IMG/VR virus record: IMGVR_UViG_3300028840_001395
Span: 124,001-188,000 of that record
Reading direction: 5' to 3' (one strand)
Length of the DNA stretch: 64,000 bases
In this document: positions 1 through 64,000 of the stretch, piece after piece
Layout: each line of letters opens with the position of its first letter
Numbering within the stretch: position 1 is the stretch's first letter
Notes under the pieces: generated by a model
What the model was told of the DNA's origin: nothing
The model's input: the letters and a program-made list of their open reading frames with translations, nothing else
Databases searched by the model: none
Translations under genes and position numbers: made by a program

Positions 1-1
1 C

Positions 2-304
2 CTACTTGGCCTGGTTCCTGATCAGGAAGGAGATGGCGACCCGGAAGCCTTCCTGCGTGACGATGCCCTTGGCGTTGACCCACTTCTTCGCCAAGGCGAA
101 CTTGGCCTGCGGGGTCTCCATGTTCGGCACCGGCTTCTGCGCCAGGGTCAGTAGGCACCAGCGCGTGAGTGCCTCGACCGCCTGGCGCTGCATGGGAACT
201 GCCGGAGCCTTCGGCTTCACCGGGGCCTTCTTCGCCGGAACGGCCTTCTTCACCGGGGCCTTGACGGGACGACGAGCAGGGCTTGCGGGCTTGCGGGCTG
301 CCAT
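2..304 (-). CDS. Small basic protein with Lys/Ala/Pro-rich (histone-like) N-terminus
   Basis: PAKKA/PVKK repeats; GGAGG RBS upstream; preceded by a class II motif. Confidence 0.6.
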   Translation of the reverse strand: MAARKPASPARRPVKAPVKKAVPAKKAPVKPKAPAVPMQRQAVEALTRWCLLTLAQKPVPNMETPQAKFALAKKWVNAKGIVTQEGFRVAISFLIRNQAK

Positions 305-329
305 CTCATACCTCCAGAGGGAGTGTTCT

Positions 330-355
330 TTGGCTACTAGGTGGGGGGTATAGAG
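330..355 (-). promoter_or_regulatory. Class II motif copy (CTCTAT-N12-GTAGCC)
   Basis: Same 12-nt spacing as copies at 56472 and 62067; sits in the intergenic gap upstream of the 2..304 gene. Confidence 0.4.
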
Positions 356-358
356 GCT

Positions 359-934
359 CTAGTGAGATGTCCCGTAGAGCTTGTGCTCCAGAATGTAGTC
401 CATCACCTTGGGCGGAACCATCTTCCGAGCATGACCCAGACCACCTGGGCCGCTCGCCAGGCTCATCCTGATGTCCGTGCTGCTGATGTCAGGGAGGACG
501 AAGGGCATCTGGGACTCCGCACCATCGGGCCGGGGCATCACGAAGAATTCGACCAACCCGGCCAAGTCCTGCCAACGATGCCAGGAGTGCATCACGCCCT
601 CATTGTCCGAGCCGATGATCAGGAACAGGTCGAAGTCCTCCTTCGGGTACTCGACCCGCATCTTCTCCATGAGATCCACCGTGTAGCGGATACGCAGGAG
701 TCGCTCCATCGAGGACACATGGACGTCCGGCATACCACTGAACGCCCGTCCACACATGAAAAGCCGATGGTCGAAGTCGATGAGGTGGGAGTCCTTGTCG
801 AAGGCGTGGTGCCAGCAGGGGTGGACGTAGATGCGGTCAAACTGGCCCATCACCTGGGCGTAGGCCAGGCCCATGACATGAGCGATGTGGGGTGGGTTGA
901 ACCCGCCGCCGAAGAACGCGATACGCTGCTTCAT
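359..934 (-). CDS. nadD: Nicotinate-nucleotide adenylyltransferase
   Basis: FFGGGFNPPHIAH (HxGH-like), IIGSDN and ISSTDIR motifs typical of NadD. Confidence 0.92.
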   Translation of the reverse strand: MKQRIAFFGGGFNPPHIAHVMGLAYAQVMGQFDRIYVHPCWHHAFDKDSHLIDFDHRLFMCGRAFSGMPDVHVSSMERLLRIRYTVDLMEKMRVEYPKEDFDLFLIIGSDNEGVMHSWHRWQDLAGLVEFFVMPRPDGAESQMPFVLPDISSTDIRMSLASGPGGLGHARKMVPPKVMDYILEHKLYGTSH

Positions 935-1152
935 GGTAACACCAACCCCCAGAAGCCAGGAGTGACCCGAGCTACGTCAGGGCAGAGGTAGGCCCGGCAG
1001 ACGGTGGGTCTCTCCTCACGAGGGAGGGTACATCCCGTGTCGCTCCAGTGGCGACAGTAGCCGTCCTTGCGGTAGGGCTTGGCGAAGCCGTAGCCAGGCT
1101 GGTAGCAGCACTCGCCGCATCCCGTGGGGCATTCCCAGTCCTGACCTTCCAT
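931..1152 (-). CDS. Small CxxxCxxCC cysteine-cluster protein (YkgJ-like)
   Basis: CPTGCGECC...CRHW...C...RPTVCRAYLC. Confidence 0.65.
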   Translation of the reverse strand: MEGQDWECPTGCGECCYQPGYGFAKPYRKDGYCRHWSDTGCTLPREERPTVCRAYLCPDVARVTPGFWGLVLP

Positions 1153-1168
1153 CGGGGCCTCCAGTCAC

Positions 1169-1200
1169 CTAGACTACTCTCGCGTGTGCCCGTGTAAGCC
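1169..1200 (-). promoter_or_regulatory. Class I bipartite phage promoter motif
   Basis: GGCTTAC-N14-GAGTAGTCTAG on the minus strand, upstream of the Cys-cluster/nadD pair. Confidence 0.75.
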
Positions 1201-1504
1201 CCTGGATGGTCGCCATCACCCTGCCGGGGATATTCTGCTCGTAGGGGCGATAGTCCCAGGCGAGCATCTTGGTGAGCCTCTCCTGGTCGAAGGTGTCCTC
1301 GGAGCCTTCCGGATTCCACTCCTGGTCGAAGATGACCAGCATGGTCTTGATGAACTTCCGCAGGTAGTGGTGAACCGAAGGATCTCCGGAGATCTTCCTG
1401 AACACGTCCATGTACTCTACGGGAATGGCGTGGAAGCCCCGCCAGGTGAACGGGAGGAACGCTTGACTACCATCGGGGAGGGTCTTCTGAATCAGATGGT
1501 GCAT
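1169..1504 (-). CDS. Hypothetical protein
   Basis: Co-oriented, fits operon spacing, GC3-biased codons. Confidence 0.6.
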   Translation of the reverse strand: MHHLIQKTLPDGSQAFLPFTWRGFHAIPVEYMDVFRKISGDPSVHHYLRKFIKTMLVIFDQEWNPEGSEDTFDQERLTKMLAWDYRPYEQNIPGRVMATIQGLTRAHARVV

Positions 1505-1517
1505 CCTCGATGCCCTT

Positions 1518-1958
1518 TCACATCAACTTCAAGTGTCCCGTGATCTCATCGATGGCCTTGGGGTGTGCCGGACCGATGGCCACACAGGTCTTGGTAGGTA
1601 CCCCGTGGAACTCCGTCGCCCCCGAATCAGTGATGACTGCCGTGGGGAATCCGAGTTTCTGGGACTCCTCCGCCAGGGCGAGAAGCTCCTCCTCGTCCTT
1701 GCAGCCCACGACGACCTTGGTGAACAGCCCCTTGATCCAGCCCTCCAACCCCGCCGTGTCCAGCATGACGATGAGACAGGCCATCTCCTTGGTCGTCCTG
1801 CCGGGATTCTGAGGGTCGGCATCGACCTCGACCATCCCGAACTCTCCCCGGTCAAGCAGCACCTTCATCGAGGCATGGGCCACCTGGGCGGCAATCTTGC
1901 CCTTCCGCATCTTGAGATCCTTGCGGACGACGATCACCTGCTTCATCTCATCGGCCAT
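1518..1958 (-). CDS. pth2: Peptidyl-tRNA hydrolase, Pth2 family
   Basis: KQVIVVRKDLKMRKGKIAAQVAHAS, TKVVV, ITDSGATE, TCVAIGP...IDEITGHLKL; start reassigned to ATG at 1958. Confidence 0.92.
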   Translation of the reverse strand: MADEMKQVIVVRKDLKMRKGKIAAQVAHASMKVLLDRGEFGMVEVDADPQNPGRTTKEMACLIVMLDTAGLEGWIKGLFTKVVVGCKDEEELLALAEESQKLGFPTAVITDSGATEFHGVPTKTCVAIGPAHPKAIDEITGHLKLM

Positions 1959-1959
1959 G

Positions 1960-2652
1960 CTACACCTCGAAGAAGATGCCGTCCTTCTGGAGTCGGCGGT
2001 ACGTGGGGCAGTCGAAGCGGTAGAGCTTCGGAGGACGCCGCCCGATGCTCTTGGTCTCCCCGGTCTCGACCAGGACACCCAGGCGGAGCACCCGGCGGCG
2101 GAAGTTCCGCTTGTCGAGCTTGCGGTCGAGGATGATCTCGTACACTCGCTGCAACTCGGTCAGGGTGAACTCCTCGGGCAACAGGTCGATGCCCAGCGGC
2201 TGCCAGCGGACCTTGGAACGAAGCCGCTCCAGGCCCACCGCCAGAATCTCGGCATGGTCGAAGGCCAGCGCACCCTGGATCTTGTCGGCGGGTGCCCAGG
2301 TGACGCCCTGGGCGTCGCTGCCAGGTTGAAGCTGCATCCCTGTCCTGACCAGCGCCAGGTAGGCGGTCGAGATGTAGTGCCCTCGGGGATCCCGCTTGGG
2401 CTTGCCGAACGTGTAGAGCTGTTCCAGGTAGGAGAGCTTGAGCCCTGTCTCCTCCTGAAGTTCCCGCTTGACCGCTGCATCGAGGTCTTCATCCGGCTCC
2501 ACATGGCCCCCAGGGAGCGCCAGGAGGCCCTTGAACGGCTCCTCTCCCCTTTGGATGAGCAAGACCTGGAGTTCCTCGAAGTCGGCGCTCACACCGAAGA
2601 CCACGGCGTCCACGGTGTTGACGGCTCGCGGGTACTCGTAGGTGTAGCTCAC
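1960..2652 (-). CDS. nrtR: NrtR-family Nudix + winged-helix regulator
   Basis: Intact Nudix box GHVEPDEDLDAAVKRELQEETGL; AFDHAEIL; C-terminal FTLTELQRVYEIILDRKLDKRNFRRRVL wHTH. Confidence 0.9.
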   Translation of the reverse strand: MSYTYEYPRAVNTVDAVVFGVSADFEELQVLLIQRGEEPFKGLLALPGGHVEPDEDLDAAVKRELQEETGLKLSYLEQLYTFGKPKRDPRGHYISTAYLALVRTGMQLQPGSDAQGVTWAPADKIQGALAFDHAEILAVGLERLRSKVRWQPLGIDLLPEEFTLTELQRVYEIILDRKLDKRNFRRRVLRLGVLVETGETKSIGRRPPKLYRFDCPTYRRLQKDGIFFEV

Positions 2653-3302
2653 GATGCCCCCCGGACAGGCACCTTGCGAATGGCACCCTCCTCGTTGCGC
2701 TCGACGGCCACGTAGACGACCTCGGTGGCGACCACGGCGACGGGAGCCGCTTCACCATCGCGGGAGAACTCCACTTCGACCTTGATGGTCAGGGAGGTGT
2801 TGCCGATCTTCACCAGCGTCGTGTAGAGCGTCACCACGTCACCGATAGACACGGGATGGTTGAACTCGATGCCGTTCATGAAGCGGGTGGCAACATCATG
2901 CTTCGTGTGCTTGCGGGCCTCCACGGCTCCTGCCAGATCGATCTCCGCGAGGATAGCTCCGCCGAATACCTCGCCCCGGTGGTTGGTGTCCTTGGGCAGC
3001 AGGATGCGCCGGATGGCCAGATTCCGCCGAGGGGGCTCCTCCTTGAGCTTCTGTGGCTCATCGTGCATCTGGCACTCGGAGACGTGGGTGAGCATGTGCC
3101 GGTATCCCTCCCGTTCGGGGTCAGGTTCGGTGAGGGTGGTGGCCCAGCACCGACAGTCCGGGTCGCCACAGTCGAGGTCGCAGTAGTCGAAGGCATCCTC
3201 GTCCTCGGGCTGGATCTCGACCCGCAGGCGGTTGGAGTTCTTGATGTAGCCGCTGCCCGGAGAGGGCCACACCCAGTCGCCCGGCTTTCGGCGCTTACTC
3301 AT
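2649..3302 (-). CDS. Hotdog-fold acyl-CoA thioesterase (YciA-like) with N-terminal Cys/His-rich extension
   Basis: PKDTNHRGEVFGGAILAEIDLAG motif and PVSIGDVV; start at MSKRRKPG. Confidence 0.8.
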   Translation of the reverse strand: MSKRRKPGDWVWPSPGSGYIKNSNRLRVEIQPEDEDAFDYCDLDCGDPDCRCWATTLTEPDPEREGYRHMLTHVSECQMHDEPQKLKEEPPRRNLAIRRILLPKDTNHRGEVFGGAILAEIDLAGAVEARKHTKHDVATRFMNGIEFNHPVSIGDVVTLYTTLVKIGNTSLTIKVEVEFSRDGEAAPVAVVATEVVYVAVERNEEGAIRKVPVRGAS

Positions 3303-3342
3303 CTTCGACCTCCAGTTCCTCAATGTACCCCTCGGGGCCACC

Positions 3343-3543
3343 CTAGTCGTCCCGGAAGGTGGCGACGAACTCGCCCTCCATCGTGACCTCGTAGCCATGC
3401 TCGTCGTGGATGGTGTCGGGGAAGATCAGCCCTGCGAACTCACCGTGGAGAACCTCGACCGCGACCTGGCGGTGACGGCTGGCCTTGATCACGTCCGAGG
3501 GTGTGTCCGGCTCGTGTCGGTATCTGGCGACGTAGATCTTCAT
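3343..3543 (-). CDS. Hypothetical protein (66 aa, MKIYVARY...)
   Basis: ATGA overlap with upstream gene; GGAG RBS. Confidence 0.5.
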   Translation of the reverse strand: MKIYVARYRHEPDTPSDVIKASRHRQVAVEVLHGEFAGLIFPDTIHDEHGYEVTMEGEFVATFRDD

Positions 3544-3776
3544 TCGGGAAGCTCCTTCTCCGACCAGATGATGAACGGCCCCTGTCCTGACCCCAAGATC
3601 ATGTAGCCGTGCTCGGGATGCTTGGCCAACCCAGTCGGCCCACTGGGGCCGTCCATCTCCATCCGGAGAATCGCGCGGCCCTCTTCGGGCATCTTGGGGA
3701 GATGCTGTCTCCACTGAGACAGCGGGATGAGGTGCTTCTCGGCCTCGAAGGCGATCTTGCTCAGGTGGTGACTCAC
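3540..3776 (-). CDS. Hypothetical protein
   Basis: Coupled overlaps on both sides. Confidence 0.55.
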   Translation of the reverse strand: MSHHLSKIAFEAEKHLIPLSQWRQHLPKMPEEGRAILRMEMDGPSGPTGLAKHPEHGYMILGSGQGPFIIWSEKELPE

Positions 3777-5518
3777 TTGCTCCCCTTCATCTTGGCCCAG
3801 TAGAGCTTGTCGCCCTGGGCGATGACGAGCTTCGACCCGCTCTTGTAGAGCCGCATGTCGCCCGAGAGCGCCGGGTCATCGATCTCCTTGACCGACGCCG
3901 AATCCTTCCGGGAGGAGCACAGCTCCAGCTTGGAATCCTCGTTGAGACAGACACACACGCCCGAAGCGAGCACCACGAAGTTGAGACCCCCGTGCTGGAT
4001 GTCCTCGACCAGGCGCACGTCGTAGCTGTAGTCACGGGGGTCGAAGCGGAACACCAGCCGGTCATACTGGCCCTTCTTCTCCCCGATGACCATCAGCACT
4101 CCACCGCTGTCCTCATCGGTGCTGTCGAACTTGGCGTCGAGGACGCGGTAGTCGTCCAACTCCTTCATCCGCACCTGGTAGGACTGATCCCCCCGCAGGA
4201 TGGAGACGTGAACGGCCCCGAGGAGTTTCTGGACGACCACACCGGGGTAGAGCCGGGCCGCGTGCTCCAACGTCTGGGCGACCTTGTTGGAGGAGGCGAT
4301 GATATCTGGCCCGGCCTCGTTGAGCACGATGCGATACACGGCGTCCCGAGTCCGCATGTAGAGGTTGCCCCCACCCGACGACACCTCCAGGGCTTCCAGG
4401 TTGAATCCGAGGTACTTGCGATCCTTCACGCTATAGAGCTTGAGCGTCCCGCCCGAGTGGTCAGCCAGCACGGGCCATGCACACCAGGTAAAGCCCAGGC
4501 CAGAGAGCTTTTTCGGGGCGTCTCCACACCGCTTGCCCGGATGGCCCAGGTTGTACCAGATGCCCTGGTCGGTGACAGCGACCAGGGCAGAGGTCGAGTG
4601 CTGGAAGCTGTCCATGCTCCAGAAGCCTCGGACGGTGCCCTTGTGTCCCAGGTCGTCCAGTTCGACCATCTCGATGATGTCCGACCCGGCCACGGCCTTG
4701 ACCTTCGGGACGATGACGGCCACGACTCCGAACTCGCCCGGAGGAGGCAGGCGCTTGCCCTGCTTGAACAGCGCCTCGTACCACTGCCGGTAGGCGGAGG
4801 GGATGACGCTGAAGTCGTAGGCCACCGCAGGCACCTTGACGTTCGGGTCGAACACCGAGATGCCCCGCTGCATCCGGGTCTCCAATCCCTTCGCCGTGGG
4901 GTGCTTGCCCTTGTAGGGGTGGATGCCGGTGAACATCTGGAAGCTGACGATGGCGAAGCTGAACCAGTCGGACAGTTCCGAGAAGTCTGCGGGCTCGACC
5001 GACCAGTCCCGGATCGAGGGCATGATCGCAGAGGCGGGGAAGCTCCGCGTCTGGTAGCTGGCGGCGTCGATGCCGTAGACATCATCGAACTTCTTGCCGA
5101 CGAGGAAGTTCATCTCATTGCCGTCCACCAGGAGCACGTCGGCCTTGTGGACATTGGATACCAGGTCTTGTAGCTTGCGAACAAGCTCCCGCATCCTGTC
5201 GTGGGTCAGGCCCTCTCGCTCTCGGAAGACACGGGGGAACAACTGGCACAACGCCCAGGCGTCCCTGATGAAGCGCATGGTGTAGCCGATGGGCTTCTTC
5301 TTGGTGTCGGTCAGGAGTCCCAACGGGCGAATCACCCGGTCATCCTTGATGGCTGACAGTTCGTGGATCTTGCCCAGCGGGGGCATCGTCTTGGGGTCGT
5401 GGTAGACCTTGAATGACCGCTGGCCACGGGCGTACACGACGCCTTCGCCGCCCTCTCCGACGTAGTTCGCCTGCGTCAGCGTGACCGGCTTGGACTCGCC
5501 CTTGACGTAGACCTTCAT
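3773..5518 (-). CDS. Ser/Thr-type protein kinase (TerY-P triad kinase, YegI-like) with beta-rich C-terminal domain
   Basis: GEGGEGVVY P-loop, FKVYH lysine, DGNEMNFLV catalytic loop, IDAASYQ, SDWFSFAI, GIHPY. Confidence 0.85.
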   Translation of the reverse strand: MKVYVKGESKPVTLTQANYVGEGGEGVVYARGQRSFKVYHDPKTMPPLGKIHELSAIKDDRVIRPLGLLTDTKKKPIGYTMRFIRDAWALCQLFPRVFREREGLTHDRMRELVRKLQDLVSNVHKADVLLVDGNEMNFLVGKKFDDVYGIDAASYQTRSFPASAIMPSIRDWSVEPADFSELSDWFSFAIVSFQMFTGIHPYKGKHPTAKGLETRMQRGISVFDPNVKVPAVAYDFSVIPSAYRQWYEALFKQGKRLPPPGEFGVVAVIVPKVKAVAGSDIIEMVELDDLGHKGTVRGFWSMDSFQHSTSALVAVTDQGIWYNLGHPGKRCGDAPKKLSGLGFTWCAWPVLADHSGGTLKLYSVKDRKYLGFNLEALEVSSGGGNLYMRTRDAVYRIVLNEAGPDIIASSNKVAQTLEHAARLYPGVVVQKLLGAVHVSILRGDQSYQVRMKELDDYRVLDAKFDSTDEDSGGVLMVIGEKKGQYDRLVFRFDPRDYSYDVRLVEDIQHGGLNFVVLASGVCVCLNEDSKLELCSSRKDSASVKEIDDPALSGDMRLYKSGSKLVIAQGDKLYWAKMKGSK

Positions 5519-5772
5519 TTCACCACCCACAGCCAGCCGACGATGCGGCTTTTCTGGTCACCCCTCATGGAATGGAACAGCACGAAGGGATCACCTTTCC
5601 ATCCTTTGCATTTGGGAGGAAGGTCACGTTCGTAGTGGTATCTTTCCACCACGAACCCACAACAGGACTGCGGCTCGGACTCCACCACGAGGATGCACTG
5701 GTTGGGCTGTCCCTCTGGAAGCTCCTCGATGGGGTGAAGGAGAGCCTTGAAGTCGGGATGGAGGGTCTTCAT
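5515..5772 (-). CDS. Hypothetical protein
   Basis: Coupled overlaps, co-oriented. Confidence 0.55.
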   Translation of the reverse strand: MKTLHPDFKALLHPIEELPEGQPNQCILVVESEPQSCCGFVVERYHYERDLPPKCKGWKGDPFVLFHSMRGDQKSRIVGWLWVVK

Positions 5773-6098
5773 CCTGGTGCTCCCGGTGCGAACATCCCCA
5801 TGCCGTAGGTGCCGAAGAACATCTGGGCAAGCTCGCTCTCACGCTTCTCGTCCCGCTTGCCGTCGTTGAGGGCCTCCACGATGAGGCGGATGGCGAGGAG
5901 GAACCGAGGCTGGACCGGCATCTCGTCCGGGATGGCGCTCATGCAGTCCTTGACGGCAGCCACGGCCCAGACGAACTTGCCCGTCCACACCATGTCCTCA
6001 TCCATCGAGCCGTCATCCCAGGCGGAGTCCCAGACGATGCGGAAGCCACCGATGCGCTCGCCTCGCAGTTTGACCTCGATGATGCGTGTGTCAGCCAT
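5769..6098 (-). CDS. Hypothetical protein
   Basis: Coupled, co-oriented. Confidence 0.6.
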   Translation of the reverse strand: MADTRIIEVKLRGERIGGFRIVWDSAWDDGSMDEDMVWTGKFVWAVAAVKDCMSAIPDEMPVQPRFLLAIRLIVEALNDGKRDEKRESELAQMFFGTYGMGMFAPGAPG

Positions 6099-6365
6099 CT
6101 AGCTCCCCCAGTACTCGGCACGGAGCATCTTCTCCGTGAGTGCGTATCCCTTGTTGCACCTCGTCCCGACCAGGTACACCCCATCTTCCAGGGTCCAGCC
6201 GGGCGCACCGAAGTTCGGATGCCGCTGGGCGTGTTCGTGGCCGGAGCAGACGATGATCTTGCCCGATTCGTGGACGAGCAGGCAGTAGTCCTTGAGAAGC
6301 AGGTAGGCCAGGTGCTCCTGATCTTCCAGGGCTGCCTCTGCGATCTCGTCGGCCAGCGTACTCAC
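6099..6365 (-). CDS. Hypothetical protein
   Basis: GTGA overlap with the PP2C gene. Confidence 0.6.
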   Translation of the reverse strand: MSTLADEIAEAALEDQEHLAYLLLKDYCLLVHESGKIIVCSGHEHAQRHPNFGAPGWTLEDGVYLVGTRCNKGYALTEKMLRAEYWGS

Positions 6366-7267
6366 GCATCCCCCAGGTAGATCGCACCGACGCCCAGGTC
6401 ATCGTAGTGCTGCCAGTGGTTCTTCACGCAGAAGCGGGTCAGGAAGCTCTTGCACCTCCGGGCCATAAACTCCCCCGTAAAGCTCTTGATGTCCGTCAAA
6501 TGACCCAGAACCCAGGCCATCGGGATGCGCTCCATCGTCTCGGCGTCCTGGAAGCTCTGAACGCCATCGGAGAACACCGCCACCAGGTCGTACAGCTTGG
6601 GGTCGAAGGTCATGACGAAGGGGAAGTTGTCGTAGGTGACCGTCTGACCCGGTTCACCCTCGATAATCACGGGCCAGTCCCAGTGGTTGTCCGGCTCGGC
6701 CCCCTCCCGCAGCTTCTCCAGGGAATCCCACCGACGCAAGATGCGACCCTCATGCGTCCCACTCGCCTCCATCGTCGCCTCGATGGCCTCCTTGTAGACC
6801 AGGAGCCGGTCCGGGTTGAGCAGGTAGGACAGATAGCTCGGGGCGTTCTGGCAGTCGATCTCGACCACCTCGACCTGTCCCGTCTCCCGCTGCCGGGCAG
6901 CTATCACCCCATCCCCGCAGGTGATGACCTGCACGGAGCCGTCATCCTGCTGGTAGGCCGTCAAGAGGGTGGCGTCAAGACTTTGACGCTTGAGGCTCTG
7001 GGGCAGCTTGTCCAGGGCGTGCCAGATGAGCCAGTCCACCTTCTCGGGCAGCCGGTCACCCAGAATCTCGATCCCCGTGACAGCGGCCATCGTCAGGAGC
7101 CGGGAGCCGAAGTCCGTGTCCGGCGAGCCGGAGCAGCCGTCCGAGACGATGGCGAAGGTGCGGGCACCCTCGTCCACCCCGAACCGGGCCGGGGTCCGAC
7201 CAGAGCGGGCGTAGTCCTGGCAGACCGCGTGAGCCTTGCCCCGAGTGAAGAAGGCATCCGAGTGCAT
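6362..7267 (-). CDS. PP2C-family protein phosphatase (TerY-P triad, YegK-like)
   Basis: AIVSDGCSG, CGDG, AVFSDGV, DDLGVGAI metal-binding motifs. Confidence 0.88.
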   Translation of the reverse strand: MHSDAFFTRGKAHAVCQDYARSGRTPARFGVDEGARTFAIVSDGCSGSPDTDFGSRLLTMAAVTGIEILGDRLPEKVDWLIWHALDKLPQSLKRQSLDATLLTAYQQDDGSVQVITCGDGVIAARQRETGQVEVVEIDCQNAPSYLSYLLNPDRLLVYKEAIEATMEASGTHEGRILRRWDSLEKLREGAEPDNHWDWPVIIEGEPGQTVTYDNFPFVMTFDPKLYDLVAVFSDGVQSFQDAETMERIPMAWVLGHLTDIKSFTGEFMARRCKSFLTRFCVKNHWQHYDDLGVGAIYLGDA

Positions 7268-7279
7268 CGTAGGCCCCCG

Positions 7280-8020
7280 TCAGAAGGTCAACGACTGCGA
7301 CGGCCCGCCCGTGCCGAGCGCCTGGCTCTGAGACGAGAAGGACTTGGAGATGAAACCGCCCAGCTTGGCCAGCTCCTTCTCGGTCGCGTTGGCGATGGCC
7401 ACGTACTGCTGGAACCCCGCCTCGTCCCGGAAGTCCTCCAGGTAGGAGTTGAGGCCCGTGCTGGCGTCCGTGTTCACGCCGATGAGGACCGGCATGATGG
7501 ACTCCAGGGCCTCCTTGCGGCGGGCCTCGGCCAGGGCGTCCTTGACCATCTTGCGGCTGCACTTGCCCTTGTTGTGCTCCCCGTCCGTGATGACGAACAC
7601 GCAGGCGTTGCAGTCGAAGTCGTTGTCCACGAGGGTCTGGCCGTACTGCATGGCCGAGTGGACGGCCTGGTAGGTCGCGTCGTGCAGCGCCGTCAGCCCA
7701 CCCTCGGGCAGGCAGTCGTCGTAGTCGGCCTCGTTGCAGTCCGCCAGCGGCTTGAAGCCGTGGAACTCCTGCACCTTGTCATCGAAGAAGGTCACGCGGA
7801 GCATCATGTTGTCCGCACGGGGAGACCGGCGGCAGGCCTTGACGACCTCCTTGAGCGCGGCCTCGATCTCCTTGCGGAAACCCCAGACCGAGCCGGACAC
7901 GTCCACGACGATCTCGCCCAGCGTGTACTCGGTCGCGCCGAGTTCCTCGATGCGGGTGCCGGAGAACTTGAAGTTGGTGCCACCGATCTGGTGGGTCTCC
8001 ATGTCAGCGAGCTTGGGCAT
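7280..8020 (-). CDS. vWA-domain protein (TerY-like)
   Basis: MIDAS DVSGS, GGLTALHDA, FVITDG; directly upstream of PP2C and kinase. Confidence 0.85.
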   Translation of the reverse strand: MPKLADMETHQIGGTNFKFSGTRIEELGATEYTLGEIVVDVSGSVWGFRKEIEAALKEVVKACRRSPRADNMMLRVTFFDDKVQEFHGFKPLADCNEADYDDCLPEGGLTALHDATYQAVHSAMQYGQTLVDNDFDCNACVFVITDGEHNKGKCSRKMVKDALAEARRKEALESIMPVLIGVNTDASTGLNSYLEDFRDEAGFQQYVAIANATEKELAKLGGFISKSFSSQSQALGTGGPSQSLTF

Positions 8021-8032
8021 CTTGCCCTCCCT

Positions 8033-8887
8033 TCAGGCCAGGAAGTTGACGGTGGTGTCGGTCTTCATCCCCTTGGCGGTCATCTCCTTCACGAAGTCGT
8101 CGCCCAGGGACTCGAAGCCGCCGACGCTGCTGCTGGCGTCCGTGAGCAGGCACAGCTTCTCGACGTACTTGGGGTCGGAGAAGCAGTCCGCGATGTCCCG
8201 CGCCGTGTTGGCCATGCAGTGCGAGAGCGCCTCGCCCGTCATGCCGATGATGTCGGCCTCCTCCAGCGTCTGGATGAGCTTGGTGTTGACCTGCGACTCG
8301 GGGTCGTTCGGGTCGGGCACCTCGGCCTTGACGCCGGAGAAGTGCTCCGTCCAGGGGTTGCTGCCCTTGGTCACGTAGTCGGTCTGGGCGAAGTTGCGCT
8401 CCTCCCAGCCCTGGAGCGCCTGGAACACGACGGGCACGATGTTGTGGCCCCAGGAGCCGATGAGGCAGTGCGGGGGCCAGATGCAGTGCGGGTAGCGCCC
8501 ACCCGCCGTCAGGGCCTTGAGGTAGTCCCGCGAGCGGTCGAGGAAGCTCGGCAGGTGGGTGGTGAACTCCTGGTCGGTCGGGGCCATGTTGTTCGTCGGG
8601 TCGAGGGCAACGATCTTGTCACCGTCCATCCCGAGCAGCGTGAAGGGCGCGGGCGGGTTGCCCGCCGAGTCCTTCCACCACTTCGGGTGGGAGATGTCGA
8701 TCAGCCGGTGGCTGTCGAGGGTGACGTGGATGTCATCGAACTTGTCGCCCACGCGGTCGATCATCGCCGCGAGTCGCGTCATGTCCTCGTCCGCGCCGGG
8801 CACCACGAGTGCCCCCTGGTTGCCGTGTCCGTCGTCCGCGATGCAGAAGTCGTTCTGCGGGTCGATGATCAAGAGCTGGATGTTCAT
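8033..8887 (-). CDS. pncA: Nicotinamidase (isochorismatase/cysteine hydrolase family)
   Basis: LLIIDPQNDF, TLDSH...HP..W, WPPHC...WG, KG, GEALSHC catalytic Cys. Confidence 0.88.
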   Translation of the reverse strand: MNIQLLIIDPQNDFCIADDGHGNQGALVVPGADEDMTRLAAMIDRVGDKFDDIHVTLDSHRLIDISHPKWWKDSAGNPPAPFTLLGMDGDKIVALDPTNNMAPTDQEFTTHLPSFLDRSRDYLKALTAGGRYPHCIWPPHCLIGSWGHNIVPVVFQALQGWEERNFAQTDYVTKGSNPWTEHFSGVKAEVPDPNDPESQVNTKLIQTLEEADIIGMTGEALSHCMANTARDIADCFSDPKYVEKLCLLTDASSSVGGFESLGDDFVKEMTAKGMKTDTTVNFLA

Positions 8888-8923
8888 GGTCTCCTCCTCA
8901 CCCCTCCGTTGGGGCGCTTGGTT

Positions 8924-10000
8924 TCACTCGGGCACCTGGGGAAGCTCATCGGTCAGGAAGCCCGCCTTGACCAGTTCCGCTCGCGTCCCCAGCATCGGGA
9001 TGTTCGGGTTCGCCTTGTGTCTCGTCTGCGCCTCGGCCCGGCGGGCAGCCTTGAGGAAGTCCAGCACGAACGCCTTGGGCACCGGCTGCCAGAGGGCGCT
9101 CTTCACCGCGAAGCCTTCGAGGGACTTCCAATCCGGCTCCGTGAAATCGAACAGCACCTTGTCCACCTGGACGAGGCTGCTGTAGCGCACATCGTAGTAG
9201 GGGATCTCCACATCGAGGAACCGGCTCACCCGCTCGATGGTGCCGATACGCATGATGTCGCCCGTGTCCGGGTTGATGCGCCCGTAGGTGAAGGGCATCC
9301 CGAGCCAGTCGAGAAGCTCCTTCTCGTCCGAGTGCCCATCCCCGGTCCCCCACAGGTCGGGCGACGGGGTGGCCTCGATGATGGGCCGGACGACATCGTA
9401 GATGCCCAGCTTGTTGCCCAGGTAGAAGGCAAGCTGGTACACCTCGGTCTTGCTCAGCATGGCGAGCGGATTGGTGTCCACCTCGCCGTCGCCGCCCTTC
9501 TGGTAGAAGCGCAGCCAGCGATCCTCGCACTCGTTGCCGGTCCCGTGCCGGATGCCCCCGCCCATGATGCGGTTGTAGGCACGACCGATGGGTGCCCGCA
9601 GGGTCGAGCGGATGCTTCCGAGGATGGTCGGGTCGGCATCCATGCGTTCCTTGATCTCGGTGCCGATGTCGGTGCCGAAGTGGGCGTCCACGAGCGACGT
9701 GATCACCTCGTCACGGACGTTGTTGAAGATGTCGTTGAAGTGTCCGATGGCCAGAGGCACCTGGAGAGCCTCGCACAGCTCCCGCGCACGGTCGGTCTGC
9801 TGGAAGCTCGTGTGGATGATGGTGTGGTCGAAGATGCAGTTCTCCGGCCCCAGCGCCTTCACGAGCAACATCGTCATCACGGCGGAGTCGATGCCCCCGG
9901 AGATGTCGAGCTGCGCCTTCGGAACCCCGAACTCGTCGTGATACTCACGGATGGACTGCATCCGGTCACGAGCGAGTCCCTTGGCATCAATGACAGGCAT
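8924..10000 (-). CDS. nadE: NH3-dependent NAD+ synthetase (single domain, no glutaminase)
   Basis: ISGGIDSAV ATP-PPase loop, GTGNECED, YQKGGDG, PLAMLSKTEVYQLA, PSPDLW; ATG at 10000 overlaps the pncB stop (TGATG). Confidence 0.9.
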   Translation of the reverse strand: MPVIDAKGLARDRMQSIREYHDEFGVPKAQLDISGGIDSAVMTMLLVKALGPENCIFDHTIIHTSFQQTDRARELCEALQVPLAIGHFNDIFNNVRDEVITSLVDAHFGTDIGTEIKERMDADPTILGSIRSTLRAPIGRAYNRIMGGGIRHGTGNECEDRWLRFYQKGGDGEVDTNPLAMLSKTEVYQLAFYLGNKLGIYDVVRPIIEATPSPDLWGTGDGHSDEKELLDWLGMPFTYGRINPDTGDIMRIGTIERVSRFLDVEIPYYDVRYSSLVQVDKVLFDFTEPDWKSLEGFAVKSALWQPVPKAFVLDFLKAARRAEAQTRHKANPNIPMLGTRAELVKAGFLTDELPQVPE

Positions 10001-11466
10001 CACATACCTCCCCGGACACGCGCCCACTGCTCCTTGATCATGGCCTTCAGCGCCCTCGTGTGTTCCGACACCTCGGGCTTCACGGTGTCCGTGTGGGTCA
10101 GCCGGTGGAAGCCCTTCGGCTCGGACTCCCACTCCTGGCCGACGACGCTGCGCTTGCCATCCTCACTGCGGAAGATCACGGGCTTGCCGGGCAAGGACAT
10201 CTTGCCCTCGACGGCGAACTTCATCACGTCGCGCTCGCCCGTCCGGCACAGCTTGTAGACCGCCGACACGGCGTTCCGGGTGAACTTGTGCGGGGAGGGG
10301 TCGCAGACGAGGAAGCCGCCAGAGCCGTAGCCCGACTGCTCGGGAGTGATGCCCAGCGACTCGCAGAGCACCTCCTGCGCTCGCGCCTTGAGGACGTTGA
10401 TTCCGTCCATGAACATGTAGAAGGGATTGACGTGTTCCTCGGCCTCGGCCTGGACGTACTCGCGGAGCTGAGCCTCCTGGTCGCCCGAGTCGAAGCGGAC
10501 ACCGTGCTGGATGTCCGGGCGTTCCTTCATCGCCTGGACGGCGGCGGGGATGCCGACCTCCATCGCGTCGAAGGTGTCGAACAGGTAGGAGGGCCGCTGC
10601 GGGCGCATGTCCCGGATGGCCCGGAAGGCGTCCAGGTCGTTGCCCCACCGCTGCTGATGCTCGTGGCCCGTGGTGCCGACCGGCACCATCCCCATCTGCT
10701 TCGCGCCCCAGACGTTCGATGTCCGGGTGATGCCCGCCTCCTTGCAGGCGGACAGGGCGATCTCGTGCATCTGGAGGCAGGTCGCGCCTCGCATCCCGAC
10801 CTCGAAGATGCGGTCGCCGCCGACGATGTTGACCAGCCCCTTGGCGTTGTGGAGCACCTTCATGAAGTAGTCGTCCTGCTGGACGGTGATGTCCCGGTCA
10901 TCCTCGCGCTCGATGGCCTCGCAGGTGAGCCGGACGATCTCGGCCTCATCCTCGCAGGTGCAGCGGAACTCACGGGTGTCGTTGGTCAGCACCTCGGTTG
11001 CGATCTGGATGGGGAAGTGCAGGGCGATGGCCAGCGGCTCCAGCCACGACACCAGGAACGAGGGGCCGGTGATGGTGGCGATGGGTTCCCGTGCCATGAC
11101 CCAGGTGCCAGGAGGCGCACAGGTGACCTCGATGTCCTGCTTGAGCGCGACCTCCATCGACTGCGACATGCCGTAGCCGAACATCCGGAGGTAGTCGTTC
11201 TCACCGGGCCAGATCTCGTCCGGCAGCAGCTCGCGGATGAGCAGGTTGAGGTCGAAGGGGATGTAGTGGGTGCCACGTCGGAAGGACAGGTAGAACGTCT
11301 CGCGCCGGAGGGGGAAGCCCGCCTGGGCCATCGAGAACTTGTAGCCGTCCGACATCAGCACGGACGGATCCTTGCCGTTGAGCATCCGCCCGGCGACATC
11401 GAACTCGATGCACTGGTCGGTTCCGACCCTCGCCAGTCTGCTCTGTCTCTTTGCTCTCTCGTTCAC
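10000..11466 (-). CDS. pncB: Nicotinate phosphoribosyltransferase
   Basis: DGYKFSM, EVGMRG, TSNV, GTTGHE, DTFD, GVRFDSGD, VYKL, K..LPGK; adjacent pncA/nadE favour a nicotinate (not nicotinamide) PRTase. Confidence 0.85.
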   Translation of the reverse strand: MNERAKRQSRLARVGTDQCIEFDVAGRMLNGKDPSVLMSDGYKFSMAQAGFPLRRETFYLSFRRGTHYIPFDLNLLIRELLPDEIWPGENDYLRMFGYGMSQSMEVALKQDIEVTCAPPGTWVMAREPIATITGPSFLVSWLEPLAIALHFPIQIATEVLTNDTREFRCTCEDEAEIVRLTCEAIEREDDRDITVQQDDYFMKVLHNAKGLVNIVGGDRIFEVGMRGATCLQMHEIALSACKEAGITRTSNVWGAKQMGMVPVGTTGHEHQQRWGNDLDAFRAIRDMRPQRPSYLFDTFDAMEVGIPAAVQAMKERPDIQHGVRFDSGDQEAQLREYVQAEAEEHVNPFYMFMDGINVLKARAQEVLCESLGITPEQSGYGSGGFLVCDPSPHKFTRNAVSAVYKLCRTGERDVMKFAVEGKMSLPGKPVIFRSEDGKRSVVGQEWESEPKGFHRLTHTDTVKPEVSEHTRALKAMIKEQWARVRGGM

Positions 11467-11468
11467 CT

Positions 11469-11511
11469 TTAGTGTCCCTCCGACACCTTTATAGTGTCAC
11501 CCGCACACTTT
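11469..11511. promoter_or_regulatory. Two tandem NrtR-box-like palindromes
   Basis: ttaGTGTC-cctcc-GACACctt (11469-11489) and ataGTGTC-acccg-CACACttt (11491-11511); each has a GT-N7-AC core; centres 22 bp apart. Confidence 0.7.
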
Positions 11512-11516
11512 GTCAA
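11488..11516 (-). promoter_or_regulatory. Host sigma70-type promoter of the pncB operon
   Basis: TTGACA-N17-TATAAA on the minus strand. Confidence 0.8.
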
Positions 11517-11534
11517 GCACTTTCTTCGTGCCAC

Positions 11535-11566
11535 CTAGACTACTCTCGCGGGAACACAGATAAGCC
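11535..11566 (-). promoter_or_regulatory. Class I bipartite phage promoter motif
   Basis: GGCTTAT-N14-GAGTAGTCTAG. Confidence 0.75.
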
Positions 11567-12172
11567 TGAAATTCCCGGCTCCCCTCCCATCCTCGGAGGG
11601 TCAGGCAATCCGTTGTGTTTCCAGATGAGTCGCATCAGTCGATCCTCGGCGTCCGCGACAACGGCCCAGGTCATGGCCACCGAGGACACCCCCTCTTTCT
11701 GGACGACTGCGGTGAGGAGCTTCCGGGCGTTCTCCTTCGCGTGACCCTGGAACAGGTTCCACAGGCTGCCATGCTCTCGTCCGGCGTCCATGAGGCGGTT
11801 GTATCGTTCGTGGCCTCGCAGGTAGCCGATGACGTGGACCAGGAGGTAGCGCCGGGGGTTGTCGCTGGGACGCTCGACACCAAGCTCCTTGTAGAGCCAG
11901 GTGAAGTAGAACGAGTGCTGTATCGACACCGTGGCCAGGCCGAGAGGCACCCTCTCGCTGATGAGCCTGTATTGCTCATCGTGAACGTCGCTGATCTGGA
12001 GGCACTGCAACATGAACTCGGGGTACACGCCCCTGATGTTGTTCAGCACCTCCTTCATGTAGATGCACGCTTCGCCCTGACGCTTGAGGTAGGCGTCCAT
12101 GTCGAGATTCTGTGCCCACTCGGGCGGGGACTTGGCGGGGATGTTGAAGTCGAGGTCTTTCATCAGAGGCAT
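11540..12172 (-). CDS. Hypothetical protein (210 aa)
   Basis: Co-oriented, overlaps the end of the CoaB-like gene. Confidence 0.65.
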   Translation of the reverse strand: MPLMKDLDFNIPAKSPPEWAQNLDMDAYLKRQGEACIYMKEVLNNIRGVYPEFMLQCLQISDVHDEQYRLISERVPLGLATVSIQHSFYFTWLYKELGVERPSDNPRRYLLVHVIGYLRGHERYNRLMDAGREHGSLWNLFQGHAKENARKLLTAVVQKEGVSSVAMTWAVVADAEDRLMRLIWKHNGLPDPPRMGGEPGISGLSVFPRE

Positions 12173-13287
12173 TGGATGAACCCATGTCCTTCGATGTTGA
12201 AAACGGGGCCGGGGATGATCCGGTTGTTGTCGCGGACGGTGCCCGGCGGAGCGTGCGGCACAGTCGGCACGTCGGGAAGCTGCTCGTGCAGGTGGAGGAC
12301 GGCCTTGGACTCGTGGGTTTCTCCGACCGCGATGAGCAGCGGGGCGTTGAGCGTGGCCTTGGTGTTGCCCTCAACCAAGATGGTCGAGCCGTGTGTGGCA
12401 CACCCCTCCCACCCCTTCACCAGCACAGCATCCTTGCTGGTGAATCCCACACCCTTCTCCCGAGGGCTGCACAGCCATCCGAACCCCGGCAGCTTGACGG
12501 CGAGGGAACCGAACACTCGATGTTCTCCTTCGATGGGCTTGATGAAGCGGTCGAGGTTCTCCTCCACAATGCGGTCGAACAGGCGGAACCGATCCGGGAA
12601 GTTCTTCTGCGCCTGCTCCATGAGGATGTAGCCCCCGCTCAGTTCCGTCCGGTAGTGCTCGTCCTCGATGACCGCCAGGAGGTCGGCGTAGAAGGCGTTC
12701 CAGTCGTCCTCGTGGGTCACGACCGTCCTGTCCTTGTGGACGAGGTACTTGGTCTTGAGGCCACGGCCCATGTCGTTGGCGATCACCAGGTTGCAGCGAG
12801 CGTTGAGCAGGACGTGGTACGCCGCCTCGATCAGCGCCTCGTGATCCGCGTTGACCAGCATCTTGCAGCCGATGAGGGTCAGCTTCGGGTTGTTGACCTT
12901 CATGTCCTCGATGACCCGAGGGGCGAGGATGAAGGGCACCCGAATGATGTCTCCGGGCTTGTACCCGGCGGTGGGCATCTTGCCCTCGTAGGGTTCGGCG
13001 GGAATCCAGTTGACCACGGCTGCGGCCATGATGGCGGCGTCGTGGGTCTTGGCGAGTTCCAGGGCCTTCATGTGGTACTGCATGAAGCCCTTGTGCCGGA
13101 CGACCTTGATACCCACAGAGGGCTGGTGCTGGAACGTGTCCGCCACCAGGAGCGTGACCTGGTGGCCTCGCCGGACGAGGTAGTGACCGAACTTCACGGC
13201 CCAGATACCCCGGATTCTGTTGCTCACGAGCTTGTTGGCGTCTAGCGACCCGTAGACGGGGCCAGCAGTGATGAGGATCTTCTTCAC
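12163..13287 (-). CDS. CoaB/Dfp-like phosphopantothenate-cysteine-ligase-family domain fused to a class II aldolase-like domain
   Basis: KKILITAGP...SN...G, MAAAV, LIGCK, VIAND (CoaB pattern); C-terminal GSLAVK...VLHLHE...GHG; GTG start overlaps the MTase stop. Confidence 0.65.
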   Translation of the reverse strand: MKKILITAGPVYGSLDANKLVSNRIRGIWAVKFGHYLVRRGHQVTLLVADTFQHQPSVGIKVVRHKGFMQYHMKALELAKTHDAAIMAAAVVNWIPAEPYEGKMPTAGYKPGDIIRVPFILAPRVIEDMKVNNPKLTLIGCKMLVNADHEALIEAAYHVLLNARCNLVIANDMGRGLKTKYLVHKDRTVVTHEDDWNAFYADLLAVIEDEHYRTELSGGYILMEQAQKNFPDRFRLFDRIVEENLDRFIKPIEGEHRVFGSLAVKLPGFGWLCSPREKGVGFTSKDAVLVKGWEGCATHGSTILVEGNTKATLNAPLLIAVGETHESKAVLHLHEQLPDVPTVPHAPPGTVRDNNRIIPGPVFNIEGHGFIQCL

Positions 13288-13946
13288 TTCGCAACCTCCA
13301 GATGCTTCGGCTTGGTGCAGACCCAGCGCAGCCCCCGCCCGTGCTCCTCCAAGAGCACCTTGAATCCCGCCAGGCAGAGGAGGCGGCGGATGTCCTGAGC
13401 CGGGTGATACCGGAAGTGGGTCACGTCCCAGCCCGTCCCCAGCCGCCACTGGAGATGGACGACATGCTCGCCCCAGGCGTAGTGGCACTCGAAGTATCGG
13501 GAATCCCTGAACTTGTAGGACTTCCATGAGTAGGGCCGGGGCTGGATGAACGTGCTGAACACGAACTGACCGCCGGGCTGCAGGACGCGGAAGACCGCCG
13601 GAATGACGAGCGATGGATTGAGGTAGCCCATCGCCTGTCGGCAGACGACCACATCAAAGGTGTCACGCGGGAAGTAGATGGCCAGGTTCTCGGCCCGGCC
13701 CCGGACGGTCTCGATCTCCTTGTGCTTGCAGCGAGGGTTGATATCGAACAGCGTGATGTCTGAGGGATTCTGGCGACCGGCTTCCCAGCCTCGGCAGTGA
13801 GCGGCCAGCGACACGGCTCCCGTTCCCCCGCAGAGGTCGAGCAGCTTGAGGCCCGGCTCGTAGTCCACCAGGTCGAGCAGGTCGTGGGGCTGTTGCAGCC
13901 AGGGGGCGTAGATGTCGGCGTACTTCTCGGTGGTGCAGTTCAGCAA
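13284..13946 (-). CDS. Class I SAM-dependent methyltransferase
   Basis: LLDLCGGTG motif I, FDIN, FDVVVCRQAM, VLQPGG. Confidence 0.85.
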   Translation of the reverse strand: MLNCTTEKYADIYAPWLQQPHDLLDLVDYEPGLKLLDLCGGTGAVSLAAHCRGWEAGRQNPSDITLFDINPRCKHKEIETVRGRAENLAIYFPRDTFDVVVCRQAMGYLNPSLVIPAVFRVLQPGGQFVFSTFIQPRPYSWKSYKFRDSRYFECHYAWGEHVVHLQWRLGTGWDVTHFRYHPAQDIRRLLCLAGFKVLLEEHGRGLRWVCTKPKHLEVAK

Positions 13947-14140
13947 TCGATGACCTCCAGGGCTGCTCGGACGCGCTCGACACGCTCCGGGTTGGAACCC
14001 CCGTCATAGGCGGCAGCGACCAGGGCGGCAGCCCCTCGCAGGAGAACGCGGAAGCCTTCTCCCAGGACTCGATCACCGACCTTGGCGTGGGCCATGATCT
14101 CGCGGACGACTAGGTTGAGGGTCTGACGGGGTTGAGCCAT
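13940..14140 (-). CDS. Hypothetical protein
   Basis: GGAG RBS, co-oriented. Confidence 0.5.
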   Translation of the reverse strand: MAQPRQTLNLVVREIMAHAKVGDRVLGEGFRVLLRGAAALVAAAYDGGSNPERVERVRAALEVIDC

Positions 14141-14196
14141 CTGTCTATCTCCTTCCCCTGCCCGAAGTCGGGCGGGGAGGTCAGCACCAAGTCATG

Positions 14197-14757
14197 CTAC
14201 CCGATCTCCTCCCAGCAGCGCTTGAACTCCTCGAACTCCTCGTCCATGAACAGCATGAAGGTCAGCTCCTGGAGCCGCCACTGCTTGCAGGCGATGATGG
14301 CCTTGACCGTTCTGACGAAGTTCTCGATGGTGCAGCCGAACACCCCGCACGAGATCGCGGGCATCGCCATCGTGCGGAGGTGCATGGCCGAGGCCATGTC
14401 CAGGCAGGCGACGATGGACAGCCCGAGCATCACCTCGGGGGCAGCGAAGTACTTGCCCTCGCCCGGATGAACCGGGGCGCGAGCCGTGGGGCTGTCGGGG
14501 AAGATGGGACCGACCGTGTGGATGATGAAGTTGGCGGGCAGATCGAAACCCGGCGTCACGCGGGCGTCTCCGGTCGGACAGCGGACGTGGATGGACACCT
14601 CGGGGATCTTCTTGCAGCACTCCAGCAGTTCCGACCCGGCAGCCCGGTGGATGCAGCCATCCACTCCCCCGCCGCCCAGGAGAGTCACGTTGGCGGCGTT
14701 GACGATGGCGTCACCCTCGAACTGTGTGATGTCGCCTTGCTCGATCTTGATCTTCAT
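14197..14757 (-). CDS. Macrodomain (ADP-ribose-binding/hydrolase, YmdB-like)
   Basis: GDIT, DAIVNAAN..LLGGGGVDGCIHRAAG, IIHTVGP, AMPAISCGVFG. Confidence 0.93.
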   Translation of the reverse strand: MKIKIEQGDITQFEGDAIVNAANVTLLGGGGVDGCIHRAAGSELLECCKKIPEVSIHVRCPTGDARVTPGFDLPANFIIHTVGPIFPDSPTARAPVHPGEGKYFAAPEVMLGLSIVACLDMASAMHLRTMAMPAISCGVFGCTIENFVRTVKAIIACKQWRLQELTFMLFMDEEFEEFKRCWEEIG

Positions 14758-14771
14758 GTCATTACCTCCAC

Positions 14772-14803
14772 CTAGACTACTCTGCCAGGGTGGAAAGTAA
14801 GCC
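14772..14803 (-). promoter_or_regulatory. Class I bipartite phage promoter motif
   Basis: GGCTTAC-N14-GAGTAGTCTAG followed by a GGAGG RBS and the macrodomain ATG. Confidence 0.8.
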
Positions 14804-17191
14804 CTAGTCGATGGTCAGGCTCCATATCGCGTGCGGGTTGGCCTCCCAGGAGCGGCAGCGCCGGATCTCCCACCAGCCCTCGACCAGCCCCGCGATGTCG
14901 TCGTGCTCCGGGTGGCTCACGGACAGCCCCGTGGGCGCGTAGAGGAAGCCCAGCCGGTTCTTCGGCGTCTTGGCCTCGCTCTCGTAGAGCTTCATCGGCC
15001 CACCCACACCCAGCGGCGAGAAGCGGTGCGACTCGAACTCGATGGACATGGACTCCTGGGGCTCCTTGACCTTGGCCCCCTTCTCCACCGGGTCGTGCGG
15101 GTGCTTGATGAAGATGAGGTCGCCCTGCTGGGCCGACACGTCCGAGGCCGGGATGTTGCCCGCCATGTACTGGTAGCACGCCTCGATCAGCTCGCAGCCC
15201 GGCGTCTTGCGCCCGTTCTTGCTGCGCTGCGGGCGGACGCGGTGGAAGTGGACGCGGGTGCCCGCCGCGAGGCGCTCGAAGATGATGAGGAAGGTGGGGT
15301 AGCCCCGCGCCGTCTCGGTGCCCGTCAGGGTGTAGTAGCACAGCCCGTAGTCGTCGCGCCCGTTGAGCTTGATCTCCAGTTCGTTGACCACGATGCCGCC
15401 GCTCTCCGGGTCGGTGAACCCCTCCTCGAAGAGATGGTAGTGGCGGGCGTAGCACCACTGGGTACGGACGCCGGACACGCTCACGGCCACGTAGGGAACG
15501 GTGACGATGCCGGTCTCGTTGTCCGCGACGGGCGTGAAGGCGGAGCGCCGCTTGGTGGTGCCACCGTCGTCGGCCTCGTCCATTTCCAGTTCCCACTGGC
15601 TCTGGACGAACTTGGGCATCGCGGTCCACTTCCGCTTGCTGTGCTTCTTGAGGTACTTCTCGATGCGGAACAGGAAGGCCAGGTAGGGCGTGATGTCCTT
15701 CTCGTAGGTGCTGCGACCCGAGGCGTTCACGGCGATCTCGTAGATGACCTCGGCCCAGCCCTTGCGCTTGAGGGCCTTCTCCCAGATGGCGAACTCGCGG
15801 TTGACCGGGTTCTTGTCCGGCTGGCGGAACACGTTGGTCGGGATCTCGCCCGCCTCGACGGCCTTGCGGAGCTTGGGGTACTTGGCCTTGTCGATGCCCA
15901 ACGCATCGGCCTGCTTGCCGTTGCTCTTGGCCTTGGCCCAGTCCGCCTTGGCGTCCTGCTCCTGCACCTTCTCCTTCGCGCCCGGCAGTTCCAGGCAGAT
16001 GGCCCGGCGGGACTCGAAGAAGCGACCGTGCTTGTCGATGTCGTGGTGGTAGCCGTCGAAGGCGGGGGTGGTCGGGGCGATCACGTTGCGGGCGTGCTGG
16101 AGAGCCTCGGTCAGCTTGTAGAAGTCGTCACCGATGGCCCGGAGCATCGCAGCCAGCAGGCTGTTGTTCGACCGCTTGTTCACGGTCTTGCCGCCTGACA
16201 GCCACTTGAAGAAGCGCCAGTCGGTGGGTGCCGCGACCCGAAGCTGGTCGATGGAGGGCTTGATCTTCTTCTGCTTGAGCACGGCGGCGAGGCCCTTCAT
16301 GTCCAGCTTCTCGTCCGTGGGCACGACCGCGTTGGAGTCGAAGAACCGCTCCCACCAGGCGTCCTTGCCGTCCGGAAGCTCGCTCCCGGTCAGGTGCCGG
16401 TAGAGCACGCTCAGCGGCTCGCTGTTCAGGGTGTCGTGGCCCCGGTAGTTGCCGGAAGTGAGGCGCATCGTGTGCGGGCCGAGATGCTCCTCCCACTCAT
16501 CCTTGACCCCGTAGAACTCGGACTTGATGGTGATGATGTCGTTCGTGGGGGCGAGGGTGGCGACGCCCACGTCCGGCTGCTTGGTGAGGAACTCGCCCTC
16601 GACCGAAGTGCCGTCCTGGGTGGTCACGCGGATGGTGAGGTAGATGAACGGGGTGTAGCGACCCGTGGCCTCGCGGTAGTTGTCCCTGTTGGTGTAGCGG
16701 TGGCCCCCGTAGCGCCCGTCGAAGGGGGCCGTCCGGATGTAGCCGTGAAGCACGACCTTGGGCTCGCCCTTCTCCTTCTCACCGAAGGGGAGCCTGACCT
16801 TGCGGGGCGAGAGCTTCTCGGTCTGGATGGCCCGCGTCTCGGCCTTGAGCACCTCGATGGTGACGAAGGGTTCCACGGTCTTGTCGGGAACGTGACCGTA
16901 ATCCCGACCCCAGAGGTGCCACTCGTCATTCCCGTAGTGGCCCCCCATGTTGCTCTGGCCGATGAAGACGTGATTCCCCAGGGCCGTGACGGGGATCTTG
17001 ATGCCCTGGCCCAAGTCCACCTCACACCGCTGGAACCGCGAGGTCTTGGGCGGCTTGTCATCGGGGAACTTCTTGTCGAGGAAGTCCTCGACGTTGGGGA
17101 ACCGCCCCGGTTCCTTGAGGAGATCCGGGTAGTTCCGCATCATGTGGATTCTGGTCTTGGTCGGCTCGGTCTGGACTGCGGCTCCGCTCAT
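14804..17191 (-). CDS. Large hypothetical protein (795 aa) with C-terminal QGD...H...HPEH module
   Basis: Strong GC3 bias, AAGGAGG RBS; C-terminal QQGDLIF...ESHRF...VSHPEHDDI...GWWEIRR. Confidence 0.75.
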   Translation of the reverse strand: MSGAAVQTEPTKTRIHMMRNYPDLLKEPGRFPNVEDFLDKKFPDDKPPKTSRFQRCEVDLGQGIKIPVTALGNHVFIGQSNMGGHYGNDEWHLWGRDYGHVPDKTVEPFVTIEVLKAETRAIQTEKLSPRKVRLPFGEKEKGEPKVVLHGYIRTAPFDGRYGGHRYTNRDNYREATGRYTPFIYLTIRVTTQDGTSVEGEFLTKQPDVGVATLAPTNDIITIKSEFYGVKDEWEEHLGPHTMRLTSGNYRGHDTLNSEPLSVLYRHLTGSELPDGKDAWWERFFDSNAVVPTDEKLDMKGLAAVLKQKKIKPSIDQLRVAAPTDWRFFKWLSGGKTVNKRSNNSLLAAMLRAIGDDFYKLTEALQHARNVIAPTTPAFDGYHHDIDKHGRFFESRRAICLELPGAKEKVQEQDAKADWAKAKSNGKQADALGIDKAKYPKLRKAVEAGEIPTNVFRQPDKNPVNREFAIWEKALKRKGWAEVIYEIAVNASGRSTYEKDITPYLAFLFRIEKYLKKHSKRKWTAMPKFVQSQWELEMDEADDGGTTKRRSAFTPVADNETGIVTVPYVAVSVSGVRTQWCYARHYHLFEEGFTDPESGGIVVNELEIKLNGRDDYGLCYYTLTGTETARGYPTFLIIFERLAAGTRVHFHRVRPQRSKNGRKTPGCELIEACYQYMAGNIPASDVSAQQGDLIFIKHPHDPVEKGAKVKEPQESMSIEFESHRFSPLGVGGPMKLYESEAKTPKNRLGFLYAPTGLSVSHPEHDDIAGLVEGWWEIRRCRSWEANPHAIWSLTID

Positions 17192-17213
17192 TGTTCGATC
17201 CTCCTTGGATCCT

Positions 17214-17726
17214 CTACTCTTTGCGGAAGGGATTGGGCCTACCCCGTAGGGCTGTCAGGAACCCCTCGTACCAGACCATCCCCATCGGGCTGTGGGGGTC
17301 GTAGGGGTTGTCCTTTTCGTGGTGCATGTAGATGCCCTGGTCGAGCTTGGGCAGCGGCCACGACACCCCGATGTCTCGGAGCATCTTCATCAGGTGCTTG
17401 TAGCCCTCGATGTAGAACGGTTCCAGATCATCCAACCGTGGACGCACGACAACCTGGTATCCGTCGTTCTCCAGGTGGTAGGTGGTGACGCTGGAGTGCC
17501 CCTTGTGCTGACCGAACGGGACGCCGAAGCCGGACACAAAGCCGATGGTGTCGATCCACCTTTCCAGCTTCTCGCCCTCATGGTTACGGGTGATACGGGC
17601 CTCGTAGTTGACATCGGAGAGGAACTTGAGCATTCGCCAGGCTCCGGTGAGGACGGGAGTGCCGATGGGCATGAATTCCAGGTCGTCAGCGGTTAACGGT
17701 TGGAGGATGACTCGGGGGAGTTCCAT
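17214..17726 (-). CDS. Hypothetical protein (170 aa, MELPRVIL...)
   Basis: 3' part of the track ORF 17214..18362; its upstream part is an off-frame shadow of rIIB. Confidence 0.55.
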   Translation of the reverse strand: MELPRVILQPLTADDLEFMPIGTPVLTGAWRMLKFLSDVNYEARITRNHEGEKLERWIDTIGFVSGFGVPFGQHKGHSSVTTYHLENDGYQVVVRPRLDDLEPFYIEGYKHLMKMLRDIGVSWPLPKLDQGIYMHHEKDNPYDPHSPMGMVWYEGFLTALRGRPNPFRKE

Positions 17727-17737
17727 CGGAGCACCGG

Positions 17738-18763
17738 CTACTTGCCGTCCCGCACCTTGCAGATGGTGGCGACCAGGGCCACCTTGCCGCCCCGGATCTT
17801 GCTCGCGCCGACGATCTCCAGGTGGCAGGTCGCGTAGCGCCGGAGGTGGTGGAGATCCTGCTTGAGCAGGCCCGCCGAGTCCTTCCGGTTGAAGCGGTGG
17901 AACCGCTTGCGCTCCGTGGACGTGGGCGGCGTGACCTGGCCCCGCGTCTTCCCCTTGGCCTTGACCTTGGTGGTCTTGCCCGGCTTCTTGCCGTCCGCAG
18001 CCGCCTGGGTGACCGTGCGCTTCGCGGGGGCGGGCACGTCGCGGGCCGGGATGGTCGTGCTCCCCAGCTTGGCCCCGTGGAAGCCGATGACCTCGTACTC
18101 GCAGACGCGCATCTTGCGGGCGGACTCGTCGTAGGGCACGCTGACCACGTTCTCCGGATCCACCTTGCAGATGACCACGCGGGGGCCGAAGGTCTCGGCG
18201 TAGGACAGCGCCCCGACGTGGAACCCCTCGTGGCACGCCTCGCGCGGGTCGTCGCTGATCTTGTTGCGGGGCATCCGGTTGGTCGCGCCCGGCTTGTTGT
18301 TCCACTGGCCGGAGTGCAAGTCCTTGAGCCTGTGGGTGACGCCCTTGTACGCCAGGAAGCACCCATCCTCGGTGATGGGGTGCCCGCCGTGCTGCAAGAA
18401 GGCGAAGAGTTGCTCCACCGACCGCTTCGACGGGTTGCGGGCCAGGCGCTCGAAGAAGCGGCAGAGCGGCTTCGGATCCTCGCCCCGCTGGAGCATGGCC
18501 GTCAGGCGCTTGCCGAACGCGGCGGGGACGGACTCGCCCTGGTAGCGCACGGCGTCGTCCTGGAGGGTGAACTCGCCCTCCGACCAGGACGCGACGGCCC
18601 GCTTGACCGTCAGGAAGCCGGGCACCTCGTCCCAGGCCTTGCGCTCCAACGCCGACTTGAGGCCCTTGAAGTGCGGGCTCGACTCGGCCACCGTGAAGGG
18701 CTGGCCCTTGTACACGATGCTGATGGAATCGGTGGTCATCGTGAAGCTCGGGATGGTACTCAT
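17738..18763 (-). CDS. rIIB: rIIB-like protein
   Basis: PITEDGCFLAYKGV, GFHVG...Y...F, KVDPENVVSVPYD...KMRVCEYEV; start at MSTIPSF with a GGAGG RBS. Confidence 0.85.
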   Translation of the reverse strand: MSTIPSFTMTTDSISIVYKGQPFTVAESSPHFKGLKSALERKAWDEVPGFLTVKRAVASWSEGEFTLQDDAVRYQGESVPAAFGKRLTAMLQRGEDPKPLCRFFERLARNPSKRSVEQLFAFLQHGGHPITEDGCFLAYKGVTHRLKDLHSGQWNNKPGATNRMPRNKISDDPREACHEGFHVGALSYAETFGPRVVICKVDPENVVSVPYDESARKMRVCEYEVIGFHGAKLGSTTIPARDVPAPAKRTVTQAAADGKKPGKTTKVKAKGKTRGQVTPPTSTERKRFHRFNRKDSAGLLKQDLHHLRRYATCHLEIVGASKIRGGKVALVATICKVRDGK

Positions 18764-18789
18764 GGCTTGTTCCTCCTTCTCCTCTTCCC

Positions 18790-18821
18790 CTAGCCTACTC
18801 TGTCGAGAGCCGAAGTAAGCC
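18790..18821 (-). promoter_or_regulatory. Class I bipartite phage promoter motif (variant GAGTAGGCTAG)
   Basis: GGCTTAC-N14-GAGTAGGCTAG upstream of rIIB. Confidence 0.7.
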
Positions 18822-20943
18822 CCCCGGCATTCTTCTTGGCCTCGCGGGTATCGACCATCTTGATGTACTCGGCCCACTCGTTCGCCTCGACCCAGGTGGG
18901 CTTGTCCGCGTACCGGCTGTCCGGCTCCCACAGGGCCTCGACACTCGCGTGCCGGGTGAACAGCGGGTAGCGATCCCTGATGCGCTTGAGCGCCGGGCCT
19001 GCGGTCGGATGCTTCGGCCCGCCGAACCGCTGGCGCAGAGTACCCATGATATCGCGGATCTTGCGGGGGCACTTGTTCATCGTCTTGATGCCCCGCAGGT
19101 GCCGCTCGAACAGCTTGACGATGGGGTGATCCTCGCCCAGGAGCTTGACCAGGTGCTCCTTGACGGCCTCGGCCTTCGCCGCCTGGGTCTTGCCCTTCCA
19201 GGGGTTGTGGTAGCCGCTCGTCCAGCTCGTCCGGAGCAGGTTCGCCCACTCGTTGTAGGACATGTAGCGCCACAGGAGCGGGGTCATCTTGCCCTCGAAG
19301 AACTTGTCGCGCCACACGCGGTAGTTCATCCCGTCGCAGTCCTTGTCCGTGACCGGCTTCTTGCTGGTGGTCTTGTATCCGTAGACCTCGGGCATCTCCA
19401 GCCCCAGGGCGTCGGCCAGGTACTTGTCCTGCTCGTAGGCCCGGTAGAAGTCCCCGAAGTCCACGGCCTCGAAGCGGCTGATGATGACGAACACGTCATC
19501 GTCCGTGGGCTCCCGATCCACGATCTCCCAGTTCCGCGAGCGGGAGCCGTAGGTCGAGGTGCCCACCAGCCGGAAGCTGCGGACGCGGTGCTTCTTGTTC
19601 GGGGTGCGCCCGTTGTTGGCCTGGACGACCGAGTAGGGCAGCGTCGAGATGTCCACCACCTCGATGCCGACCATCCCGGCCTTCTTGAGCAGCTTGGCCA
19701 GGAAGTCTCGGACGGCCTGCATCGACTCGCCGGGGTTGGGATTGACCACGTAGTCGTACTGGCCCAGGCGGTAGCCCTTGATCTTCTTCTTGTCGTTGCG
19801 GATGACGATCCGGGTGTCGCTGTTGACCATGACCTGCCCGACCGCCGAGCTTCCCCGCAGGATGGTGAACGGAACCTTCGTGCCCTTCTTGATCTTGTCG
19901 TAGAGTCGGACGTTCTCGGCCACCCACTCCTTCGCGGAGTCGGGGAACGGCAGGCCCAGCTTGCCCATCCCGTGCAGGCGCAGGCGCTTGGCCCAGGAGA
20001 GCACCTTGTCGTCCTTGAGCATTTTCAGGGAGTGCTCGACGTACTCCTCGAACAGCTTCTCGAAGCGGGAGAGGAGGATCTCCTTCGTCCGCTTGGAGTA
20101 CTTCAGCTCCTCGCGGCTGGCGCTGATCTCGACCTCCCCGATGTCGAACTTGAGCACTCCGCTCATCCGGTTCAGCGGGAGCCACAGCCCCTCGGCCTCG
20201 TCGCTCCCGCGAAGCTGCTCGATGTTGATGCGGTAGGGGACGCAGCCCATGAGGGCCAGCCACTCGCCGTCATCCTCGTGGACGACACCGCTCGGGAGCA
20301 CCGCCGCCGCCTCCTTCTCGGGGGCCAGCGTGACGTTGATCTCCGGACGCGGGGTGTAGTAGCTGTAGAGGTTGCGGGCCTTGCGCTCGAACTCCCACAG
20401 GTCTTCCGGCCTCACCGCGACCTTGACCTCCACGCCGGTCTCGCTCTCGTCGCAGGGCTCCTCGTGGAGCCGCTGCATGACGCCCAGGTCGGAGTCGTCC
20501 AGCGCCGCCACGTACACCCGCTTCATGCCCCCGTGCCAGGAGGTGATGGTGAAGGTGTCGCTGTAGGCGAACGCCGACTTGGAGCCGATGCCGAGCATCC
20601 CGACCGCCAGGTCGGAGCCCCGCTTGGTGGACTTGCCGTACTGGGTGTAGACCGTGAACACCTCGGCGTCCGAGAGGCCCGGCCCGAAGTCCCGGATGGT
20701 CAGCGTCGGGTCGGCGTTGGTCGGGACGTGGATCTTGAGCGGGGTGTCGCCCCGCCCCGCCTCGCGGTTGGCATCCCAGGCGTTGGCCCCGTACTCGCGC
20801 AAGACCGCGAGCACCCGGTCGGTGTACAGGGTGTCGCGCAGGATGCCCATGATGTGGGCGGTGTCGTCGGCGGAGATGCCGAACGTCGCCTGCTCGCTGA
20901 CGCCGCTGCTCTGCACGTTGCGATCCTTGGAATTGGGAATCAT
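18790..20943 (-). CDS. rIIA: rIIA-like protein (N-terminal GHKL/Hsp90-type ATPase)
   Basis: LREYGANAWDA, IRDFGPGLS, STKRGSDLAVGMLGIGSKSAFAYSDTF; directly upstream of rIIB. Confidence 0.88.
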   Translation of the reverse strand: MIPNSKDRNVQSSGVSEQATFGISADDTAHIMGILRDTLYTDRVLAVLREYGANAWDANREAGRGDTPLKIHVPTNADPTLTIRDFGPGLSDAEVFTVYTQYGKSTKRGSDLAVGMLGIGSKSAFAYSDTFTITSWHGGMKRVYVAALDDSDLGVMQRLHEEPCDESETGVEVKVAVRPEDLWEFERKARNLYSYYTPRPEINVTLAPEKEAAAVLPSGVVHEDDGEWLALMGCVPYRINIEQLRGSDEAEGLWLPLNRMSGVLKFDIGEVEISASREELKYSKRTKEILLSRFEKLFEEYVEHSLKMLKDDKVLSWAKRLRLHGMGKLGLPFPDSAKEWVAENVRLYDKIKKGTKVPFTILRGSSAVGQVMVNSDTRIVIRNDKKKIKGYRLGQYDYVVNPNPGESMQAVRDFLAKLLKKAGMVGIEVVDISTLPYSVVQANNGRTPNKKHRVRSFRLVGTSTYGSRSRNWEIVDREPTDDDVFVIISRFEAVDFGDFYRAYEQDKYLADALGLEMPEVYGYKTTSKKPVTDKDCDGMNYRVWRDKFFEGKMTPLLWRYMSYNEWANLLRTSWTSGYHNPWKGKTQAAKAEAVKEHLVKLLGEDHPIVKLFERHLRGIKTMNKCPRKIRDIMGTLRQRFGGPKHPTAGPALKRIRDRYPLFTRHASVEALWEPDSRYADKPTWVEANEWAEYIKMVDTREAKKNAGGLTSALDRVG

Positions 20944-20962
20944 CGTCGTCTCCCTCTCGGTT

Positions 20963-21166
20963 CTACTTCGGTCCCGTAGACTCGGTGCCCCGGCGCTTCG
21001 ACTTGAACCCCGCGTTCCACAGGGCGTAGCGCCGTGAGCCGTAGGGGTAAGGGTTCATGCAACCCCGCGCCCTCTCGCTTCCCCCGTCCGAGATGCCCAG
21101 GTGAGTCATCTCGGCGGCAGCGGTCTGACCATTCTCGTAGGCCACGTTCCCGCCCGGCCAGTCCAT
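20963..21166 (-). CDS. Small hypothetical protein (67 aa)
   Basis: TGATG coupling to the upstream ORF. Confidence 0.4.
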   Translation of the reverse strand: MDWPGGNVAYENGQTAAAEMTHLGISDGGSERARGCMNPYPYGSRRYALWNAGFKSKRRGTESTGPK

Positions 21167-21303
21167 CACTTGCGCCCCCGGCGCTTGCCCGCGTGGAGCT
21201 TGACGCCGACCGGCCTCACCACCTCGGGCGGGCGGCTCGGGATAGCCCCCGCCGTGAGGGCCACCAGGAACAGGGCCAGGGAGCACAGTGTCATCGTCTT
21301 CAT
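21166..21303 (-). CDS. Small signal-peptide-like protein (45 aa)
   Basis: MKTMTLCSLALFLVALTAGA hydrophobic N-terminus; GGAGG RBS directly after a class I promoter. Confidence 0.5.
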   Translation of the reverse strand: MKTMTLCSLALFLVALTAGAIPSRPPEVVRPVGVKLHAGKRRGRK

Positions 21304-21317
21304 CGCTTCCTCCTGGC

Positions 21318-21349
21318 CCAGACTACTCTCGTCCCTGTCTAAATAAGAC
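21318..21349 (-). promoter_or_regulatory. Class I bipartite phage promoter motif
   Basis: GTCTTAT-N14-GAGTAGTCTGG. Confidence 0.75.
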
Positions 21350-22294
21350 CTACGCCGCGTCGTGTTCGGCGGGGTCAACCTCGGTCTCGACCTCGGCGTC
21401 CGGCACCACCTTGACCTTGGTGAAGTTCGCCGCGTCGCGGGCGAGGCGGGCGGCGGTGAACACCGCGTACTTGTCGCCCTTGAGGATCTTCAGCCAGTGG
21501 CCGATGTACTCCTCGTGCTGGAGCTTGCCCTCGATGGCGTAGTCGGCGCAGAGGAAGGCCGCACCCAACTCCGCGACCAGCTCCTCGGCGGCGTAGCTCG
21601 CGTCCCCGAACCGGCCCTTGAGGTCACGGTCGCAGCGCCCCTCGGCCCCCGTCCAGTGGATGACCTCGTGGAAGGCCGTCGCCAGGTAATCCTCGGGGGT
21701 CTTGAAGGCCTCGACCGGCGGCAGACCGATGCGGTCGCGCTTGGGGTCGTAGAAGGCCTTGGCCCCGCCGTGCTTGATGTCGGCCCCGCAGGTGGCGAGG
21801 AACTCGACCGCCTCGGCGTGGAGGGCCTCCAGGTCCACCGGCTCCGCGTCGGTGAGCTTGGGCTCCTTGTCCGCATCCTCCCACTTGACCTGCTCGTGGT
21901 TGAACACCGTCCAGACCGAGAGGCGCGGCACCTTGCGGTGCTTGCGAGCCTCGAAGTCCTCGTCGGTCTCGTCCTTGCGCTGCTTCGGCACCACGAACCG
22001 CCAGTGGACGATCTTGATGCCGTGCTGGCCCCGCAGGTTCCCGCCCAGCGCCTTGGCCTGGTTGAACGTGTACCAGCGGGGGTCCTGGTATCCAGCGGCC
22101 CAGGCGGCGGCGAACGTCAGCCAGGTGTTGATCCCGTTGTAGACGTGCCCGTTCGCCCCGTTCCGGCTCAGGCCCAGGGTGCGATCCCAGGGGCAGGTCC
22201 ACGGCGCGACTCCCTCTTCGAGAGACGCGATGATGGCGTTGGTGATCTCCGCGTAGTGATCCTTCGGCTTCCAGTTCTTCTTGCCCCGTGCCAT
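21350..22294 (-). CDS. ardC: ArdC-like antirestriction protein (ssDNA-binding domain + zincin metallopeptidase-like domain)
   Basis: LEEGVAPW..PW, YNGIN, WYTFNQAKALGG, FHEVIHWTG...R, YAAEELVAELGAAFLC. Confidence 0.88.
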   Translation of the reverse strand: MARGKKNWKPKDHYAEITNAIIASLEEGVAPWTCPWDRTLGLSRNGANGHVYNGINTWLTFAAAWAAGYQDPRWYTFNQAKALGGNLRGQHGIKIVHWRFVVPKQRKDETDEDFEARKHRKVPRLSVWTVFNHEQVKWEDADKEPKLTDAEPVDLEALHAEAVEFLATCGADIKHGGAKAFYDPKRDRIGLPPVEAFKTPEDYLATAFHEVIHWTGAEGRCDRDLKGRFGDASYAAEELVAELGAAFLCADYAIEGKLQHEEYIGHWLKILKGDKYAVFTAARLARDAANFTKVKVVPDAEVETEVDPAEHDAA

Positions 22295-22320
22295 CGTATC
22301 TCTCCTTTCCCTTGCCTCAC

Positions 22321-22438
22321 CTAGACTACTCTGGCCCAGGGCGAAATAAGACCCCATCTGAAATAAAAAGTACGCGCCCGCGTAGGCGCTTTTTTCGCGC
22401 GAAAGGGTCTTATCTCGGGCCGGGACAGAGTAGTCTAG
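22321..22438. promoter_or_regulatory. Back-to-back divergent class I promoters forming a ~38-bp inverted repeat
   Basis: Minus copy 22321-22352 and plus copy 22407-22438, both GTCTTAT-N14-GAGTAGTCTAG; marks the minus-to-plus gene-orientation switch. Confidence 0.8.
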
Positions 22439-22632
22439 GTGGAACGAGAGGTGCCTCCCGCATCGACCCCCGGCGGGAAGGGAAGGCGCTCCTCCGACGT
22501 AGCTGGGATAGCCTGTATCGCGTCCCGCGTTAGGCTGTCCTGGCAGAAGGCCTGCGGAGGGGAAGGGGGCTAGCATTACACGGGGGCTCACCAAGTCCCC
22601 GATAGCGTAGAAGGGTCAGAACGGAGGAAGCT

Positions 22633-23163
22633 GTGGACGTTCGGAAACTCGCCGTCGAGGCCCATGCTGGTCAGCTCTACGGAGACCGGCCCTACGCTGT
22701 CCACCTGGACGACGTGGCCGCTGTCCTGCGGGAGTTCGGCTACGTTGACGCAGCGCACCAGGACGGGGCGTTCTGCCACGACATCGTGGAGGACACCGAC
22801 CTGACCGCCAAGTCGCTGCTCGACGCGGGCGTATCGGACGAGGCTGTGGCCATCGCGCTGTTCTGCACCGACGAGTCCGGCCCGAACAGGAAGACGCGGA
22901 AGGCTCTCACCATGAAGCGGGTACACGCGCTCCTGAGCCTGCACCTCAAGGACAAGGACGCCTACCCCTACGTGCCCGCTGGCATCCGGGTCAAGGTGGC
23001 CGACAGGATTGCCAACGTCCGGGCCTGCCTGCGGGACGGGGCCGAAGGCCGGGGCCTGCTCAAGATGTACCGGCGCGAAGCGGTGGCCTTCAAGGAGGCC
23101 CTCTACCACCCCGGCATGGCCGACGCCATGTGGGAGGAACTGGACAAGCTGATGGAGGGCTAG
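22633..23163 (+). CDS. HD-domain hydrolase, Mesh1/SpoT-HD-like
   Basis: AHAGQ...PYAVH...VA, CHDIVEDT, VKVADRIAN. Confidence 0.85.
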   Translation: MDVRKLAVEAHAGQLYGDRPYAVHLDDVAAVLREFGYVDAAHQDGAFCHDIVEDTDLTAKSLLDAGVSDEAVAIALFCTDESGPNRKTRKALTMKRVHALLSLHLKDKDAYPYVPAGIRVKVADRIANVRACLRDGAEGRGLLKMYRREAVAFKEALYHPGMADAMWEELDKLMEG

Positions 23164-23642
23164 TGTCCCGAGAGAAGAAGAACACAGGGAACCGGCCCGG
23201 CAAGAAGAAGCCGGGCCGGTCTTCCCCCATTGGCCCAAGTCCAGAACCTCGGACTGCCCTGGACGAAGAACCTGGCTCCAAGGCCCGCCTCCGACTACAG
23301 AGGGCTGCGTGCGAAGAGATTGCCGAGCAGATCGAGGAGGCCGGGTTCCAGGCCGAGTGCCGGTCGGGCACCGTCTACGTCTGGTCTGACAGTGACCACA
23401 TCGCCACATTGTCCTGGCGCAAGAAGCAGGGCTGGTGCCTCATGGTCAGGCAACCGGCAACCTACACCCGCCATGACCTCGGACACGCAATCGAAGAGAT
23501 GCGTCGTTGTCAGGCGGGTATCTTGGCTGTGAACAAGGCCTGGGAGAGATACAAGAAATCCAAGACGAACAAGAACTGGGCCGAGTATCAGGGTGCGCTG
23601 GCGGCGCACTTCTTCCGGCTCTACACGGGAGGGAACGAATGA
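23163..23642 (+). CDS. Hypothetical protein
   Basis: GTG overlapping the HD stop; co-oriented. Confidence 0.5.
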   Translation: MSREKKNTGNRPGKKKPGRSSPIGPSPEPRTALDEEPGSKARLRLQRAACEEIAEQIEEAGFQAECRSGTVYVWSDSDHIATLSWRKKQGWCLMVRQPATYTRHDLGHAIEEMRRCQAGILAVNKAWERYKKSKTNKNWAEYQGALAAHFFRLYTGGNE

Positions 23643-23875
23643 GCCTGCTCGAAGGCAAGTCCAAGGCCGAACTCGACTTCATCAAGGAGTCCGCTCGCAC
23701 CTACCTGGTGAGCTGGGCCGACAAGCAGATCCGGCGAGGCCAGATGCCACAGGAATTCGCCAATGCCGATGTCTTTCTGGAGTTCGCCCAGAGCAAGGGC
23801 TGGGTCTCCAAGACGGAGCCGTTCAAGGTGCTGGCCAAGGGCTTCCAGACGGCGGCAGCGTTCCTCCGGAGGTAG
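23639..23875 (+). CDS. Hypothetical protein (78 aa)
   Basis: ATGA overlap, GGAGG RBS. Confidence 0.6.
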   Translation: MSLLEGKSKAELDFIKESARTYLVSWADKQIRRGQMPQEFANADVFLEFAQSKGWVSKTEPFKVLAKGFQTAAAFLRR

Positions 23876-23878
23876 GTC

Positions 23879-24232
23879 ATGGCCGATGAAGAAGCTCCTT
23901 GCTGTCGGAAGTGGCGCAAGGCTCGCGCTCAGGCACAAGCCTGGGCCGCAACTACGAATGTCCTGGTCGGGGGCATCCCCCGCTACATCCACCAGATGTT
24001 CGACATCGCCTGCCGACACGACCCGAACTTCGCAGCGGTGATGCGTCTCGGCACACGGGACAGGTGCCCGTGCCAGGAATCCCCCTACCCCGAAGCCATG
24101 CGGGAGTTGTTCCGCAGGATGGTGTCCAGCGGGATGAAGTACAACCCGGACGGCCCACGCGCCCTCGACTTCGACAAGATGTGCGACCTGGCCAACGACA
24201 TCGCACGCGAGAGAGGTCTCATAGATGAGTGA
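23879..24232 (+). CDS. Hypothetical protein
   Basis: GGAGGT RBS, co-oriented. Confidence 0.6.
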   Translation: MADEEAPCCRKWRKARAQAQAWAATTNVLVGGIPRYIHQMFDIACRHDPNFAAVMRLGTRDRCPCQESPYPEAMRELFRRMVSSGMKYNPDGPRALDFDKMCDLANDIARERGLIDE

Positions 24233-24659
24233 GAAGAAGATCGTCATCCCGACCCCCGAGCAGGTCGAATCCATCACCAACCCCTCACCCCCTTCGGGGG
24301 GCTGGATGATGTGCGAGTACTCGGGCATGGAGATACTCAAGGTGCCCTCCGACATCCAGGACAAGAGCTACGACGACCTCACCGACCAGGACTCCGAGTG
24401 CCTCCGGCAGATGATCAAGAAGCCCCAAGACCACTGGGTCACCACACGCGAGGGCCTGCGGGTCGGGGACAAGATTCTGTGCTTCATGGCCCTGGAGCAC
24501 TGGTACTGGGCGACGGTCTCCGAGCTTGACGAGGATGGTGGTCTGGCCATGTCTCCCGATGCCGGGCTGGCCTTTGAGCTTGAGTTCTCCGACGATGACC
24601 GCCACTGCTGGGTGACTCCGGGTGCGATGAACCTGGAAGCCCTGGAGAAGTGCCGATGA
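24225..24659 (+). CDS. Hypothetical protein, paralogue of 24650..25297
   Basis: Shared C-terminal L.VGDKI...W...V.EL...SP...DDRHCW...NL. Confidence 0.65.
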   Translation: MSEKKIVIPTPEQVESITNPSPPSGGWMMCEYSGMEILKVPSDIQDKSYDDLTDQDSECLRQMIKKPQDHWVTTREGLRVGDKILCFMALEHWYWATVSELDEDGGLAMSPDAGLAFELEFSDDDRHCWVTPGAMNLEALEKCR

Positions 24660-25297
24660 CCGACGAGAAGAAGCCCACCCCTCCGGGTGACGATGAGGAA
24701 GACGACGATCTCGACCTCCTGAACCTGGGTGAGTTGCAACCCGGCGAAGCCTACGTGGCCGATGAGCCCAAGTTCGTCGGAAAGATCCCGCCTCGCAAGG
24801 ATCTGCCCATCAAGCCCAAGAGACACTTCCACCACTGCAAGGCTCCCGATCATCCAGGGATCGACTTCCCCGACGATCCAGAGCCTCGCATCCTCGGTCC
24901 GGACGAGCCGAAGCCCGAGCTGTTCGGCTTCGAGGCCGTGGAGGTTCAGGGGACACCCATCGTCCGGGTGCCCGAGGATCTCCAGAATCGTGACCCCGAC
25001 AGCTTCAGCGAATCCGAGCGGGCACGCCTGAAGGCGCTGGTCGATGACCCCTACGAGCATTGCCTCAAGTCCTTCGATGACCTGAAAGTCGGGGACAAGA
25101 TCATGTCCCTCGGGTTCGCCGGGTGGAACTGGTCCGTCGTGGATGAGCTTCGCCCCGAGCGGAAGAACGGCTCCGCGCTCAGCCCTGGCGGCAAGACCCT
25201 CTACATGCTGATGTTCGACCAGGACGACCGCCACTGCTGGGCCTGCATCGGGTCCGGCAACCTGATCGGTCTCAAGCGCCTGCGGATACAGCGATGA
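24650..25297 (+). CDS. Hypothetical protein, paralogue of 24225..24659, with acidic/Pro-rich N-terminus
   Basis: LKVGDKIM...DDRHCWACIGSGNL. Confidence 0.65.
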   Translation: MPMTDEKKPTPPGDDEEDDDLDLLNLGELQPGEAYVADEPKFVGKIPPRKDLPIKPKRHFHHCKAPDHPGIDFPDDPEPRILGPDEPKPELFGFEAVEVQGTPIVRVPEDLQNRDPDSFSESERARLKALVDDPYEHCLKSFDDLKVGDKIMSLGFAGWNWSVVDELRPERKNGSALSPGGKTLYMLMFDQDDRHCWACIGSGNLIGLKRLRIQR

Positions 25298-25578
25298 GCA
25301 AGATCACCTGGGAACCTGTCCACCCCATCCACCACAACAAGCGAGCCGGAGGCAAGCTCCCCAAGAGCTACACCGAGGTCGCCCATATCGGGGATGTGAT
25401 TCTGTTCAAGAGCAAGACCCGCATCCGAGCTGGACTACCGCTCACGGGCTGCGACATGACGGCCACGCCGAAGAAGGGTCAGACCCTCAACGAGGTCGCC
25501 AGAATCGTGGCCCGGCGGGTCCAGGCCGAGGTGGACATCCTGGCTCAACGGTTCCAGAGGGGCTTACTGCGGCCCTGA
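25294..25578 (+). CDS. Hypothetical basic protein
   Basis: ATGA overlap. Confidence 0.55.
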   Translation: MSKITWEPVHPIHHNKRAGGKLPKSYTEVAHIGDVILFKSKTRIRAGLPLTGCDMTATPKKGQTLNEVARIVARRVQAEVDILAQRFQRGLLRP

Positions 25579-25592
25579 ATGGAGTAGTCTGG
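25561..25592 (+). promoter_or_regulatory. Class I bipartite phage promoter motif
   Basis: GGCTTAC-N14-GAGTAGTCTGG. Confidence 0.75.
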
Positions 25593-25625
25593 AGTGAAGG
25601 GAGGGCCACAGATGCCTGCTAGAGT

Positions 25626-26174
25626 CTATTCCCGAATGAAACTCTTGACCCGATTCTTGAAGTCTTCAGGGATGGATTCTAGGGCGCAGACTTCTTCCAG
25701 AAGCCCTATGGCTTTCGACACCCGGTCCTCCAATCTGGCGACGGCATGACGACGTTTACGAACCATGTCACGGGAATTTTGGGCTTTGGTGCCCTTCCAG
25801 AGGTGATCTGGATTGCAACAACGAGGGTTGTCGCAAGTATGACAGACCGCGAATCCTGTGGGGTACTCCTGGTTTTGGATAGCCCAAGCAGCCCGATGGG
25901 CACCGATGGGTTTACCGTTGATCATGAACTGCCCATACCCGTGCTTGTTGGTGCTGGCAGTCCATTCCCAACACTCTTGCGGAGAACCTTTTGCCACCTT
26001 ACTCCAAAATCTCTTCTTCAGAGCAGGGTCACTAAGTTGTTGGGGTTCATTCCGATAGGGAGTCCTCCCGTTGTAGCAGCTTTTACAAAGTCCCTTGCAA
26101 TACAGCTTGATGATGCCCCCGAATCTTCCTCGGGAACCCCACTCACGCCCACACTTTTTGCAGCTCCCACCCAT
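25626..26174 (-). mobile_element. Free-standing HNH homing endonuclease gene
   Basis: RFWSKV...CWEWT...GYGQF...AHRAAW...VCHTCDNPRCCNPDHLW.GT..QN..DM; AT-richer than flanks; opposite orientation. Confidence 0.88.
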
Positions 26175-26180
26175 ACCAAT

Positions 26181-26209
26181 AGGATAGCCCCTTTTATTGG
26201 TGTTGTCAA
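26181..26209 (-). promoter_or_regulatory. sigma70-type promoter for the HNH gene (probably leaderless mRNA)
   Basis: TTGACA-N17-TATCCT, with the -10 element ending 7 nt before the HNH ATG. Confidence 0.6.
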
Positions 26210-26221
26210 GGATAGTGCCTG

Positions 26222-26776
26222 ATGGAAACCTACATCAGTATCGATGTCGAAGCGGACGGACCCATTCCCGGAGAATTCTCAATGCTTTCCTTGGGGGCGG
26301 CAGCATTCTCTCTCGGAAATCGAACTCCCCTTTCTACATTTGGGGCCAATCTGAAGACCCTTCCTGATGCCTCGACCCACCCGTCAACGATGGCTTGGTG
26401 GGACAAAAATCAGGAGGCCTGGAAGGAAGCCACCACAGACCCTCGTGACCCTGAAGAAGTGATGAAGGACTTCCAGAGGTGGATGAGAGGGTTGCCTGGT
26501 AAACCCGTTCTTGTGGGCTATCCCATCACTTTCGATTTTTCCTTTGTTTACTGGTACTACGTCCGCTTCGTCGGCTTCCCGGCCCCGTTCAGCTTCTCGG
26601 CCCTCGACCTCAAGACGATGGCGATGGTCAAGATGGGCACCGGCTTCCACACGGCTGCCAAGCGCCGGATGCCGAAGAAGTGGTTCGAGGGCGCTCCGGC
26701 CCACACACACAGGGCGCTCGATGACGCCATCGGCCAGGGAGTCCTGTTCGTGAACATGATGCTCGACAAGGAGTAG
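26222..26776 (+). CDS. DEDDh 3'-5' exonuclease
   Basis: ISIDVEADGP (ExoI), FDFSF (ExoII), HRALDDA (ExoIII). Confidence 0.88.
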   Translation: METYISIDVEADGPIPGEFSMLSLGAAAFSLGNRTPLSTFGANLKTLPDASTHPSTMAWWDKNQEAWKEATTDPRDPEEVMKDFQRWMRGLPGKPVLVGYPITFDFSFVYWYYVRFVGFPAPFSFSALDLKTMAMVKMGTGFHTAAKRRMPKKWFEGAPAHTHRALDDAIGQGVLFVNMMLDKE

Positions 26777-26778
26777 TC

Positions 26779-27228
26779 ATGGCCAAGCCGGACGCTCAGA
26801 CAGGGACAGTCATCCAGGAAACCACCTACGCCGAGTTCCTTCATCCGGACGAAGAGAACCCCGGCCAGGTCGAGTACTCCGAGCGTGAGGTGGATGACCG
26901 CAACCCCCGCGTCCCGCCGGGCTGGCCCGCTGATGCCATTGGTGTCCGCTTCTTCGACCGCATCACCGTGACCTTCACCTACAAGGGCGAGGAGATCACC
27001 TGCACATCCGAACGACGCAACCCGAGCGCCGGGACGACCTTCTACAAGGGTGAGGTGCTCTACCGCTCCGACTTCGACCAGAACAGCGGGCGCTTGCTGG
27101 CCGTCAAGATCCCCACCATCGTCAAGCAGACCATCGAGGCCACGATGCACCGCAACGGCTGGGATGCGGTCATCTACATCGACGGCCTGGCACTGCCGCT
27201 CGACCCCAAGACCGACAAGACGCTCTGA
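26779..27228 (+). CDS. Hypothetical protein
   Basis: AAGGAG RBS, GC3 bias. Confidence 0.65.
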   Translation: MAKPDAQTGTVIQETTYAEFLHPDEENPGQVEYSEREVDDRNPRVPPGWPADAIGVRFFDRITVTFTYKGEEITCTSERRNPSAGTTFYKGEVLYRSDFDQNSGRLLAVKIPTIVKQTIEATMHRNGWDAVIYIDGLALPLDPKTDKTL

Positions 27229-27425
27229 TGTCCCGAGCACTGACCCAAGAGGAGCGCATCGCCCGCGAGAAGAAGCGTATCAACGCCTGCACCAACCCCA
27301 TCCACGGACTCGGGTTCTACGGCAAGATGGGGTGCGGCCTGTGCGACGCCTGCAAGGCCGTCCAAGCCGAGTTCGACGCCGAAGATGAGCGCGAGGGAAT
27401 CGTGTATCCGAGGGTGTACGTATGA
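27228..27425 (+). CDS. Small Cys-containing hypothetical protein
   Basis: TGATG coupling; C..H...CGLCDAC. Confidence 0.55.
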   Translation: MSRALTQEERIAREKKRINACTNPIHGLGFYGKMGCGLCDACKAVQAEFDAEDEREGIVYPRVYV

Positions 27426-27760
27426 GCGAGTTCCGACTCATCCTGAGCTTCGCCTACCTCGACCCCCTCGTGGCCGTTATCAGAGACGAGCCGGAGTGGG
27501 AGTCCGTTGAGCCTTATGAGGAGGACTTCCGGTTCGCCAGCGAGGACAAAGCCCGAGAGATGTACAACGAGGCCAAGGCGATTCTGGCCGACCCGAAGGC
27601 GAGCGATGATGACCCTACCCAGGCCCAGCAGGACTTCGTCACGAAGCACGGGATCGGGATGCGCGACTTCGACGGCAACGACATGGAAGACGCCAAGCTC
27701 GCTCTGATCGAAATCGTGGACTTCCTGCGGGTCGAGAATCTGATCGAGGAGGAGGAATGA
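27422..27760 (+). CDS. Acidic hypothetical protein
   Basis: ATGA overlap. Confidence 0.6.
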   Translation: MSEFRLILSFAYLDPLVAVIRDEPEWESVEPYEEDFRFASEDKAREMYNEAKAILADPKASDDDPTQAQQDFVTKHGIGMRDFDGNDMEDAKLALIEIVDFLRVENLIEEEE

Positions 27761-28263
27761 TGAGTCAGTTGACCGGCGTGCATCTGATCGCCGCCGAACG
27801 TGCCCGACAGCGCAAGGACGAAGGCTGGGACGAACATCACGACAGCGAGCACGCGGATGGTGAGATGGCCCTCGCTGCTGCGTGCTACGCAATCGTGGAC
27901 GCCGATGCCGTCGCCCACAAGGGCTTCCTCGATGACCTCTGGGGAATGCTCTGGCCCACGACGGGATGGAGCATCAAGTGGTGGAAGCCGAAGGATCCCC
28001 TCCGCAACCTCGTCCGGGCCGGGGCGCTCATCGCCGCCGAGATCGACCGACGACTGCGGGCGGGCGAGAAGATGCTGCCTCGCCGTGGTGAAGTGGAGGA
28101 TCTCATCCTCGACCTGCTCCGACAGAAGGACGGCACCCTCCGCGAGAGGGGCCACTTCTGCACCAACCTCCAAGAGGAAGATGGACACTCGGGGCTCGTC
28201 GCCTGCGGCAAGTGCGATGCCTGTGAGGCGTTCGACGCTCTGACGGCTCTCGTGGTAGACTGA
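27757..28263 (+). CDS. Phage-type conserved domain of unknown function plus C-terminal CxxCxxC
   Basis: IAAERARQ...EGW..HD..H..GEMALAAACYA...WWKP...RNLVRAGALIAAEIDR, a pattern I recognise from phage proteins. Confidence 0.7.
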   Translation: MMSQLTGVHLIAAERARQRKDEGWDEHHDSEHADGEMALAAACYAIVDADAVAHKGFLDDLWGMLWPTTGWSIKWWKPKDPLRNLVRAGALIAAEIDRRLRAGEKMLPRRGEVEDLILDLLRQKDGTLRERGHFCTNLQEEDGHSGLVACGKCDACEAFDALTALVVD

Positions 28264-28271
28264 AGACCTAC

Positions 28272-28359
28272 GCGGCCAGGGACCCCACCTAGCAGGCAGC
28301 ATGGGGTGTGCGGTGCCCTTCCCCCTATCCACCGCCTCCCTGGCCGCTCTTCCCCATGC
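28272..28359. ncRNA. Candidate structured RNA element (three stems plus possible pseudoknot)
   Basis: Complementary pairs 28272-82/28337-47, 28310-15/28330-35 and 28299-306/28352-59 in an intergenic gap. Confidence 0.3.
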
Positions 28360-28414
28360 CCCAGCATCCACCAATAGAAGTCCTTTCACGACGATCTAGC
28401 AGGAGGGTGCTGAT

Positions 28415-28651
28415 ATGCCCAAGTTCCGGGTGCTCCACCTCAACCGCGTAGGCGACGATTTCGTAGTCTCTTCCGGGGTGGGACGCATCATCGAAGCGGA
28501 CTCGGAACACTGGGCTATCCGAACGGTTGCGGATGACCTCGGAATACCGCCCCGCTGGTTCAAGGCTGAACGCCTCATCCTGTCTGATGCCGACCGTCAA
28601 TGGTATCTCTCCTCCACTACCAGAGTGACGGCTCCCATCCGAAGAATCTGA
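28415..28651 (+). CDS. Hypothetical protein
   Basis: GGAGGG RBS. Confidence 0.5.
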   Translation: MPKFRVLHLNRVGDDFVVSSGVGRIIEADSEHWAIRTVADDLGIPPRWFKAERLILSDADRQWYLSSTTRVTAPIRRI

Positions 28652-28669
28652 CAGACAATCTCTTCGAGG

Positions 28670-28701
28670 GTCTTATCTCCCCGCGTGGGGGAGTAGTCTA
28701 G
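28670..28701 (+). promoter_or_regulatory. Class I bipartite phage promoter motif
   Basis: GTCTTAT-N14-GAGTAGTCTAG. Confidence 0.78.
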
Positions 28702-28806
28702 GTGTCATCGCCTCCTTTCTCGGTTCGGGGGCGAGGCCACCGGGGCAATGCTGTCAGCGGGGCCTCGCCCCCTTCCTCTTGGGGGTAAGATGAGTAGGGA
28801 CGAACG

Positions 28807-29529
28807 ATGAAGCTGGAACGCATCACCATCACGGGACTCGACAGGAAGACGGACGTGTTCCGCCTGGAGAGGATCGCCAAGGGCTTCTGGCCCCTGCCGG
28901 AGTTCGGTATCCTGGCCAGTCCCTCGCGGGCGGGCAAAGACCCGCGCTACCCGAGGATGGATGAGATCAAGAGGTGGCTCGGTCACGCCCGGCTGTTCAA
29001 GATGGCCGTCCACGTCTGCGGACGTTTCTCGCGGAAGCCGGGGGAGTTCTTCGAGACCATCGGGGAGCACTCCCGCTTCTTCGAGCGGATGCAGTGGAAC
29101 GTGGCCCCGTCGCACCTCAAGCCGAAGGCGGTCACGGAGATGGCCATGAGGGCGTCGGAGGGGCAGCACACGGTCATCGTCCAGATACGGGACGAAGCCA
29201 GCGTCGAGCTTCTCCGCACCCTCCAGGACAACCATGTCTCGGCACAACCGCTGTTCGACGCCTCTGGTGGTCGGGGCGTGCCGTTCGAGACGGTGCAGGA
29301 GCCGCTTGACATCCCCGCAGAGGGACGTTGGACGGGCTACGCGGGTGGAATCACCCCCGAGACCGTTTCGGGCGTCCTGGAGCGCCTGGAGGCCGAGCTT
29401 CCGAAGGACCAGCCGGTCTGGATCGACATGGAGACCGGCGTGCGGACCGACGACTGGCTCGACCTGGACAAGGTGCAGGAGGTTCTCTGCCGCTGCTTCA
29501 TCTTCATGCAGGAGCAGAAGCGATCATGA
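28807..29529 (+). CDS. TrpF/phosphoribosylanthranilate-isomerase-like TIM barrel
   Basis: TITGLD, LFDASGGRG, GYAGGITPETV, WIDMETGVRT...DLDKV. Confidence 0.75.
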   Translation: MKLERITITGLDRKTDVFRLERIAKGFWPLPEFGILASPSRAGKDPRYPRMDEIKRWLGHARLFKMAVHVCGRFSRKPGEFFETIGEHSRFFERMQWNVAPSHLKPKAVTEMAMRASEGQHTVIVQIRDEASVELLRTLQDNHVSAQPLFDASGGRGVPFETVQEPLDIPAEGRWTGYAGGITPETVSGVLERLEAELPKDQPVWIDMETGVRTDDWLDLDKVQEVLCRCFIFMQEQKRS

Positions 29530-29741
29530 GCAAGCTACGCGACTGGTGGGCCAAGACCAAGACGGCGCGGGACATCATCGTCTGCGTCCTGATCCTCGCG
29601 CTCATCGCCATCTTCGGCTATGTCCAGTACGTCAAGCAGGACTGCCGTGACCTCTGCAAGGCGGAGGGTTTCGACAGCGGTGAGGGCTTCCACGCCGAGT
29701 GCAAGTGCATCACCTACACGCCCTACGCGGGAGAGTGGTGA
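29526..29741 (+). CDS. Small single-TM membrane protein with Cys-rich tail
   Basis: IIVCVLILALIAIFGYV; C...C...F....C.C. Confidence 0.6.
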   Translation: MSKLRDWWAKTKTARDIIVCVLILALIAIFGYVQYVKQDCRDLCKAEGFDSGEGFHAECKCITYTPYAGEW

Positions 29742-29744
29742 ACA

Positions 29745-29927
29745 ATGCCCGTCGAACGCAACCCCGCCTACACCCAACTCTCGACCGAGGAGTTGAAAAA
29801 GTCCCTCAACGAAGCCCAAAAGGCCCTGCTCCGCGACGAACGCACCAGCATCTCTTCGGATGACCCGGTGTACCGGAGATGGTCGGAGTTGTGCTGGGAG
29901 GAGCGGTGCCGGAGGGCGCTGGCCTAG
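29745..29927 (+). CDS. Hypothetical protein
   Basis: Co-oriented. Confidence 0.5.
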   Translation: MPVERNPAYTQLSTEELKKSLNEAQKALLRDERTSISSDDPVYRRWSELCWEERCRRALA

Positions 29928-30247
29928 CTACGCGAGATTTCGATGAAGGGCTGAGCCTCAAAGGGCTTCCCGAGCCTTCCGCCCTTGATCATGTAACCCA
30001 CGATCCCACTGATACCCCACTCGCTGGTCGTGCTGTCTGCCACCCACGAACGGGAAGGGGATAGGGCATCCCCCGAGATCCCAGAGCGCATGTTCCATCT
30101 GACAGAACCTCGGACATAGCCCCGGTCACGACCATGCTTGATGAGGAAGGCATCAATCTGTTTGAGGTTGATGGAGCCACCCTGCGACCCCAGAGGGACA
30201 CGCGCAGCCTCCAGATAGCGTCGGGCTACCCGGTCTGCCATGTTCAT
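29924..30247 (-). CDS. Hypothetical protein with N-terminal RVARRY peptide
   Basis: MNMADRVARRYLEAA; ATGA-coupled to the upstream gene. Confidence 0.6.
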   Translation of the reverse strand: MNMADRVARRYLEAARVPLGSQGGSINLKQIDAFLIKHGRDRGYVRGSVRWNMRSGISGDALSPSRSWVADSTTSEWGISGIVGYMIKGGRLGKPFEAQPFIEISRS

Positions 30248-30636
30248 CGGTCGTCCTCGACCTCGACCTGGAAGTCTCTGTCGAACAGGCCGTCCTCAAG
30301 GATCACATCCACCGCATCATCTTCCCGAGTCGTGACCGTGAACTGTGCGTGGACGCGGATACCACTCCTCTCGGGCTGGATGACGTTCCGGTCACTCGAC
30401 GTGTCCAACCTGGCGTTGATACGCCGAGGAATGAGGTCAGCAGATTTCTGGATGAGATCCCTGGCATCGGTGAGAAGTTCGATCAGCCCGTCAGTGGACA
30501 TGAGATCCCTGAACTCGACCATGATGTCGAAGCTGATGTAGAACTGACGGGAGTGGGGAATGTAGATCTTGCACTTGTTGCTCCAACGAGTCGCCGTCTT
30601 GGCGATGGTTGGCCCCCACTGTTCGCCCAAGCCCAT
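30244..30636 (-). CDS. Hypothetical protein (N-terminal IAKTATRW)
   Basis: Downstream of a class II motif. Confidence 0.55.
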   Translation of the reverse strand: MGLGEQWGPTIAKTATRWSNKCKIYIPHSRQFYISFDIMVEFRDLMSTDGLIELLTDARDLIQKSADLIPRRINARLDTSSDRNVIQPERSGIRVHAQFTVTTREDDAVDVILEDGLFDRDFQVEVEDDR

Positions 30637-30670
30637 GTCAAACCCCGCTCTAGACAGACGTCACATGACG

Positions 30671-30696
30671 CCTCCTATAAAATCCCCCCCTATAGC
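30671..30696 (-). promoter_or_regulatory. Class II motif copy (GGCTAT-N12-ATAGGAG)
   Basis: Same spacing as other class II copies. Confidence 0.45.
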
Positions 30697-30843
30697 CTAT
30701 CCACCGAAGATGAACCGACACCACCCGATATTTGCATGGTAAATAGCGATTATTACAGGGAACACTACACTTAACTTTCGACCCCCTGCAAGCTCATCTA
30801 AGTGCCTTGTAACCCCCACTTCAGCTCGACATCGTCTTGAGGG

Positions 30844-30875
30844 GGCTTACCCGTAGGTCCAATGGAGTAGTCTAG
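30844..30875 (+). promoter_or_regulatory. Class I bipartite phage promoter motif
   Basis: GGCTTAC-N14-GAGTAGTCTAG. Confidence 0.78.
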
Positions 30876-30921
30876 CCGGAGGACGTGAGATGGACTTCAC
30901 TGGCTACCCCTGGGACATCAC

Positions 30922-31689
30922 ATGAGGGTCAGAGAACTCAACCAGGCATTCATGACCTTCAGGAAGCTCCTCCGGGCTGCCGAAGCCGACGAGACGCTCG
31001 ATGAGGGCACCCGCGCCAACATCCCCGAAGTCAAGGAGTCCTTCAAGGACATCCTGAAAGAGATGAGCGACCAGCGCCGGGAGATCCAGAAAGAGGCCCG
31101 CGAAGAGGAACAACAGGTCATCGATGATGCCACCGAAGAGATCAAGCGGGTGACCGAGAACCTCAAGTGGTACCTGGGCACCATCGACTGCCCCCGATGC
31201 TGGGGTTCCGGCATGGATACCGTCGCCGTCCTCGGAGAACACACGACCGACATCGAGATCGACCCCGAGGAGGCCCGAAGCCTGACCTCGCTGGCCAAGA
31301 TCATCGAGTGGGTACACGACCACCGGAAAGACCCCACGGTCGCACCCGTCTACGAGAAGATGAACCGACGCTGCCAGCTCTGTGAGGGCAAGCTCCGCCT
31401 GCCTCGCAACTTCGACGTGCCCCTCGACAGCGCCATCAAGGGCTGCTGGATCTACCGGAAGAACGCAGGCTCCCTCCGCATGAGGAAGGACGCCCCCGAA
31501 GCCTTCACCAAGCCCCTGGTCGAAGCCGGACTACTCAAGCCCTCCGAGGCTGGAACTGGCATCCTCTTTTTCACCCAGGAGTTCCGGGACAAGCACCTGG
31601 AGAAGGTCGCTCCGGGGAAGTCCAACCTGCAAATCGGGGACGACTACTACTGCCTCGACAGGACATCGCTCAACAAGGAGACACCGTGA
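30922..31689 (+). CDS. Coiled-coil + CxxCxGxG zinc-finger hypothetical protein
   Basis: CPRCWGSG ... CQLCEG; N-terminal helical region. Confidence 0.65.
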   Translation: MRVRELNQAFMTFRKLLRAAEADETLDEGTRANIPEVKESFKDILKEMSDQRREIQKEAREEEQQVIDDATEEIKRVTENLKWYLGTIDCPRCWGSGMDTVAVLGEHTTDIEIDPEEARSLTSLAKIIEWVHDHRKDPTVAPVYEKMNRRCQLCEGKLRLPRNFDVPLDSAIKGCWIYRKNAGSLRMRKDAPEAFTKPLVEAGLLKPSEAGTGILFFTQEFRDKHLEKVAPGKSNLQIGDDYYCLDRTSLNKETP

Positions 31690-31982
31690 GCCAGAACCCA
31701 ACCCTCATCATCAAGGGGAGCCACTACCCCCTCCAGGTCTATCACCACATCAAGAAGGGCTGGCAGCGCATGACCGTCGTGCGAGTCACCTTCGATGGCA
31801 GCCTCGCCAGCCAGAAGAAGGCAATCTTCTCGGCACCTGGGAAGGGGAAGATCGTCCTCCACGGGATGAACGCCAACTACGACGCCGCCGTCGAACTCCT
31901 CATGGGCGAGATCCAGAAGGCTTTGAGCGACGGTCGCCTCGTCTGCCGGGACAACCAGACCCGGCTGGACTTCCCGGCATGA
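31686..31982 (+). CDS. Hypothetical protein
   Basis: GTGA overlap, AAGGAG RBS. Confidence 0.55.
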   Translation: MSQNPTLIIKGSHYPLQVYHHIKKGWQRMTVVRVTFDGSLASQKKAIFSAPGKGKIVLHGMNANYDAAVELLMGEIQKALSDGRLVCRDNQTRLDFPA

Positions 31983-32485
31983 GCTTCCCCGAACGACATC
32001 AGACCATCCACGTCAACTACCGAGGCTCCTACATCGTGGTCAAGGTCAAGCGGGAACTGGACGACCGCAGTTGGGGCATCCTCACCACCTGCGAAGCACA
32101 CTTCGACCGCCACTGCGAGAAGTGCCACAAGCCCGGCAACGGGGGACTCGTCCTCCGAGCCACGTCGGACCGGGGCCTGAGCTTCACGCTCCAAGACCTC
32201 ATGAACAAGGTCAAGGAGGCCATGCGGAAGAAGCGCCTCGCCTTCAACGACCAGAGCGACGACAAGACCCCCAAGGGCTTCTACGTGCCGACCGTGCCCC
32301 CTATCATGTGCATGGACTGCACCCACTGGCCCCACGACAAGGCCAAGCGCCCCGTCTACGACTGGCACCCGGCTACGTGCCCCGGTGGCGCGGACATGAA
32401 CATCTTCGACGGCCAGCCCTACCTGCGAGCCGAATACGACGCCTCCGACTGCGAGCACTTCGCGGAGCGGGAGCGGAAGAAGTGA
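31979..32485 (+). CDS. Cys-rich hypothetical protein
   Basis: CxxxxxxxCxxC and CxxCxHW motifs. Confidence 0.6.
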   Translation: MSFPERHQTIHVNYRGSYIVVKVKRELDDRSWGILTTCEAHFDRHCEKCHKPGNGGLVLRATSDRGLSFTLQDLMNKVKEAMRKKRLAFNDQSDDKTPKGFYVPTVPPIMCMDCTHWPHDKAKRPVYDWHPATCPGGADMNIFDGQPYLRAEYDASDCEHFAERERKK

Positions 32486-32619
32486 GCGACCACGATACCA
32501 AGGAATTCTCCATCAGCGGGTGGGAGATCGACGCCCCCCTGCACATGGCCATCGGCATCGCCGCCATGCTGCTCGGTGTCGGCACGGGTATCCTGATCGG
32601 ATGGGGAATCTGGGGATGA
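32482..32619 (+). CDS. Small single-TM protein (45 aa)
   Basis: MAIGIAAMLLGVGTGILIGWGIW; GTGA overlap. Confidence 0.5.
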   Translation: MSDHDTKEFSISGWEIDAPLHMAIGIAAMLLGVGTGILIGWGIWG

Positions 32620-32631
32620 AGGAGGAGTCCA

Positions 32632-34092
32632 ATGGATAGCCGCACCCTCAAGTTCAAGAAGACCTCCATCACCGTCCACTTCAGCGAGGAAGTGAGTGAG
32701 AACGGCCTCGTCCTCACCACGGCCCGCACCGACTTCTTGAGGAAGTCACCCGGCATCTGCACCCCGCTCACCGTCACCACGAACTGTAACTCCCGAGAAG
32801 ACGCGCTCCAGGCACTCATCTACAAGATCAACAACATGATCGCGGAAGGCACGCTGGTCTACGAGGAACACCCCTACGACCCCACGACGGCCAGCATCTA
32901 CAAGGCCGAAGGCGTCAAGCCCATCATGCCAGGAGACACCGCCCCGCCGCTGCCCGTCATCACAAGACCCCTCGTCTCCAAGCCCAAATACGAGGGCAAG
33001 CCAGGCCAGAGAGTCCTCATCCTCCAGAACATGGAAGACGGACGCTCACCCTACGTCCACCAACACGTCATCCCCCCCAACCGGGACTTCTTCACGGTGC
33101 CCGAGATCGACATCTGGGGCCACGGCTGCGACCGCGAATCCGCCGAACAAGCCTTCAAGCGCCAGCGACGGAGAGCACTCGAACTGGTCGAGGAGTTCGC
33201 CCACGGAACCTACGGCTCCGACCAGTTCGTCATCTACGAGTACCGCTGCGGCAGCGACAGCCCCGTCCTCTCGGAAGGTGCCTACTCCAAGAGCGGATGG
33301 GACGCCCACCGCAAAGCCGTCATCTTCGCCCTGTCCAACAAGCACGAGGCCGAGTTCTACATGCTCAAGTGCGGAGCCGATGACCCCACCCGATTCCGCG
33401 AGGTGCTGACCCTCATCTACAAGAGAGTGGAAACCTACCTCCGGGACAAGAGCGAGATCCGACCAGGTGACCCCGAGAAGGAACTCAAAGAGATCCAGAC
33501 GCTGGCCCAAGCCTACCTGGCGTCATGCTCATCCACTGACCCCGACAAGTACAAGTTCCAAGACCCCAGCCCCATCAGTGACCCCAAGAAGGCCCGCAGC
33601 ATCATGGAACTCATCCTCCGTGCCTGCATGACGACCGAGAACCGCCCGCCCGACCCCCAACTCGCCCTGGATACCATCAGGACAATGGCCAAGGAGTCCC
33701 TGGAACCGGCGAAGCCCGAGCCCAACCCCATGCTCGACATCCTCCCCAAGCTCATCGACTGCTTCAAGACCATCACACAGGACATCAAGGACGATCCCGA
33801 GGTCAAGGAGATCGAAGGCGAGCTTTCCAACTGCATCAAGAAAGCCAAGGAGAAGATCGAGACCCCCGACCCCTACACCGACGCCATCAACCACATCATG
33901 AAGACCATCGAGCAGTCGCTCGACCCCCACCCGCAGGGTGCCAACCGACCACCCGCAGCCATCCTCGATGAGATCATCCACGATGCGGCCAAGGCCCTGC
34001 TCACTGCGGGCTACTACGCCAATGCACCCACCCTGCGTGACCACCTCGACAGCATCGTCCGGGTCATGGAAGCAAGAGAGAACCAGGGGTAA
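32632..34092 (+). CDS. Large hypothetical protein (486 aa)
   Basis: AGGAGGAG RBS; long open frame with C-ending codons. Confidence 0.7.
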   Translation: MDSRTLKFKKTSITVHFSEEVSENGLVLTTARTDFLRKSPGICTPLTVTTNCNSREDALQALIYKINNMIAEGTLVYEEHPYDPTTASIYKAEGVKPIMPGDTAPPLPVITRPLVSKPKYEGKPGQRVLILQNMEDGRSPYVHQHVIPPNRDFFTVPEIDIWGHGCDRESAEQAFKRQRRRALELVEEFAHGTYGSDQFVIYEYRCGSDSPVLSEGAYSKSGWDAHRKAVIFALSNKHEAEFYMLKCGADDPTRFREVLTLIYKRVETYLRDKSEIRPGDPEKELKEIQTLAQAYLASCSSTDPDKYKFQDPSPISDPKKARSIMELILRACMTTENRPPDPQLALDTIRTMAKESLEPAKPEPNPMLDILPKLIDCFKTITQDIKDDPEVKEIEGELSNCIKKAKEKIETPDPYTDAINHIMKTIEQSLDPHPQGANRPPAAILDEIIHDAAKALLTAGYYANAPTLRDHLDSIVRVMEARENQG

Positions 34093-34751
34093 GGAAGAAA
34101 AAAGGCCCCTTGTCTATATAAAGGCCCCTCCCCTGAGAGCATACTTCTTTAACTTTCATCAATGTTTGCAAACTTCGGCCCCCCATAGCCCCCAAAGAAC
34201 CCGTTTCGGATTCGGAAGTGAGATTTTCAGTACAACTTCAATTTGAGATTTTTGACTACCGACCCCCTCTCGAAAAGTTTTTTATCCGGTTTTCACACCC
34301 CTCCCCCTACCTACCCCACCAGTCCTCCCCCTGGTAACGCGAGAGATCCATGACGCCTCACCACGAAGTTGTCAAACTTCGCCTCACATGTTATACTCAA
34401 TGTTTCACCTAGACCCATAGTAAGCAAACTCGTAGTCAGCCCAGCCCCAGGTTTCATTACTTCGGGCAGCCGGGCTCAATCTTTGGGGCTGTCGGGTCGT
34501 GTGAGGTCGGCTTGGGTCGGCGCGGGTTGGAGGCTTCGGGAAGAGTCATTCATCTAAGTGGCCTACAAGGGCTGTGTATCTAAGGCTACAGGCGGCCCGA
34601 AACTGCAGGTGGCCGCCTGCCTTAAAACAGACTGGTTTTTCTTGACCCCCCGCTCTCACACGGGGGAGCTACCCCACCCAGGAGGAGGAGTCCTCCTCGT
34701 GTCGCCTGCGGGAAGTGGACGCTGCCCCGGAGACTCTGCGGGGTGGGGTAG
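34093..34751. other. Non-coding AT-rich gap with GC-skew switch; candidate replication origin
   Basis: AT-rich 34130-34300; plus strand C-rich to about 34470, then abruptly G/T-rich. Confidence 0.5.
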
Positions 34752-35789
34752 CTAGGCTTTCGTCTGCCTGCGCCAGTCAGCCGCCACCTGACGGATGAGA
34801 CTCATCCCTCTGCTCACCATGTTCATGCTGACCTGAATCAAGTCCGACAGCTCTGCCCGTGTGTACCCCTCCTCCACATAGGGCAAGAGCCGGAGAGCTA
34901 CCTGACCGTCCCTGGTCTGCTGTACCCGTGGGTCTGCCCGGATGAACTCCACCAAGGCGTTGGCTTCCAGACACTGGGCCTGACTGGGCTCCTGGCACCC
35001 TGTAGGGTTCGACAGGAGACTCGCACCCGAAGCCACGTCCACAGAGGTCAGGTCACCATGATCCCAGCCCGGTGCCCCTACCTGCTCGACAGCCCTCCGC
35101 CGGGTCATCCTCCGATGGTAGTTGGCCACGATGCAGCCACAGACCATGTGGACGTAGTGGCCGAAGGAGGACTTCCTGGAGTCCCAAGGGCACCGACCCT
35201 TGTTCCTCGACAGCAGACCCTTGTAGACCTCCTGCAACACGTCCTCGGGGTCATAGCCAGCAGCATAGACCCGCTGACCGAACCCAGCATAGAACAGCTT
35301 CGCCACCTCATGTGACCGATTCACCAGGTCAATACCCAGAGGTTGAGTCGAAGTTACGAAACTCGCGTCCGGCGCAGGGTCGAAGTTTGGAACTTCCGTG
35401 ACCGTGAGGGCCGGGGAAGTTTCGATAGGCATCCCGGAGGGCGTAGTTGCGAGGTCATCGGGAAGAAAGAGGTCGAGAGCGGGTACTATGGGTTGGTTGT
35501 GAGCGAGGGTGAGGCTTGGGGGGGCATGGCGGCCTGTCTTGAAGTATCGGTCGAAGGTCCAGTTGCGAGCGTTGGGGTGGCCGGTGATGGCGATGAGCAA
35601 CTGGCGTGCTGACGTGAAGGTCTGGACGGGGCCTCCCCCTGAAGCCAGGGAGGGTCGGAGTTGGAAGTCCCCGTCCGGTGTCAGAATCACTTTGTCTGCA
35701 CCATCCCTCCACCGACTGTAGAGATACTTCGACTTCGCAGTGCGGGTGCCTTCGCTTCGTTTTGCGCGAAGGTTTGACTTTCCGGGCAT
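34752..35789 (-). CDS. ECF-like sigma70-family sigma factor with N-terminal extension
   Basis: Region-2-like DPEDVLQEVYKGLL...WDSRKSSFGHYVHMVCGCIVANYHRR; region-4-like GYTRAELSDLIQVSMNMVSRGM. Confidence 0.65.
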   Translation of the reverse strand: MPGKSNLRAKRSEGTRTAKSKYLYSRWRDGADKVILTPDGDFQLRPSLASGGGPVQTFTSARQLLIAITGHPNARNWTFDRYFKTGRHAPPSLTLAHNQPIVPALDLFLPDDLATTPSGMPIETSPALTVTEVPNFDPAPDASFVTSTQPLGIDLVNRSHEVAKLFYAGFGQRVYAAGYDPEDVLQEVYKGLLSRNKGRCPWDSRKSSFGHYVHMVCGCIVANYHRRMTRRRAVEQVGAPGWDHGDLTSVDVASGASLLSNPTGCQEPSQAQCLEANALVEFIRADPRVQQTRDGQVALRLLPYVEEGYTRAELSDLIQVSMNMVSRGMSLIRQVAADWRRQTKA

Positions 35790-35954
35790 CCCCTGACCCC
35801 CTTCGGTCTAGCGACCCTCCGTTTTATGGCACGTCATTCATTTGCTCCCTCTACCATTCCTACGGATAGGGCGTTGGGCTGTCAAGAAATACGGTGTCAT
35901 CCGGGTGGGGTTTTTTGTCGCGTGGGGGTATCTTGGGCGTATGGAGGTGCATGG

Positions 35955-36170
35955 ATGGAGTCCAATGTTCATCTTCATGGGCTGTGGGTTGGTGACACGG
36001 TGAAGTATCCTCTCCGCCGGGGGGAGTCTCCTCCGGGTGAATTCTCGCGGGTGAGGTTGATCGACAGTCCGAATGACCTGGAAGCTGAGGGCGAGGTCAT
36101 TGGTGTTCGGGGGACGATGGTTCAGGTTCGGTTGGTCGAGGAGCCTCGGGAGTTCGATAGAAGGGTGTGA
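35955..36170 (+). CDS. Small beta-rich hypothetical protein
   Basis: GGAGGT RBS upstream; VGDTVKY...GEVIGV. Confidence 0.4.
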   Translation: MESNVHLHGLWVGDTVKYPLRRGESPPGEFSRVRLIDSPNDLEAEGEVIGVRGTMVQVRLVEEPREFDRRV

Positions 36171-36267
36171 CCAGGGCTTTAGCACCACCCGCTGCAATCC
36201 CGCAGCGGGCTTCGGGTAGAGGAGGTGCTGACACTCCGGCCCCTGGTCACGATTGGAGTGCTGACCT

Positions 36268-37020
36268 CTATGATACCCCACTGGACGCTTGTGCGGGTGG
36301 GCAGGCCATGAATTTCAGGGTGTCGTGTATATGCAGGGCGATGGAGTCTGCGTCGTGGGTGATCTTGTTGAGGTCATATCTGCCCGTGTCGGTGACGATG
36401 GGGCTGTGGAGGTAGAAGATGACGGCCATGTCAGTGGTGTCGGTGTCTTGGACTTCGAGCACCCAGGGCAGATGAGGGCCTCCGTATCGTCTATCGATGC
36501 AGCGGGCGATGACGTAGAGGGCCAGGATGGAGGCCGAAGTCATCCAGATGCCGAAGGGGTGCTTGCCGTGTCCACAGCAGGACTCGAAGGTCTTGATGCC
36601 GGGTACGTGGTTGAGGGCGTCACAGAGCCTTCGGCACTCGGGGTCGAAGTCGGGGTCGTGGTGATAGTCGAATCGGCCCCCCTGGGGGCTGGCCATTTGG
36701 AGGCCGTGGTCACGGCGTAGTTGCAGATGGAGCTTGTAGAGCCACGCTCGGTCAATGGCGTTGAACGTGGTGCTGGGAGCGTCGTCTTGGTGCTCCAGTA
36801 GGAAGTCGAGTCCGTTGCGGGTCATCCTGTAGCTGTAGGGGCCTCTGTCTCCCCAGTCTCCTTTGCCTGTTCTCATGAGGCATCCTCTGTCGTGGAGGCT
36901 CTTGAGGGCGGCGGAGACTTTCCGGGTTGGGAGGTTGAGCTTCTGGGCGAGGCTTCGGGCTTCGATGGCCGTGTCCAGGGCCGACAGTGCGAGGAGGACT
37001 TGTTCTTGTAGGGGGGTCAT
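36268..37020 (-). CDS. Winged-helix protein fused to a SCCGH-containing domain
   Basis: N-terminal ARSLAQKLNLPTRKVSAALKSLHDRG wHTH; C-terminal LN..PGIKTFESCCGH. Confidence 0.65.
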   Translation of the reverse strand: MTPLQEQVLLALSALDTAIEARSLAQKLNLPTRKVSAALKSLHDRGCLMRTGKGDWGDRGPYSYRMTRNGLDFLLEHQDDAPSTTFNAIDRAWLYKLHLQLRRDHGLQMASPQGGRFDYHHDPDFDPECRRLCDALNHVPGIKTFESCCGHGKHPFGIWMTSASILALYVIARCIDRRYGGPHLPWVLEVQDTDTTDMAVIFYLHSPIVTDTGRYDLNKITHDADSIALHIHDTLKFMACPPAQASSGVS

Positions 37021-37023
37021 GTG

Positions 37024-37254
37024 CTAGGGGCCTCCCGTGATGGTCGCGCCACCGGGCGCACCCGCGCTAGGGGCATCGCCGTCGAGGTTGATGGACAGGG
37101 CTTCTTGGATACCGAGGGCGATGAGGTTGACCACGGCGTCAGTTCGGGAGACGTGTTTCCCTGGCCCTGCGTGAGCTTGGAGTCTGGCCTGGTGGAATTC
37201 GATATCCCGTAGCAGTGGTTCGGGGATACGGACGGTGACTTGCTTGGTGCTCAT
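37024..37254 (-). CDS. Ribbon-helix-helix (Arc/CopG-like) DNA-binding protein
   Basis: KQVTVRIPEPLLRDI...VSRTDAVVNLI. Confidence 0.7.
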   Translation of the reverse strand: MSTKQVTVRIPEPLLRDIEFHQARLQAHAGPGKHVSRTDAVVNLIALGIQEALSINLDGDAPSAGAPGGATITGGP

Positions 37255-37271
37255 GGCTTGCCTCCCGTGCT

Positions 37272-37303
37272 CTATGCTACCCCGAAGTCGGAGTAGGTGA
37301 GTC
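37272..37303 (-). promoter_or_regulatory. Divergent class I-like motif embedded in an inverted repeat
   Basis: GACTCAC-N14-GGGTAGCATAG; overlaps ccgaagtcgg...ccgacttcgg. Confidence 0.4.
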
Positions 37304-37373
37304 CCCCGACTTCGGGAGGTTGCACGAGGTTGCTATAGACAGATGAGACCCCGGCAGAGGGCCGGGAGGGAGA

Positions 37374-37553
37374 TCACTTTTTCTTGGTCTGGCGCTTCTT
37401 GGCGACCTTGAGGTGGGTCTTGCAGAGCTTCTGGCCCTTGGCCTTGGGGCGTGTACAGCGCCGGGTCTTGTTCCCGTAGGCGGGCATGGGTATCTGCCAG
37501 GTACAGCGATCCTTGTTGGCGGGCAGGCTCCGACTCTCCGTGTAACCACTCAT
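37374..37553 (-). CDS. Small basic CCCH zinc-finger protein (59 aa, absent from ORF track)
   Basis: MSGYTESR...RCTW...RRCTRP...LCKTH...KKK; GGGAGG RBS. Confidence 0.6.
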   Translation of the reverse strand: MSGYTESRSLPANKDRCTWQIPMPAYGNKTRRCTRPKAKGQKLCKTHLKVAKKRQTKKK

Positions 37554-37660
37554 CTGTCCTCCCTCTGACTGGGGGTGCTTGACTTTCTTGTCAAGCCTAG
37601 CTCACTATCGGGGGTATAGTCAAGCTCGTGTTGGGGTAGGACTGGGTGGAGGGCTTCGGG

Positions 37661-38200
37661 ATGGATGATACGGCAGAGCGCAAGCAGGTCGCTCACGAGG
37701 TTGCCTTCGAGGAGGCCGCTTCGCGGGCGTATGACAAGGGTCAGACGAAGATCAAGCTCGATGTGGACATGGCCTACGCGGTGGCGATGAAGCTCAAGAC
37801 GCTTCGCCGGGAGAAGGAGCGTCGGGTCTACTATCAGGGCATCGTGTATGACGTGTGCAACCTGATCGACGTGAGTGGGCCGGGCGACCGGAACTCCGTC
37901 GTCAGCGGCACGGTGGAGCAGCCCTCGAATGAAGTCCAGAAGCACGTCCGGGCGCTGATTCAGCGGACATCCTCCAAGCAGGATACGGTCTGGCTGGCGA
38001 TGCACCAGGCGGTCGAGGACTTCGGTGGCGAGGAGGAAGGCATCTTCAATGCTGCGGGCTTCGGGGCAGCCTTGATGCGAATCGCTGGTCTCAAGGGGGT
38101 CATTGACGGGCATCTGGTTCGGGCTATCCTGTCCGGGCGCACGGATGTCGAGATCCTGAAGCCGGGCGACGCTCATTTCAGGCTCCTGGGAGAGAGATGA
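37661..38200 (+). CDS. Hypothetical protein
   Basis: GGAGG RBS, co-oriented block. Confidence 0.6.
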   Translation: MDDTAERKQVAHEVAFEEAASRAYDKGQTKIKLDVDMAYAVAMKLKTLRREKERRVYYQGIVYDVCNLIDVSGPGDRNSVVSGTVEQPSNEVQKHVRALIQRTSSKQDTVWLAMHQAVEDFGGEEEGIFNAAGFGAALMRIAGLKGVIDGHLVRAILSGRTDVEILKPGDAHFRLLGER

Positions 38201-38379
38201 TGGCCGTGATCGCGTCGAAAAAGGGTCTTGAGCTTCTGATGAGTAACATGGCCGAGATCAAGCCCGGCGAGTGGGTTCCGGCCAAGCCCTTGCCCGGCCC
38301 GCTTCGGGGGCGTCTGCGGGATGCGTGGGCCGTCCTGTGGGGCCGGGCGGAGGCGCTCTACTTCAAGGGGCAGCGATGA
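38197..38379 (+). CDS. Hypothetical protein
   Basis: Coupled overlaps. Confidence 0.5.
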   Translation: MMAVIASKKGLELLMSNMAEIKPGEWVPAKPLPGPLRGRLRDAWAVLWGRAEALYFKGQR

Positions 38380-38768
38380 AGGAGTGGGCGTGTGGGCCGA
38401 AGCTCAAGGAACTCATCTTCGAGGTCTGCGGCTTGACGGGCTCACGGGAGCACCTCGACCCCCAGCAGTGCCTCTTGCACGTCAAGAAGCACATGGGCGA
38501 GCAGTTGGGCTGGATTGCCCGTCAGGGCTGTGAGGATCCGAGTCCCGACGAGATGGGCCATAGAAGGGGCGTCTGCGGCCACTGTCCGCCCTGTGAAGCC
38601 CGTGACCGACTCCGCGAGGCTGGACTGCCGGTGCCGTTCCAATGTGCTGTCTGCGGGGCGACGAAGCCCTGTCGGCACGTCACGGTAGGTTCTCCCGAGG
38701 GTCCGGCGCGGGGCGTCGTGGAAGTATCAGGGGTGTCACCGCCCTTCAAGGAGCCGTGTGATGACTAA
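38376..38768 (+). CDS. Cys-rich hypothetical protein
   Basis: ATGA overlap; CGHCPPC, CAVCG..KPC. Confidence 0.55.
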   Translation: MKEWACGPKLKELIFEVCGLTGSREHLDPQQCLLHVKKHMGEQLGWIARQGCEDPSPDEMGHRRGVCGHCPPCEARDRLREAGLPVPFQCAVCGATKPCRHVTVGSPEGPARGVVEVSGVSPPFKEPCDD

Positions 38769-39231
38769 GGACTGCGACTTCCGCTCACCGACAAACTCGG
38801 ATGACACGATCTACTGCCATCGGCGGCAGGGCCAGCGTCCGGCGGCGACGTGCAACGAGGAGGCGTGTGGCGGCTGGGAGCACCAGGAGCCAGTGCCCGA
38901 CTACGAGGGCGACCTGAAGAAGCTCCGCAAGGGCTTGTGGAGCCTCCTGCCGGACTTCGAGAATACGGTCAGGCGCATGATCGATCTGCGTAGTGCCTCC
39001 CGCGACTTGCGGGATATCATCACGAGACTCAGGCTGCTGTTGGGGCCTCCCCGTGACGAAGATGAGGCAGCCTGCTACGGGGCGACGACCATCCGGCAGG
39101 CCGAGGATGCCCGGATTCTGGACGAGCTAGACCAGGCAGCGACGAAGGGCAACCACGTCCCGGAGGGCGATCAGTGCCAGTTCTGTGGGGTGGTCAAGCC
39201 CGTGATCGACAAGGAGCCGTGTGATGGATAG
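38758..39231 (+). CDS. Cys-rich hypothetical protein
   Basis: AAGGAG RBS; CQFCG..KP. Confidence 0.6.
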   Translation: MMTKDCDFRSPTNSDDTIYCHRRQGQRPAATCNEEACGGWEHQEPVPDYEGDLKKLRKGLWSLLPDFENTVRRMIDLRSASRDLRDIITRLRLLLGPPRDEDEAACYGATTIRQAEDARILDELDQAATKGNHVPEGDQCQFCGVVKPVIDKEPCDG

Positions 39232-40201
39232 CTGCAAGACCTGCCTGCGTCTGTATTCGTTGTGCAAGGGGTGCGGGCCTGATGACCCCGGCTGCCAGTG
39301 GCACACCGACCTGGACGGCACAGAGAGAATGGTTCCGGGGCCGGGCGGCAAGCCCGTGCGCTACGGCCCGGTGAAGCCGCCCGAGATGGTGCTAGTGCGG
39401 GCCGCAGAGGGTGGCCCGACCGTGGAAGCCCCCAAGGAAACTTGGGAGGAGATGACCGCCTCACCTCCGATGTCGATGGGCTGCCAGGTGGCCGGGCCGT
39501 CGCCGTGCCGTATCTGTGCGGAGAGCGAGCGTGTCGTAGAAGAGATGACGAACGGCCAGACCACCCCCTCGGGGGTTGACCAGGAGGCGGTGACTCGGGT
39601 GATGTCGGAGTTGCCCCCTGCAAAGCGGACTTCGGAGGAGTGTGACCGTGTGACTCCCACGGTGGGCTGGGAAGGCAAGCCCGCCAAGAAGGGTGAGGGT
39701 GAGCTTGAGCTTCCGCCACCCTGTTCTCCCGAGGAGGTTGAGAAGCTGCTTCAGGAGGGCATCGAGGCTGCTGCGGAGGAGCACAAGAGGGTGGCTCCGA
39801 TGCGGGCGAGACCGAGCCGGATGCCCCTGAAGTCGGGTCAGAAGACTGTGGGCGGAGAGATCATCGAGCACCTGGACAACTACCAGGCAGCCATTGACAG
39901 GATCGTGGGCGACGTGCGGCCCGAAGGTCGAAGGGACTTCACCAACATGCCTCCGTTGACCCCTGTGGAGGTCATCAGACGGTATCCCGAGCAGGTGATC
40001 GTTGTGGTTCAGAAGCTCATGGACGAGAACCTCAAGCTCAAGGAGGCGCTGAGGTTCTGGGATGACCTCGGTGTCCGCATCCGACGCGAGGGTACGGAGC
40101 CGGATGGCCCCGAGAACCTGCCGGACAACTGGCCGTGGATCTGCCAGTTCCTGAAGGAAGGCCAGAGACTCGCCCACCGCGCGTTGGGCAAGGAGAAGTA
40201 A
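39221..40201 (+). CDS. Hypothetical protein (326 aa)
   Basis: AAGGAG RBS; N-terminal CxxC cluster. Confidence 0.6.
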   Translation: MMDSCKTCLRLYSLCKGCGPDDPGCQWHTDLDGTERMVPGPGGKPVRYGPVKPPEMVLVRAAEGGPTVEAPKETWEEMTASPPMSMGCQVAGPSPCRICAESERVVEEMTNGQTTPSGVDQEAVTRVMSELPPAKRTSEECDRVTPTVGWEGKPAKKGEGELELPPPCSPEEVEKLLQEGIEAAAEEHKRVAPMRARPSRMPLKSGQKTVGGEIIEHLDNYQAAIDRIVGDVRPEGRRDFTNMPPLTPVEVIRRYPEQVIVVVQKLMDENLKLKEALRFWDDLGVRIRREGTEPDGPENLPDNWPWICQFLKEGQRLAHRALGKEK

Positions 40202-40202
40202 G

Positions 40203-40619
40203 ATGGGACTGCTTTGGACGACGAATCACAACCACCCGACGCGCACGGAGTTCGTGACCCGTGAGGTTCACGAGCATCGGGCACCCACGGATGAGAGTGT
40301 CCGGCTGCTCAACGAGATGCAGCAGAAGGCGGCGGAGAACCTCATCCGCACGGCGCACATCGAGGACAACGTGCTGCGGGACGCCATCGTGGGGGTGTCA
40401 CAGGACAAGTTCGAGGACTACACCGTCTGGTACCGCCTCACGGTCAATGGTCGTGAAGTGATGGGCGACTTCAAGATCCCCAACTACGACTTCAAGGTGG
40501 CCGGGGAGCAGATCATCTACGAGCGCATCATCGAGGAACTGACCCACCACATCATGGCGGGCCTCCGTGGCGGCATCGCCACGGAGATGATGAGCCTTCA
40601 GGCCCAGAGGACCCGATGA
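40203..40619 (+). CDS. Hypothetical protein
   Basis: AAGGAG RBS. Confidence 0.6.
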   Translation: MGLLWTTNHNHPTRTEFVTREVHEHRAPTDESVRLLNEMQQKAAENLIRTAHIEDNVLRDAIVGVSQDKFEDYTVWYRLTVNGREVMGDFKIPNYDFKVAGEQIIYERIIEELTHHIMAGLRGGIATEMMSLQAQRTR

Positions 40620-40840
40620 CCGGAGACTCGACCAGTAAGGAAGTGCTCAAGACGAGAATTCGTCTCCTGGAGCGCAAGTGCGAGCGGTATCACGATGAGG
40701 TCGAAGGCTACATGGATCTCATCAACACGTTGAAATCGAGACTCGGGGAGGCCCTTGGGGTCGAGGAGGGTCTTCGGGCGATGGAGCTTGTGGACCGGGC
40801 CGTTTTGGCACTCAAGGAGAGGGGAAATGGCGATGACTAG
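40616..40840 (+). CDS. Small coiled-coil protein
   Basis: ATGA overlap; heptad pattern. Confidence 0.55.
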   Translation: MTGDSTSKEVLKTRIRLLERKCERYHDEVEGYMDLINTLKSRLGEALGVEEGLRAMELVDRAVLALKERGNGDD

Positions 40841-41174
40841 CACCGGAGCGTTGATCTGCACAGCCTGTCAACAGGAGATCGGCGGGGCCTCGATCTGGGA
40901 GGGGAGTCTCCCCTACCATCCCGCGTGTGCTCCCTCGTCCATCCACATCGACCCCTCGGGGGTCTCACCCGAGGATGCGATCATGGCGGCAGCCTCGGTG
41001 GTCTGGGAGGCCGAGAAGGCGGACGTGATTGCCCGACTGTCGAAGGCATTGGGGGTCGAGGGGCCGGTCACCCTGGAGGGCTTGCTTCAGCAGGTCGAGG
41101 GGCGACTGGACGAGCATCGGGAGTTCACCCAGAAGCTCCGCGATGACGGTGTGGTCTGGAAGGGAAAGAGCTGA
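40827..41174 (+). CDS. Hypothetical protein with LIM-like CxxC...YHPAC
   Basis: GGAG RBS. Confidence 0.55.
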   Translation: MAMTSTGALICTACQQEIGGASIWEGSLPYHPACAPSSIHIDPSGVSPEDAIMAAASVVWEAEKADVIARLSKALGVEGPVTLEGLLQQVEGRLDEHREFTQKLRDDGVVWKGKS

Positions 41175-41257
41175 TGGCGTGGCCCGCGACGGTGTGCCCC
41201 CACTGTGGGCGTGTGCTCTACCCCTGGGTGCAGTACTGCTCCTGTAGGGAGCCGTGA
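41174..41257 (+). CDS. 27-aa zinc-ribbon peptide (absent from ORF track)
   Basis: MAWPATVCPHCGRVLYPWVQYCSCREP; TGATG-coupled at its start, stop overlaps the next ORF. Confidence 0.45.
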   Translation: MAWPATVCPHCGRVLYPWVQYCSCREP

Positions 41258-41946
41258 AGATGGCCGGTGAGTTCAAATGCCCATTCTGTGGGGCTACAGA
41301 GCCGTGCGCCCATGCCATCATGACCCGAACCTGCGGCGTGTGCGACGCCTTCATGCGGTATTCGGGCGAGTGTACGATCAAGGGCATCAAGGTTGACCCC
41401 AAGACCGAGATCCGTGTCCTGACAGACACGGGCGAGTGGAACTGCATCCGATACCCCCGCAATGAGAACCCCTGCCGGACGTGTGATAGGGGTGCCTTTT
41501 GTCGAGAGTGGCCCTATAGCCTTCGATGTGAGAAAGAGCGACGCCCGATGCTCGACATGGACAAGATCGCCAAGGGCCTTGGCGCGGAGCGGCGGGGCAA
41601 GGTTCCCAAACCCGGTGGGGGCTACTTCGGGGCGATGCAGACAGCGACGGAGCGTGTGACCCGGCGATACAGTCGGCACGTCCCGACCCCGGACGACTGG
41701 TATCCGACGTGGGCGAACGGGACGGCCAAGGGGTCGGTCATCCAGAATCCTCCGTGGCGGGGGACGATCCTGGTTCGGATGTGCTTCTGGGGTGCCGACG
41801 ACTTCGGACTGGAGAAGGACTTCCTGTTCGCGGAGGAGGATTCGTTCGGGGCGACCCAGCGATTCGAGTCGCTCAAGCGGCAGCTTGATGGTATGGCCAT
41901 CGTGACCCAAGAGGCCCTTCGGGAGATGGGCTTCGTGAACGCATAA
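41254..41946 (+). CDS. Mosaic Cys-rich hypothetical protein
   Basis: N-terminal CxxC clusters; internal MLDMDKIAKGLGAERRGKV...GYFGAMQ segment. Confidence 0.6.
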   Translation: MKMAGEFKCPFCGATEPCAHAIMTRTCGVCDAFMRYSGECTIKGIKVDPKTEIRVLTDTGEWNCIRYPRNENPCRTCDRGAFCREWPYSLRCEKERRPMLDMDKIAKGLGAERRGKVPKPGGGYFGAMQTATERVTRRYSRHVPTPDDWYPTWANGTAKGSVIQNPPWRGTILVRMCFWGADDFGLEKDFLFAEEDSFGATQRFESLKRQLDGMAIVTQEALREMGFVNA

Positions 41947-41956
41947 CAAGGAGAGA

Positions 41957-42397
41957 GTGATGACGAAGGCAAAGCGGACGAGAGCGAAGAAGGCGCACAA
42001 GGCCCGGCTTAGCCCGGCGATGCTCCTGTGTGCGGTGGGCCAGCGGGCGGTCAACTCCAAGGACTTCGAGTACGTCGAGATCCTCGACGCCAAGGGGCCT
42101 CTCCTGGCTGCGGAGATGAAGCGGCTGATCAAGGCCCAGGCCCCCTACCTGGGTATCGATGACTTCGCAGACCGGCAAGAGATGATCGCAGCGATGCCGA
42201 AGCGGTATCGGCAGACCTTCCTGTCTCCGGGCCTCTGGGTTCTGGGGGGTATCCCCAAGGCGGTCGAGCACGACGAACACAAGGGCAACGAGTCTGTCCC
42301 GCGTGTCTGCTTCAACGACAAGGAGAAGCTCACCTGGCGGCGTCCGCGAGAGTCCGACCAGTGGCCCAAGCGGCTGCACTGCGCGGGGAGCCTCTGA
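41957..42397 (+). CDS. Hypothetical protein
   Basis: AAGGAG RBS. Confidence 0.6.
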   Translation: MMTKAKRTRAKKAHKARLSPAMLLCAVGQRAVNSKDFEYVEILDAKGPLLAAEMKRLIKAQAPYLGIDDFADRQEMIAAMPKRYRQTFLSPGLWVLGGIPKAVEHDEHKGNESVPRVCFNDKEKLTWRRPRESDQWPKRLHCAGSL

Positions 42398-42603
42398 TGG
42401 CTGCCGTAGGTATCCGTCTCGCCGCGTTGGACGATTCCAGGACGTGTCCCGGCGCTTCGGTGTGCCACGAGGCTCCGAACTGCATTCTGGGGGATGGTGA
42501 CCGGCTTCCCACCGTCACGCTGTCGCAGCCCGACCATCCCGATGCGACCCTGGAGATCGTCTGCACCGAGTTCCAGATTCCGTGGCCCAAGGGGGTCGAG
42601 TGA
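42397..42603 (+). CDS. Small hypothetical protein
   Basis: TGATG coupling. Confidence 0.4.
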   Translation: MAAVGIRLAALDDSRTCPGASVCHEAPNCILGDGDRLPTVTLSQPDHPDATLEIVCTEFQIPWPKGVE

Positions 42604-43250
42604 GGGTCATCACCCTGGCCAGGAAGCCCTTGGTGGGGTCGGTAGCAGACAACGTGCTCCGGCACTCGACGGGCGGCTTGAACATCGATGCCACCCGCAT
42701 CGGGTATCAGAGCGACGCTGATAAAGCGTCTGCCACGCCGCAAGGATCATGCACGGCGATGAGTGGGCGTCTAGCTGGGAAAGTTCAGGGAGGTGGAGAT
42801 CGGTCGGAGTTCGAGCGGCCCCCCCAGAAGGGCCGTTGGCCCGCCAATGTCATCCTTGAGCACACTTCGGAGTGCCGTCAGGTCGGTACGAAGAAGGTCG
42901 AGGGATGGGACGACATTCGGGGCGGCAATGAAGTCGGGGAGGGTGGCCAGTTCGGGACGGACATCTATGGCGACTCGAAAGGCCGGACAAAGGCTACCCC
43001 CCGAGGCTACGGGGTCGAAGAAGTCCCGGCCTGGGACTGCCACCCCGAGTGCCCCGTCAAGGCCCTGGACGACCAGAGCGGCCCCGATAGAGGGGCCTTC
43101 GCACCCGTCAGGGGGTCAGAGCCGAGCGAAGCCGTCAAGACCGTGTACGGGCAACGTGAGCGCATAGAGGGCGTGTTCCACGGCGACACGGGTGGCGCGA
43201 GTCGGTTCTTCAAGCAGGTCGGAGGTGATGACCGTGCTGATCAGGAATGA
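42600..43250 (+). CDS. Stand-alone internal segment of a phage-type N6A/N4C DNA methyltransferase (no catalytic motifs)
   Basis: ITLARKPL.G.VADNVL.H.TGGLNIDATRI, GRWPANVIL, GGASRFF; no DPPY or FxGxG seen. Confidence 0.65.
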   Translation: MRVITLARKPLVGSVADNVLRHSTGGLNIDATRIGYQSDADKASATPQGSCTAMSGRLAGKVQGGGDRSEFERPPQKGRWPANVILEHTSECRQVGTKKVEGWDDIRGGNEVGEGGQFGTDIYGDSKGRTKATPRGYGVEEVPAWDCHPECPVKALDDQSGPDRGAFAPVRGSEPSEAVKTVYGQRERIEGVFHGDTGGASRFFKQVGGDDRADQE

Positions 43251-43701
43251 CAAGCAACGAGAGAAGTCGGTCAAGCTCCTCGGTGAGATGCAGGCCGAGG
43301 CGAAGGCCTTCAAGAAGAAGCTCCAGAGCGAGGGTCACACTCGGAAGGAGATCAAAGAGCTTCTCGATCCGATGATCAGCCAGTACGAGGATGTTCAGGC
43401 CGACATCGACCAGTACGACCGCTGGAAGGGTGGCGACCTCACTGACTTCGAGGCAGCAGACCTCGACCAACTGGGCATCTTCCTCATCGCTGCCCGAATC
43501 GCCAAGGGCGTGACCCAGCGCGAGTTGGCCGAGAGGTTGGGGGTCAACGAGTCCAGTGTGAGCCGGGACGAGCGCAACGACTACCACGGCATCACCATCC
43601 AGCGGGCCGTCAAGATTCTGGCGGCGCTCGATGTCAGCGTCGTGATCGACATCTGGCCCCAGCGGATTCTGCCACCTCCTGCCGACCACGCCGTGCCGTG
43701 A
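43228..43701 (+). CDS. XRE-family HTH protein (antitoxin-like)
   Basis: LIAARIAKGVTQRELAERLGVNESSVSRDE; GGAGGT RBS. Confidence 0.85.
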   Translation: MTVLIRNDKQREKSVKLLGEMQAEAKAFKKKLQSEGHTRKEIKELLDPMISQYEDVQADIDQYDRWKGGDLTDFEAADLDQLGIFLIAARIAKGVTQRELAERLGVNESSVSRDERNDYHGITIQRAVKILAALDVSVVIDIWPQRILPPPADHAVP

Positions 43702-44006
43702 GAGTCTTTGAGGGCGGCGAGCACGCTGCCGCCAAGGCCCGCCAGGTCGCCTCCACCAAGGGCACGATCACCATCTGGTTGACGGTGGACAGGGACGGCA
43801 AGGAGATCGGCTGGCTATACGGCCCCGAAGAGAAGTTGCTCCACATCGGACGCATCATCTACAGCCGGACGGGCAAGGTGTTCGTTATCGCACAGGTCGG
43901 GACAGAGCACCAGCACATCACCGTCTACCAGCCGCAGCTTCAGAATGCTATCAAGCTCTGTCGGTTCGGTGAAATTTCCGACGACCCCTACCGCCGTCGC
44001 CGTTAG
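43698..44006 (+). CDS. Hypothetical protein
   Basis: GTGA overlap. Confidence 0.5.
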   Translation: MRVFEGGEHAAAKARQVASTKGTITIWLTVDRDGKEIGWLYGPEEKLLHIGRIIYSRTGKVFVIAQVGTEHQHITVYQPQLQNAIKLCRFGEISDDPYRRRR

Positions 44007-44009
44007 ATT

Positions 44010-44035
44010 GTCTATGAGCCTCCTCTCCATAGGAG
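44010..44035 (+). promoter_or_regulatory. Class II motif copy (GTCTAT-N13-ATAGGAG), overlapping an RBS-sequestering hairpin
   Basis: gagcctcct...aggaggctc inverted repeat covers the AGGAGG of 44049. Confidence 0.45.
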
Positions 44036-44048
44036 TAGGAGGCTCAAG

Positions 44049-44678
44049 ATGACCACACTCGCGGACTGGACATTCGTCAATAAGACCGCCGCCGCCGATG
44101 TTCCACAGATCAGGCAGTGGGTGGACGAGTGGGAGACCGACGACTATCCCTACGGGCGTTTCCGCACCACAGCCCGCTGGTGGGTAGACAAGAAGGGCAA
44201 CAAGGCCCGCGTAGGCCGCACCACGGTCAACCCCAAGAACGGGCGGGTCAACAAGCCCAAGTACACCACCTACGGGGCTGCAGCGAAGCTGGGCGTGGGT
44301 GCTGACGGTCGGGTGTACATCTTCGTCGGTGGTCCGGGCCAGATCAGGGTCATGGGCGGAGACATGAAGTATAGCCTGGGCAGTGTGTTCACCGATGACC
44401 CTCGGTATGCCGAGTTCGCCAAGCGGCTCAAGATCAAGACCGTGGACAGCCCCAGTGGCGGGACGGCACAGGTCAAGAAGGTCCAGAATGGGGCTCTCAT
44501 TGATGGTCTCCAGGGGACTTCGATGAGACTTCGTGAGCTTCTTGACCTGGCGGGGCTGAAGTCGAGAGATCAGGCGGACATCGACAAGGTCAAGCGGAAG
44601 GACACGATCACACACACCCTCTGGACGGTCATCTTCAAGTCTGACCGCCCCGATTACACCATCCAGGTCAAGACCTAG
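44049..44678 (+). CDS. Basic hypothetical protein with N-terminal LADWTFVNKTA peptide
   Basis: AGGAGG RBS; N-terminus shared with 54864..55190. Confidence 0.7.
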   Translation: MTTLADWTFVNKTAAADVPQIRQWVDEWETDDYPYGRFRTTARWWVDKKGNKARVGRTTVNPKNGRVNKPKYTTYGAAAKLGVGADGRVYIFVGGPGQIRVMGGDMKYSLGSVFTDDPRYAEFAKRLKIKTVDSPSGGTAQVKKVQNGALIDGLQGTSMRLRELLDLAGLKSRDQADIDKVKRKDTITHTLWTVIFKSDRPDYTIQVKT

Positions 44679-45025
44679 TGCAGCGTCAGGCTGTGACCCA
44701 CCACGCGCTTCTCCCCCTGTAGCATCTTCGTCGCCACTTCCAGCGTCGTGATCTCTTCCAGCGTCAGCTCTCGCTCGGGCCGGTAGAGGGCCAGCTCGAT
44801 CTTCTGGGCCACGCTGGGCAGCGCCTCGGGCTGCTCCCGCTGGATGCGGTAGAGGAACTTCTCGGCACAGTCCAGGCAGATGTGGACGACCGTGTTGGGC
44901 GGATGGTCAGCCTCGATGACCCACACGTCATCACCGACCTTGAAGGCCTTGTCGCACTCGTCGCACTCAAGGTCAGGGGGTAGCTCGGGCCACCCCTGCC
45001 ACTCGCCGGGCATATCCAGATTCAC
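44675..45025 (-). CDS. Zinc-binding hypothetical protein
   Basis: CDECD...HICLDC; GTGA overlap. Confidence 0.55.
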   Translation of the reverse strand: MNLDMPGEWQGWPELPPDLECDECDKAFKVGDDVWVIEADHPPNTVVHICLDCAEKFLYRIQREQPEALPSVAQKIELALYRPERELTLEEITTLEVATKMLQGEKRVVGHSLTLH

Positions 45026-45102
45026 TGGCACACCGCCTGAACGACTCCCGTGGCGATCATCACCAGGGCGAATCCGATGGTCAGCACCATGACGGCCTTC
45101 AT
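45022..45102 (-). CDS. 26-aa hydrophobic peptide (absent from ORF track)
   Basis: MKAVMVLTIGFALVMIATGVVQAVCQ; ATGA/GTGA-coupled on both sides. Confidence 0.45.
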   Translation of the reverse strand: MKAVMVLTIGFALVMIATGVVQAVCQ

Positions 45103-45239
45103 CGCACCGGGCTCTCCATGCCCTGTCCCGAGCTATCGACACCCGAAACGCAAGGGCCGACCCAGTTGACGACCGCCGTGGCCACGATGCCCACGATGGC
45201 GACGGTGATGAGAAGCTCGATGAGCGTATATCCCTTCAT
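45099..45239 (-). CDS. 46-aa type IV mini-pilin (prepilin N-methylation motif; absent from ORF track)
   Basis: MKG|YTLIELLITVAIVGIVATAVV with E5; GGGAG RBS; ATGA overlap. Confidence 0.75.
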   Translation of the reverse strand: MKGYTLIELLITVAIVGIVATAVVNWVGPCVSGVDSSGQGMESPVR

Positions 45240-45682
45240 GGATTCTCCCCTGTCAGCTTACGAAGAGTGCTGTAGATGGCGTCCAAGGCCCTCTCACGGG
45301 CCTGCTTGGCAACCTTGTCCTGATCCATGCCCTCACCCACGGTCATCATGGCCCCATGCAGCGTGAGGGCTGTTCCAAGCACCATCAAGGCATCGAAGCG
45401 TGCCAGCTTGAGGATCTTCGCCCGGATTCTCCGGGGGAGCTGGCCGAGATGCTTCTCGGAGCGCTCGACGTATAGCTCAACCTGGTGCCGATCATGTTCG
45501 ATGGCATCCTTGATGAACTGGGGCAACGAGGCTTCCAACTCGCGTTCGCGGCGCTTGACCGCCTCGGCCTCCCTACGAGCCTTGTCAAGTCGCTCTTTTT
45601 CGGCTTTTTCGCGCTGAGCAGATACGATCTGCTCCTCGGTGGCGAGTCCCGATTTCGTCAGAGCGTCTTGAAGTGAGCCCAT
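45236..45682 (-). CDS. Helical hypothetical protein
   Basis: MGSLQDALTKSGL..., charged coiled coil. Confidence 0.6.
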   Translation of the reverse strand: MGSLQDALTKSGLATEEQIVSAQREKAEKERLDKARREAEAVKRRERELEASLPQFIKDAIEHDRHQVELYVERSEKHLGQLPRRIRAKILKLARFDALMVLGTALTLHGAMMTVGEGMDQDKVAKQARERALDAIYSTLRKLTGENP

Positions 45683-45858
45683 TATTTCGGCCTCTTGAAG
45701 TAGTAGCGGGTCACACGGATGCCCTGGTCACGGTCGGTGAACTCACGGGTGTCATAGTGCTCCCATCCAGACTTCCCGTACTCGTTGAGGAGGGCCACGA
45801 TGCTCTTGTTCGTGGCCTCGGGGTCTTCACTGATGATCTGGTATTCCCATGCGTTCAT
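45682..45858 (-). CDS. DUF4177-like small protein
   Basis: WEY...LLNEYGKSGWE...YYFKRP. Confidence 0.7.
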   Translation of the reverse strand: MNAWEYQIISEDPEATNKSIVALLNEYGKSGWEHYDTREFTDRDQGIRVTRYYFKRPK

Positions 45859-46538
45859 CGCTTCTCCTGTGCAAGCTCCCATGCCTGCTCTGCGAGCTTC
45901 CGGGCGTCCTCGACCGGCGCTCCCTGCATATAGATACCTGCCTCACCCCGGAGACAGGCGGATTCGTGATGGCTCTGCGCCCAAGCGGCCAGGAAGCTGA
46001 TCACGAACTCCTCCACGAACCGAGCCTTGGACAGAGACTTGCCCTCCATCCACGGGGAGAGCATCCCTGACAAGACTACTCTAGGAAGGGCGTTCAATAA
46101 GCCCTCTACCGTCTGGGTGATTCGCATGGACACCTCGATGAACGTCCTGTTCACGGCGTCCAGGAGGGCCGTGAGCGCCTGATCGACCGTCTTGCGGCCC
46201 TCACACCCCACCGGGAACATCGGTTGCCCCAGAGGCATATCGATCCCCGCTCCCCAGCCGTTCGCCCGCTCGTCGCCCGTGATGGGGCAGAGGTCTGGCT
46301 CCTCATACCAGACGTGGATGACGGCGACCTTGCCCCCGTGGGGGTCGCCCTGGTCGGGCCAGCCGTGGAAGCTCTGGCAGCGAGGCTCTCCGGGGCCGGG
46401 GCCGGTCACACCGGAGTATTTCCACTTCATCGCCATCGGGGTCAGCTTCTGGAGCTTCTCGATGGTTTTCAGGGCGAAGTGGGCGTCCGCCTCGGCCTGG
46501 GCATCTTCCTCGGTTCCAGGGTAGTTTACGGGCATCAT
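45855..46538 (-). CDS. Hypothetical protein
   Basis: GGAGGAG RBS, coupled. Confidence 0.6.
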   Translation of the reverse strand: MMPVNYPGTEEDAQAEADAHFALKTIEKLQKLTPMAMKWKYSGVTGPGPGEPRCQSFHGWPDQGDPHGGKVAVIHVWYEEPDLCPITGDERANGWGAGIDMPLGQPMFPVGCEGRKTVDQALTALLDAVNRTFIEVSMRITQTVEGLLNALPRVVLSGMLSPWMEGKSLSKARFVEEFVISFLAAWAQSHHESACLRGEAGIYMQGAPVEDARKLAEQAWELAQEKR

Positions 46539-47971
46539 CTCCTCCCACTGCCGGGAATACGATGTCTAGGGCACGGAGAAGGATTCTCGGGGTTCTCGCC
46601 TGCTTGGCATTTCCAAGACCATACCCCGCTCTTGGACTTGGACGAAATCCCGTAGTCACACGCCGGACACTGGACACTCTTGCGGGTGCTGCCCTCTGCG
46701 GGCTTGTCCTCGTAGAAGTCACAGTCCTCGTACCCGGTCATGTTCACGTTGATATGGCAGTCACCGTCATCCTTGAGGTGCTTGCACGTCGTACACTTCG
46801 GCCACACTTTCGTTGGTGTCTTCTGCGAGTACAGGTTGCAGATCGGAGCCGTTCCCAACGCCTCGTCCACCTTGCAGGTGCCGGGGCCTCCGTAGTTCTC
46901 ACAGTTCTTGCAGTTGCGCTCCGAGGGACGGGTGGCCCGAAGTCCTGTCCCGCCCGTGGGGGCGATCCCGGCCCACTTGAAGTCCGCGCAACTGACGGGG
47001 TTGCCGATCACCCAGTTCAACCGACATCCGGGGACTTGGGCGTCGAAGTGGACGCACTGGGGGCAACTGGGCTTCGGGCCGGGGCTAGCCTTCTCGGCCT
47101 TGGTCTTGAAGTCTTCACAGTCCCGCGACGGGTAGTGGCCCCGCTGGCACTGCCAGTCCCAGTCGCCGTCCGACGCCTCAACACGGGTGCCATGCTGGCA
47201 GCGGCCACAAGGCACGTTGCGTGTCTCGCCCGTGGCCTGGAGGGGTTTCCAGTCGTTCGCCAGGGTCGGCTGCTTCGCCGCCGCCTTCGGCGGCGGCTTG
47301 GGCAAGTCAGTGGGATGGTCTGGCTGCTGGGCCTTGGGGACGTTGTGGAGGTGGTAGCAGCTACGGGTCTTGTTGGGGTCGCGCTTCTCCTTGCTGCCGC
47401 AGTTGATGAACTCCGCTGCACAGCCCCGACACGGGTCCGCATAGTCGTAGCACCGGACGACATAGCCCTTGGCCAACCACTCGCGGAGCTTGTCCGGCGT
47501 CACGTCGGCGGTCCCACTCTCGTCGGAGAACCGGATGGTGGCGTAGTCCTTGTCCACCGCGAAGAGGCTGCCCGCCCGGATCTCGCACGAGTACACCCCC
47601 CACGAATGGTTGAACGTCTTGACCACCATGTAGCTGTGAGGCAGCGGGAAAATGGCTCGGACAGAGGACAGCCATCCGATGAAATCGTCCTTGAGCGGCT
47701 TGATGACCACCCGCTCAGCCTCTTCCACCGTCCGGGCGAACGGATCCAGTCGGGTCACGATCTGACAGACGGCCCACTCGTTCTGATTCAGGATGATCTC
47801 CAGGCGGAGGGAGCGGTCGAAGTCCGCCTGGAGGATCCAGTGGATACCGTCCGGTGTCTGCCGGACTTCCCAAGCATGGGCGGAAATCTCGGGGAAGATT
47901 TCCCGCGCCAGCCGGACGATGCCGGTGATCGTCATGCCCTGCTGGGCCGCAGCCTGGGGAAGTGCGCTCAC
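46535..47971 (-). CDS. DFxGW-family paralogue with six short C-terminal Cys clusters
   Basis: EIFPE...DDFIGWLSS; repeated CxxC.H/N...C...C. Confidence 0.7.
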   Translation of the reverse strand: MSALPQAAAQQGMTITGIVRLAREIFPEISAHAWEVRQTPDGIHWILQADFDRSLRLEIILNQNEWAVCQIVTRLDPFARTVEEAERVVIKPLKDDFIGWLSSVRAIFPLPHSYMVVKTFNHSWGVYSCEIRAGSLFAVDKDYATIRFSDESGTADVTPDKLREWLAKGYVVRCYDYADPCRGCAAEFINCGSKEKRDPNKTRSCYHLHNVPKAQQPDHPTDLPKPPPKAAAKQPTLANDWKPLQATGETRNVPCGRCQHGTRVEASDGDWDWQCQRGHYPSRDCEDFKTKAEKASPGPKPSCPQCVHFDAQVPGCRLNWVIGNPVSCADFKWAGIAPTGGTGLRATRPSERNCKNCENYGGPGTCKVDEALGTAPICNLYSQKTPTKVWPKCTTCKHLKDDGDCHINVNMTGYEDCDFYEDKPAEGSTRKSVQCPACDYGISSKSKSGVWSWKCQAGENPENPSPCPRHRIPGSGRR

Positions 47972-48414
47972 CCTTCGCCCACCGTGTAGGCGTCACATTC
48001 ACCCGTCCCGCAACAGCCAAGGCACGAGGTTCCGCACACGGGGCATGACCCCTCCCCGTAGCACACGGGGCACGGGTCGCCTTCCTTGAGCGGGCCATCC
48101 GTGAACCAGAAGTCTCGGAGGTCGAGTCGCCACTTGCACCCGAGCTTCTCATCGGCCCGGTTGGCGAAGCAGTCGTAGCACCACACCCCAGCGTCGGAGC
48201 CGATGACCTCATCCCAGAGCTTCGGAGGCACCAGGAAGTCGTGGACGTTGCGGCCACAGTCCCGGCAGCGAGCACACTCCTCGATCAAGGGATACGTCTT
48301 GAGCGTGTGCCGGTTGACCCACTGGGTCAGGTTCCACAGGTGGATACGCCCGATCTTGAGCAGGTAGCCCACCATGTTCCGCCACCCGGTCATCTCTTCG
48401 CGGAGGTCAGTCAT
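47968..48414 (-). CDS. Cys-rich hypothetical protein
   Basis: CRDCG...WCYDCF; CPVC..EG.CPVC. Confidence 0.55.
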   Translation of the reverse strand: MTDLREEMTGWRNMVGYLLKIGRIHLWNLTQWVNRHTLKTYPLIEECARCRDCGRNVHDFLVPPKLWDEVIGSDAGVWCYDCFANRADEKLGCKWRLDLRDFWFTDGPLKEGDPCPVCYGEGSCPVCGTSCLGCCGTGECDAYTVGEG

Positions 48415-49042
48415 TGGGGAATCCACAGGCCGGGCACTTGTCCTGCCAGCTTGCGTTGTAACAGACCTCGCAGTTGGAGCACACGCGGGAGTGCTCGTGG
48501 CTGGCGTGCTCCGGGCAGAACTCGACAATCCGGCCTTCCTTCCAGGTGCAGGCGACACAGGCACAGGCGGAGCAGAACACACCGCCCTGCTCGCCGGGCT
48601 TGGCCCCGCAGATGTGGCAGGGCTTGTCCTCATCGCCCAGCGATTCGAGAAAGCGCATGACCTCCCGGTATCGGGGAGTCTCCTCGCCCCGCCACTTGGG
48701 GAAGTCTCGCAAGGCCCACTGAAGCTGTCGGATGGCCTCGGCCCGGCTCCGGGATAGCTCCAGCATCGCCCGTGGGAGCACGTCGGAGGGCTTGATGGTC
48801 GCCCCTGCCAGGCTGACATCCCGAAGCTCGTGAAGGTGGTCTTGGACGGCCAGACAGAGCCGTAGCACGGTGGTCTTGTACTCGTCGTAGGTGATCATGC
48901 CCATGTTGGCCAGTTCCCAGGCCAAAGCGTGAGCCGTCTCGTGCGGCGAAGAACACCGCTTCTCCAGCCACTTCCGGTCGCCCTCGTTGATGAGGGCGGC
49001 GAGCTTCTCGCGGAGCATCTCATCGGTCAGGGACAGGTTCAT
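48407..49042 (-). CDS. Helical hypothetical protein with C-terminal Cys clusters
   Basis: ATGA overlap, start MNLSLTDE. Confidence 0.6.
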   Translation of the reverse strand: MNLSLTDEMLREKLAALINEGDRKWLEKRCSSPHETAHALAWELANMGMITYDEYKTTVLRLCLAVQDHLHELRDVSLAGATIKPSDVLPRAMLELSRSRAEAIRQLQWALRDFPKWRGEETPRYREVMRFLESLGDEDKPCHICGAKPGEQGGVFCSACACVACTWKEGRIVEFCPEHASHEHSRVCSNCEVCYNASWQDKCPACGFPND

Positions 49043-49434
49043 TCGGGCACCCCCGGCCTCTTGGCCTTCCAGTCCCCGACTACTTCGTAGGGCTGGTCGA
49101 AGTAGCGGAAGCCCTGGAAGCCCTTCATCTTGATGGGCTTGACCCACTTCCACGAGTCGGCTCGCATCATCAGCCGGGCACCTTCGCCCCAGTCCCGGTT
49201 GGTGACCTCGCAGGTGTTCTGCTCGCCCCAGTCGATGCCCAGCAGGGTGCAGAAGCCCCGGACGTAGCCGTCCTCGACGTAGAACACCTTGTCGCCGGGT
49301 CGTAGTTCCTGGGGAACACGCTTCATCCGCCGGAAGTAGAGCACTCCCGGCCCGCCGCCCTGGGCCTTGGCCCACTCGGCTTCGGCCTCGGCGTTGACCC
49401 GCTCCGACTTGGGAGTCGTGACCACGATGTCCAT
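49039..49434 (-). CDS. ASCH/PUA-like domain protein
   Basis: PGDKVFYVEDGYVRGF...PIKMKGFQGFRY. Confidence 0.6.
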   Translation of the reverse strand: MDIVVTTPKSERVNAEAEAEWAKAQGGGPGVLYFRRMKRVPQELRPGDKVFYVEDGYVRGFCTLLGIDWGEQNTCEVTNRDWGEGARLMMRADSWKWVKPIKMKGFQGFRYFDQPYEVVGDWKAKRPGVPE

Positions 49435-49766
49435 CAGTCCCCCTCCTTGGTCACGAGCCGGAGCCGCCTCGACCGGGCGACTTCCTCCTCGAATCGGCGC
49501 TTGTCCTCCTCGTTGCAGAGGAGCATCACCTCATAGGCCAGCTTCATATCGAGCGGGAATCGCAAGTGAATGCAGATCTGGCCTCCGCCTTGGAACTCGT
49601 TCCGCACCTGGATGGACGCACAGCGCACGTTCTCGTAGCGGTCGGGGTCTCCGTTCACCCAGAGGCGCTCGATCTGGTTGAGGAAATGGCCCAGACGACC
49701 CTCACGGGGGTTGTCAAGCTCCTTGAGCGTCACGTCGAAGCTGAGGCCCTTCTCCAGATCGCCCAC
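49434..49766 (-). CDS. Hypothetical protein
   Basis: GGAGGT RBS after a class I promoter. Confidence 0.6.
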   Translation of the reverse strand: MGDLEKGLSFDVTLKELDNPREGRLGHFLNQIERLWVNGDPDRYENVRCASIQVRNEFQGGGQICIHLRFPLDMKLAYEVMLLCNEEDKRRFEEEVARSRRLRLVTKEGD

Positions 49767-49781
49767 AGGGGCACCTCCTAC

Positions 49782-49813
49782 AGAGACTACTCCGCCGGAG
49801 TGCCGGGTAAGCC
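49782..49813 (-). promoter_or_regulatory. Class I bipartite phage promoter motif
   Basis: GGCTTAC-N14-GAGTAGTCTCT. Confidence 0.72.
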
Positions 49814-49815
49814 CC

Positions 49816-50223
49816 CTAGTCGTGCCAGCGCTTGACCTCGAAGCCCTGGAGGTCGCCCAGCAAGAGCTTCTCGCCGCAGTCGGGACAGGGCTTGCCGACC
49901 TTCACGTCGTCGGTGCAGGTCTTGGCCTCCTGGCAGGTGTTGCACCAGACATCGAAGTTGGCCGTGATGAAGCCCCACCCCACCGAGTCCGTCCCGAACA
50001 GCCCGTTGAGCAGCCCCAGAATCCCGACCTTGAAGTTGCCGGGCGTGGGCTTCCCCGTCTGCTCATTGTAGGCCGATACCTGGATGGTCGGGTGGTCGGC
50101 CAACGCTTCGTTGCAAGGCACGCGGGCCTCGACCAGCGCCCGCATCGCAGCGGGATCGAGCTTGACGGCCTCGTTGAGCAGCTTCACGACATCTTCGGGG
50201 GTTACAGAGGTGATATCGGGCAT
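49816..50223 (-). CDS. Phage-type hypothetical protein with C-terminal zinc ribbon
   Basis: LLNEAVKLDP...RVPCN..LADHPTIQV...VGILGLLNGLFG; CxxC...CxxC. Confidence 0.65.
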   Translation of the reverse strand: MPDITSVTPEDVVKLLNEAVKLDPAAMRALVEARVPCNEALADHPTIQVSAYNEQTGKPTPGNFKVGILGLLNGLFGTDSVGWGFITANFDVWCNTCQEAKTCTDDVKVGKPCPDCGEKLLLGDLQGFEVKRWHD

Positions 50224-50236
50224 CCGGGCCTCCCTT

Positions 50237-50713
50237 CTAGTCGCAGTGGATGCAGAGGTTGTAGCGGTCGATGGTCTGCCCCTCGTCATCGGTCAGGAAC
50301 AGCCGGGTGTTGCACAGGACAGACGTGGACGGCCCCATGTCCGGGTCATCCCCCCGCAGCCAGAACTCGATGAGGTAGGCGTGGGTGTCCTCCACGGGGA
50401 TGTCCCGGAGACGGGGATGCTTGGCCCGTTCCTGATCCCGAGAACGGACGTGCTTCAGGTGTCGCCGGGCCTCGTCGTGGCTGAACTCGGACTGGCTGAA
50501 GTTGACCTGTCGGGAGGGGTAGATGATGGCCCCCTGCAACTCTACAGGCTCGCCCTTGTCATCAACGTGACCCTCGGGATAGAGCAGGATGGGGCCACCA
50601 TCCTTCCCCATCGCACCCGGTTCGGCCACGACACACCGGAGAACCCGGCACCGCCGGATGTCCTCGATGTAGGCCCAGCCCTCATCACCAACGGTCTGCA
50701 TCTTGAGAATCAT
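50237..50713 (-). CDS. Hypothetical protein
   Basis: GAGGAGG RBS; C-terminal FLTDDEGQTIDR. Confidence 0.6.
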   Translation of the reverse strand: MILKMQTVGDEGWAYIEDIRRCRVLRCVVAEPGAMGKDGGPILLYPEGHVDDKGEPVELQGAIIYPSRQVNFSQSEFSHDEARRHLKHVRSRDQERAKHPRLRDIPVEDTHAYLIEFWLRGDDPDMGPSTSVLCNTRLFLTDDEGQTIDRYNLCIHCD

Positions 50714-50767
50714 GACGTACCTCCTTCTGACTACTGACTACGCACTACTATTAGCCAGATTATACCG

Positions 50768-52204
50768 TCAGAAGGGGATGTCATCGACCTTCTCCTGGTG
50801 GAGAAGACAGTCGTCGGTCGAGGTCGTGTCACTACCCTGGACACAGGTTGTGGCTCCTGAGCCTGGATCAGTGCGCTTGTATTTACACCCCCGGCACAGG
50901 GACTCGCTCCGTTTCTTGGGCGGCGGGGGCGGCGGCTCTTCCAGTGTCCAGTCCTCACACTTCGGGTCATCGGCATACCGCTCGGGACGGGTGCAGCCAT
51001 TGTTGTAGTGCCAGCATCCTTCGCAGCCCGTGATCCCATGCTCGAAGAACGGCACCATCGCCCCGCTGGCGACCAGCTCGCGCACCTGATCGTCAGAATC
51101 ATCCCCCATCATGTGGATGATATGGCCCTTCCCCCAACGATTCTCGCCAATCTCGACCGTCTGGGTGGTCAGGAACTTGTAGCCCTTGACCTCGACGGGG
51201 TGGGGAACCATGCCAGCAACGACCGAGAGCCAACCCACGAAGTCATCCCAGGAATGACTGCCGAAGACGACCCTCGACTTCTCCCGATAGACCGGGTGGC
51301 TACCCCCGTCTGTTTCCTCTCGGGTCAGAATCCCAACGGTATCATCCACGCCGATCACGAACTCGACGTACCAATCTTGACCGAGAGAAGCGAAGATATC
51401 GGCCTTCGGAATTCCTTTCATCGGAGAGGTGATGTTCCAGTCGTGACCTGGCACCCACGGAAAGACCTCCTTGATGGTCGGCAGGATGTTCAGGGCGATG
51501 GCCAACGGAGGGCCTTCCAGGTCGGGTGTCTCGGGCGGCGGCTCCTCGGGAGGCATTGGGACCAGCCAGCCCCGCAGGTGGTCAGGATCGGCGCTAAGAT
51601 GATTTCCCGACCCCTTGTGTCGGATGAGATCACCCTTGACTTCGACCTCATCATCCTTGGCAAAGCCCACGTCGTTCACGAAGAACGGCACCGTCACCAC
51701 ACAGGGAACCCACTGGCCTCCGTTCTCGACCTTGACAAGCAAGCCTTCCCCGATGGCCTTGGAAAGCTCATCGGCGGCTACCGTCCACAGCAGATGAGGG
51801 TCTGTCCGTATCCCCCTCGCCGCCCCGTTCCGCAGGTTGATCTCCACGATCTGACCCTCGGTCAAATCGAACTTCGGGACAAGCTCGAAGTCACCCGTGA
51901 CTACGAACGAAGAAATCTCTTCGACGGGGACGGGCGGCTTGGCGACCTTCATCGGCTTCATCCGGGTGTCGAGGACTTCCGAGAGATGCTTGTCTGCGGG
52001 GAGCCACTTGCCCCCGGTAGCCCGGCAGCGGAACTTGCTAGCACCCGCTCCCGAGAACAAGACCTCGATGGTCTCCCCGATCTTGACGTGCTGCTGGCCG
52101 TCCTCCGTCTGTAGGATGAAGTTCCGGGTGACATCGTAGTCCCTGACCTCGGGGGTCACGTTCCCGGTGGAGGCGAAGCCGTGGGGCATGTCTTGGCTGG
52201 CCAC
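50768..52204 (-). CDS. DFxGW-family paralogue with N-terminal beta-barrel-like repeats and C-terminal Cys clusters
   Basis: KEVFPWV...WDDFVGWLSVV; CEGCWHY, CRGCKY. Confidence 0.7.
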   Translation of the reverse strand: MASQDMPHGFASTGNVTPEVRDYDVTRNFILQTEDGQQHVKIGETIEVLFSGAGASKFRCRATGGKWLPADKHLSEVLDTRMKPMKVAKPPVPVEEISSFVVTGDFELVPKFDLTEGQIVEINLRNGAARGIRTDPHLLWTVAADELSKAIGEGLLVKVENGGQWVPCVVTVPFFVNDVGFAKDDEVEVKGDLIRHKGSGNHLSADPDHLRGWLVPMPPEEPPPETPDLEGPPLAIALNILPTIKEVFPWVPGHDWNITSPMKGIPKADIFASLGQDWYVEFVIGVDDTVGILTREETDGGSHPVYREKSRVVFGSHSWDDFVGWLSVVAGMVPHPVEVKGYKFLTTQTVEIGENRWGKGHIIHMMGDDSDDQVRELVASGAMVPFFEHGITGCEGCWHYNNGCTRPERYADDPKCEDWTLEEPPPPPPKKRSESLCRGCKYKRTDPGSGATTCVQGSDTTSTDDCLLHQEKVDDIPF

Positions 52205-52207
52205 GGA

Positions 52208-52330
52208 TTAGCCCCCATACGCCTTGATCAGATAGTCCGCCAGGAACCCAGCACCGATCAGAATCCACGTCGCCGCGAGGAACCACCAGCAGGCCTTGAG
52301 CACGTCCTCGGGGATGTTCGGGACTCTCAC
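52208..52330 (-). CDS. 40-aa single-TM peptide (absent from ORF track)
   Basis: WWFLAATWILIGAGFLADYLI; GTGA overlap. Confidence 0.5.
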   Translation of the reverse strand: MRVPNIPEDVLKACWWFLAATWILIGAGFLADYLIKAYGG

Positions 52331-52920
52331 TTGCCCATCCCCATCACCACGCGGGGCTCGGGCAGGTCATCCCTCACGAACTCACAGCGACCATAGGTTG
52401 CCTCCGAGATCACGAAGGTCTGCTTCCCTGTTCGGATGACCGGGATGCCAAACAGCATATCTGGCTGGGAGTCAGGGGCATACTCGTGGCCCAGCGCCTC
52501 CTGAACCTTGTGTCTCATCAAGTGCCAGGAGAACTTGCCTCCCAGGTAGATCGTCCCCGGAGGGATGTCGGCCCTCTCCAGGGCGAGAACGGCCTCTCTG
52601 ACACGCATCAGGGCGTCCCAGGTGCATTCCCGGAGAGCCTGCTTGCGGTCTCGACGCTTCTGGGCCGTCCCATCCTCCTCGTAGCTCTGCTGGATGAAGG
52701 GCTCGATCTCGTCCCTGAACTCCCCGTCGTAGGCGAAGGCGGTGGTGATGTCGTCACGGGTCAGGTGGGGATAGACTTCGTGGACGGCCTGGAACCAGTC
52801 CGCCTGGGTTCCCACGTCGCGGGTGATTCTGGCGATGCGCCAGATGTAGCAGCCCTTGATGTGAGCGATACCCTTGGCGTCCTTCTGAACCTCGGGAAAC
52901 AGGTCTTCCTGGTCGCTCAT
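52327..52920 (-). CDS. DUF433-like N-terminal domain protein
   Basis: VYPHLTRDDITTAFAY; GGAGG RBS. Confidence 0.55.
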   Translation of the reverse strand: MSDQEDLFPEVQKDAKGIAHIKGCYIWRIARITRDVGTQADWFQAVHEVYPHLTRDDITTAFAYDGEFRDEIEPFIQQSYEEDGTAQKRRDRKQALRECTWDALMRVREAVLALERADIPPGTIYLGGKFSWHLMRHKVQEALGHEYAPDSQPDMLFGIPVIRTGKQTFVISEATYGRCEFVRDDLPEPRVVMGMGK

Positions 52921-53462
52921 CTCTTCCTCCCGTGGCCCAGGATTCCGTGGAGTTCGTCTCGCAGGGACTCCGCTTCCTTGATGATCTCGATGGCCTTGTC
53001 CACGCACTCGGCGTGGGTCGGGCTGCCGGGCAGCGGGACGGCCTCGGCCAACCCCTGCAGCAGGTTCTCGTAGTGATGGAGAGTGGCCCGAAGCTCTCGC
53101 TCCGACTGGGACTTCCCTGCCGGGGTCTCGCTCTGGTCGGCACCGAGGAGCGCGATGATGTTGTCAGCGGCCTCCTTCAGGTCGGAGTGGTCGAGATAGC
53201 CCTCGGGAGTCCGCTTCTCGACCAACTTCATCTCACCCGGCCCCAACGTGTCGCCCGGATCCTCGCTGTCGAGCCACTCGATCAGGGCCTCGACGCACTC
53301 CTCCGAGTGCGGGGCCTCGTTGCCCTGGGGACAGTCGTGAAAGAGCGGGCAGCCCGTGAAATGAACCGGACAACCTCCGAACCGGCCCGCAATCGAGGAC
53401 TCCCAGGTGAGCCGACACGTCTCCACCACGTTGCGAACCAGGATGCTGTCACGGCGGCTCAT
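52917..53462 (-). CDS. Hypothetical protein
   Basis: GGAGGT RBS after a class I variant; CP.H..GCP...DCP. Confidence 0.6.
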   Translation of the reverse strand: MSRRDSILVRNVVETCRLTWESSIAGRFGGCPVHFTGCPLFHDCPQGNEAPHSEECVEALIEWLDSEDPGDTLGPGEMKLVEKRTPEGYLDHSDLKEAADNIIALLGADQSETPAGKSQSERELRATLHHYENLLQGLAEAVPLPGSPTHAECVDKAIEIIKEAESLRDELHGILGHGRKR

Positions 53463-53479
53463 CCAGCACCTCCTCTGGG

Positions 53480-53511
53480 CTATACTACTCCGACCAGGGG
53501 GTGCGTAGCCC
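53480..53511 (-). promoter_or_regulatory. Class I motif variant
   Basis: GGGCTAC-N14-GAGTAGTATAG. Confidence 0.6.
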
Positions 53512-53546
53512 CCCCACTTCGGGGTATGATGCACGGGGAGGATACG

Positions 53547-53849
53547 ATGGCCAAGAAAGTCGTCAACTGTCCCTACTGCGAGAAGCCCGGCGTCCTGAAA
53601 ACCCGCGAGTCCACCTTCCGCCGGGAGGACAAGTTCGTCACCATCCAGGTCAAGCACTACGAGTGCCCTTCGGGCTGCGAGATGCCCCGAGGCCAGGGTG
53701 ACCCACCCCTGCCGGAGAAGTACCGGGTGTTCGGCTGGGAGGATATGGAGTTGATGAAAGAGAACTCGGAGCAGGCCAAGCTCGCCTGGCTGGCCAAGTA
53801 CGGCGAGGAGATGCCCAAGCCCCGTAGGATTCGGCGTAAGCAGCCGTGA
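53547..53849 (+). CDS. YgiT/MqsA-type zinc-finger protein
   Basis: CPYC...TF......VTIQVKHYECP..C; GGAGG RBS. Confidence 0.6.
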   Translation: MAKKVVNCPYCEKPGVLKTRESTFRREDKFVTIQVKHYECPSGCEMPRGQGDPPLPEKYRVFGWEDMELMKENSEQAKLAWLAKYGEEMPKPRRIRRKQP

Positions 53850-53935
53850 AGGTCATCGCGTTCATCGGGATGACCTTGGTGATGCTCAGCATCCTCTGGT
53901 TCGGGCTCAATGGAGAAGACGATGGAGAGGAATGA
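53846..53935 (+). CDS. 29-aa single-TM peptide (absent from ORF track)
   Basis: MKVIAFIGMTLVMLSILWFGL + acidic tail; GTGA overlap. Confidence 0.4.
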   Translation: MKVIAFIGMTLVMLSILWFGLNGEDDGEE

Positions 53936-54581
53936 CCGCCGGACAGGGCCACTGACAGCCCGAGTGTTCAACGTGGAACATCCGTTCATTTACGTGGAAG
54001 TCTCCGCACCTGGAGAGTCCGGCCCCGCTGACAATCCCTTTCCCTGGAAGGACTCACTGGGCCTCGCAGTCCGGCTCGGAGAGGATGCCTTCCTCAAGCT
54101 GGCCAACTCGCCCGAAGCCACGCCGCCCTGCGTCATCGTGGACGTGCCTCCGACCACGAGGGGCAATATCCTGCCCAAGATCGAGGGTTGGGAGCAGGAA
54201 TTTGCTCGGGACATGGAGAAGGCGACTGACTTCACCCAGGAGGATCAGAACTTCTGGACGATGGACAAGAAGATGGTCGTCCTCGTCCCGGCAGCCCATG
54301 TCCTCTACCACGATGACCGGAACGGCAAGTCGGGAGCCTACCTCTGGATGCGAATCCACCTGCTCGGCTCCGAGACTCCGGTCGAGGACATGGAGAGCCT
54401 TCTCAAGGCGCTCGGGTACAAGCACTTCCGCGATGAGGATGCCAGCAACGGCATGTTCACCCGCTGCGGCGAGGCCTACTGCTACATCAGCCCCGAATGG
54501 CGCTCCGGCTGGTGGCAGAATCACGCCCTGGCCGAAGGAGGCATGGGGCGCTACCACTGGCGAGGAGAGCCTTGTGAGTAG
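53910..54581 (+). CDS. Hypothetical protein
   Basis: Co-oriented, GC3 bias. Confidence 0.6.
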   Translation: MEKTMERNDRRTGPLTARVFNVEHPFIYVEVSAPGESGPADNPFPWKDSLGLAVRLGEDAFLKLANSPEATPPCVIVDVPPTTRGNILPKIEGWEQEFARDMEKATDFTQEDQNFWTMDKKMVVLVPAAHVLYHDDRNGKSGAYLWMRIHLLGSETPVEDMESLLKALGYKHFRDEDASNGMFTRCGEAYCYISPEWRSGWWQNHALAEGGMGRYHWRGEPCE

Positions 54582-54693
54582 AGGTGGGGGCCGGGCCTGT
54601 CAGGAGTCGAGCGGCGACCCGGCCCCCTGGCTCGCAGGCCGCTCACTCTACCTATGTCTGCGACCCCCGGAAAACTTGCAGGAAAAGTGACCT

Positions 54694-54867
54694 ATGCCCG
54701 TATATGAATACGAATGCCCCAAGTGCAAGCACCGCTTCGAGCGCCTCGTCAAGATCAGCGACCCGCTGCCCGAGTGTCCCGAGTGCGGTCACAAGCCCGT
54801 CGAGAAGGCTGTGAGCGTATCGACGTTCAAGCTGAAGGGTGGGGGCTGGGCCGAGGACGGGTACTAG
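54694..54867 (+). CDS. FmdB-family zinc-ribbon protein (57 aa, absent from ORF track)
   Basis: MPVYEYECPKCKHRFE...PECPECG...FKLKGGGW. Confidence 0.85.
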   Translation: MPVYEYECPKCKHRFERLVKISDPLPECPECGHKPVEKAVSVSTFKLKGGGWAEDGY

Positions 54868-55190
54868 CCGTAGGGCTTGTGCTCGACCACGATGGTCACG
54901 ACCTCGGTGCCGTCGTTCCGGCGCTTCGGGCGTCCTCTGACCTCGGTGACGAACTGATCACGCTTGAGTTCGGACGAGATCGCACGAACCTTGTCCTTGG
55001 GGATGTTGTAGAAGACGTAGCTCTCCTTGCGCCCCGAGAACTCGACCACGAAGTCCAGATCCCAGTCGTAGTCGAAGCCCCTCGGAAGATGCTTCCTGAC
55101 GACCTTGACCGCATCACGACCCGTTGGCCCACGCTCATCGAGATGCAGCCGCGCCTGGCGCTGAACGAACGTCCAGTCCTTGAGGTCCAT
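54864..55190 (-). CDS. Hypothetical protein with N-terminal LKDWTFV peptide
   Basis: 3' part of track ORF 54864..55892; N-terminus matches 44049. Confidence 0.6.
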   Translation of the reverse strand: MDLKDWTFVQRQARLHLDERGPTGRDAVKVVRKHLPRGFDYDWDLDFVVEFSGRKESYVFYNIPKDKVRAISSELKRDQFVTEVRGRPKRRNDGTEVVTIVVEHKPYG

Positions 55191-55195
55191 CGTTG

Positions 55196-56032
55196 CTACC
55201 CTGGCCTGTAGATGTTGTGCTTCCGCGCCCAGTCGAGAAGCTCCCGGTCGAAGTCGTGGAACTCCCGGCGGTGATTCATGAACCGGATGTGAGCCATCTC
55301 GTGAATCATCGTCCGCATCACGGCAGAGTACTTCCGCAGCTTCATCGGGTTCTTCTTCTGTCGGACGTTCAGGGCGATGACGCCCCCGCCGCCCCGGTTG
55401 AAGCCCAGCGACCCCTCGGCCACGGACTCCTTCATCTTCTTCCAGCGGAGGCCGAACTCCTTTGCAAGAGGCTTCACGTCGCGCTCGATGCGCCCCATGA
55501 TGGCCGCGACCTCTTCCTTGCCCTCGACATCGTAGACCGAGTAGCCGTTGATCACGGTCCGGGTCCAGTCCTTGCGCTGCTCGACCCGCTGCTTCTTGCC
55601 TTCCAGATGCTTCTTGCCCCACCTGACCCACTTGGGCAGATACTTCTGCTTGACGTAGTTGTCGGCGTCCATCCCCCACAGAATCAGGAGCTTGTTGCCC
55701 TTGATCTTGGCCTTGGAGCGGCGGTTGTCGGTGTTGACCTGGGTGACCTTGATGCCGTCGATCACCGAGTCCTCGTAGGGGCCGATGGCCTTGGCGGTCT
55801 TTCCTCGGGCCTTGATGCAGGCCTTGCAGTTGGCCTTCGCCCGACCGTCGTTCGACAGGATAGTCCAGTTCTCGTCCACACCCTTCCCGCACAGCGTCTT
55901 GTCCTCGTTCTCGGCCCAGTGGATTGGCCCGTAGGGCTTGCCGCTCTTTGAGCGGACACGCTGAACCGTGTAGAGGGGATACTTGCCCTTGGCACCCAGC
56001 CAGCGGGCGGCGATGCGTTCGGCGGTGTTCAT
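55196..56032 (-). CDS. WLM/SprT-like zincin metallopeptidase with N-terminal RIAARW peptide
   Basis: SLGFN...IALNVR...MRTMIHEMAHIRFMNHRREF. Confidence 0.75.
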   Translation of the reverse strand: MNTAERIAARWLGAKGKYPLYTVQRVRSKSGKPYGPIHWAENEDKTLCGKGVDENWTILSNDGRAKANCKACIKARGKTAKAIGPYEDSVIDGIKVTQVNTDNRRSKAKIKGNKLLILWGMDADNYVKQKYLPKWVRWGKKHLEGKKQRVEQRKDWTRTVINGYSVYDVEGKEEVAAIMGRIERDVKPLAKEFGLRWKKMKESVAEGSLGFNRGGGGVIALNVRQKKNPMKLRKYSAVMRTMIHEMAHIRFMNHRREFHDFDRELLDWARKHNIYRPG

Positions 56033-56457
56033 GTGATCAACATGTCGAAGCCGTCCCTCTGGACAAGGGCGGTGATTCGCTCCAGGGTGACGTTGATGAC
56101 TCCCTGCATGGAGCCTCTCCCGCTCCAAGTGGCGGTGCCCGTCACCTCGGCCTTGATGCTTCGTCCATCGGCCCACATGATGACCTTGCCGTAGTCGGCC
56201 TTCGCCCGGCCACCAGCCTTGCTGATGCCAGTCTTCAGCTCGGTGGTGACCTTCTGCGCGACCTTCCGCAAGAGGGCGTCCCGCTTGACGATCTCTTCGA
56301 GGACAGTCGTGCCACCCATGCTGGAAGTGACGATGATGTCGGCGCTTTTGTCCCGGGTACGGACTTCGACCAGCCCGTAGAGGCCCACAGCGGTCTTGGT
56401 GACGTAGCGGGAGGCGACTCGGCGGCGCATGGAACGGTCGGACTTCATCTGGGCCAT
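56029..56457 (-). CDS. Hypothetical protein with N-terminal RVASRY...KTA peptide
   Basis: GGAGG RBS after a class II motif. Confidence 0.65.
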   Translation of the reverse strand: MAQMKSDRSMRRRVASRYVTKTAVGLYGLVEVRTRDKSADIIVTSSMGGTTVLEEIVKRDALLRKVAQKVTTELKTGISKAGGRAKADYGKVIMWADGRSIKAEVTGTATWSGRGSMQGVINVTLERITALVQRDGFDMLIT

Positions 56458-56471
56458 GAGAATCCTCCACA

Positions 56472-56497
56472 GGTTCTACGGAGGGAGTCTCATAGAG
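56472..56497 (-). promoter_or_regulatory. Class II motif copy (CTCTAT-N12-GTAGAACC)
   Basis: Identical spacing and 3' box to the copy at 62067. Confidence 0.55.
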
Positions 56498-56500
56498 GAT

Positions 56501-56944
56501 CTACCGAGTTGGGAACCCCATTCCCCAGCCACCTTCGGGCAGAGCGCAGATCCCGACCCCTTGCAGAGCACCCATCAGGTCGTCAAACCGCTCTCGCAGA
56601 TAGGCTTCCTGCTCGGGATGGAGCTTGGCCGCATGAGGATCGTCCCCGGTCAGCATGAAGCGGAAGAACTTGAGCGACCGAAGTGCCGCCTTCATCTCTT
56701 CATCACCCTCGATGGGTTCGCCGGTCAGGTGGATTTCGAGCAAGAGGGCTTGCTTGTCGTCGTAGTTGGATCGGGCGCACTTGTCGCAGGCAGCGACGGC
56801 GGGATCTTCGGGCAAGATGCCGAAGGACTCGCCGTTGGTGAAGGGGCGCTTGCAGAAAGCGCAATGGTCAGGGGCCATATCGTGACTGTAGTGGGTGTTG
56901 CTCATAGGATAGATGCCTCCTCCTCGGTACGCCAGGTGTGCCAC
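56501..56944 (-). CDS. Zinc-binding hypothetical protein
   Basis: CAFC...CDKC. Confidence 0.55.
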   Translation of the reverse strand: MAHLAYRGGGIYPMSNTHYSHDMAPDHCAFCKRPFTNGESFGILPEDPAVAACDKCARSNYDDKQALLLEIHLTGEPIEGDEEMKAALRSLKFFRFMLTGDDPHAAKLHPEQEAYLRERFDDLMGALQGVGICALPEGGWGMGFPTR

Positions 56945-57630
56945 TCGGCGGGGATGTTCTTGTCCATCAGGTCATCCCCGTCGTACTCCCGTTCCAACAC
57001 CCCGTCGTGGATGAGCAACTCCAGTTTCGGCCCACAGCCGTTCTCCCGGCCTGGGAACCACGTCCAACCCACCCGGAACCAGCAGTCCGGGTGCCTGTTG
57101 GGATGCGGGACGACCCTCGCTCCCATCCAGGGTGTACGTTCTATACCGAGTCCTCCTACGCTGGTGTAACTACTTTCCAGGTCGCAGAGCAGATGCGAGT
57201 TGAGAATGGCCACTAGACGGCCCTGGGGCAGCCAGAGAGGCCCTTCGTCGGTGTCGAGGTGGATATCACCCGCCGCCCGGTAGATGCCCGACAGACCGCT
57301 CTCTGGAGCACTGAAGCTCCGGTCGAAGATGGTCTGGGCCAGGGAGCACCAGCCGATGAAGTCCTGTTCAGTCAGGTTGACCCGTCCACAGAGGCTCCGC
57401 AGCAGGTAGCCGTTGATCGAAGCTCGGAGGATGACGTACTCGCCCGTTTCGTCCAAGACCATCGGGCCTTCCACCACGAGGTTGCGGGCGACGATCTTGG
57501 CTTCGAGATACCCTGACCGAGGTTTCTCGAAGTGCGGCTTGCGGCCATGCAGGACTTCACCGAAGGTCTCCCGCATCGTGCGGCAGAACAGGTCACGCAG
57601 CGGGTCGTCCAGTGGGATGGTGACGCTCAT
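56902..57630 (-). CDS. DFxGW-family paralogue
   Basis: RETFGE...QDFIGWCSLA. Confidence 0.65.
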   Translation of the reverse strand: MSVTIPLDDPLRDLFCRTMRETFGEVLHGRKPHFEKPRSGYLEAKIVARNLVVEGPMVLDETGEYVILRASINGYLLRSLCGRVNLTEQDFIGWCSLAQTIFDRSFSAPESGLSGIYRAAGDIHLDTDEGPLWLPQGRLVAILNSHLLCDLESSYTSVGGLGIERTPWMGARVVPHPNRHPDCWFRVGWTWFPGRENGCGPKLELLIHDGVLEREYDGDDLMDKNIPAEWHTWRTEEEASIL

Positions 57631-58229
57631 TCGCTGATGGGTCGGAGGCAGCCCAGTCGAATCATGCGGGGGATGTTGGAGATGCTGTCGCTCTTGCTCG
57701 GGGTAATCCACGGCCCCCGGTCACTCCCGAAGTGAAGCCGGATACGGCGACCGTGACCGTATCCGGCCACCTGAACCCGGTCACCCTTCTTGAACCGCAC
57801 CGATGTCTGGGAGGGCTCGTCGTAGATGCCGAAGGTCTTGACCACATGAAAGAGCTGCCCCTCGGTGGAGATCCGGTCATACTCGGTCTTGACCTTGTAA
57901 ATCCACCCCTGAAAATCCGACCAAGATGAGTTCCGGAGGGCCGAACGGTCAAGCTCCTCGACCCGCTGTGGGGAGGAATCCCGGCGATAGAAGATGGCCA
58001 CGGCGGCGTGGTCATTGATGGAGATCTTCACCTTGTACTGGTCATCCAGGTCGCCCCGGAGGATGAACATGCCGCTCTGCCCACCATCCTCCCACTTGAA
58101 GTCCCGAGCGCAGTCATCCCCGAACACAGAGCACACCAGGTCAGCCACCTTGGCCAAGAACGGCTCCATCGCCCCCGGATGGGGCTTGATGACCAGACCT
58201 GGATTCAACGCCAGGGGCACCATTGTCAC
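57627..58229 (-). CDS. DFxGW-family paralogue
   Basis: CSVFGD...WSDFQGWIY; HVVKTF module. Confidence 0.65.
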   Translation of the reverse strand: MTMVPLALNPGLVIKPHPGAMEPFLAKVADLVCSVFGDDCARDFKWEDGGQSGMFILRGDLDDQYKVKISINDHAAVAIFYRRDSSPQRVEELDRSALRNSSWSDFQGWIYKVKTEYDRISTEGQLFHVVKTFGIYDEPSQTSVRFKKGDRVQVAGYGHGRRIRLHFGSDRGPWITPSKSDSISNIPRMIRLGCLRPISE

Positions 58230-58245
58230 TTCGACACCTCCCAGA

Positions 58246-58277
58246 GTAGACTACTCTGTCGGAAGGGAAATTAAGCC
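58246..58277 (-). promoter_or_regulatory. Class I bipartite phage promoter motif
   Basis: GGCTTAA-N14-GAGTAGTCTAC. Confidence 0.72.
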
Positions 58278-59239
58278 CCTGCTACCAGGCTCTTGGATAG
58301 CGATACCCAGCCCACGAAGTCATCCCAGCGGGCGTTGTCGAGGGTCGTATCGTCCAGCATCGGTTCATCCTCGGCACCCCGCACCATGCACCGGGACGAG
58401 TTGGGCCTGATCTGGACGAGGATGTCCCGATCCCTCTTGACCCTGACCAGGACGCTCACGATGAGACTGCCACTCTCAAGATCCTGGGTTTCGTTCAAGA
58501 TCCAGAGCTTGTCCGGCACCTCGGGGAACACGTCACGGAGAAGCTCCATGACCTTGCGGATGAATGCCGTGGAGGCCCTGTAGCCGCCCGCATCAGGCGG
58601 GAGCTTGCGAAGGGCCACCTCGGGGCGAATGAACTGAGGCAGTGTGTCGTTGTGAGGGGTCATATCGCTCTCCTCCGAGGGCTTGCTGAAGCTGTCCTCG
58701 GGCATCGGATTGCTCTTGAGCACGGCCTCGGCAGCGGTCACCAGAGCCAACAACGCTCGATTATCCCGTCCTCCGCCCCCCTCCTGCAACCTCTCCTTGA
58801 CCTCGGTGAGTGCCTCCTCGGTCAGGGGCGGCGGGTCAGTTTCCGGCTTGGCGTCCCAGTCAACGGGCCGGGCAGCCTTGGGGTCACCTACGGGGTAGCC
58901 CTCCTCGGTGTCCGCCGGAGGTGGAGTGAGCATCTCCGAGTCCACCTTGCCTGCGAGAGCCTGTGCTGCCTCGGTGTAGGTGGTGTTGTAGAGTGAATCA
59001 CGGGTCGAACCCGTGGTGCTCATAGGCCCAGCGATCAGCCGACCATCACGGATGGCCTCCTCGGTTTCTGCATCAATGTCCGCCCGAACTTCCGGGGGGA
59101 GATCCCTGACCTTGACCGTGTGATTCGCAAGCTGATCATCCAGTTCCTTGAGGTCATCACGGAGCTTCTCCGTGTCCGGTTCCGTGACTACGGTTCCCGT
59201 TCCCTTGACCAGCTTGTGCAGCCATTCACGCAGGCTCAT
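58271..59239 (-). CDS. DFxGW-family paralogue (domain at C-terminus)
   Basis: RDVFPEV...WDDFVGWVSL. Confidence 0.7.
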   Translation of the reverse strand: MSLREWLHKLVKGTGTVVTEPDTEKLRDDLKELDDQLANHTVKVRDLPPEVRADIDAETEEAIRDGRLIAGPMSTTGSTRDSLYNTTYTEAAQALAGKVDSEMLTPPPADTEEGYPVGDPKAARPVDWDAKPETDPPPLTEEALTEVKERLQEGGGGRDNRALLALVTAAEAVLKSNPMPEDSFSKPSEESDMTPHNDTLPQFIRPEVALRKLPPDAGGYRASTAFIRKVMELLRDVFPEVPDKLWILNETQDLESGSLIVSVLVRVKRDRDILVQIRPNSSRCMVRGAEDEPMLDDTTLDNARWDDFVGWVSLSKSLVAGA

Positions 59240-59261
59240 GGCCCTTCTACCCCACTCGGCG

Positions 59262-59293
59262 GCATCACGGCCCCCTCTTCGGGGGTAGAATAC
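59262..59293 (+). promoter_or_regulatory. Divergent class I-like motif
   Basis: GCATCAC-N14-GGGTAGAATAC upstream of 59299. Confidence 0.3.
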
Positions 59294-59298
59294 CCCCG

Positions 59299-59904
59299 AT
59301 GGATAGGCTGAAGGAACACCGTGACCTCGCTCTCAAGCTCCTCGTGGCCCGCAGCTTGCCCTCGGGCTTGCCCTGGTCGGTGGACGAGGACACCAAGTAT
59401 ATCGCCCGTGAGCGGGTCTTGTGGGCCGCTCTGTCGGACACCGAGAAGGAGCAGGAGCAGAAGTGGTTGCAGGAGTTCTGGGCCGAAGAGAAGCCCCGGA
59501 TGTACTGCCCCGACCCCTGCTGGGGTGACTGGGCCTCGAAGATCGAGGTGATCGAGATTCTGGACGAGGCGTTCGGAAGCCCCTCTGACGCCTTCAGGCC
59601 CTATCAGAAAGGGCCTCTCGGCCCCGACGTGGCCCCGAACCACCACAAGCTCTGTGACTGGCTCTGGACACGCGGATTCCATGCTGTCAGCGCCTCTGAC
59701 CCCCTCACCCTCATCATCCCTCCACACCGGGTCAATCAGGAAGCCGACCGGCTCCTGGCGCTCCTGGCTCGCAACTTCCCGAAGCTCGACATCCGCCCCT
59801 TCGGTGACAGGGGTGGCCCCGTCCAGTTGCGCTCGACCTATGATCCCGTCATGGGAACAGCCTTCATCGAGCTACACGGGCTAGATGATTCGGACTTCAA
59901 CTAA
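59299..59904 (+). CDS. Hypothetical protein
   Basis: Only long GC3-biased frame in this gap. Confidence 0.65.
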   Translation: MDRLKEHRDLALKLLVARSLPSGLPWSVDEDTKYIARERVLWAALSDTEKEQEQKWLQEFWAEEKPRMYCPDPCWGDWASKIEVIEILDEAFGSPSDAFRPYQKGPLGPDVAPNHHKLCDWLWTRGFHAVSASDPLTLIIPPHRVNQEADRLLALLARNFPKLDIRPFGDRGGPVQLRSTYDPVMGTAFIELHGLDDSDFN

Positions 59905-59928
59905 CCAACTACCTAGATTTTTCGGGGT

Positions 59929-61050
59929 CTAATTGGTTGGGGCTTGTGGCAACCCGTCCCGATTTTTCGGGCGATAATTCGTCAGGTGGATAGAGTGAAA
60001 TGCGTCGTTGTTCGCATTGGAGAAGATGACGGTGCCGTCCTCCACAAGGTCATTGGCGGTCAGCTCGATACCCCGGAACGTGACCCTTCCTTGAGCGGGC
60101 CTGAATGAGTCCGATACGTGCTCGGTGCGTTCTTTCAACAGGGCATGGAGCATCAGAGGGTTCATCTGGATGCGGCTCGGCCACCCGTTCGTCTTGGTGA
60201 CTACGGCGCTGACCCCCTCGTAGATGGCTTCCGAGATCGGTGTCCGGGTGCCCAGCGGGGGGTCGCCCCAACCCAGCGGACTCGCTGCAGGGGGGACGTG
60301 GCCGTGCCCCCGCAGAATCTCGACCGCCTTGTCCTCCATCTCCGCGACAGCCTTCTCCACGATGGAGGTGAGCAGTCCTGCCTTGTCGCTACGCTTGCCC
60401 GTGGGGTCGGGGAGGAGCCGGACGTAGGCATAGGGGTGCATCGCCCGCCAAGGCCGGGGGAACGTCACAGACCAGCGAGTCGTCGGGGCGACCTCGTAGG
60501 TGGCCTTGCTCAATGAGATCTGGTTGAACGGCGGGATTCCGACTGGAGCCATTCTCCAGCAGAGGGCCTGGAGGTTGGGCATCTTGTAGCGGGAGTGGGT
60601 GTCAAGAAGCAGGTCGTAGGTCAACTCGGGCAGCCAGTCCTTGACCCAGGACACCCAGCCGATGACCTCGCTCATGTCCTTCGCCAGGTGCTCATCTCGG
60701 ATACGCCAGTCGCTCTCATGGGAGCCGTCCGCCCAAGCGATCTCCTTGAGTGACAGGTAGATCTTCTTGTCGCTGTTGAGCCCCCAGAGGTGTTGGATGT
60801 CGAGGCGGAAGTCCTGGGTGTCCGCACTGTCCAGTTCTCCGGCCCTGATACGAACCGTGATGGGGGTCATGTCCTGATCTTCAGCGTCTCTGCGCTGGAA
60901 TCCGACTTCGACTGGGCTTTCAAGGAAGGTATCGAGGAGCAGTTCCACGACACCTCGGAGGTCGAGGCCGTTGCACCGTTCCCGCAAGGCGCAGTGGCTC
61001 ATCTTGTCGAGGGCGCTCCGAAGCGTGACGTTCGCGTCGGCCAAGGTCAC
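59929..61050 (-). CDS. DFxGW-family paralogue (divergent)
   Basis: LDTFLE...SEVIGWVSWVK. Confidence 0.65.
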   Translation of the reverse strand: MTLADANVTLRSALDKMSHCALRERCNGLDLRGVVELLLDTFLESPVEVGFQRRDAEDQDMTPITVRIRAGELDSADTQDFRLDIQHLWGLNSDKKIYLSLKEIAWADGSHESDWRIRDEHLAKDMSEVIGWVSWVKDWLPELTYDLLLDTHSRYKMPNLQALCWRMAPVGIPPFNQISLSKATYEVAPTTRWSVTFPRPWRAMHPYAYVRLLPDPTGKRSDKAGLLTSIVEKAVAEMEDKAVEILRGHGHVPPAASPLGWGDPPLGTRTPISEAIYEGVSAVVTKTNGWPSRIQMNPLMLHALLKERTEHVSDSFRPAQGRVTFRGIELTANDLVEDGTVIFSNANNDAFHSIHLTNYRPKNRDGLPQAPTN

Positions 61051-62048
61051 CTCTTGATGGCCACCGGAAGTAGCCGAGCACCTTGTTCCGTATGGTGCTT
61101 CATCACGTAGATCTGGCCCAAGTCCTTCCTCTCACCCCACTCTACCCAGAACGCTGCACCCAGCGTGTCCAGATCGTCACCGAGCTTCTTCGCCCACTTC
61201 TCGGGCGTGTCCACCTTCTTCGCGGGCTGGGCCACGGCCAGAATCCGGGTCGTGGTCAGGCGCGATAGCTCGGGAAGCCGGTCTTGCACCTTCTTGGTCA
61301 GGATGGGGTCATCGAGGACGACCAGGTGGGGCTTGTCGAGGCCCTTGATCCAGGTCACCAGGCTGTCGAACACGTCATGCGACTTGCCCTCGGTGTCGAA
61401 ACTGTGGACGGACAGCACCTTGTCGCTGTCGCGCCACTGGGGGAACCGTCTGGCGAAGCTGTTGAGGAACTCCACTGGCTCTTGCTCGTTGGTCAGGACG
61501 TGAACCGGCCCCTCGTCCAGCGCCGCGTAGGCGATGTGCAGGGCCACCGAGGACTTTCCGCCGCCCGGAGGCCCGGCGATGATGGCTGACCCGACCCAGA
61601 ACAAGTCGGACATCTCGATGAGGTGCTGCGCCCGCCCACTGGGCCGGACGTAGGCAGGCTTGCTGTCCGCCCCGTGCTTCACGGACAAGGGCGGCAGCGG
61701 GAAGTCGATGCCACAGGCGTCGAGCATCCGGCCAGCCTCCATGATGATCTCGCGGTAGACGCGCTCCATGAGCCAGGACTCGAACTTCTCCCAGTCCGGG
61801 TCGCCTGGCAGTTGGAAGGTCGAGATGGGGGTGGACTCGCACTGCTGGGAGAAGAACACGTCGATGATGTGGCCGTTGACCTCCTCCTCCAGCACGGGGG
61901 CGACTTCGATGTAGTAGCGGTTGGCTATCATGCCCTGATACACGTCACCGTCCGGCTCGTCAGGATCCCACTCCAGCTTGACGAACGGGAATACGTCCGC
62001 GATCAGAGCGGCCACGCGCTTCATCGTCTTGAGCAGTGATTCGTCCAT
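61047..62048 (-). CDS. DFxGW-family domain fused to a RecA/KaiC-like P-loop NTPase
   Basis: ADVFPFV...WEKFESWL; Walker A GPPGGGKS; Walker B LVVLDD. Confidence 0.75.
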   Translation of the reverse strand: MDESLLKTMKRVAALIADVFPFVKLEWDPDEPDGDVYQGMIANRYYIEVAPVLEEEVNGHIIDVFFSQQCESTPISTFQLPGDPDWEKFESWLMERVYREIIMEAGRMLDACGIDFPLPPLSVKHGADSKPAYVRPSGRAQHLIEMSDLFWVGSAIIAGPPGGGKSSVALHIAYAALDEGPVHVLTNEQEPVEFLNSFARRFPQWRDSDKVLSVHSFDTEGKSHDVFDSLVTWIKGLDKPHLVVLDDPILTKKVQDRLPELSRLTTTRILAVAQPAKKVDTPEKWAKKLGDDLDTLGAAFWVEWGERKDLGQIYVMKHHTEQGARLLPVAIKR

Positions 62049-62066
62049 GATCTTCCTCGACGTAGT

Positions 62067-62092
62067 GGTTCTACAAGGCCATCCCTATAGGG
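62067..62092 (-). promoter_or_regulatory. Class II motif copy (CCCTAT-N12-GTAGAACC)
   Basis: Matches the copy at 56472. Confidence 0.55.
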
Positions 62093-62095
62093 CAA

Positions 62096-62890
62096 TCAAG
62101 GGGCAATCGCCCTGGGACTCACCTTGACCGGATCCTCACTGAGCCGAAGATGGTCAAAGATCGCCTTGATGTAGAGCCGCTTGAGCAACTTCTGGGCTCG
62201 CTCGATGAAGGTGTCGTCCGACCCCCGGAACGTGATCTCGCCCTTCCGAGACAAGGTGTCCGTCCCGACCATAATCCTGTAGGCCCACTGGAAAGGCTGT
62301 TCACCCATGAAGCGGTTGTGAATCCGGCCCACGACGTTACCTTCGACGGCTCCGTTGACCTTGAACAGCATCGAGACGGGCTTGGTCGTGTCGTCGGTGT
62401 GGTTGAACATCCACTTGACGGTCATGTCGTCAGCCACGTAGCGGATGATCTCCTGCGGGGCCTTCCCGCACTGGCGGAGGACTTCCAACGCCCCTCGAAT
62501 CATGGCGTCGTTGTGGTGTCCCTGGTAGCCGTCCGGGAACAGGTCTGCCGGATCCATCATGCCGATCAACGTCTGCTGGGCCAGTTGGGCGATGCTCTCC
62601 CAGATGTAGGACAGCCAACCGATGAGGTCGGCCTCGGTACGGGGCCTGTACGCGTCGAGACGCTTCGCAGCCTCGACGTTCCAGCGCCAGCGACCACCCG
62701 CCTTCCACTCGACGCGGGCGACGTGGCTGGTCAGGTCGGTGTGCAGCAGGATGAAGTGCTTGCCGACGCGGAACGCCTCCGCGCCCTCCTTGTATTGATT
62801 CTTGTCGAACAGGGCGGTGCCGTCGTCTTTCTCGGCTCCAGGGAAGATGCTCCGGATGATACGACCACCCTCGTCCATTCGGATGGTCAT
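62096..62890 (-). CDS. DFxGW-family paralogue
   Basis: RSIFPG...ADLIGWLSY; ATGA overlap. Confidence 0.65.
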   Translation of the reverse strand: MTIRMDEGGRIIRSIFPGAEKDDGTALFDKNQYKEGAEAFRVGKHFILLHTDLTSHVARVEWKAGGRWRWNVEAAKRLDAYRPRTEADLIGWLSYIWESIAQLAQQTLIGMMDPADLFPDGYQGHHNDAMIRGALEVLRQCGKAPQEIIRYVADDMTVKWMFNHTDDTTKPVSMLFKVNGAVEGNVVGRIHNRFMGEQPFQWAYRIMVGTDTLSRKGEITFRGSDDTFIERAQKLLKRLYIKAIFDHLRLSEDPVKVSPRAIAP

Positions 62891-63603
62891 TGCTCCGCCC
62901 TCCACAGGCTGTCGAGGCGCTCGATCTCCGGCTTGGTGATCTGGCCCGTCAGGCGGCTGTTCTCCCGCTGGTCCTTGTACATATCCGCCCACTGGGGGTC
63001 GGACTCCGCCTTCTCCTCCGGGTCTGCCAGACCCTCATCTACCGCCGCCTCCATCGGGGACTGGGGACAACGCCAGCCGTTCTCATCCGTGAGCATCCAC
63101 AGGAGCTTCTGGCGCTCCTCGGGATCCTTGACGTGCTTGATGTCGGCTTCCATCAGGATTGGCCATGCTTCGCCGCAGTCGTAGCACATGTAGGGCACTG
63201 GCTTGGTGACGTGCCCGTTGGTGATGCTCCGGCACGTCCGGCGGCGTCCGCCCCGCAGCGCGAGCCAGTTGAGGATGACCCGCTCCCACTCCCACTCGGG
63301 GCCACTCACGCTGTAGTTGAAGCCGATCTTGGTCGTGCCCTTGCCGTCGTGGTAGAAGATCTCCTTCGGCCCGACACAGAGGATGCTGGACGTATCCCCC
63401 CGCTGGATGGACGCACGGACATCATCCAGGGTGCCCCCGTTGTCGAGGATATGGCCATACATGAAGTTGGTTTCGGCCCACCTCTGGAAGTGCTCGCTCT
63501 CGGCCAGGATCTCCGTCCAGGGGCGCATGTGTTCGCGCAGGAAGGCGGCGAACAGGTCGCGGGCCTTCTTCGACTTCATGGTCACAGAGATCGAGTAGCC
63601 CAT
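62887..63603 (-). CDS. Hypothetical protein
   Basis: GGAGGT RBS after a class I promoter. Confidence 0.7.
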   Translation of the reverse strand: MGYSISVTMKSKKARDLFAAFLREHMRPWTEILAESEHFQRWAETNFMYGHILDNGGTLDDVRASIQRGDTSSILCVGPKEIFYHDGKGTTKIGFNYSVSGPEWEWERVILNWLALRGGRRRTCRSITNGHVTKPVPYMCYDCGEAWPILMEADIKHVKDPEERQKLLWMLTDENGWRCPQSPMEAAVDEGLADPEEKAESDPQWADMYKDQRENSRLTGQITKPEIERLDSLWRAEQ

Positions 63604-63617
63604 GTGGACACCTCCAC

Positions 63618-63649
63618 GTAGACTACTCCGAAGGCAGGTCCGATAAGCC
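63618..63649 (-). promoter_or_regulatory. Class I bipartite phage promoter motif
   Basis: GGCTTAT-N14-GAGTAGTCTAC. Confidence 0.75.
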
Positions 63650-63651
63650 CC

Positions 63652-63930
63652 CTACTTGATGCCCTTGAGCGCCTCACGCGCCTGCTCCTGGCATCTCCGC
63701 AACGCCTGGATGGCGAAGGTCCCGTCACTGGCCTTGACCAGATCGTCCTCTCGGGCGATCTCCTGAAGGGCATCTCGCATCTTCTCGTACTGCCGGGCCT
63801 GAATCCAGCGGCCCATGCCCGGCTTGGCCCGTGCCTTCTGCTCCTCGGGAGTCAGCGCACCGAACTTCGCAGTCCCCCAGTTGCAGTCTGCGACCCAGTA
63901 GTTCCACAGGACTCGGAGCCAGTAGCGCAT
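63652..63930 (-). CDS. Hypothetical protein
   Basis: TGATG coupling to the upstream partial ORF. Confidence 0.55.
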   Translation of the reverse strand: MRYWLRVLWNYWVADCNWGTAKFGALTPEEQKARAKPGMGRWIQARQYEKMRDALQEIAREDDLVKASDGTFAIQALRRCQEQAREALKGIK

Positions 63931-64000
63931 CACTTCACCCTGTTGGGGCCGAGCAGCTTGCCGATGAGCCTCTCGGTCTTCTCGTCCAGCGTCCCTGGCT
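63930..64000 (-). CDS. Partial ORF (3' end only)
   Basis: ...LDEKTERLIGKLLGPNRVK stop, coupled to the next gene. Confidence 0.4.
   Translation of the reverse strand, partial: PGTLDEKTERLIGKLLGPNRVK

What the first reader, a model, noticed from the sequence alone, without database searches (positions are those of the whole stretch)
34752..35789. Phage sigma-factor-like protein with an unexplained ~170-aa N-terminal extension
Seen: C-terminal region-2-like and region-4-like segments, preceded by an ~85-aa globular domain and a Pro/Thr-rich linker. A perfect TTGACA (35880-35885, minus strand) lies upstream, though its -10 element is weak. Established: ECF sigmas usually consist of regions 2 and 4 only. 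Inference: the extra domain may be a regulatory or DNA-binding module, possibly linked to the adjacent origin-like gap.
Basis: partly seen in the sequence, partly recalled or inferred. Interest (0 to 1): 0.6.

Follow-up and report, generated by a model that had tools for sequence, protein, structure and literature searches.

The report
Huge-phage sigma factor with novel N-domain
A 436-kb bacteriophage encodes a very divergent ECF-like sigma factor that carries a conserved, previously undescribed N-terminal domain on a flexible tether, and it probably redirects the host RNA polymerase to about 59 phage-specific promoters in front of non-structural genes.

Summary
The ORF (34752-35789, minus, 345 aa) is real and lies in a complete 435.8-kb phage genome. 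Its C-terminal 200 residues form sigma2 and sigma4 domains: every top structural match is a sigma factor (Z 7-10 per domain), and a family profile hits a solved sigma-H at E 1e-5. Curated Pfam/NCBIfam cut-offs are not reached. The N-terminal extension is genuine. It consists of a ~70-aa basic beta-sheet-plus-helix domain found only in this family (219 clusters at 50% identity), then a Pro/Thr/Leu-rich disordered linker with a conserved hydrophobic-acidic motif (ALDLF). No known fold or family explains the domain. Five phage genomes with this sigma each carry 20-60 copies of a bipartite motif with identical geometry and a shared nnGTAn core (here GCTTAT-N17-TAGTCT, ~59 sites upstream of ADP-ribosylation and ligase genes, absent from virion blocks). 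The -35-like part varies, as does the sigma4 helix. That fits this sigma reading them, but it is not proven. A link to an origin is not supported. This is a new variant of a known kind.

The parts
34752..35789 (-). Whole ORF, 345 aa (P0001): N-domain, linker, sigma2, sigma4
   Evidence: at least 771 full-length homologues
35730..35789 (-). Residues 1-20: poorly conserved basic N-terminal tail, low pLDDT
35520..35729 (-). Residues 21-90: family-specific N-domain (4 beta-strands plus helix, then the R-N-W-T-F-D-R-Y-F segment; invariant L64 T69 R75 W77 R81 F83); net basic
   Evidence: no known fold
35343..35519 (-). Residues 91-149: disordered Pro/Thr/Leu/Val-rich linker of variable length (8-144 aa in the family)
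35466..35480 (-). Residues 104-108 ALDLF: conserved hydrophobic-acidic short linear motif about 15-20 residues after the N-domain
   Evidence: 57% strict, 76% relaxed, against 4% in shuffled linkers
35082..35342 (-). Residues 150-236: sigma2 domain (regions 2.1-2.4; DVLQEVYKGLL and KSSFGHYVHMVCGC..NYHR nearly invariant)
34983..35081 (-). Residues 237-269: conserved beta-hairpin (EQxGxxG...DVAS), then a variable disordered inter-domain linker; no sigma3 domain
34755..34982 (-). Residues 270-345: sigma4 domain with HTH (recognition helix MNMVSRGMSLIRQ)
35856..35885 (-). Promoter of the sigma gene: TTGACA-N17-TAGGAAT, host sigma70-like, conserved in four lineages
30842..30878 (+). Nearest copy of the phage-specific promoter class (GGGGCTTAc..-N-..GGAGTAGTCTAG), 56 nt before ORF 30922-31689
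22318..22354 (-). High-scoring phage-specific promoter, one half of a divergent pair
22405..22441 (+). High-scoring phage-specific promoter, other half of the divergent pair

Best explanation
The gene encodes a phage sigma factor of the two-domain, ECF-like type. Shown: it has sigma2 and sigma4 folds joined without a sigma3 domain, and it belongs to a large family carried by huge phages. Inferred, step 1: the gene is transcribed soon after infection by the host holoenzyme from its conserved TTGACA-N17-TAGGAAT promoter. Inferred, step 2: the protein binds host core RNA polymerase, since Pfam detects no phage-encoded beta/beta' subunit. Inferred, step 3: it directs the polymerase to a phage-specific promoter class, GCTTAT-N17-TAGTCT with a GAG 'extended -10', about 59 copies, in front of non-structural (early/middle-type) genes. 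The near-invariant sigma2 would read the shared nnGTAn core and the variable sigma4 helix would read the lineage-specific -35-like element. The N-terminal module is a family-specific accessory added to, not replacing, the sigma core. It is a small basic domain on a long flexible tether that also carries a hydrophobic-acidic linear motif. My best guess is that it makes an extra contact that strengthens or gates promoter complex formation. That contact would most likely be with nucleic acid near the promoter or with the host polymerase, with the linker motif as a second docking site. The partner is unknown.
For: Sigma identity: profile hit to sigma-H 3mzy at E 9.6e-6 spanning both domains. The Foldseek top hits are almost all sigma factors, ECF types first (prob up to 0.99). 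Per-domain Z is 7-10 and all 50 listed rows are sigma or sigma-like proteins. Some family members hit Sigma70_ECF or Sigma70_r2, and JGI names about ten members sigma24. Dependence on host RNAP: no Rpb2_6 or Rpb1_2 hit in the complete genome. Own promoter: TTGACA-N17-TAGGAAT / TAAGAAT / TAGGAA is conserved in the window, L096, L094 and L007 despite diverged spacers, and TTGAC lies within 200 nt upstream in 11 of 17 family loci. Target promoters: AGTAGTCT occurs 32 times upstream against 1.4 expected, and a PWM finds 59 sites, oriented toward genes and 22-30 nt before start codons. The same geometry, with the -35-like pentamer at -19 from nnGTAn, holds in five genomes with N-domain sigmas: 55/61, 50/52, 63/66, 36 and 21 sites. 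Sigma2.3-2.4 is nearly invariant, while the sigma4 helix varies as the -35 does. G000 and G005 (both CTTA-type) are about 43% identical in sigma4, against about 17% for G001 (ATCAT-type), at similar overall identity. P0001 is the only sigma2+sigma4 ORF detected in the genome. Regulon: PARP-like ART, ADP-ribosylglycohydrolase and NAD ligase are promoter-driven; the portal, TerL and baseplate blocks lack the motif. N-domain: confident fold (pLDDT 85, pTM 0.72), exclusive to this family, net basic in 165 of 187 members.
Against: Curated family thresholds are not met for this protein (Pfam 14.9 against 21.1 bits; TIGR02937 16.2 against 42.9). No direct evidence of core binding or expression exists: only DNA metagenome runs hold the locus. 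The sigma-promoter link is correlative, with five genomes and qualitative co-variation. A 201-aa protein with two sigma4-type HTHs (71% conserved in G005) and a 390-aa protein with a sigma4-like C-terminus are alternative -35 readers. The Pfam search for Sigma70_r2 did not detect P0001 itself, so other divergent sigmas could be hidden. Very divergent phiKZ-type RNAP subunits might also escape the Pfam models. My gene calls are crude (GC3-based), and the PWM was trained on the same genome. The function of the N-domain is a guess: no fold match is above noise, and no extra conserved promoter element upstream of the -35 region was seen beyond a G-run.
Confidence: 0.6

Rival explanations
1. The protein is a sigma factor, but the abundant GCTTAT-N17-TAGTCT promoters are read by something else. 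Candidates are the host primary sigma remodelled by a phage appropriator, or the conserved double-sigma4 201-aa protein. This sigma would then control a different, smaller or later regulon.
For: Other sigma4-like proteins exist and are conserved. The geometry -35 hexamer-N17-TAGnnn keeps the T and A of a sigma70 -10, and the sigma gene's own promoter has the same geometry with TTGACA. The sigma-promoter link is only correlative.
Against: The -35-like element differs among related phages (CTTAT, ATCAT, CTTAC, GTAAC, TCAAC). Host sigma region 4.2 specificity, by contrast, is conserved across bacteria (established knowledge). The N-domain sigma is the only sigma2+sigma4 protein shared by all five genomes, and its sigma4 helix varies alongside the -35 elements.
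Confidence: 0.25
2. The N-terminal module is an autoinhibitory or pro-sequence element: it masks sigma2/sigma4 or blocks DNA contact until it is cleaved or displaced. This would resemble BldN (ECF121) or M. tuberculosis SigC (ECF36).
For: The only characterised ECF N-terminal extensions act this way (PMC7826278). A long flexible linker would allow fold-back. No anti-sigma gene is evident nearby, so regulation in cis is plausible.
Against: AF2 does not dock the N-domain or the linker motif on the sigma core (pTM 0.37, linker pLDDT <50). The domain is basic, not an acidic DNA mimic. No protease partner or cleavage motif was identified.
Confidence: 0.2
3. The linker motif (I/V)(L/F)(D/E)LF is a sliding-clamp-binding motif. 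The sigma-RNAP complex would be tethered to a DNA-loaded clamp (the host beta clamp), coupling transcription to replication as in T4 gp55/gp33/gp45 or phage Mu MuC.
For: The motif is hydrophobic and acidic, sits on a variable unstructured linker, and is conserved in position. T4 gp55 has exactly such an epitope on such a linker (PMC2988020). Mu is reported to enlist the host beta clamp for late transcription (PMC12867686). The motif resembles the bacterial QL[SD]LF consensus (from my own knowledge).
Against: Pfam finds no clamp gene in the phage. The motif is internal, not terminal, and lacks the leading Q in most members. The associated promoters drive non-structural genes rather than late genes. 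The complex prediction gave no answer and counts neither way.
Confidence: 0.1
4. The protein is not a functional sigma. It would be a sigma-fold DNA-binding regulator or decoy, in the way that PhyR uses a sigma-like domain as an anti-anti-sigma, and it would not bind core RNAP.
For: It falls below curated sigma family thresholds. Many members hit only generic HTH models. PhyR appears among the structural matches (row 38).
Against: The region 2.2-like core-binding segment (DVLQEVYKGLL) and the region 2.3/2.4-like segment are the most conserved parts of the family. Both domains match sigma structures in DNA- and RNAP-bound states. The phage lacks its own RNAP yet has a non-host promoter class.
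Confidence: 0.07

Closest known systems
Group 4 (ECF) sigma factors, e.g. E. coli sigmaE, M. tuberculosis SigH/SigD/SigK, and the F. nucleatum 'sigma-H' structure 3mzy
   Same: Two-domain sigma2-sigma4 architecture without sigma3 or region 1.1. It is the best sequence-profile and structural match. The F..(W/Y)...I..N-type region 2.3/2.4 pattern is shared.
   Different: It falls below curated Pfam/NCBIfam cut-offs. It has an insertion (RNxGxCPWD) in sigma2 and a conserved beta-hairpin after sigma2. It has a ~150-aa N-terminal module with a new domain and no nearby anti-sigma. It is phage-encoded. The putative promoter (GCTTAT-N17-TAGTCT) is unlike the usual ECF AAC/CGT-type motifs (the latter from my own knowledge).
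Sigma factors of RNAP-less 'group 2' jumbo phages (Iyer et al. 2021, PMC7824862)
   Same: Huge phage without its own RNAP that encodes sigma-type factors, presumably to recruit host core polymerase.
   Different: That survey describes a minimal single-HTH form and RpoD-like forms. It describes neither an ECF-like sigma2-sigma4 protein with this N-domain, nor a T4-like replication set (no PolB or gp45 here).
T4 gp55 (late sigma) with its clamp-binding epitope
   Same: Highly divergent phage sigma with a short hydrophobic-acidic motif on a variable unstructured linker (PMC2988020).
   Different: gp55 has only a sigma2-like domain and a C-terminal epitope, needs gp33 and gp45, and serves late genes. 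Here sigma4 is present, the motif is internal and N-terminal to sigma2, no phage clamp was found, and the associated promoters precede non-structural genes.
ECF sigmas with N-terminal extensions: BldN (ECF121), SigC (ECF36), sigmaR' (ECF12)
   Same: Extra N-terminal sequence on an ECF core (PMC7826278).
   Different: Those extensions are generally short and are not reported as independently folded domains. They act as a pro-sequence, a DNA-contact inhibitor or a degradation tag. Here there is a confidently folded, conserved ~70-aa domain plus a ~60-aa tether.
Region 1.1 of primary sigma factors
   Same: N-terminal small domain tethered by a flexible linker to region 1.2/2.
   Different: Region 1.1 is helical and acidic (established knowledge). 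This domain is beta-rich and basic.

Membership tests
Sigma-70 family, group 4 (ECF-like) | sigma2 domain fold (regions 2.1-2.4) | tested here: met
   Model res 149-236 aligns to sigmaE region 2 on -10 DNA (Z 8.0, 79 aa, 2.7 A), RpoE (Z 7.9) and SigK (Z 7.5). The profile alignment to 3mzy starts in region 2.2.
Sigma-70 family, group 4 (ECF-like) | sigma4 domain fold with HTH (regions 4.1-4.2) | tested here: met
   3mzy Z 9.9; CnrH Z 8.7; SigD sigma4 Z 8.2 (1.7 A); sigmaE region 4 on -35 DNA Z 7.9.
Sigma-70 family, group 4 (ECF-like) | Score above the curated family threshold (Pfam Sigma70_ECF/r2/r4; NCBIfam TIGR02937) | tested here: not met
   14.9 against 21.1 bits and 16.2 against 42.9 bits. 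Only 5-6 of 32 members hit sigma models at E<0.01.
Sigma-70 family, group 4 (ECF-like) | No sigma3 domain and no region 1.1 | tested here: met
   Residues 237-269 are a beta-hairpin plus a disordered stretch. The N-domain is beta-rich and basic, unlike region 1.1.
Sigma-70 family, group 4 (ECF-like) | Binds core RNA polymerase (beta' coiled-coil, beta flap) | not tested
The host is unknown. This needs biochemistry or AF-multimer with core subunits.
Sigma-70 family, group 4 (ECF-like) | Directs initiation at a cognate -35/-10 promoter | tested here: inconclusive
   A bipartite motif with sigma70-family spacing is present in five genomes carrying the family. The -35 varies as the sigma4 helix does, and the -10 core and sigma2 are both conserved. 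This is correlative only.
Sigma-70 family, group 4 (ECF-like) | Co-encoded anti-sigma factor (typical, not universal) | tested here: not met
   Neighbours give only weak wHTH/RHH hits, and there is no conserved synteny.
T4 gp55-type clamp-activated sigma | Hydrophobic-acidic clamp-binding epitope on a flexible linker | tested here: inconclusive
   A motif of that character is present and conserved, but it is internal. The complex test with E. coli beta gave no answer.
T4 gp55-type clamp-activated sigma | Phage-encoded sliding clamp / T4-like replisome | tested here: not met
   No gp45-slide_C, DNA_pol3_beta (N or C), DNA_pol_B or DNA_pol3_alpha hits in the complete genome.
T4 gp55-type clamp-activated sigma | Serves late (virion) genes | tested here: not met
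   The promoter class is absent from the portal, terminase and baseplate blocks and present before ART, glycohydrolase and ligase genes.
Pro-sigma / autoinhibited ECF (BldN, SigC type) | N-terminal extension that is cleaved or masks DNA contact | not testable with these tools
   AF2 shows no docking of the N-module on the core, which is weak evidence against. Cleavage cannot be assessed in silico.
Primary-sigma region 1.1 | Acidic helical N-terminal domain | tested here: not met
   Four strands plus a helix; net charge median +3, positive in 165 of 187 members.

The most novel reading that the evidence does not exclude
The N-domain and the conserved ALDLF-type linker motif form a two-point tether that couples this sigma-RNAP holoenzyme to a DNA-bound host machine such as the beta sliding clamp or replisome. 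Transcription of huge-phage middle genes would then be licensed by replication or DNA entry. This would be an independent, internally placed reinvention of the T4 gp55/gp45 principle that uses the host clamp.
Probability: 0.08. Interest if true: 0.8.

Novelty: new variant of a known kind. Interest (0 to 1): 0.55.

Why it matters
Huge phages without their own RNA polymerase must reprogramme the host enzyme, and how they do so is largely unknown. This protein defines a large, widespread family: at least 771 sequences, and 219 clusters at 50% identity for the N-domain alone. It is an ECF-like sigma fused to a domain found nowhere else. It comes with a concrete, testable set of candidate target promoters in several genomes, in which the -35-like element and the sigma4 helix both vary. 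If confirmed, it would supply orthogonal sigma/promoter pairs for synthetic biology and a handle on the temporal programme of huge phages. It would also be a new example of how accessory domains are grafted onto minimal sigma factors, which is rare at the N-terminus.

Tried and rejected
1. N-domain identity. Pfam on 19 members, a PDB sequence profile, Foldseek PDB, VIA-align on 48k chains (best Z 4.9: MPND/SAND, YkuJ, CcrM C-terminal domain), BFVD, ESM Atlas shape search (best DUF2924, TM 0.60 over 60 aa) and Atlas feature search all gave nothing above noise.
2. Stand-alone or differently fused N-domains. The exhaustive profile search found essentially only the sigma fusion. Short hits are truncated or frameshifted fragments. 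Giant repeat proteins match only the beta-hairpin part.
3. Clamp binding. Complex prediction of residues 90-125 with E. coli beta gave 'no answer' (score 0.02) and is not evidence either way.
4. Phage RNAP, clamp, PolB and Pol III alpha. No Pfam hits in the genome.
5. Conserved gene neighbourhood. None in 67 loci.
6. Exact -10 block CAGAGTAGTCTAGGTG across IMG/VR. Only 7 single hits. AGAGTAGTC is rare in relatives, so motifs are lineage-specific and had to be found de novo per genome.
7. Rfam in the flanking gaps. Only a sub-threshold sraL hit, taken as chance.
8. Expression data. Only DNA metagenome runs hold the locus.
9. PHROGs for the protein itself. No meaningful hit.
10. Origin-of-replication reading of the gaps. 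No iterons or AT-rich unwinding pattern stood out in the repeat scan. Conserved promoters explain the conservation better.

Full report
WHERE IT IS. The window is bases 124001-188000 of a complete 435,804-bp virus record with direct terminal repeats. The same protein is encoded on a 435.6-kb JGI metagenome contig, and DNA runs from sediment and seawater metagenomes hold the locus. The ORF 34752..35789 (-) is 345 aa with an ATG start. It is the last gene of a short minus-strand cluster. A 478-bp gap lies upstream, and a 660-bp gap lies downstream, where it converges on a plus-strand block.

THE SIGMA CORE. Alone, the protein gives only sub-threshold hits to Sigma70_ECF (14.9 bits, cut-off 21.1) and TIGR02937 (16.2 bits, cut-off 42.9). 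It belongs to a family of at least 771 full-length relatives of 270-390 aa, several on contigs of 350-440 kb, about ten of which JGI names sigma24. A 32-member profile hits the solved 'sigma-H' 3mzy at E 9.6e-6 over regions 2.2 to 4.2. The AF2 model (mean pLDDT 77.5) has three confident domains separated by disordered linkers. The Foldseek top hits are almost all sigma factors, with ECF sigmas first. Re-alignment gives domain-level Z of 7-10: for sigma4, 3mzy 9.9, CnrH 8.7 and SigD 8.2 at 1.7 A; for sigma2, sigmaE region 2 on -10 DNA 8.0, RpoE 7.9 and SigK 7.5. The most conserved stretches are the region 2.2-like DVLQEVYKGLL and the region 2.3/2.4-like KSSFGHYVHMVCGC..NYHR. There is no sigma3 domain; residues 237-251 form a conserved beta-hairpin.

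THE N-TERMINAL MODULE. Residues ~21-90 are as conserved as the sigma core (invariant L64, T69, R75, W77, R81, F83). Folded alone from a 19-sequence alignment built by reference from loci, they give a confident four-strand-plus-helix domain (pLDDT 85, pTM 0.72). An exhaustive profile search of 1.84 billion representatives finds 219 proteins at E<=1e-3. Nearly all are 250-420 aa with the domain at the N-terminus. Short hits are truncated or frameshifted fragments, and a few giant repeat proteins match only the hairpin part. No Pfam, PDB-sequence, PDB-fold, BFVD or Atlas match rises above noise. The domain is net basic in 165 of 187 members, so it is not a region 1.1-like acidic mimic.

The linker (8-144 aa, median 63) is rich in Pro, Leu, Val and Thr and is predicted disordered. 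About 15-20 residues after the domain it carries a hydrophobic-acidic motif (ALDLF, residues 104-108; ILDLF, VFDLF, TLEWF elsewhere). The motif is present in 57% of members under a strict definition and 76% under a relaxed one, against 4% of shuffled linkers. More distant family members of 200-240 aa lack the N-module, and a few have unrelated N-termini. The module is therefore an accretion onto an older phage sigma lineage. According to the ECF reclassification paper, N-terminal extensions are uncommon and generally short, and they are characterised only as a pro-sequence (BldN), a DNA-contact inhibitor (SigC) or an instability tag (sigmaR') (PMC7826278).

THE GENE'S OWN PROMOTER. The same arrangement occurs upstream of homologues at 74% (L096: TTGACA-N17-TAGGAAT), 62% (L094: TTGACA-N17-TAAGAAT) and 42% identity (L007: TTGACA-N17-TAGGAA), with diverged spacers. 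TTGAC lies within 200 nt upstream of 11 of 17 family genes. This footprint argues for transcription by a host-type holoenzyme, which would make it an early gene. That is an inference.

A CANDIDATE REGULON. De novo k-mer enrichment in upstream regions of the whole genome gave a bipartite motif, ggGgCTTAtttc-N11-cAGAGTAGTCTaGGtg. AGTAGTCT occurs 32 times upstream against 1.4 expected, CTTA sits at a fixed offset in 51 of 52 sites, and a PWM finds 59 sites. Sites point toward the downstream gene, lie 22-30 nt before start codons, and often form divergent pairs. The geometry equals a -35 hexamer (GCTTAT), 17 nt and TAGTCT.

The same geometry, with a -35-like pentamer starting at -19 from an nnGTAn core, recurs in every genome I examined that encodes an N-domain homologue:
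- G001: ATCAT / GAGTAG, 50 of 52 sites.
- G005: CTTAC / GCGTAG, 63 of 66 sites.
- G006: GTAAC / (G/C)AGTAG, 36 sites.
- G007: TCAAC / CCGTAT, 21 sites.

Sigma2.3-2.4 is almost invariant among these five proteins, while the sigma4 recognition helix differs. G000 and G005, both with CTTA-type -35 elements, are about 43% identical in sigma4. G001, with ATCAT, is about 17% identical there and has an insertion, at similar overall identity. A genome whose homologue lacks the N-domain (G010) has a 52-copy motif of different organisation.

In G000 the promoter class precedes a PARP-like ADP-ribosyltransferase, an ADP-ribosylglycohydrolase and an NAD-dependent ligase. It is absent from the long blocks holding portal, large terminase and baseplate genes. 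No RNAP beta/beta' homologue is detectable. P0001 is the only two-domain sigma found, although a 201-aa double-sigma4 protein and a 390-aa protein with a sigma4-like end exist and are conserved in G005. Taken together, a cascade from host sigma to this sigma to the phage non-structural promoters is the most economical reading. It remains correlative.

WHAT THE N-MODULE DOES. This is not resolved. I rank the options as follows: an extra contact to nucleic acid or to host polymerase that strengthens or gates promoter complexes; then cis-autoinhibition of the pro-sigma type; then clamp or replisome tethering through the linker motif. The last has literature precedent in the T4 gp55 hydrophobic-acidic epitope on a variable linker (PMC2988020) and in Mu using the host beta clamp (PMC12867686). 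However, the phage has no detectable clamp, the promoters are not late ones, and the one complex prediction with E. coli beta gave no answer.

THE GAPS. The upstream gap holds the promoter described above. The downstream gap is conserved with L096 at about coding level. It contains a conserved sigma70-type promoter on the opposite strand (window 34369-34397, TTGTCA-N17-TATACT; TTGACA in L096) pointing at the 3' end of the sigma gene. The ~360-nt stretch folds only slightly better than shuffles (z -1.9) and matches no Rfam family. Nothing suggests an origin, and the neighbours are not syntenic in 67 related loci.

LIMITS. Gene calls outside JGI's are from a crude GC3 and longest-ORF heuristic, and promoter matrices were trained and scanned on the same genomes. 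The co-variation rests on five genomes. The host is unknown, and no RNA data exist for this locus. The literature search found phage sigma factors of RNAP-less jumbo phages described in general terms (PMC7824862), but nothing on this architecture. Absence from the held library is not proof that it is undescribed.

Noticed in passing
window 1178(-), 11544(-), 14781(-), 18799(-), 21327(-), 22330(-), 22429(+), 25583(+), 28692(+), 30866(+), 49791(-), 58255(-), 63627(-) (position of the A of AGTAGTC); genome-wide about 59 sites: A phage-specific bipartite promoter-like motif, ggGgCTTAtttc-N11-cAGAGTAGTCTaGGtg. It always points at the downstream gene, often forms divergent pairs, and is absent from the virion-gene blocks. 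Homologous motifs with the same spacing occur in four related huge-phage genomes.
   Followed up: yes
window 34093-34751, promoter 34369-34397 (+): The 660-bp gap after the sigma gene is conserved with L096 (and partly L094). It carries a conserved sigma70-type promoter on the opposite strand aimed at the 3' end of the sigma gene. This is a candidate ~350-nt convergent non-coding or antisense transcript ending in hairpins (34667-34753). Fold z is only -1.9 and there is no Rfam match.
   Followed up: partly
window 36268-37020 (-), 37024-37254 (-), 37374-37553 (-): The small cluster upstream on the same strand looks regulatory. It holds a 250-aa protein with a weak N-terminal winged-helix hit (TrmB/MarR), a 76-aa protein with a weak hit to a PHROG annotated as transcriptional repressor, and a 59-aa basic protein with weak WRC and GcrA C-terminal hits. 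None is syntenic with the sigma gene in relatives.
   Followed up: partly
G000 31416-32021 (-) and 63738-64910 (+), outside the window (L072, L073): Two further sigma4-type proteins. One is a 201-aa protein with two Sigma70_r4 HTH domains and no sigma2 (71% identical in G005), sitting inside the packaging/structural block. The other is a 390-aa protein with a weak C-terminal sigma4-like HTH. Both are possible late-gene factors or co-factors.
   Followed up: partly
G000 84941(+), 123871(-), 409663(+), and window 11544 region: A second, host-like promoter class (aaagtgCTTGACA-N16/17-TAnnnT). TTGACA is enriched in intergenic DNA (22 of 88 copies in about 10% of the genome). In two places it lies immediately downstream of a phage-specific promoter, forming tandem promoters.
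   Followed up: partly
L094:342-3542 (-): The 10-kb contig carrying the 62%-identical sigma homologue also encodes a 1066-aa Cas12b/C2c1-like protein (four C2c1 Pfam domains). This looks like a phage-borne type V effector.
   Followed up: no
G000 202813-204486 (+) and 269588-270790 (-) (L205, L209): A PARP-like ADP-ribosyltransferase (PF00644, 59 bits) and an ADP-ribosylglycohydrolase (PF03747, 94 bits), each directly behind a phage-specific promoter. They are candidates for host take-over or counter-defence.
   Followed up: no
G010 (record of L058), 52 sites: A huge phage whose sigma homologue lacks the N-domain has its own very strong 17-nt upstream motif, tGTAACCCCTTATcTATa, followed by ..TGT. 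Its geometry differs from that of the N-domain-sigma phages.
   Followed up: partly
P0125, P0136, P0153, P0173, P0214: Giant proteins (1500-3900 aa) match the beta-hairpin part of the N-domain profile 6-15 times each. This is probably an unrelated hairpin repeat (MORN- or YD-like) rather than homology.
   Followed up: no

What the first reader, a model, noticed from the sequence alone, without database searches (positions are those of the whole stretch)
45022..45239. Unannotated 46-aa type IV mini-pilin coupled to a 26-aa membrane peptide
Seen: MKG|YTLIELLITVAIVGIVATAVVNWVGPC... with a minimal leader, Gly(-1), an aromatic +1 residue, Glu5 and a hydrophobic helix, but almost no globular head. 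It has an RBS and ATGA coupling on both sides, and no other pilus genes are in the window. Established: this motif is processed by PilD-type prepilin peptidases, and T4P are common phage receptors and motility organelles. Inference: a headless pilin could poison pilus/T2SS assembly or titrate PilD, giving superinfection exclusion or altered motility.
Basis: partly seen in the sequence, partly recalled or inferred. Interest (0 to 1): 0.7.

Follow-up and report, generated by a model that had tools for sequence, protein, structure and literature searches.

The report
Headless pilin gene in jumbo phage
A 436-kb phage from sediment metagenomes carries a conserved gene for a 46-residue "pilin" that has the pilin processing signal and membrane helix but no head, always next to a 26-residue membrane peptide; it most likely tampers with the host's pili or related filaments, but this is untested.

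Summary
On the minus strand, 45099..45239 encodes a 46-aa protein with a class III (prepilin) signal: MKG, then Tyr+1, Glu5, a helix at residues 6-30 and a 16-aa tail. It matches Pfam N_methyl at 30.7 bits against a cut-off of 21.2. ATGA overlaps couple it to a 148-aa gene upstream and a 26-aa membrane-peptide gene downstream (45022..45102). That gene overlaps a Zn-ribbon gene by GTGA.

The window lies in a complete 435.8-kb phage genome that has no PilD, PilC or second pilin. The four-gene cassette recurs in five divergent metagenomic loci, and seven 42-46-aa variants exist. Selection falls on the signal motif (pN/pS 0.03) and the C-terminal ESPVR-like end (0.15). The 26-aa frame also evolves as coding sequence. 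Both ORFs are real genes and were already called in public data, so "unannotated" is wrong.

Function is inferred: a pilin processed by the host enzyme that enters or jams the host type IV filament machinery. Truncated PilA genes in Pseudomonas phages have been noted in print but not tested.

One rival has some support. An unrelated mini-pilin family sits directly after endolysin genes in other phages, which hints at a lysis role.

This is a new variant of a known kind, of moderate interest.

The parts
45099..45239 (-). Mini-pilin gene. The prepeptide is 46 aa: leader M-K-G, predicted cleavage before Tyr4 (a 43-aa mature peptide), Glu at mature position 5, a hydrophobic helix, and a roughly 19-aa tail with one Cys and a conserved C-terminal [M/I]-E-S-x-[V/D]-R.
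   Evidence: Pfam N_methyl at 30.7 bits against a cut-off of 21.2. It is the only such match in the phage genome. AlphaFold2 gives a helix at residues 6-30. There are seven variants of 42-46 aa. pN/pS is 0.03 over codons 1-10 and 0.15 over the last 6 codons. GC3 is 0.80 in frame.
45022..45102 (-). 26-aa single-helix membrane peptide gene. Its start overlaps the mini-pilin stop (ATGA).
   Evidence: The peptide is always 26 aa in six loci, with M1, M5, L7, T8, I9, F11, A12, L13, M15 and G19 invariant. pN/pS is 0.38 in this frame against 1.48 and 0.89 in the other two frames. GC3 is 0.88. JGI called it as a gene.
45236..45682 (-). Upstream 148-aa charged, coiled-coil-like protein. Its stop overlaps the mini-pilin start (ATGA). 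The first gene of the conserved cassette.
   Evidence: Seven homologues were found. In all six whose gene tables I looked up, a 42-46-aa ORF follows with a 4-nt overlap. There are only sub-threshold DUF2058-like signals.
44675..45025 (-). Downstream Zn-ribbon-like protein with CxxC...CxxC. It is 116 aa from the GTG that overlaps the 26-aa stop (GTGA), or 112 aa from the ATG at 45013. The last gene of the cassette.
   Evidence: It is syntenic in all related loci. dN/dS against L008 is 0.39. No family was assigned.

Best explanation
The 46-aa gene encodes a phage-made, headless type IV pilin mimic.

Shown:
- It is a real, conserved protein-coding gene in a jumbo phage.
- It carries a full class III signal (basic leader, Gly-1, aromatic +1, Glu5, hydrophobic helix).
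- It has no globular domain.
- It is always co-encoded with a 26-aa membrane peptide.
- The phage brings no prepilin peptidase or assembly genes.

Inferred:
- After infection the peptide inserts N-in into the host inner membrane.
- The host prepilin peptidase cleaves it after Gly3, and probably N-methylates it.
- Its alpha1-N helix then engages the host type IV filament machinery (pilus, competence pseudopilus or type II secretion pseudopilus).
- Because it lacks a head, it either blocks elongation or platform loading, or mimics the inner-membrane pilin pool. An alternative is that it is built into the fibre and changes the fibre surface.
- The benefit to the phage would be loss or alteration of a common phage receptor, so that rival or sister phages do not adsorb to an infected cell.
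- The conserved periplasmic tail and the 26-aa peptide would give specificity or stability. The peptide may act as a small inner-membrane partner, in the way the 30-aa PfsE acts on PilC.
For: - Motif: N_methyl match above the curated cut-off, and unique in the genome.
- Conservation: K-G-[Y/W/F]-T-L-I-E-L-L is invariant in seven variants, while the rest of the helix varies freely.
- Selection: codons 1-10 show 34 synonymous against 4 non-synonymous differences over all pairs (pN/pS 0.03). Codons 11-27 give 0.79. So selection acts on the recognition and assembly motif, not merely on hydrophobicity.
- Length: fixed at 42-46 aa across loci that are about 62% identical in DNA, so this is not a decaying pilin gene.
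- Dependence on the host: no Peptidase_A24, T2SSF or real T2SSE in the phage.
- Precedents: prophage FimU mimics are incorporated into pili and block tip-binding phages. The same paper reports 60-residue truncated PilA in six virulent Pseudomonas phages and proposes incorporation or inhibition (PMC12952977). The 30-aa inner-membrane PfsE blocks pili through PilC (PMC8764522). Pilin levels in the inner membrane are read by PilS through direct contact (PMC6058289). Viral pilins are assembled by host machinery in Natrinema (PMC12426801).
- Phage catalogues: several PHROG families with 51-72-position profiles match the same motif.
Against: - There is no expression, processing or phenotype evidence. 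Only DNA runs hold the sequence.
- The host is unknown, so it is not shown that it has type IV filaments.
- Neighbouring genes give no functional hint.
- Small pilins can form normal filaments, so 'headless' does not imply 'inhibitor'.
- Another mini-pilin family is coupled to endolysin genes, and one locus has a lipoprotein gene inserted after the mini-pilin. Both point toward envelope or lysis functions.
- The complex prediction for mini-pilin plus 26-aa peptide gave no verdict.
Confidence: 0.45

Rival explanations
1. Lysis or envelope-disruption accessory. The mini-pilin and the 26-aa peptide are small membrane peptides that act at the end of infection. They could be holin-, antiholin- or spanin-like, or a short pseudopilus that pushes on the envelope. 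The pilin-type N-terminus would be used for membrane targeting or polymerisation.
For: - An unrelated family of 44-50-aa N_methyl peptides (P0017, P0103) is encoded directly after a Hydrolase_2 endolysin gene with a 4-nt overlap. It lies before a conserved membrane protein (phrog_2087 in L091; a 363-aa gene at the same position in L112/L113, not scanned) in low-GC phage contigs L091-L093 and L112-L113.
- In L094 a third mini-pilin follows a 151-aa protein with an HExxH motif and precedes a membrane protein.
- In L090 a 97-aa lipoprotein gene (lipobox L-A-S-C) lies between the mini-pilin and the 26-aa peptide, the position an o-spanin would take.
- Paired, overlapping small membrane-peptide genes are typical of lysis cassettes (general knowledge).
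Against: - No endolysin, holin or spanin family matches any scanned gene of the surrounding block, about 36.3-52.2 kb of the window.
- No SLT or phage lysozyme domain was found anywhere in the genome.
- A 16-19-aa periplasmic tail cannot span the periplasm as an i-spanin does.
- A holin would not need an invariant Gly-1/Glu5 prepilin motif under pN/pS 0.03.
- Genes that exclude other phages are also often placed beside lysis genes, so adjacency in other phages is ambiguous.
Confidence: 0.2
2. A constructive viral pilin. The host machinery polymerises the mini-pilin into its own thin filament, or builds it in as a regular subunit. This would give the infected cell adhesion, aggregation or a new surface, rather than inhibiting pili.
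For: - Natrinema provirus SNJ2 encodes pilins that the host machinery assembles into the dominant surface filaments (PMC12426801).
- Phage FimU is incorporated without loss of pilus function (PMC12952977).
- The best PDB matches are the short Geobacter PilA-N.
- The invariant Glu5 is the residue used for subunit-subunit contacts in filaments (established knowledge of type IV pilins).
Against: - The mature peptide is shorter than any solved type IVa-class pilin.
- The tail is predicted disordered.
- A virulent-type jumbo phage has little time to profit from new filaments.
- No partner 'head' gene comparable to Geobacter PilA-C is conserved. Only L090 has an extra periplasmic protein.
Confidence: 0.15
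3. Generic small membrane peptides (for example toxin-like or membrane-remodelling) whose likeness to prepilins is only convergent. A weaker version is that the ORFs are not translated.
For: The peptides are very short. There is a weak, non-significant Ldr_toxin hit (E 0.53). No experimental data exist.
Against: - The motif match is above the curated cut-off and has strong motif-specific purifying selection.
- Frame-specific constraint and in-frame GC3 hold for both ORFs.
- Length and overlapping starts and stops are conserved in six loci.
Confidence: 0.05

Closest known systems
Truncated PilA-like proteins (N-terminal ~60 residues) of six virulent Pseudomonas phages, and phage P-FimU / P-PilA (Sztanko et al. 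2026, PMC12952977)
   Same: These are phage-encoded copies of type IV pilus subunits without phage-encoded machinery. The truncated ones keep only the N-terminal helix, and the proposed roles are incorporation or inhibition to block pilus-dependent phages.
   Different: The window's protein is shorter (46 aa pre, 43 aa mature). It forms its own family of seven clusters with a conserved Cys-containing tail ending in ESPVR-like residues. It is always coupled to a 26-aa membrane peptide and sits in a 436-kb uncultured phage. Homology to the Pseudomonas-phage group could not be tested because no sequences were available. P-FimU proteins are full-size minor pilins.
Type IVa major pilins and type II secretion pseudopilins (Pfam N_methyl, PF07963)
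   Same: The class III signal is shared: Gly-1, aromatic +1, Glu5 and a hydrophobic alpha1-N helix. PDB pilins align over the first ~20 mature residues.
   Different: There is no globular alpha-beta domain and no disulfide-bounded D-region. Pro22 is absent. The leader is unusually short at 3 residues.
Geobacter PilA-N ('geopilin domain 1', PDB 2m7g, 7tgg, 9egp)
   Same: It is the best-scoring solved structure (E 2.4e-7) and a naturally short pilin that is little more than the N-terminal helix.
   Different: The likeness is confined to about 20 residues. PilA-N is 61 aa mature and pairs with a separately encoded head-like PilA-C (from memory). Here the conserved neighbour is a 26-aa membrane peptide.
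PfsE of Pf filamentous phages (PMC8764522)
   Same: It is a functional analogue for the 26-aa peptide: a ~30-aa phage inner-membrane peptide, N-terminus in the cytoplasm, that shuts down type IV pili by binding PilC.
   Different: There is no sequence likeness. The YxWGW motif that defines PfsE is absent from the 26-aa peptide.
Flp/Tad (type IVc) pilins
   Same: The mature size is similar (~40-50 aa), and they are single-helix subunits that still form filaments (from memory).
   Different: The Flp motif (Gly then xxxxEY) is absent: the window has E-L at mature positions 5-6. The Pfam scan at E up to 1 returned N_methyl and no Flp family.

Membership tests
Type IV pilin / prepilin-type class III signal (Pfam PF07963 N_methyl) | Profile match above the curated cut-off | tested here: met
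   30.7 bits against 21.2, E 2.1e-7; 31.1 bits in the six-frame genome scan.
Type IV pilin / prepilin-type class III signal (Pfam PF07963 N_methyl) | Short basic leader ending in Gly-1, hydrophobic or aromatic +1 residue, and Glu at mature position 5 | tested here: met
   M-K-G then Y-T-L-I-E. K2, G3 and E8 are invariant and +1 is Y, W or F in seven variants. pN/pS is 0.03 over codons 1-10.
Type IV pilin / prepilin-type class III signal (Pfam PF07963 N_methyl) | A hydrophobic alpha1-N helix of about 20 residues or more | tested here: met
   AlphaFold2 helix at residues 6-30, with pLDDT 82-91 over residues 1-20.
Type IV pilin / prepilin-type class III signal (Pfam PF07963 N_methyl) | C-terminal globular alpha-beta domain | tested here: not met
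   Only about 16-19 residues follow the helix, and they are predicted unstructured. All variants are 42-46 aa.
Type IV pilin / prepilin-type class III signal (Pfam PF07963 N_methyl) | Cleavage and N-methylation by a PilD-type prepilin peptidase, and assembly by a type IV filament machine | not testable with these tools
   The phage encodes no Peptidase_A24, T2SSF or T2SSE above cut-off. The host is unknown.
Flp/Tad pilins | Gly-xxxxEY processing motif and an Flp profile match | tested here: not met
   Mature positions 5-6 are E-L. There is no Flp family among the Pfam hits at E up to 1.
PfsE-type pilus-inhibiting peptides (for the 26-aa ORF) | Conserved aromatic YxWGW cluster in a ~30-aa inner-membrane peptide | tested here: not met
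   The alignment of six 26-aa peptides has a single conserved aromatic residue (F11) and no such motif. The motif is taken from PMC8764522.
Phage lysis cassette (holin / endolysin / spanin) | Adjacency to an endolysin gene, or a match to holin or spanin families | tested here: not met
   No lysis family matches the cassette or the scanned neighbouring genes. No SLT or phage lysozyme domain is in the genome. Other endolysin families were not searched genome-wide.
Truncated phage PilA group of Pseudomonas phages (PMC12952977) | Sequence homology to that group beyond the shared N-terminal motif | not tested
   The paper's sequences and Table S3 are not held. tblastn of the 46-aa protein against 50,697 phage records found nothing, probably because of the low-complexity filter.

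The most novel reading that the evidence does not exclude
The mini-pilin and the 26-aa peptide form a two-part device carried by a phage that has no filament machinery of its own. After host PilD processing it would be polymerised by the host type IV machine into a headless pseudopilus that the phage uses for its own ends. It could plug the secretin or platform as an irreversible cap, or serve as an envelope-breaching piston linked to lysis. Three observations fit this reading: unrelated mini-pilin families sit directly behind endolysin genes in other phages; one relative carries a lipoprotein inserted in the cassette; and cysteines in the pilin tail and the peptide C-terminus appear to trade places between lineages.
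Probability: 0.1. Interest if true: 0.85.

Novelty: new variant of a known kind. Interest (0 to 1): 0.5.

Why it matters
Type IV pili are among the commonest phage receptors, and phages are known to disarm or remodel them with dedicated proteins (Tip, Aqs1, PfsE, P-FimU). A 43-residue peptide that keeps only the part of a pilin seen by the peptidase, the platform and neighbouring subunits would be the smallest natural probe of that machinery. It could also give a broad-spectrum way to switch off pili, competence or type II secretion.

The data here also show that 40-55-residue 'N_methyl-only' proteins are abundant in metagenomes and recur in phages in at least two fixed gene contexts. This points to an unstudied class of phage peptides. 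The finding turns a passing remark in the literature about truncated phage PilA into a defined, conserved cassette with testable residues: Gly-1, Glu5, the tail Cys and the ESPVR end.

Tried and rejected
- Complex prediction. The mini-pilin (A4) plus 26-aa peptide (A5) scored 0.04 against a mark of 0.32, with no verdict. It counts neither for nor against binding.
- Expression.
- Host or relatives. The 227-aa and 148-aa neighbours found no other IMG/VR relatives. The C-terminal motif pattern found no other IMG/VR contig either, and the mini-pilin alignment found only two generic N-terminal pilin matches there, L004 and L005. A degenerate DNA pattern for the 26-aa peptide gave only chance hits in GTDB genomes and IMG/VR. 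The closest isolates by RIIA are only about 30% identical and come from mixed hosts. The window has no tRNAs.
- tblastn of the 46-aa protein against 50,697 phage records found no match, probably because of low-complexity masking.
- Neighbour function. Pfam, PHROGs and the ESM Atlas gave nothing above threshold for the 148-aa, Zn-ribbon, 66-aa, 227-aa and 478-aa proteins.
- Kilmury and Burrows 2016 is not held, so the PilA-PilS point is cited through PMC6058289.
- The promoter and terminator scan found no sigma-70-like promoter, and no terminator on the minus strand, between 43.5 and 53 kb. The cassette therefore looks like the distal end of a long leftward operon, but the scan is weak evidence.
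- Rejected: a decayed pilin pseudogene (fixed length and a conserved C-terminus in seven variants), and a chance ORF (frame-specific selection).

Full report
**Where the window lies.** The window is bases 124,001-188,000 of a 435,804-bp IMG/VR virus record with direct terminal repeats, rated complete. G+C is about 62%. It is an uncultured jumbo phage. Recognisable genes in the window include an RIIA-like protein, an anti-restriction protein, an NAD synthetase-like protein and a nicotinamide phosphoribosyltransferase-like protein. The nearest isolated phages by RIIA are only about 30% identical and infect unrelated hosts. The host is therefore unknown. Public runs that hold the sequence are DNA runs from sediment and seawater metagenomes; none is RNA.

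**The observation.** On the minus strand four ORFs are chained by overlapping stops and starts:
- a 148-aa ORF (45236..45682)
- the 46-aa ORF (45099..45239), joined to the first by ATGA
- a 26-aa ORF (45022..45102), joined by ATGA
- a Zn-ribbon-like ORF (44675..45025, from a GTG that overlaps the 26-aa stop as GTGA; an ATG lies 12 nt further on, at 45013)

Purine-rich ribosome-binding sequences precede both small ORFs.

The 46-aa product starts M-K-G, then Y-T-L-I-E-L-L. It matches Pfam N_methyl at 30.7 bits against a gathering cut-off of 21.2 (E 2.1e-7). This is the only N_methyl match in the whole phage genome. AlphaFold2 on the family alignment gives one helix at residues 6-30 followed by a low-confidence tail.

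**Are the small ORFs real genes?** The identical 46-aa protein is a called gene on 11 public contigs, nine of them 0.2-1 Mb, and JGI also called the 26-aa ORF. Those copies are identical in DNA and say nothing about selection. Divergent relatives are informative.
- A metagenome scan found L008.
- A profile of the 148-aa neighbour found six further homologues. In all five whose gene tables I looked up, a 42-46-aa ORF follows with a 4-nt overlap, then a stretch that encodes a 26-aa peptide, then the Zn-ribbon gene.
- L090 has a 97-aa lipoprotein gene inserted after the mini-pilin. The 26-aa peptide follows it, starting at a GTG that overlaps the lipoprotein's stop.
- In all there are seven 90%-identity clusters of the mini-pilin, each 42-46 aa.
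- An exhaustive profile search of 1.84 billion representatives finds three clusters of this family (E below 1e-20). Scores then drop sharply to generic N-terminal pilin matches at E 3e-9 and weaker.

*Selection on the small ORFs.*

| Comparison | Region | Ratio |
|---|---|---|
| Window vs L008 (about 62% DNA identity) | mini-pilin | dN/dS 0.44 |
| Window vs L008 | 26-aa ORF | dN/dS 0.13 |
| Window vs L008 | flanking genes | dN/dS 0.39-0.56 |
| All pairs of five DNA orthologues | mini-pilin codons 1-10 (34 synonymous, 4 non-synonymous differences) | pN/pS 0.03 |
| All pairs of five DNA orthologues | mini-pilin codons 11-27 | pN/pS 0.79 |
| All pairs of five DNA orthologues | mini-pilin last six codons | pN/pS 0.15 |
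| All pairs of six DNA orthologues | 26-aa ORF, its own frame | pN/pS 0.38 |
| All pairs of six DNA orthologues | 26-aa region, the other two frames | pN/pS 1.48 and 0.89 |

In-frame GC3 is 0.80 for the mini-pilin and 0.88 for the 26-aa ORF, as in the genome's other genes. The pairs are not phylogenetically independent and synonymous sites are near saturation, so these values are rough. The pattern is still clear. Both ORFs encode proteins. In the mini-pilin, constraint falls on the prepilin motif and on the C-terminal [M/I]-E-S-x-[V/D]-R, not on general hydrophobicity.

**What the anatomy implies.** Gly-1, an aromatic +1 residue and Glu5 are the determinants read by PilD-type prepilin peptidases and used in subunit packing. 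This is established knowledge of type IV pilins; the Pfam model encodes the same motif. The phage has no Peptidase_A24, no T2SSF platform protein and only sub-threshold P-loop hits to T2SSE. Any processing or assembly must therefore use host proteins. The mature peptide would be about 43 residues: a membrane helix plus a periplasmic tail of 16-19 residues with at least one Cys in every variant. It is neither a decayed pilin, because its length and C-terminus are conserved, nor a full pilin, because the globular domain is missing.

**Best explanation.** I take it to be a phage pilin mimic that the host peptidase processes in the inner membrane and that then engages the host type IV filament system. 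The most likely effect is interference: blocking the platform or elongation, or mimicking the inner-membrane pilin pool. The alternative is incorporation that changes the fibre. The benefit would be exclusion of pilus-dependent competitors, or of sister phages. Precedents:
- Prophage FimU mimics are incorporated into pili and block tip-binding phages. The same paper notes 60-residue truncated PilA in six virulent Pseudomonas phages and proposes incorporation or inhibition, without a test (PMC12952977).
- The 30-aa inner-membrane PfsE stops pili by binding PilC (PMC8764522).
- PilS senses pilin in the membrane by direct contact (PMC6058289).
- Viral pilins in Natrinema are assembled by host machinery (PMC12426801).

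PHROGs already holds several families with 51-72-position profiles that match this motif, all of unknown function, and one family annotated as pilin. My confidence in this functional reading is about 0.45. My confidence that the two ORFs are real genes with a selected prepilin signal is about 0.9.

**Rivals.** The strongest rival is a lysis or envelope role.
- Among other short N_methyl proteins, one unrelated family (P0017, P0103; 44-50 aa) is encoded directly after a Hydrolase_2 endolysin gene with a 4-nt overlap. It lies before a conserved membrane protein of about 360 aa (phrog_2087 in L091) in low-GC phage contigs.
- Another (P0025) sits between an HExxH protein and a membrane protein.
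- Together with the lipoprotein insertion in L090, this hints at envelope functions.

Against this rival for the window's family:
- No lysis family matches any scanned gene between about 36 and 52 kb.
- The genome has no SLT or phage-lysozyme domain.
- The periplasmic tail is too short for a spanin.
- A holin would not need an invariant prepilin motif.

A second rival is that the peptide is a constructive subunit of a filament. The best PDB matches are the short Geobacter PilA-N proteins, though only over about 20 residues. Chance or convergence is unlikely.

**The 26-aa peptide.** It is always 26 residues, with ten invariant positions in six loci. It has no PfsE motif. Its role is unknown. 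A complex prediction with the mini-pilin gave no verdict. One pattern is worth noting. Lineages in which the peptide ends A-V-C-Q have one Cys in the pilin tail. The L008/L086 lineage, whose peptide ends V-A-F-P, has two Cys in the pilin tail. L090 has one Cys plus the Cys-rich lipoprotein. This could reflect an intermolecular disulfide, but there are too few lineages to test it.

**Comparison and novelty.** Membership in the prepilin-signal family is met on motif, profile and helix. It is not met on the globular domain and is untestable on processing. The protein is not an Flp pilin, the peptide is not PfsE, and the cassette is not recognisably a lysis cassette. Phage-encoded pilus components and truncated phage PilA are already described, so the kind is known. 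New here are:
- a distinct 42-46-aa family with a conserved tail
- an obligate 26-aa partner gene inside a four-gene overlapping cassette
- occurrence in a 436-kb phage
- direct evidence that selection targets the processing and assembly motif

The ESM Atlas shows that clusters of 45-54-aa N_methyl-only proteins with 50-70 members are common in metagenomes. The class is therefore broad and unstudied.

**Verdict.** It is a new variant of a known kind, with interest about 0.5.

Noticed in passing
L091:737-1386, L112:5516-6153 and L113:5450-6087 (other phage contigs): A different family of 44-50-aa N_methyl mini-pilins (P0017, P0103; C-terminus C-E-K-P-H) is encoded immediately after a Hydrolase_2 endolysin gene with a 4-nt overlap. 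It lies before a membrane protein of about 360 aa (phrog_2087 in L091), in low-GC phage contigs.
   Followed up: partly
L090:3599-3892: One relative of the cassette has a 97-aa Cys-rich lipoprotein gene (lipobox L-A-S-C) inserted between the mini-pilin and the 26-aa peptide. Overlapping starts and stops are kept on both sides. It has no Pfam or PHROG match.
   Followed up: partly
window 45022-45239 and the orthologues in L008, L086, L087, L088 and L090: Cysteines appear to trade places between the two peptides. The pattern is one Cys in the pilin tail plus a peptide ending A-V-C-Q in three lineages, and two Cys in the tail plus a Cys-free peptide in another. A periplasmic disulfide link is possible, but there are too few lineages to test it.
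   Followed up: no
window 8924-11466 (minus strand): Adjacent NAD synthetase-like and nicotinamide phosphoribosyltransferase-like genes form an NAD+ salvage pair, of the sort reported for jumbo phages.
   Followed up: no
window 18790-22594 (minus strand): An RIIA-like gene (phrog_612, E 1e-98) lies next to an anti-restriction protein gene (phrog_7245, E 5e-75).
   Followed up: no
window 46535-49042 (minus strand): Three consecutive ORFan genes in the same leftward operon are rich in CxxC pairs (478, 148 and 211 aa by the public gene calls). The Zn-ribbon gene of the cassette makes a fourth Cys-rich gene in this operon. The three scanned ORFs (478, 283 and 322 aa) have no family match.
   Followed up: no
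ESM Atlas and the representative library: Many complete-looking 39-70-aa proteins consist only of a prepilin signal, a helix and a short, often Cys-containing tail. Atlas clusters of 45-54 aa have 50-70 members each, with taxa not recorded.
   Followed up: partly
window 43192-43701 (plus strand): A 169-aa HTH_3 (Cro/CI-type) regulator lies in the plus-strand gene block that converges on the cassette's 3' end. The HTH gene is conserved at this position in the longer relatives L003, L088 and L089.
   Followed up: no

Follow-up and report, generated by a model that had tools for sequence, protein, structure and literature searches.

The described systems closest to the domain treated here are the frataxin/CyaY family, the FP-domain (Fbxo7/PI31) alpha-beta sandwiches and the Mediator Med17 C-terminal domain, none of which shows sequence similarity to it or a significant Foldseek match. 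With frataxin/CyaY the phage domain has in common the predicted fold, i.e. a helix, 5-7 antiparallel strands and a second helix, with both helices on one face, but it does not belong to that family by sequence: there is no match to the Pfam entry Frataxin_Cyay, nor to any PDB sequence at E<=10. The signature of the phage family (F-P at the end of helix 1 and W-x-D-F-x-G-W-x-S at the start of helix 2) was likewise not found by sequence search against the Pfam/PDB entries of the frataxin, FP-domain and Med17 families. Two further systems rank among the closest, again with no link in sequence: the Rhs-toxin immunity protein TriTu (PDB 7zhm chain D) and the class I type III secretion chaperones (AvrPphF ORF1, SycN/YscB, SicP). 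A TriTu-like immunity protein should match its family and have a cognate toxin beside its gene; there is no such family match, and no toxin genes occur among the annotated neighbours. In class I type III secretion chaperones an additional helix is inserted between the strands, and our model of the phage protein p4 has no such helix; their three-helix, five-strand fold with an adjacent effector has no counterpart here, and secretion genes are absent from the annotated neighbours. The likeness to the RecA/DnaB/KaiC/FlaH superfamily is limited to the partner module of a single protein, p7. As regards gene arrangement, head proteins that are encoded in clusters, packaged and injected have been described in jumbo phages (reviewed in PMC13282480), and the phiKZ-like inner-body/head genes resemble our locus by analogy in that several genes are clustered in a jumbo phage. 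Paralogues of the phiKZ inner-body type would be found in the virion, be cleaved by the prohead protease and have their genes in the head module; the present array, known from its genes alone, does not stand beside recognisable structural genes as far as these are annotated.

The window (the whole stretch of 64,000 nucleotides that was analysed) contains tandem phage paralogues sharing a domain family that is real and unannotated and whose fold class is known. Five members (p1-p5) are certain and three (p6-p8) are probable and divergent, all of them in one complete phage genome of 436 kb. The eight minus-strand ORFs are real genes with the genome's own coding signature (GC3 0.76-0.87). They and two associated genes are composed as follows:

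p1, 46535-47971, minus strand: gene of 478 aa
p1 aa 13-111 (47639-47935), minus strand: family domain; leave-one-out HMM E 2e-9, outside profile E 9.5e-19
p1 aa 112-178 (47438-47638), minus strand: SH3-like barrel segment; barrel HMM E 1e-21
p1 aa 181-467 (46571-47431), minus strand: six CxxC-x(6-16)-C-x(9-13)-C units
p2, 50768-52204, minus strand: gene of 478 aa
p2 aa 1-233 (51506-52204), minus strand: N-terminal region, three weakly barrel-like repeats; E 0.05-0.66 per repeat, suggestive only
p2 aa 234-336 (51197-51505), minus strand: family domain; leave-one-out E 1e-3, outside profile E 2e-17
p2 aa 337-392 (51029-51196), minus strand: barrel segment
p2 aa 394-466 (50807-51025), minus strand: two Cys4 units
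p3, 56902-57630, minus strand: gene of 242 aa, ATG at 57630
p3, 57316-57612, minus strand: family domain, followed by an uncharacterised C-terminal region
p4, 57627-58229, minus strand: gene of 200 aa
p4 aa 20-120 (57870-58172), minus strand: family domain; leave-one-out E 2e-3, AlphaFold2
p4 aa 121-200 (57630-57869), minus strand: SH3-like five-strand barrel; AlphaFold2
p5, 58271-59239, minus strand: gene of 322 aa
p5 N-terminal 220 aa, minus strand: acidic (pI 4.5), probably disordered
p5 aa 221-322 (58274-58579), minus strand: C-terminal family domain; leave-one-out E 1.5e-7, outside profile E 9e-24
opp, 59299-59904, plus strand: gene of 201 aa, the single divergent gene inside the array, head-to-head with p5
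p6, 59929-61050, minus strand: gene of 373 aa
p6 aa 26-144 (60619-60975), minus strand: probable divergent family domain, about 20 extra residues ahead of its C-terminal helix
p7, 61047-62048, minus strand: gene of 333 aa
p7 aa 1-101 (61746-62048), minus strand: probable family domain
p7 aa ~150-276 (61221-61601), minus strand: putative RecA-superfamily P-loop core
p8, 62096-62890, minus strand: gene of 264 aa, ATG at 62890
p8, ~62582-62890, minus strand: probable family domain, followed by an uncharacterised C-terminal region
Gene upstream of p8, 62887-63603, minus strand: 238 aa, translationally coupled to p8

The starts of p3 and p8 are corrected ones, and that of p3 agrees with the database entry P0002. 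The p3 and p4 genes overlap by 4 nt (ATGA), as p8 does with its upstream gene by ATGA, and such overlaps suggest co-expression in fixed proportions.

An earlier note on this DNA had claimed a motif pair with similar spacing in eight ORFs, and we find F-P and D-F-x-G-W-x-S in all eight, 68-88 residues apart. Its claim of a family of eight is borne out at significance for p1-p5; p6-p8, with their weaker profile scores, are probable and not proven. Leave-one-out HMMs, searched genome-wide (436 kb) against 4,688 six-frame ORFs, recovered p1, p2, p4 and p5, each as the top non-training match (E-values are given above), with p3 marginal (E 0.38), p7 weak (E 6.2) and p6 and p8 not recovered; a four-sequence HMM with default filters retrieved its own training sequences only. 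Among 1.84e9 (1.84 billion) representative proteins the p1-p5 profile gave 29 matches at E<=1e-3, one of which is a low-complexity false match, leaving 28 further clusters. For p3, the profile of its orthologues aligned over 96 columns with the outside family profile built without p3 (hhalign probability 96%, P 2e-9). Identity among the paralogues is merely 14-31%, with core positions conserved and the remainder variable. BLASTP connects p2 to p1 across domain and barrel (E 7e-7).

It is unlikely that the family has just five members in this genome and that p6-p8 resemble them by coincidence in two short motifs, one an amphipathic helix closed by F-P, the other a helix with G-W. Besides the leave-one-out results, what speaks for such a coincidence is that default-setting local hhalign alignments of p6 and p7 span only 21-28 columns, and that p6-p8 had been picked by the earlier note via the same motif that the profile scores. 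On the other hand, when the family profile is run against all 525 scored proteins of the genome, the top eight are exactly p1-p8, with p6, p7 and p8 at ranks 6, 7 and 8 (scores 27.3, 26.2 and 24.3; best unrelated protein 20.9). The orthologue profiles of these three align in register with the family, at hhalign probabilities of 74% for p6 (P 3e-5; about 104 columns under a permissive setting), 62% for p7 (P 8e-5) and 80% for the extended profile of p8 (P 1.5e-5, 89-98 columns), compared to 0.1-2.7% (P 0.017-0.51) for five neighbouring gene families used as controls. Furthermore, p6-p8 adjoin p3-p5 and share their strand, the N-terminal region of p7, modelled from its own orthologues only, folds with the same element order, and distant p8 homologues in L040 and L039 keep a D-I-x-G-W-V helix, the one in L040 being hit by the family HMM at E 0.002.

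According to AlphaFold2 models, the domain is a unit of about 100 residues whose five-stranded antiparallel sheet is preceded by one helix and followed by another, both helices lying on one face of the sheet. The order of helix, several strands and helix that had been proposed is thereby confirmed for p4 (pLDDT 88.4, pTM 0.76; helix 19-36, strands 44-99, helix 103-122, barrel strands 125-165), and p7 shows it at moderate confidence. Foldseek (PDB, AlphaFold DB clusters and BFVD) yielded nothing significant for the domain, the two-domain model having blurred the search. Each p4 domain has VIA-align shape matches, which lie within the range of unrelated sandwiches. A viral ESM-Atlas cluster of stand-alone 118-aa proteins resembles the domain (TM 0.75, rmsd 2.4 A over 110 residues); in an ESM-Atlas feature search with p4, opp and p6, all leads fell short of the chance level. 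F, G and W occupy the invariant and near-invariant positions, with no catalytic-looking invariant residue among them, and across the paralogues conservation falls for the most part on aromatic or aliphatic residues (F, W, L, G). We therefore read the conservation across paralogues in the alignment as that of a core rather than of a shared docking surface.

The domain occurs N-terminally, in the middle or C-terminally in proteins of this genome and of related phage contigs, with at least six types of partner. The idea that its partners are swappable holds for the Cys4 arrays, the SH3-like barrels, the acidic tail and the RecA/DnaB-like domain, in the last of which the Walker A lysine is not conserved. 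The partner module of p1, p2 and p4 is an SH3-like small barrel (five strands, about 60 residues), and the N-terminal repeats of p2 could not be shown to equal it with the barrel HMM. The architecture of p1 is repeated in its homologues P0006, P0007, P0013 and P0014; homologues of p2 are P0003 and P0021, and orthologues of p5 are P0001, P0005 and P0008. The sole NTPase-like partner module is the RecA/DnaB/KaiC-like core of p7. A member of that superfamily should have a P-loop core with Walker A GxxxxGK[ST] and Walker B; the p7 core scores 23.5 bits, under the Pfam cut-off of 27, and has K, R or N at the Walker A lysine position among seven orthologues (R in two, N in one); the p7 model is poor past residue 276. 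The proposal in the earlier note of an adaptor that brings diverse effectors to a single partner lacks support here, none of the partner modules being a recognisable effector enzyme.

The domain is restricted to one clade of huge, uncultivated phages and absent by sequence from Pfam-A, PHROGs and the PDB, in agreement with the suggestion that it is lineage-specific and belongs to no named family. Pfam-A has no match in the domain of the eight window proteins at E<=1, PHROGs returned only noise for the window proteins at E<=1, and the 27 outside members match nothing in Pfam or PHROGs at E<=0.01. A search for related loci with p1 among viral contigs, and megablast of the region against catalogued phages, both found none; in the two closest phages catalogued, LR745208.1 (485 kb) and Tunturiibacter phage Tunturi_5, the family profile had no match, with a positive control on the own genome that worked. 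Related uncultivated phage contigs have comparable arrays of 4-8 paralogues at GC contents of 41-62% (41%, 57% and 61% among them). Between related phages, p3-p6 are 48-66% identical, compared to 80-88% for opp, the WLM protease and p7.

By BLASTP and HMM comparison of the loci, the gene opp retains 39-42% identity even where the phage contigs are distant, with 38 homologue clusters on contigs of up to 536 kb, and a p6 homologue in L011 adjoins it. It has no Pfam or PHROG match and is not a family member by profile. As the one candidate for a common partner of the paralogues opp is weakened, because it belongs to the core genes of a wider clade and, in huge phages that are more distant, has no recognisable array at its side. 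The 238-aa gene upstream of p8 also adjoins p8-like genes in distant huge phages (BLASTP identity 37% to L039 and 29% to L041) and is not a family member (hhalign control, probability 0.1%).

As to function, we tentatively favour a non-catalytic module for protein-protein docking or oligomerisation. Beyond the observed family, arrays and partner modules and the modelled fold, we infer that the domain binds protein, and which partners may come into question. Within the huge-phage clade the domain has multiplied into tandem, translationally coupled arrays, and docking would tether variable binding modules, i.e. Cys4 (probably zinc) arrays, SH3-like barrels, the acidic tail and the possibly degenerate RecA-like domain, into a multi-protein assembly made during infection. 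Docking could proceed by domain-domain association between the paralogues, or by binding of a common phage or host hub via the open face or the edge of the sheet. Counting for docking are the lack of catalytic-looking invariants, the position of the domain at either end or in the middle, the recurrent arrays, the 4-nt overlaps and the stand-alone Atlas match. Counting against it, core-like conservation fits a common partner poorly, unless binding takes place via the backbone or strand pairing; the faster divergence of p3-p6 than of their neighbours is equally expected of arms-race binders; and the membership of p6-p8 is only probable. A more specific and rather improbable version is a homotypic assembly handle, by which the paralogues would gather round a ring of the RecA-like p7 (as in DnaB, KaiC and FlaH) in a new multi-subunit machine peculiar to this clade of huge phages, with zinc arrays, SH3-like barrels and acidic tail as substrate-binding arms.

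Alternatively, and with a smaller but serious probability, the domain might be a diversifying inhibitor scaffold, each copy binding a different host target (of defence or housekeeping) like immunity or anti-CRISPR proteins, in an arms-race array with no common partner. The low paralogue identity around a conserved core and the faster evolution of p3-p6 than of their neighbours would suit such a scaffold, as would the counter-defence-type genes that the window also holds (ArdC, NAD synthase, NAPRTase, RIIA-like). However, the empty Pfam and PHROGs searches provide no sequence link to an immunity or anti-defence family, the shape matches are no better than the range of unrelated sandwiches, and the domain is so often fused to other binding modules that specificity would seem to reside in the partners instead of in the domain.

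Quite unlikely is a third possibility, namely that these are virion-packaged proteins in which the domain acts as a capsid-targeting or scaffold-binding signal that loads the head for ejection, by analogy with the phiKZ inner-body proteins. Apart from the jumbo-phage precedent, it could draw on a weak capsid-like lead in the C-terminal half of p6: PF25209 (Phage_capsid_4) over 118 residues at E 0.038 and 14.7 bits (cut-off 27) in one of six orthologues, and capsid clusters among the Atlas shape neighbours at TM 0.21-0.25, derived from a poor model (pLDDT 0.42). This signal, however, reaches no threshold and is not seen in the copy of p6 in the window itself, and the C-terminal half is not assigned to the HK97-fold major capsid proteins by any profile above threshold or any confident model. 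Moreover, a targeting signal at N-terminus, middle and C-terminus alike would be unusual, and the array sits among non-structural genes (WLM protease, zinc-ribbon proteins, NAD and anti-restriction genes), with tail-fibre-like and replication genes 70-120 kb off. Capsid and sheath Pfam models (PF25209, PF17236 and PF05065 among them) have zero matches in the genome, so that the structural module was not located. A 541-aa ORF (genome positions 307648-309273) first taken for the terminase is a helicase. Finally, a nucleic-acid-binding domain of phage transcription/replication factors, in analogy to the T4 MotA double-wing C-terminal domain, is very improbable: zinc-ribbon-like Cys4 units, SH3/Tudor-like barrels and a RecA/DnaB-like core are common in nucleic-acid-associated proteins, but the domain is acidic in seven of the eight paralogues (pI 4.2-6.1), its alignment has no conserved basic positions, and it lacks the basic DNA-binding sheet surface of MotA.

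The genes of huge phages are mostly unannotated, and the present family constitutes one recurrent, testable unit among them, with a clear signature, a confident model, a defined set of partners and tandem arrays that recur over phage contigs differing widely in base composition. It could be registered as a new domain family, which would provide annotation for dozens of proteins, and binding studies would gain a small target that looks soluble. Should the domain prove a common docking handle, a new assembly encoded by phages would be indicated; should it prove a diversifying binder, inhibitors of host proteins could be drawn from it as a new source.

The eight motif segments from which the earlier note derived a paralogue family are real: paired motifs of the type F-P ... 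D-F-x-G-W-x-S are found, 68-88 residues apart, in all eight minus-strand open reading frames (p1 to p8), which have a coding-type composition and among which the starts of p3 and p8 were corrected to 57630 and 62890. Overlaps of four nucleotides (ATGA or GTGA) link the upstream gene with p8, p7 with p6, and p4 with p3, and occur at both ends of p1; the genes therefore form tightly coupled operon-like runs.

Pairwise BLAST gave a strong link between p1 and p2 only and grouped p1, p2, p4 and p5 weakly. When leave-one-out HMMs were scored against the full set of 4,688 ORFs from the six-frame translated genome, p1, p5, p2 and p4 were each the best non-training match (E 2e-9 to 2e-3) and p3 was marginal; p7 was non-significant, and p6 and p8 were not recovered. 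A p1-p5 profile searched against 1.84 billion representative proteins yielded 29 matches at E<=1e-3, ten of them at E<=1e-10 (the 29 include a low-complexity artefact and p3 itself), and a profile built from outside sequences found p1, p2, p4 and p5 at E 1e-17 to 1e-23. The orthologue profile of p3 matched the family profile minus p3 with a probability of 96% (P 2e-9). For p6, p7 and p8, orthologues were drawn from syntenic metagenomic contigs and protein searches, and their N-terminal profiles aligned in register with the family profile (p6: probability 74%, P 3e-5; p7: 62%, P 8e-5; p8: 80%, P 1.5e-5), compared to 0.1-2.7% (P 0.017-0.51) for five adjoining gene families used as controls. The longer motif spacing of p6 corresponds to about 20 extra residues immediately ahead of the C-terminal helix. 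Ranked over every protein of the genome, the family profile gave the top eight places to precisely the proposed members, and family profile searches found no ninth member in this genome. Judged by sequence profiles, p1 to p5 are certain members and p6, p7 and p8 probable ones. A separate paralogue family of ten members takes in the window genes at 40827 and 42582, and another of six lies beyond the window (genome 255581-280774); its proteins measure about 470-1340 aa, and at least one of them has tail-fibre-like PHROG matches.

The AlphaFold2 model of p4, based on a 32-row family alignment (pLDDT 88.4, pTM 0.76), shows a helix (19-36), five antiparallel strands within 44-99 and a second helix (103-122), followed by a small five-strand barrel (125-165). 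The same layout, which the earlier note had anticipated, appears at moderate confidence in a p7 model that drew on its seven orthologues alone (helix 3-19, four strands 37-81, helix 86-111), with a RecA-type core after the second helix. The earlier note had also not recognised the domain as any named family, and sequence searches of Pfam, PHROG and PDB were indeed empty. Foldseek searches of PDB, AlphaFold DB clusters and BFVD returned no significant match; an ESM-Atlas cluster whose 118-aa proteins are mostly viral matches the domain with a TM of 0.75 (2.4 A over 110 residues).

The remainder of each protein differs by paralogue:

Partner modules of p1 to p8 (located features on the minus strand)
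p1: family domain followed by a barrel and six Cys4 units, CxxC-x(6-16)-C-x(9-13)-C (window 46571-47431)
p2: three repeats with weak barrel likeness, followed by domain, barrel and two Cys4 units (window 50807-51025)
p4: domain plus barrel
p5: extended acidic tail (pI 4.5), domain C-terminal
p3, p6, p8: domain, then uncharacterised regions
p6: weak capsid-like signal in the C-terminal half (window 59929-60600)
p7: P-loop core (window 61221-61601)

The Cys4 units of p1 and p2, for which Pfam gave no match, probably represent small modules that bind zinc; outside members bear an additional N-terminal CxxC...CxxC ribbon, and stand-alone forms also occur. Among seven p7 orthologues the Walker A lysine is not conserved (four have K, two R and one N), so the RecA-like domain may in some phages be a nucleotide-binding or inactive scaffold. 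The idea of swappable partners is borne out by Cys arrays, barrels and a RecA-like core, but none of the partner modules, in p1-p8 or in outside members, is a recognisable effector enzyme.

The genome is a single virus record of 435,804 bp, of which the window is bases 124001-188000; it has direct terminal repeats, a completeness rating of 100%, a GC content of 62% (GC3 near 0.8 in real reading frames) and 532 genes covering 92.5% of it according to a simple caller resting on GC3. Its first and last genes (genome 1-605 and 435189-435804) are similar, which the direct terminal repeat would lead one to expect. A helicase encoded elsewhere in it shares 58% identity with that of an uncultivated 485-kb phage and 33% with that of Tunturiibacter phage Tunturi_5, whose host belongs to Acidobacteriota (PMC11924767), and DNA of the window region is present in three metagenomes, two from sediment and one from seawater. 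Close relatives (GC 60-61%) retain the order p8, p7, p6, opp (on the opposite strand), p5, p4, p3, in three contigs with a nucleoside deoxyribosyltransferase-like gene between p8 and p7; a contig of 57% GC has four consecutive family members plus a p6 homologue, and a 116-kb contig of 41% GC has four members.

Genes within and beside the array
Window 59299-59904, plus strand: opp, 201 aa, sole opposite-strand gene in the array, of no named family or fold
Window 62887-63603, minus strand: 238-aa gene adjoining p8

With 39-42% identity across phage contigs of 41-62% GC, opp shows much stronger conservation than the family does, and its 38 homologue clusters lie on contigs of up to 536 kb. Three more distant huge-phage contigs lack any recognisable array of the family within 10 kb of opp and have only p8-like proteins adjoining an AAA ATPase; we therefore reject opp as a specific companion of the family and regard it as a likely core gene of a wider huge-phage clade. 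Distant huge phages (L039 16260-18884, L040 14866-16787) retain the 238-aa gene, the p8-like gene and an ATPase in this order, but there a classical AAA ATPase (PF00004, about 406 aa) stands in place of the RecA-like p7.

Annotated genes of the window encode RIIA-like, ArdC with metallopeptidase, NAD synthase, NAPRTase, DFP flavoprotein and WLM protease products, and a metabolic and counter-defence block lies upstream of the arrays:

Window 8924-13527 and 18790-22594, minus strand: genes for NAD synthase and for NAPRTase-like and DFP (CoaBC-type) proteins, followed by RIIA-like and ArdC-plus-metallopeptidase genes

Apart from this block, a 46-aa ORF of this phage genome (window 45099-45239, minus strand) starts with MKGYTLIELLITVAIVGIVA, a motif like the N-terminus of type IV pilins and pseudopilins.

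This counter-defence neighbourhood, the faster divergence of p3-p6 and the immunity-protein-like shape of the domain point to the main alternative to a docking function, a diversifying inhibitor scaffold. A role in virion packaging is possible, its sole support being the capsid-like signal in p6, where Phage_capsid_4 matches one orthologue (E 0.038 over 118 residues) and Atlas shape neighbours of a poor model include capsid clusters (TM 0.21-0.25), both below all thresholds. DNA binding is disfavoured because the domain is acidic. The earlier note's model, in which diverse effectors are brought to one partner, is a conceivable reading.

The domain family is real and previously unannotated, with a fold class already known, and is restricted to one clade of huge phages. 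The data speak for an interaction module with no catalytic role that is joined to varying binding modules and has been multiplied in tandem, and we tentatively favour docking or oligomerisation as the role that the domain would play.
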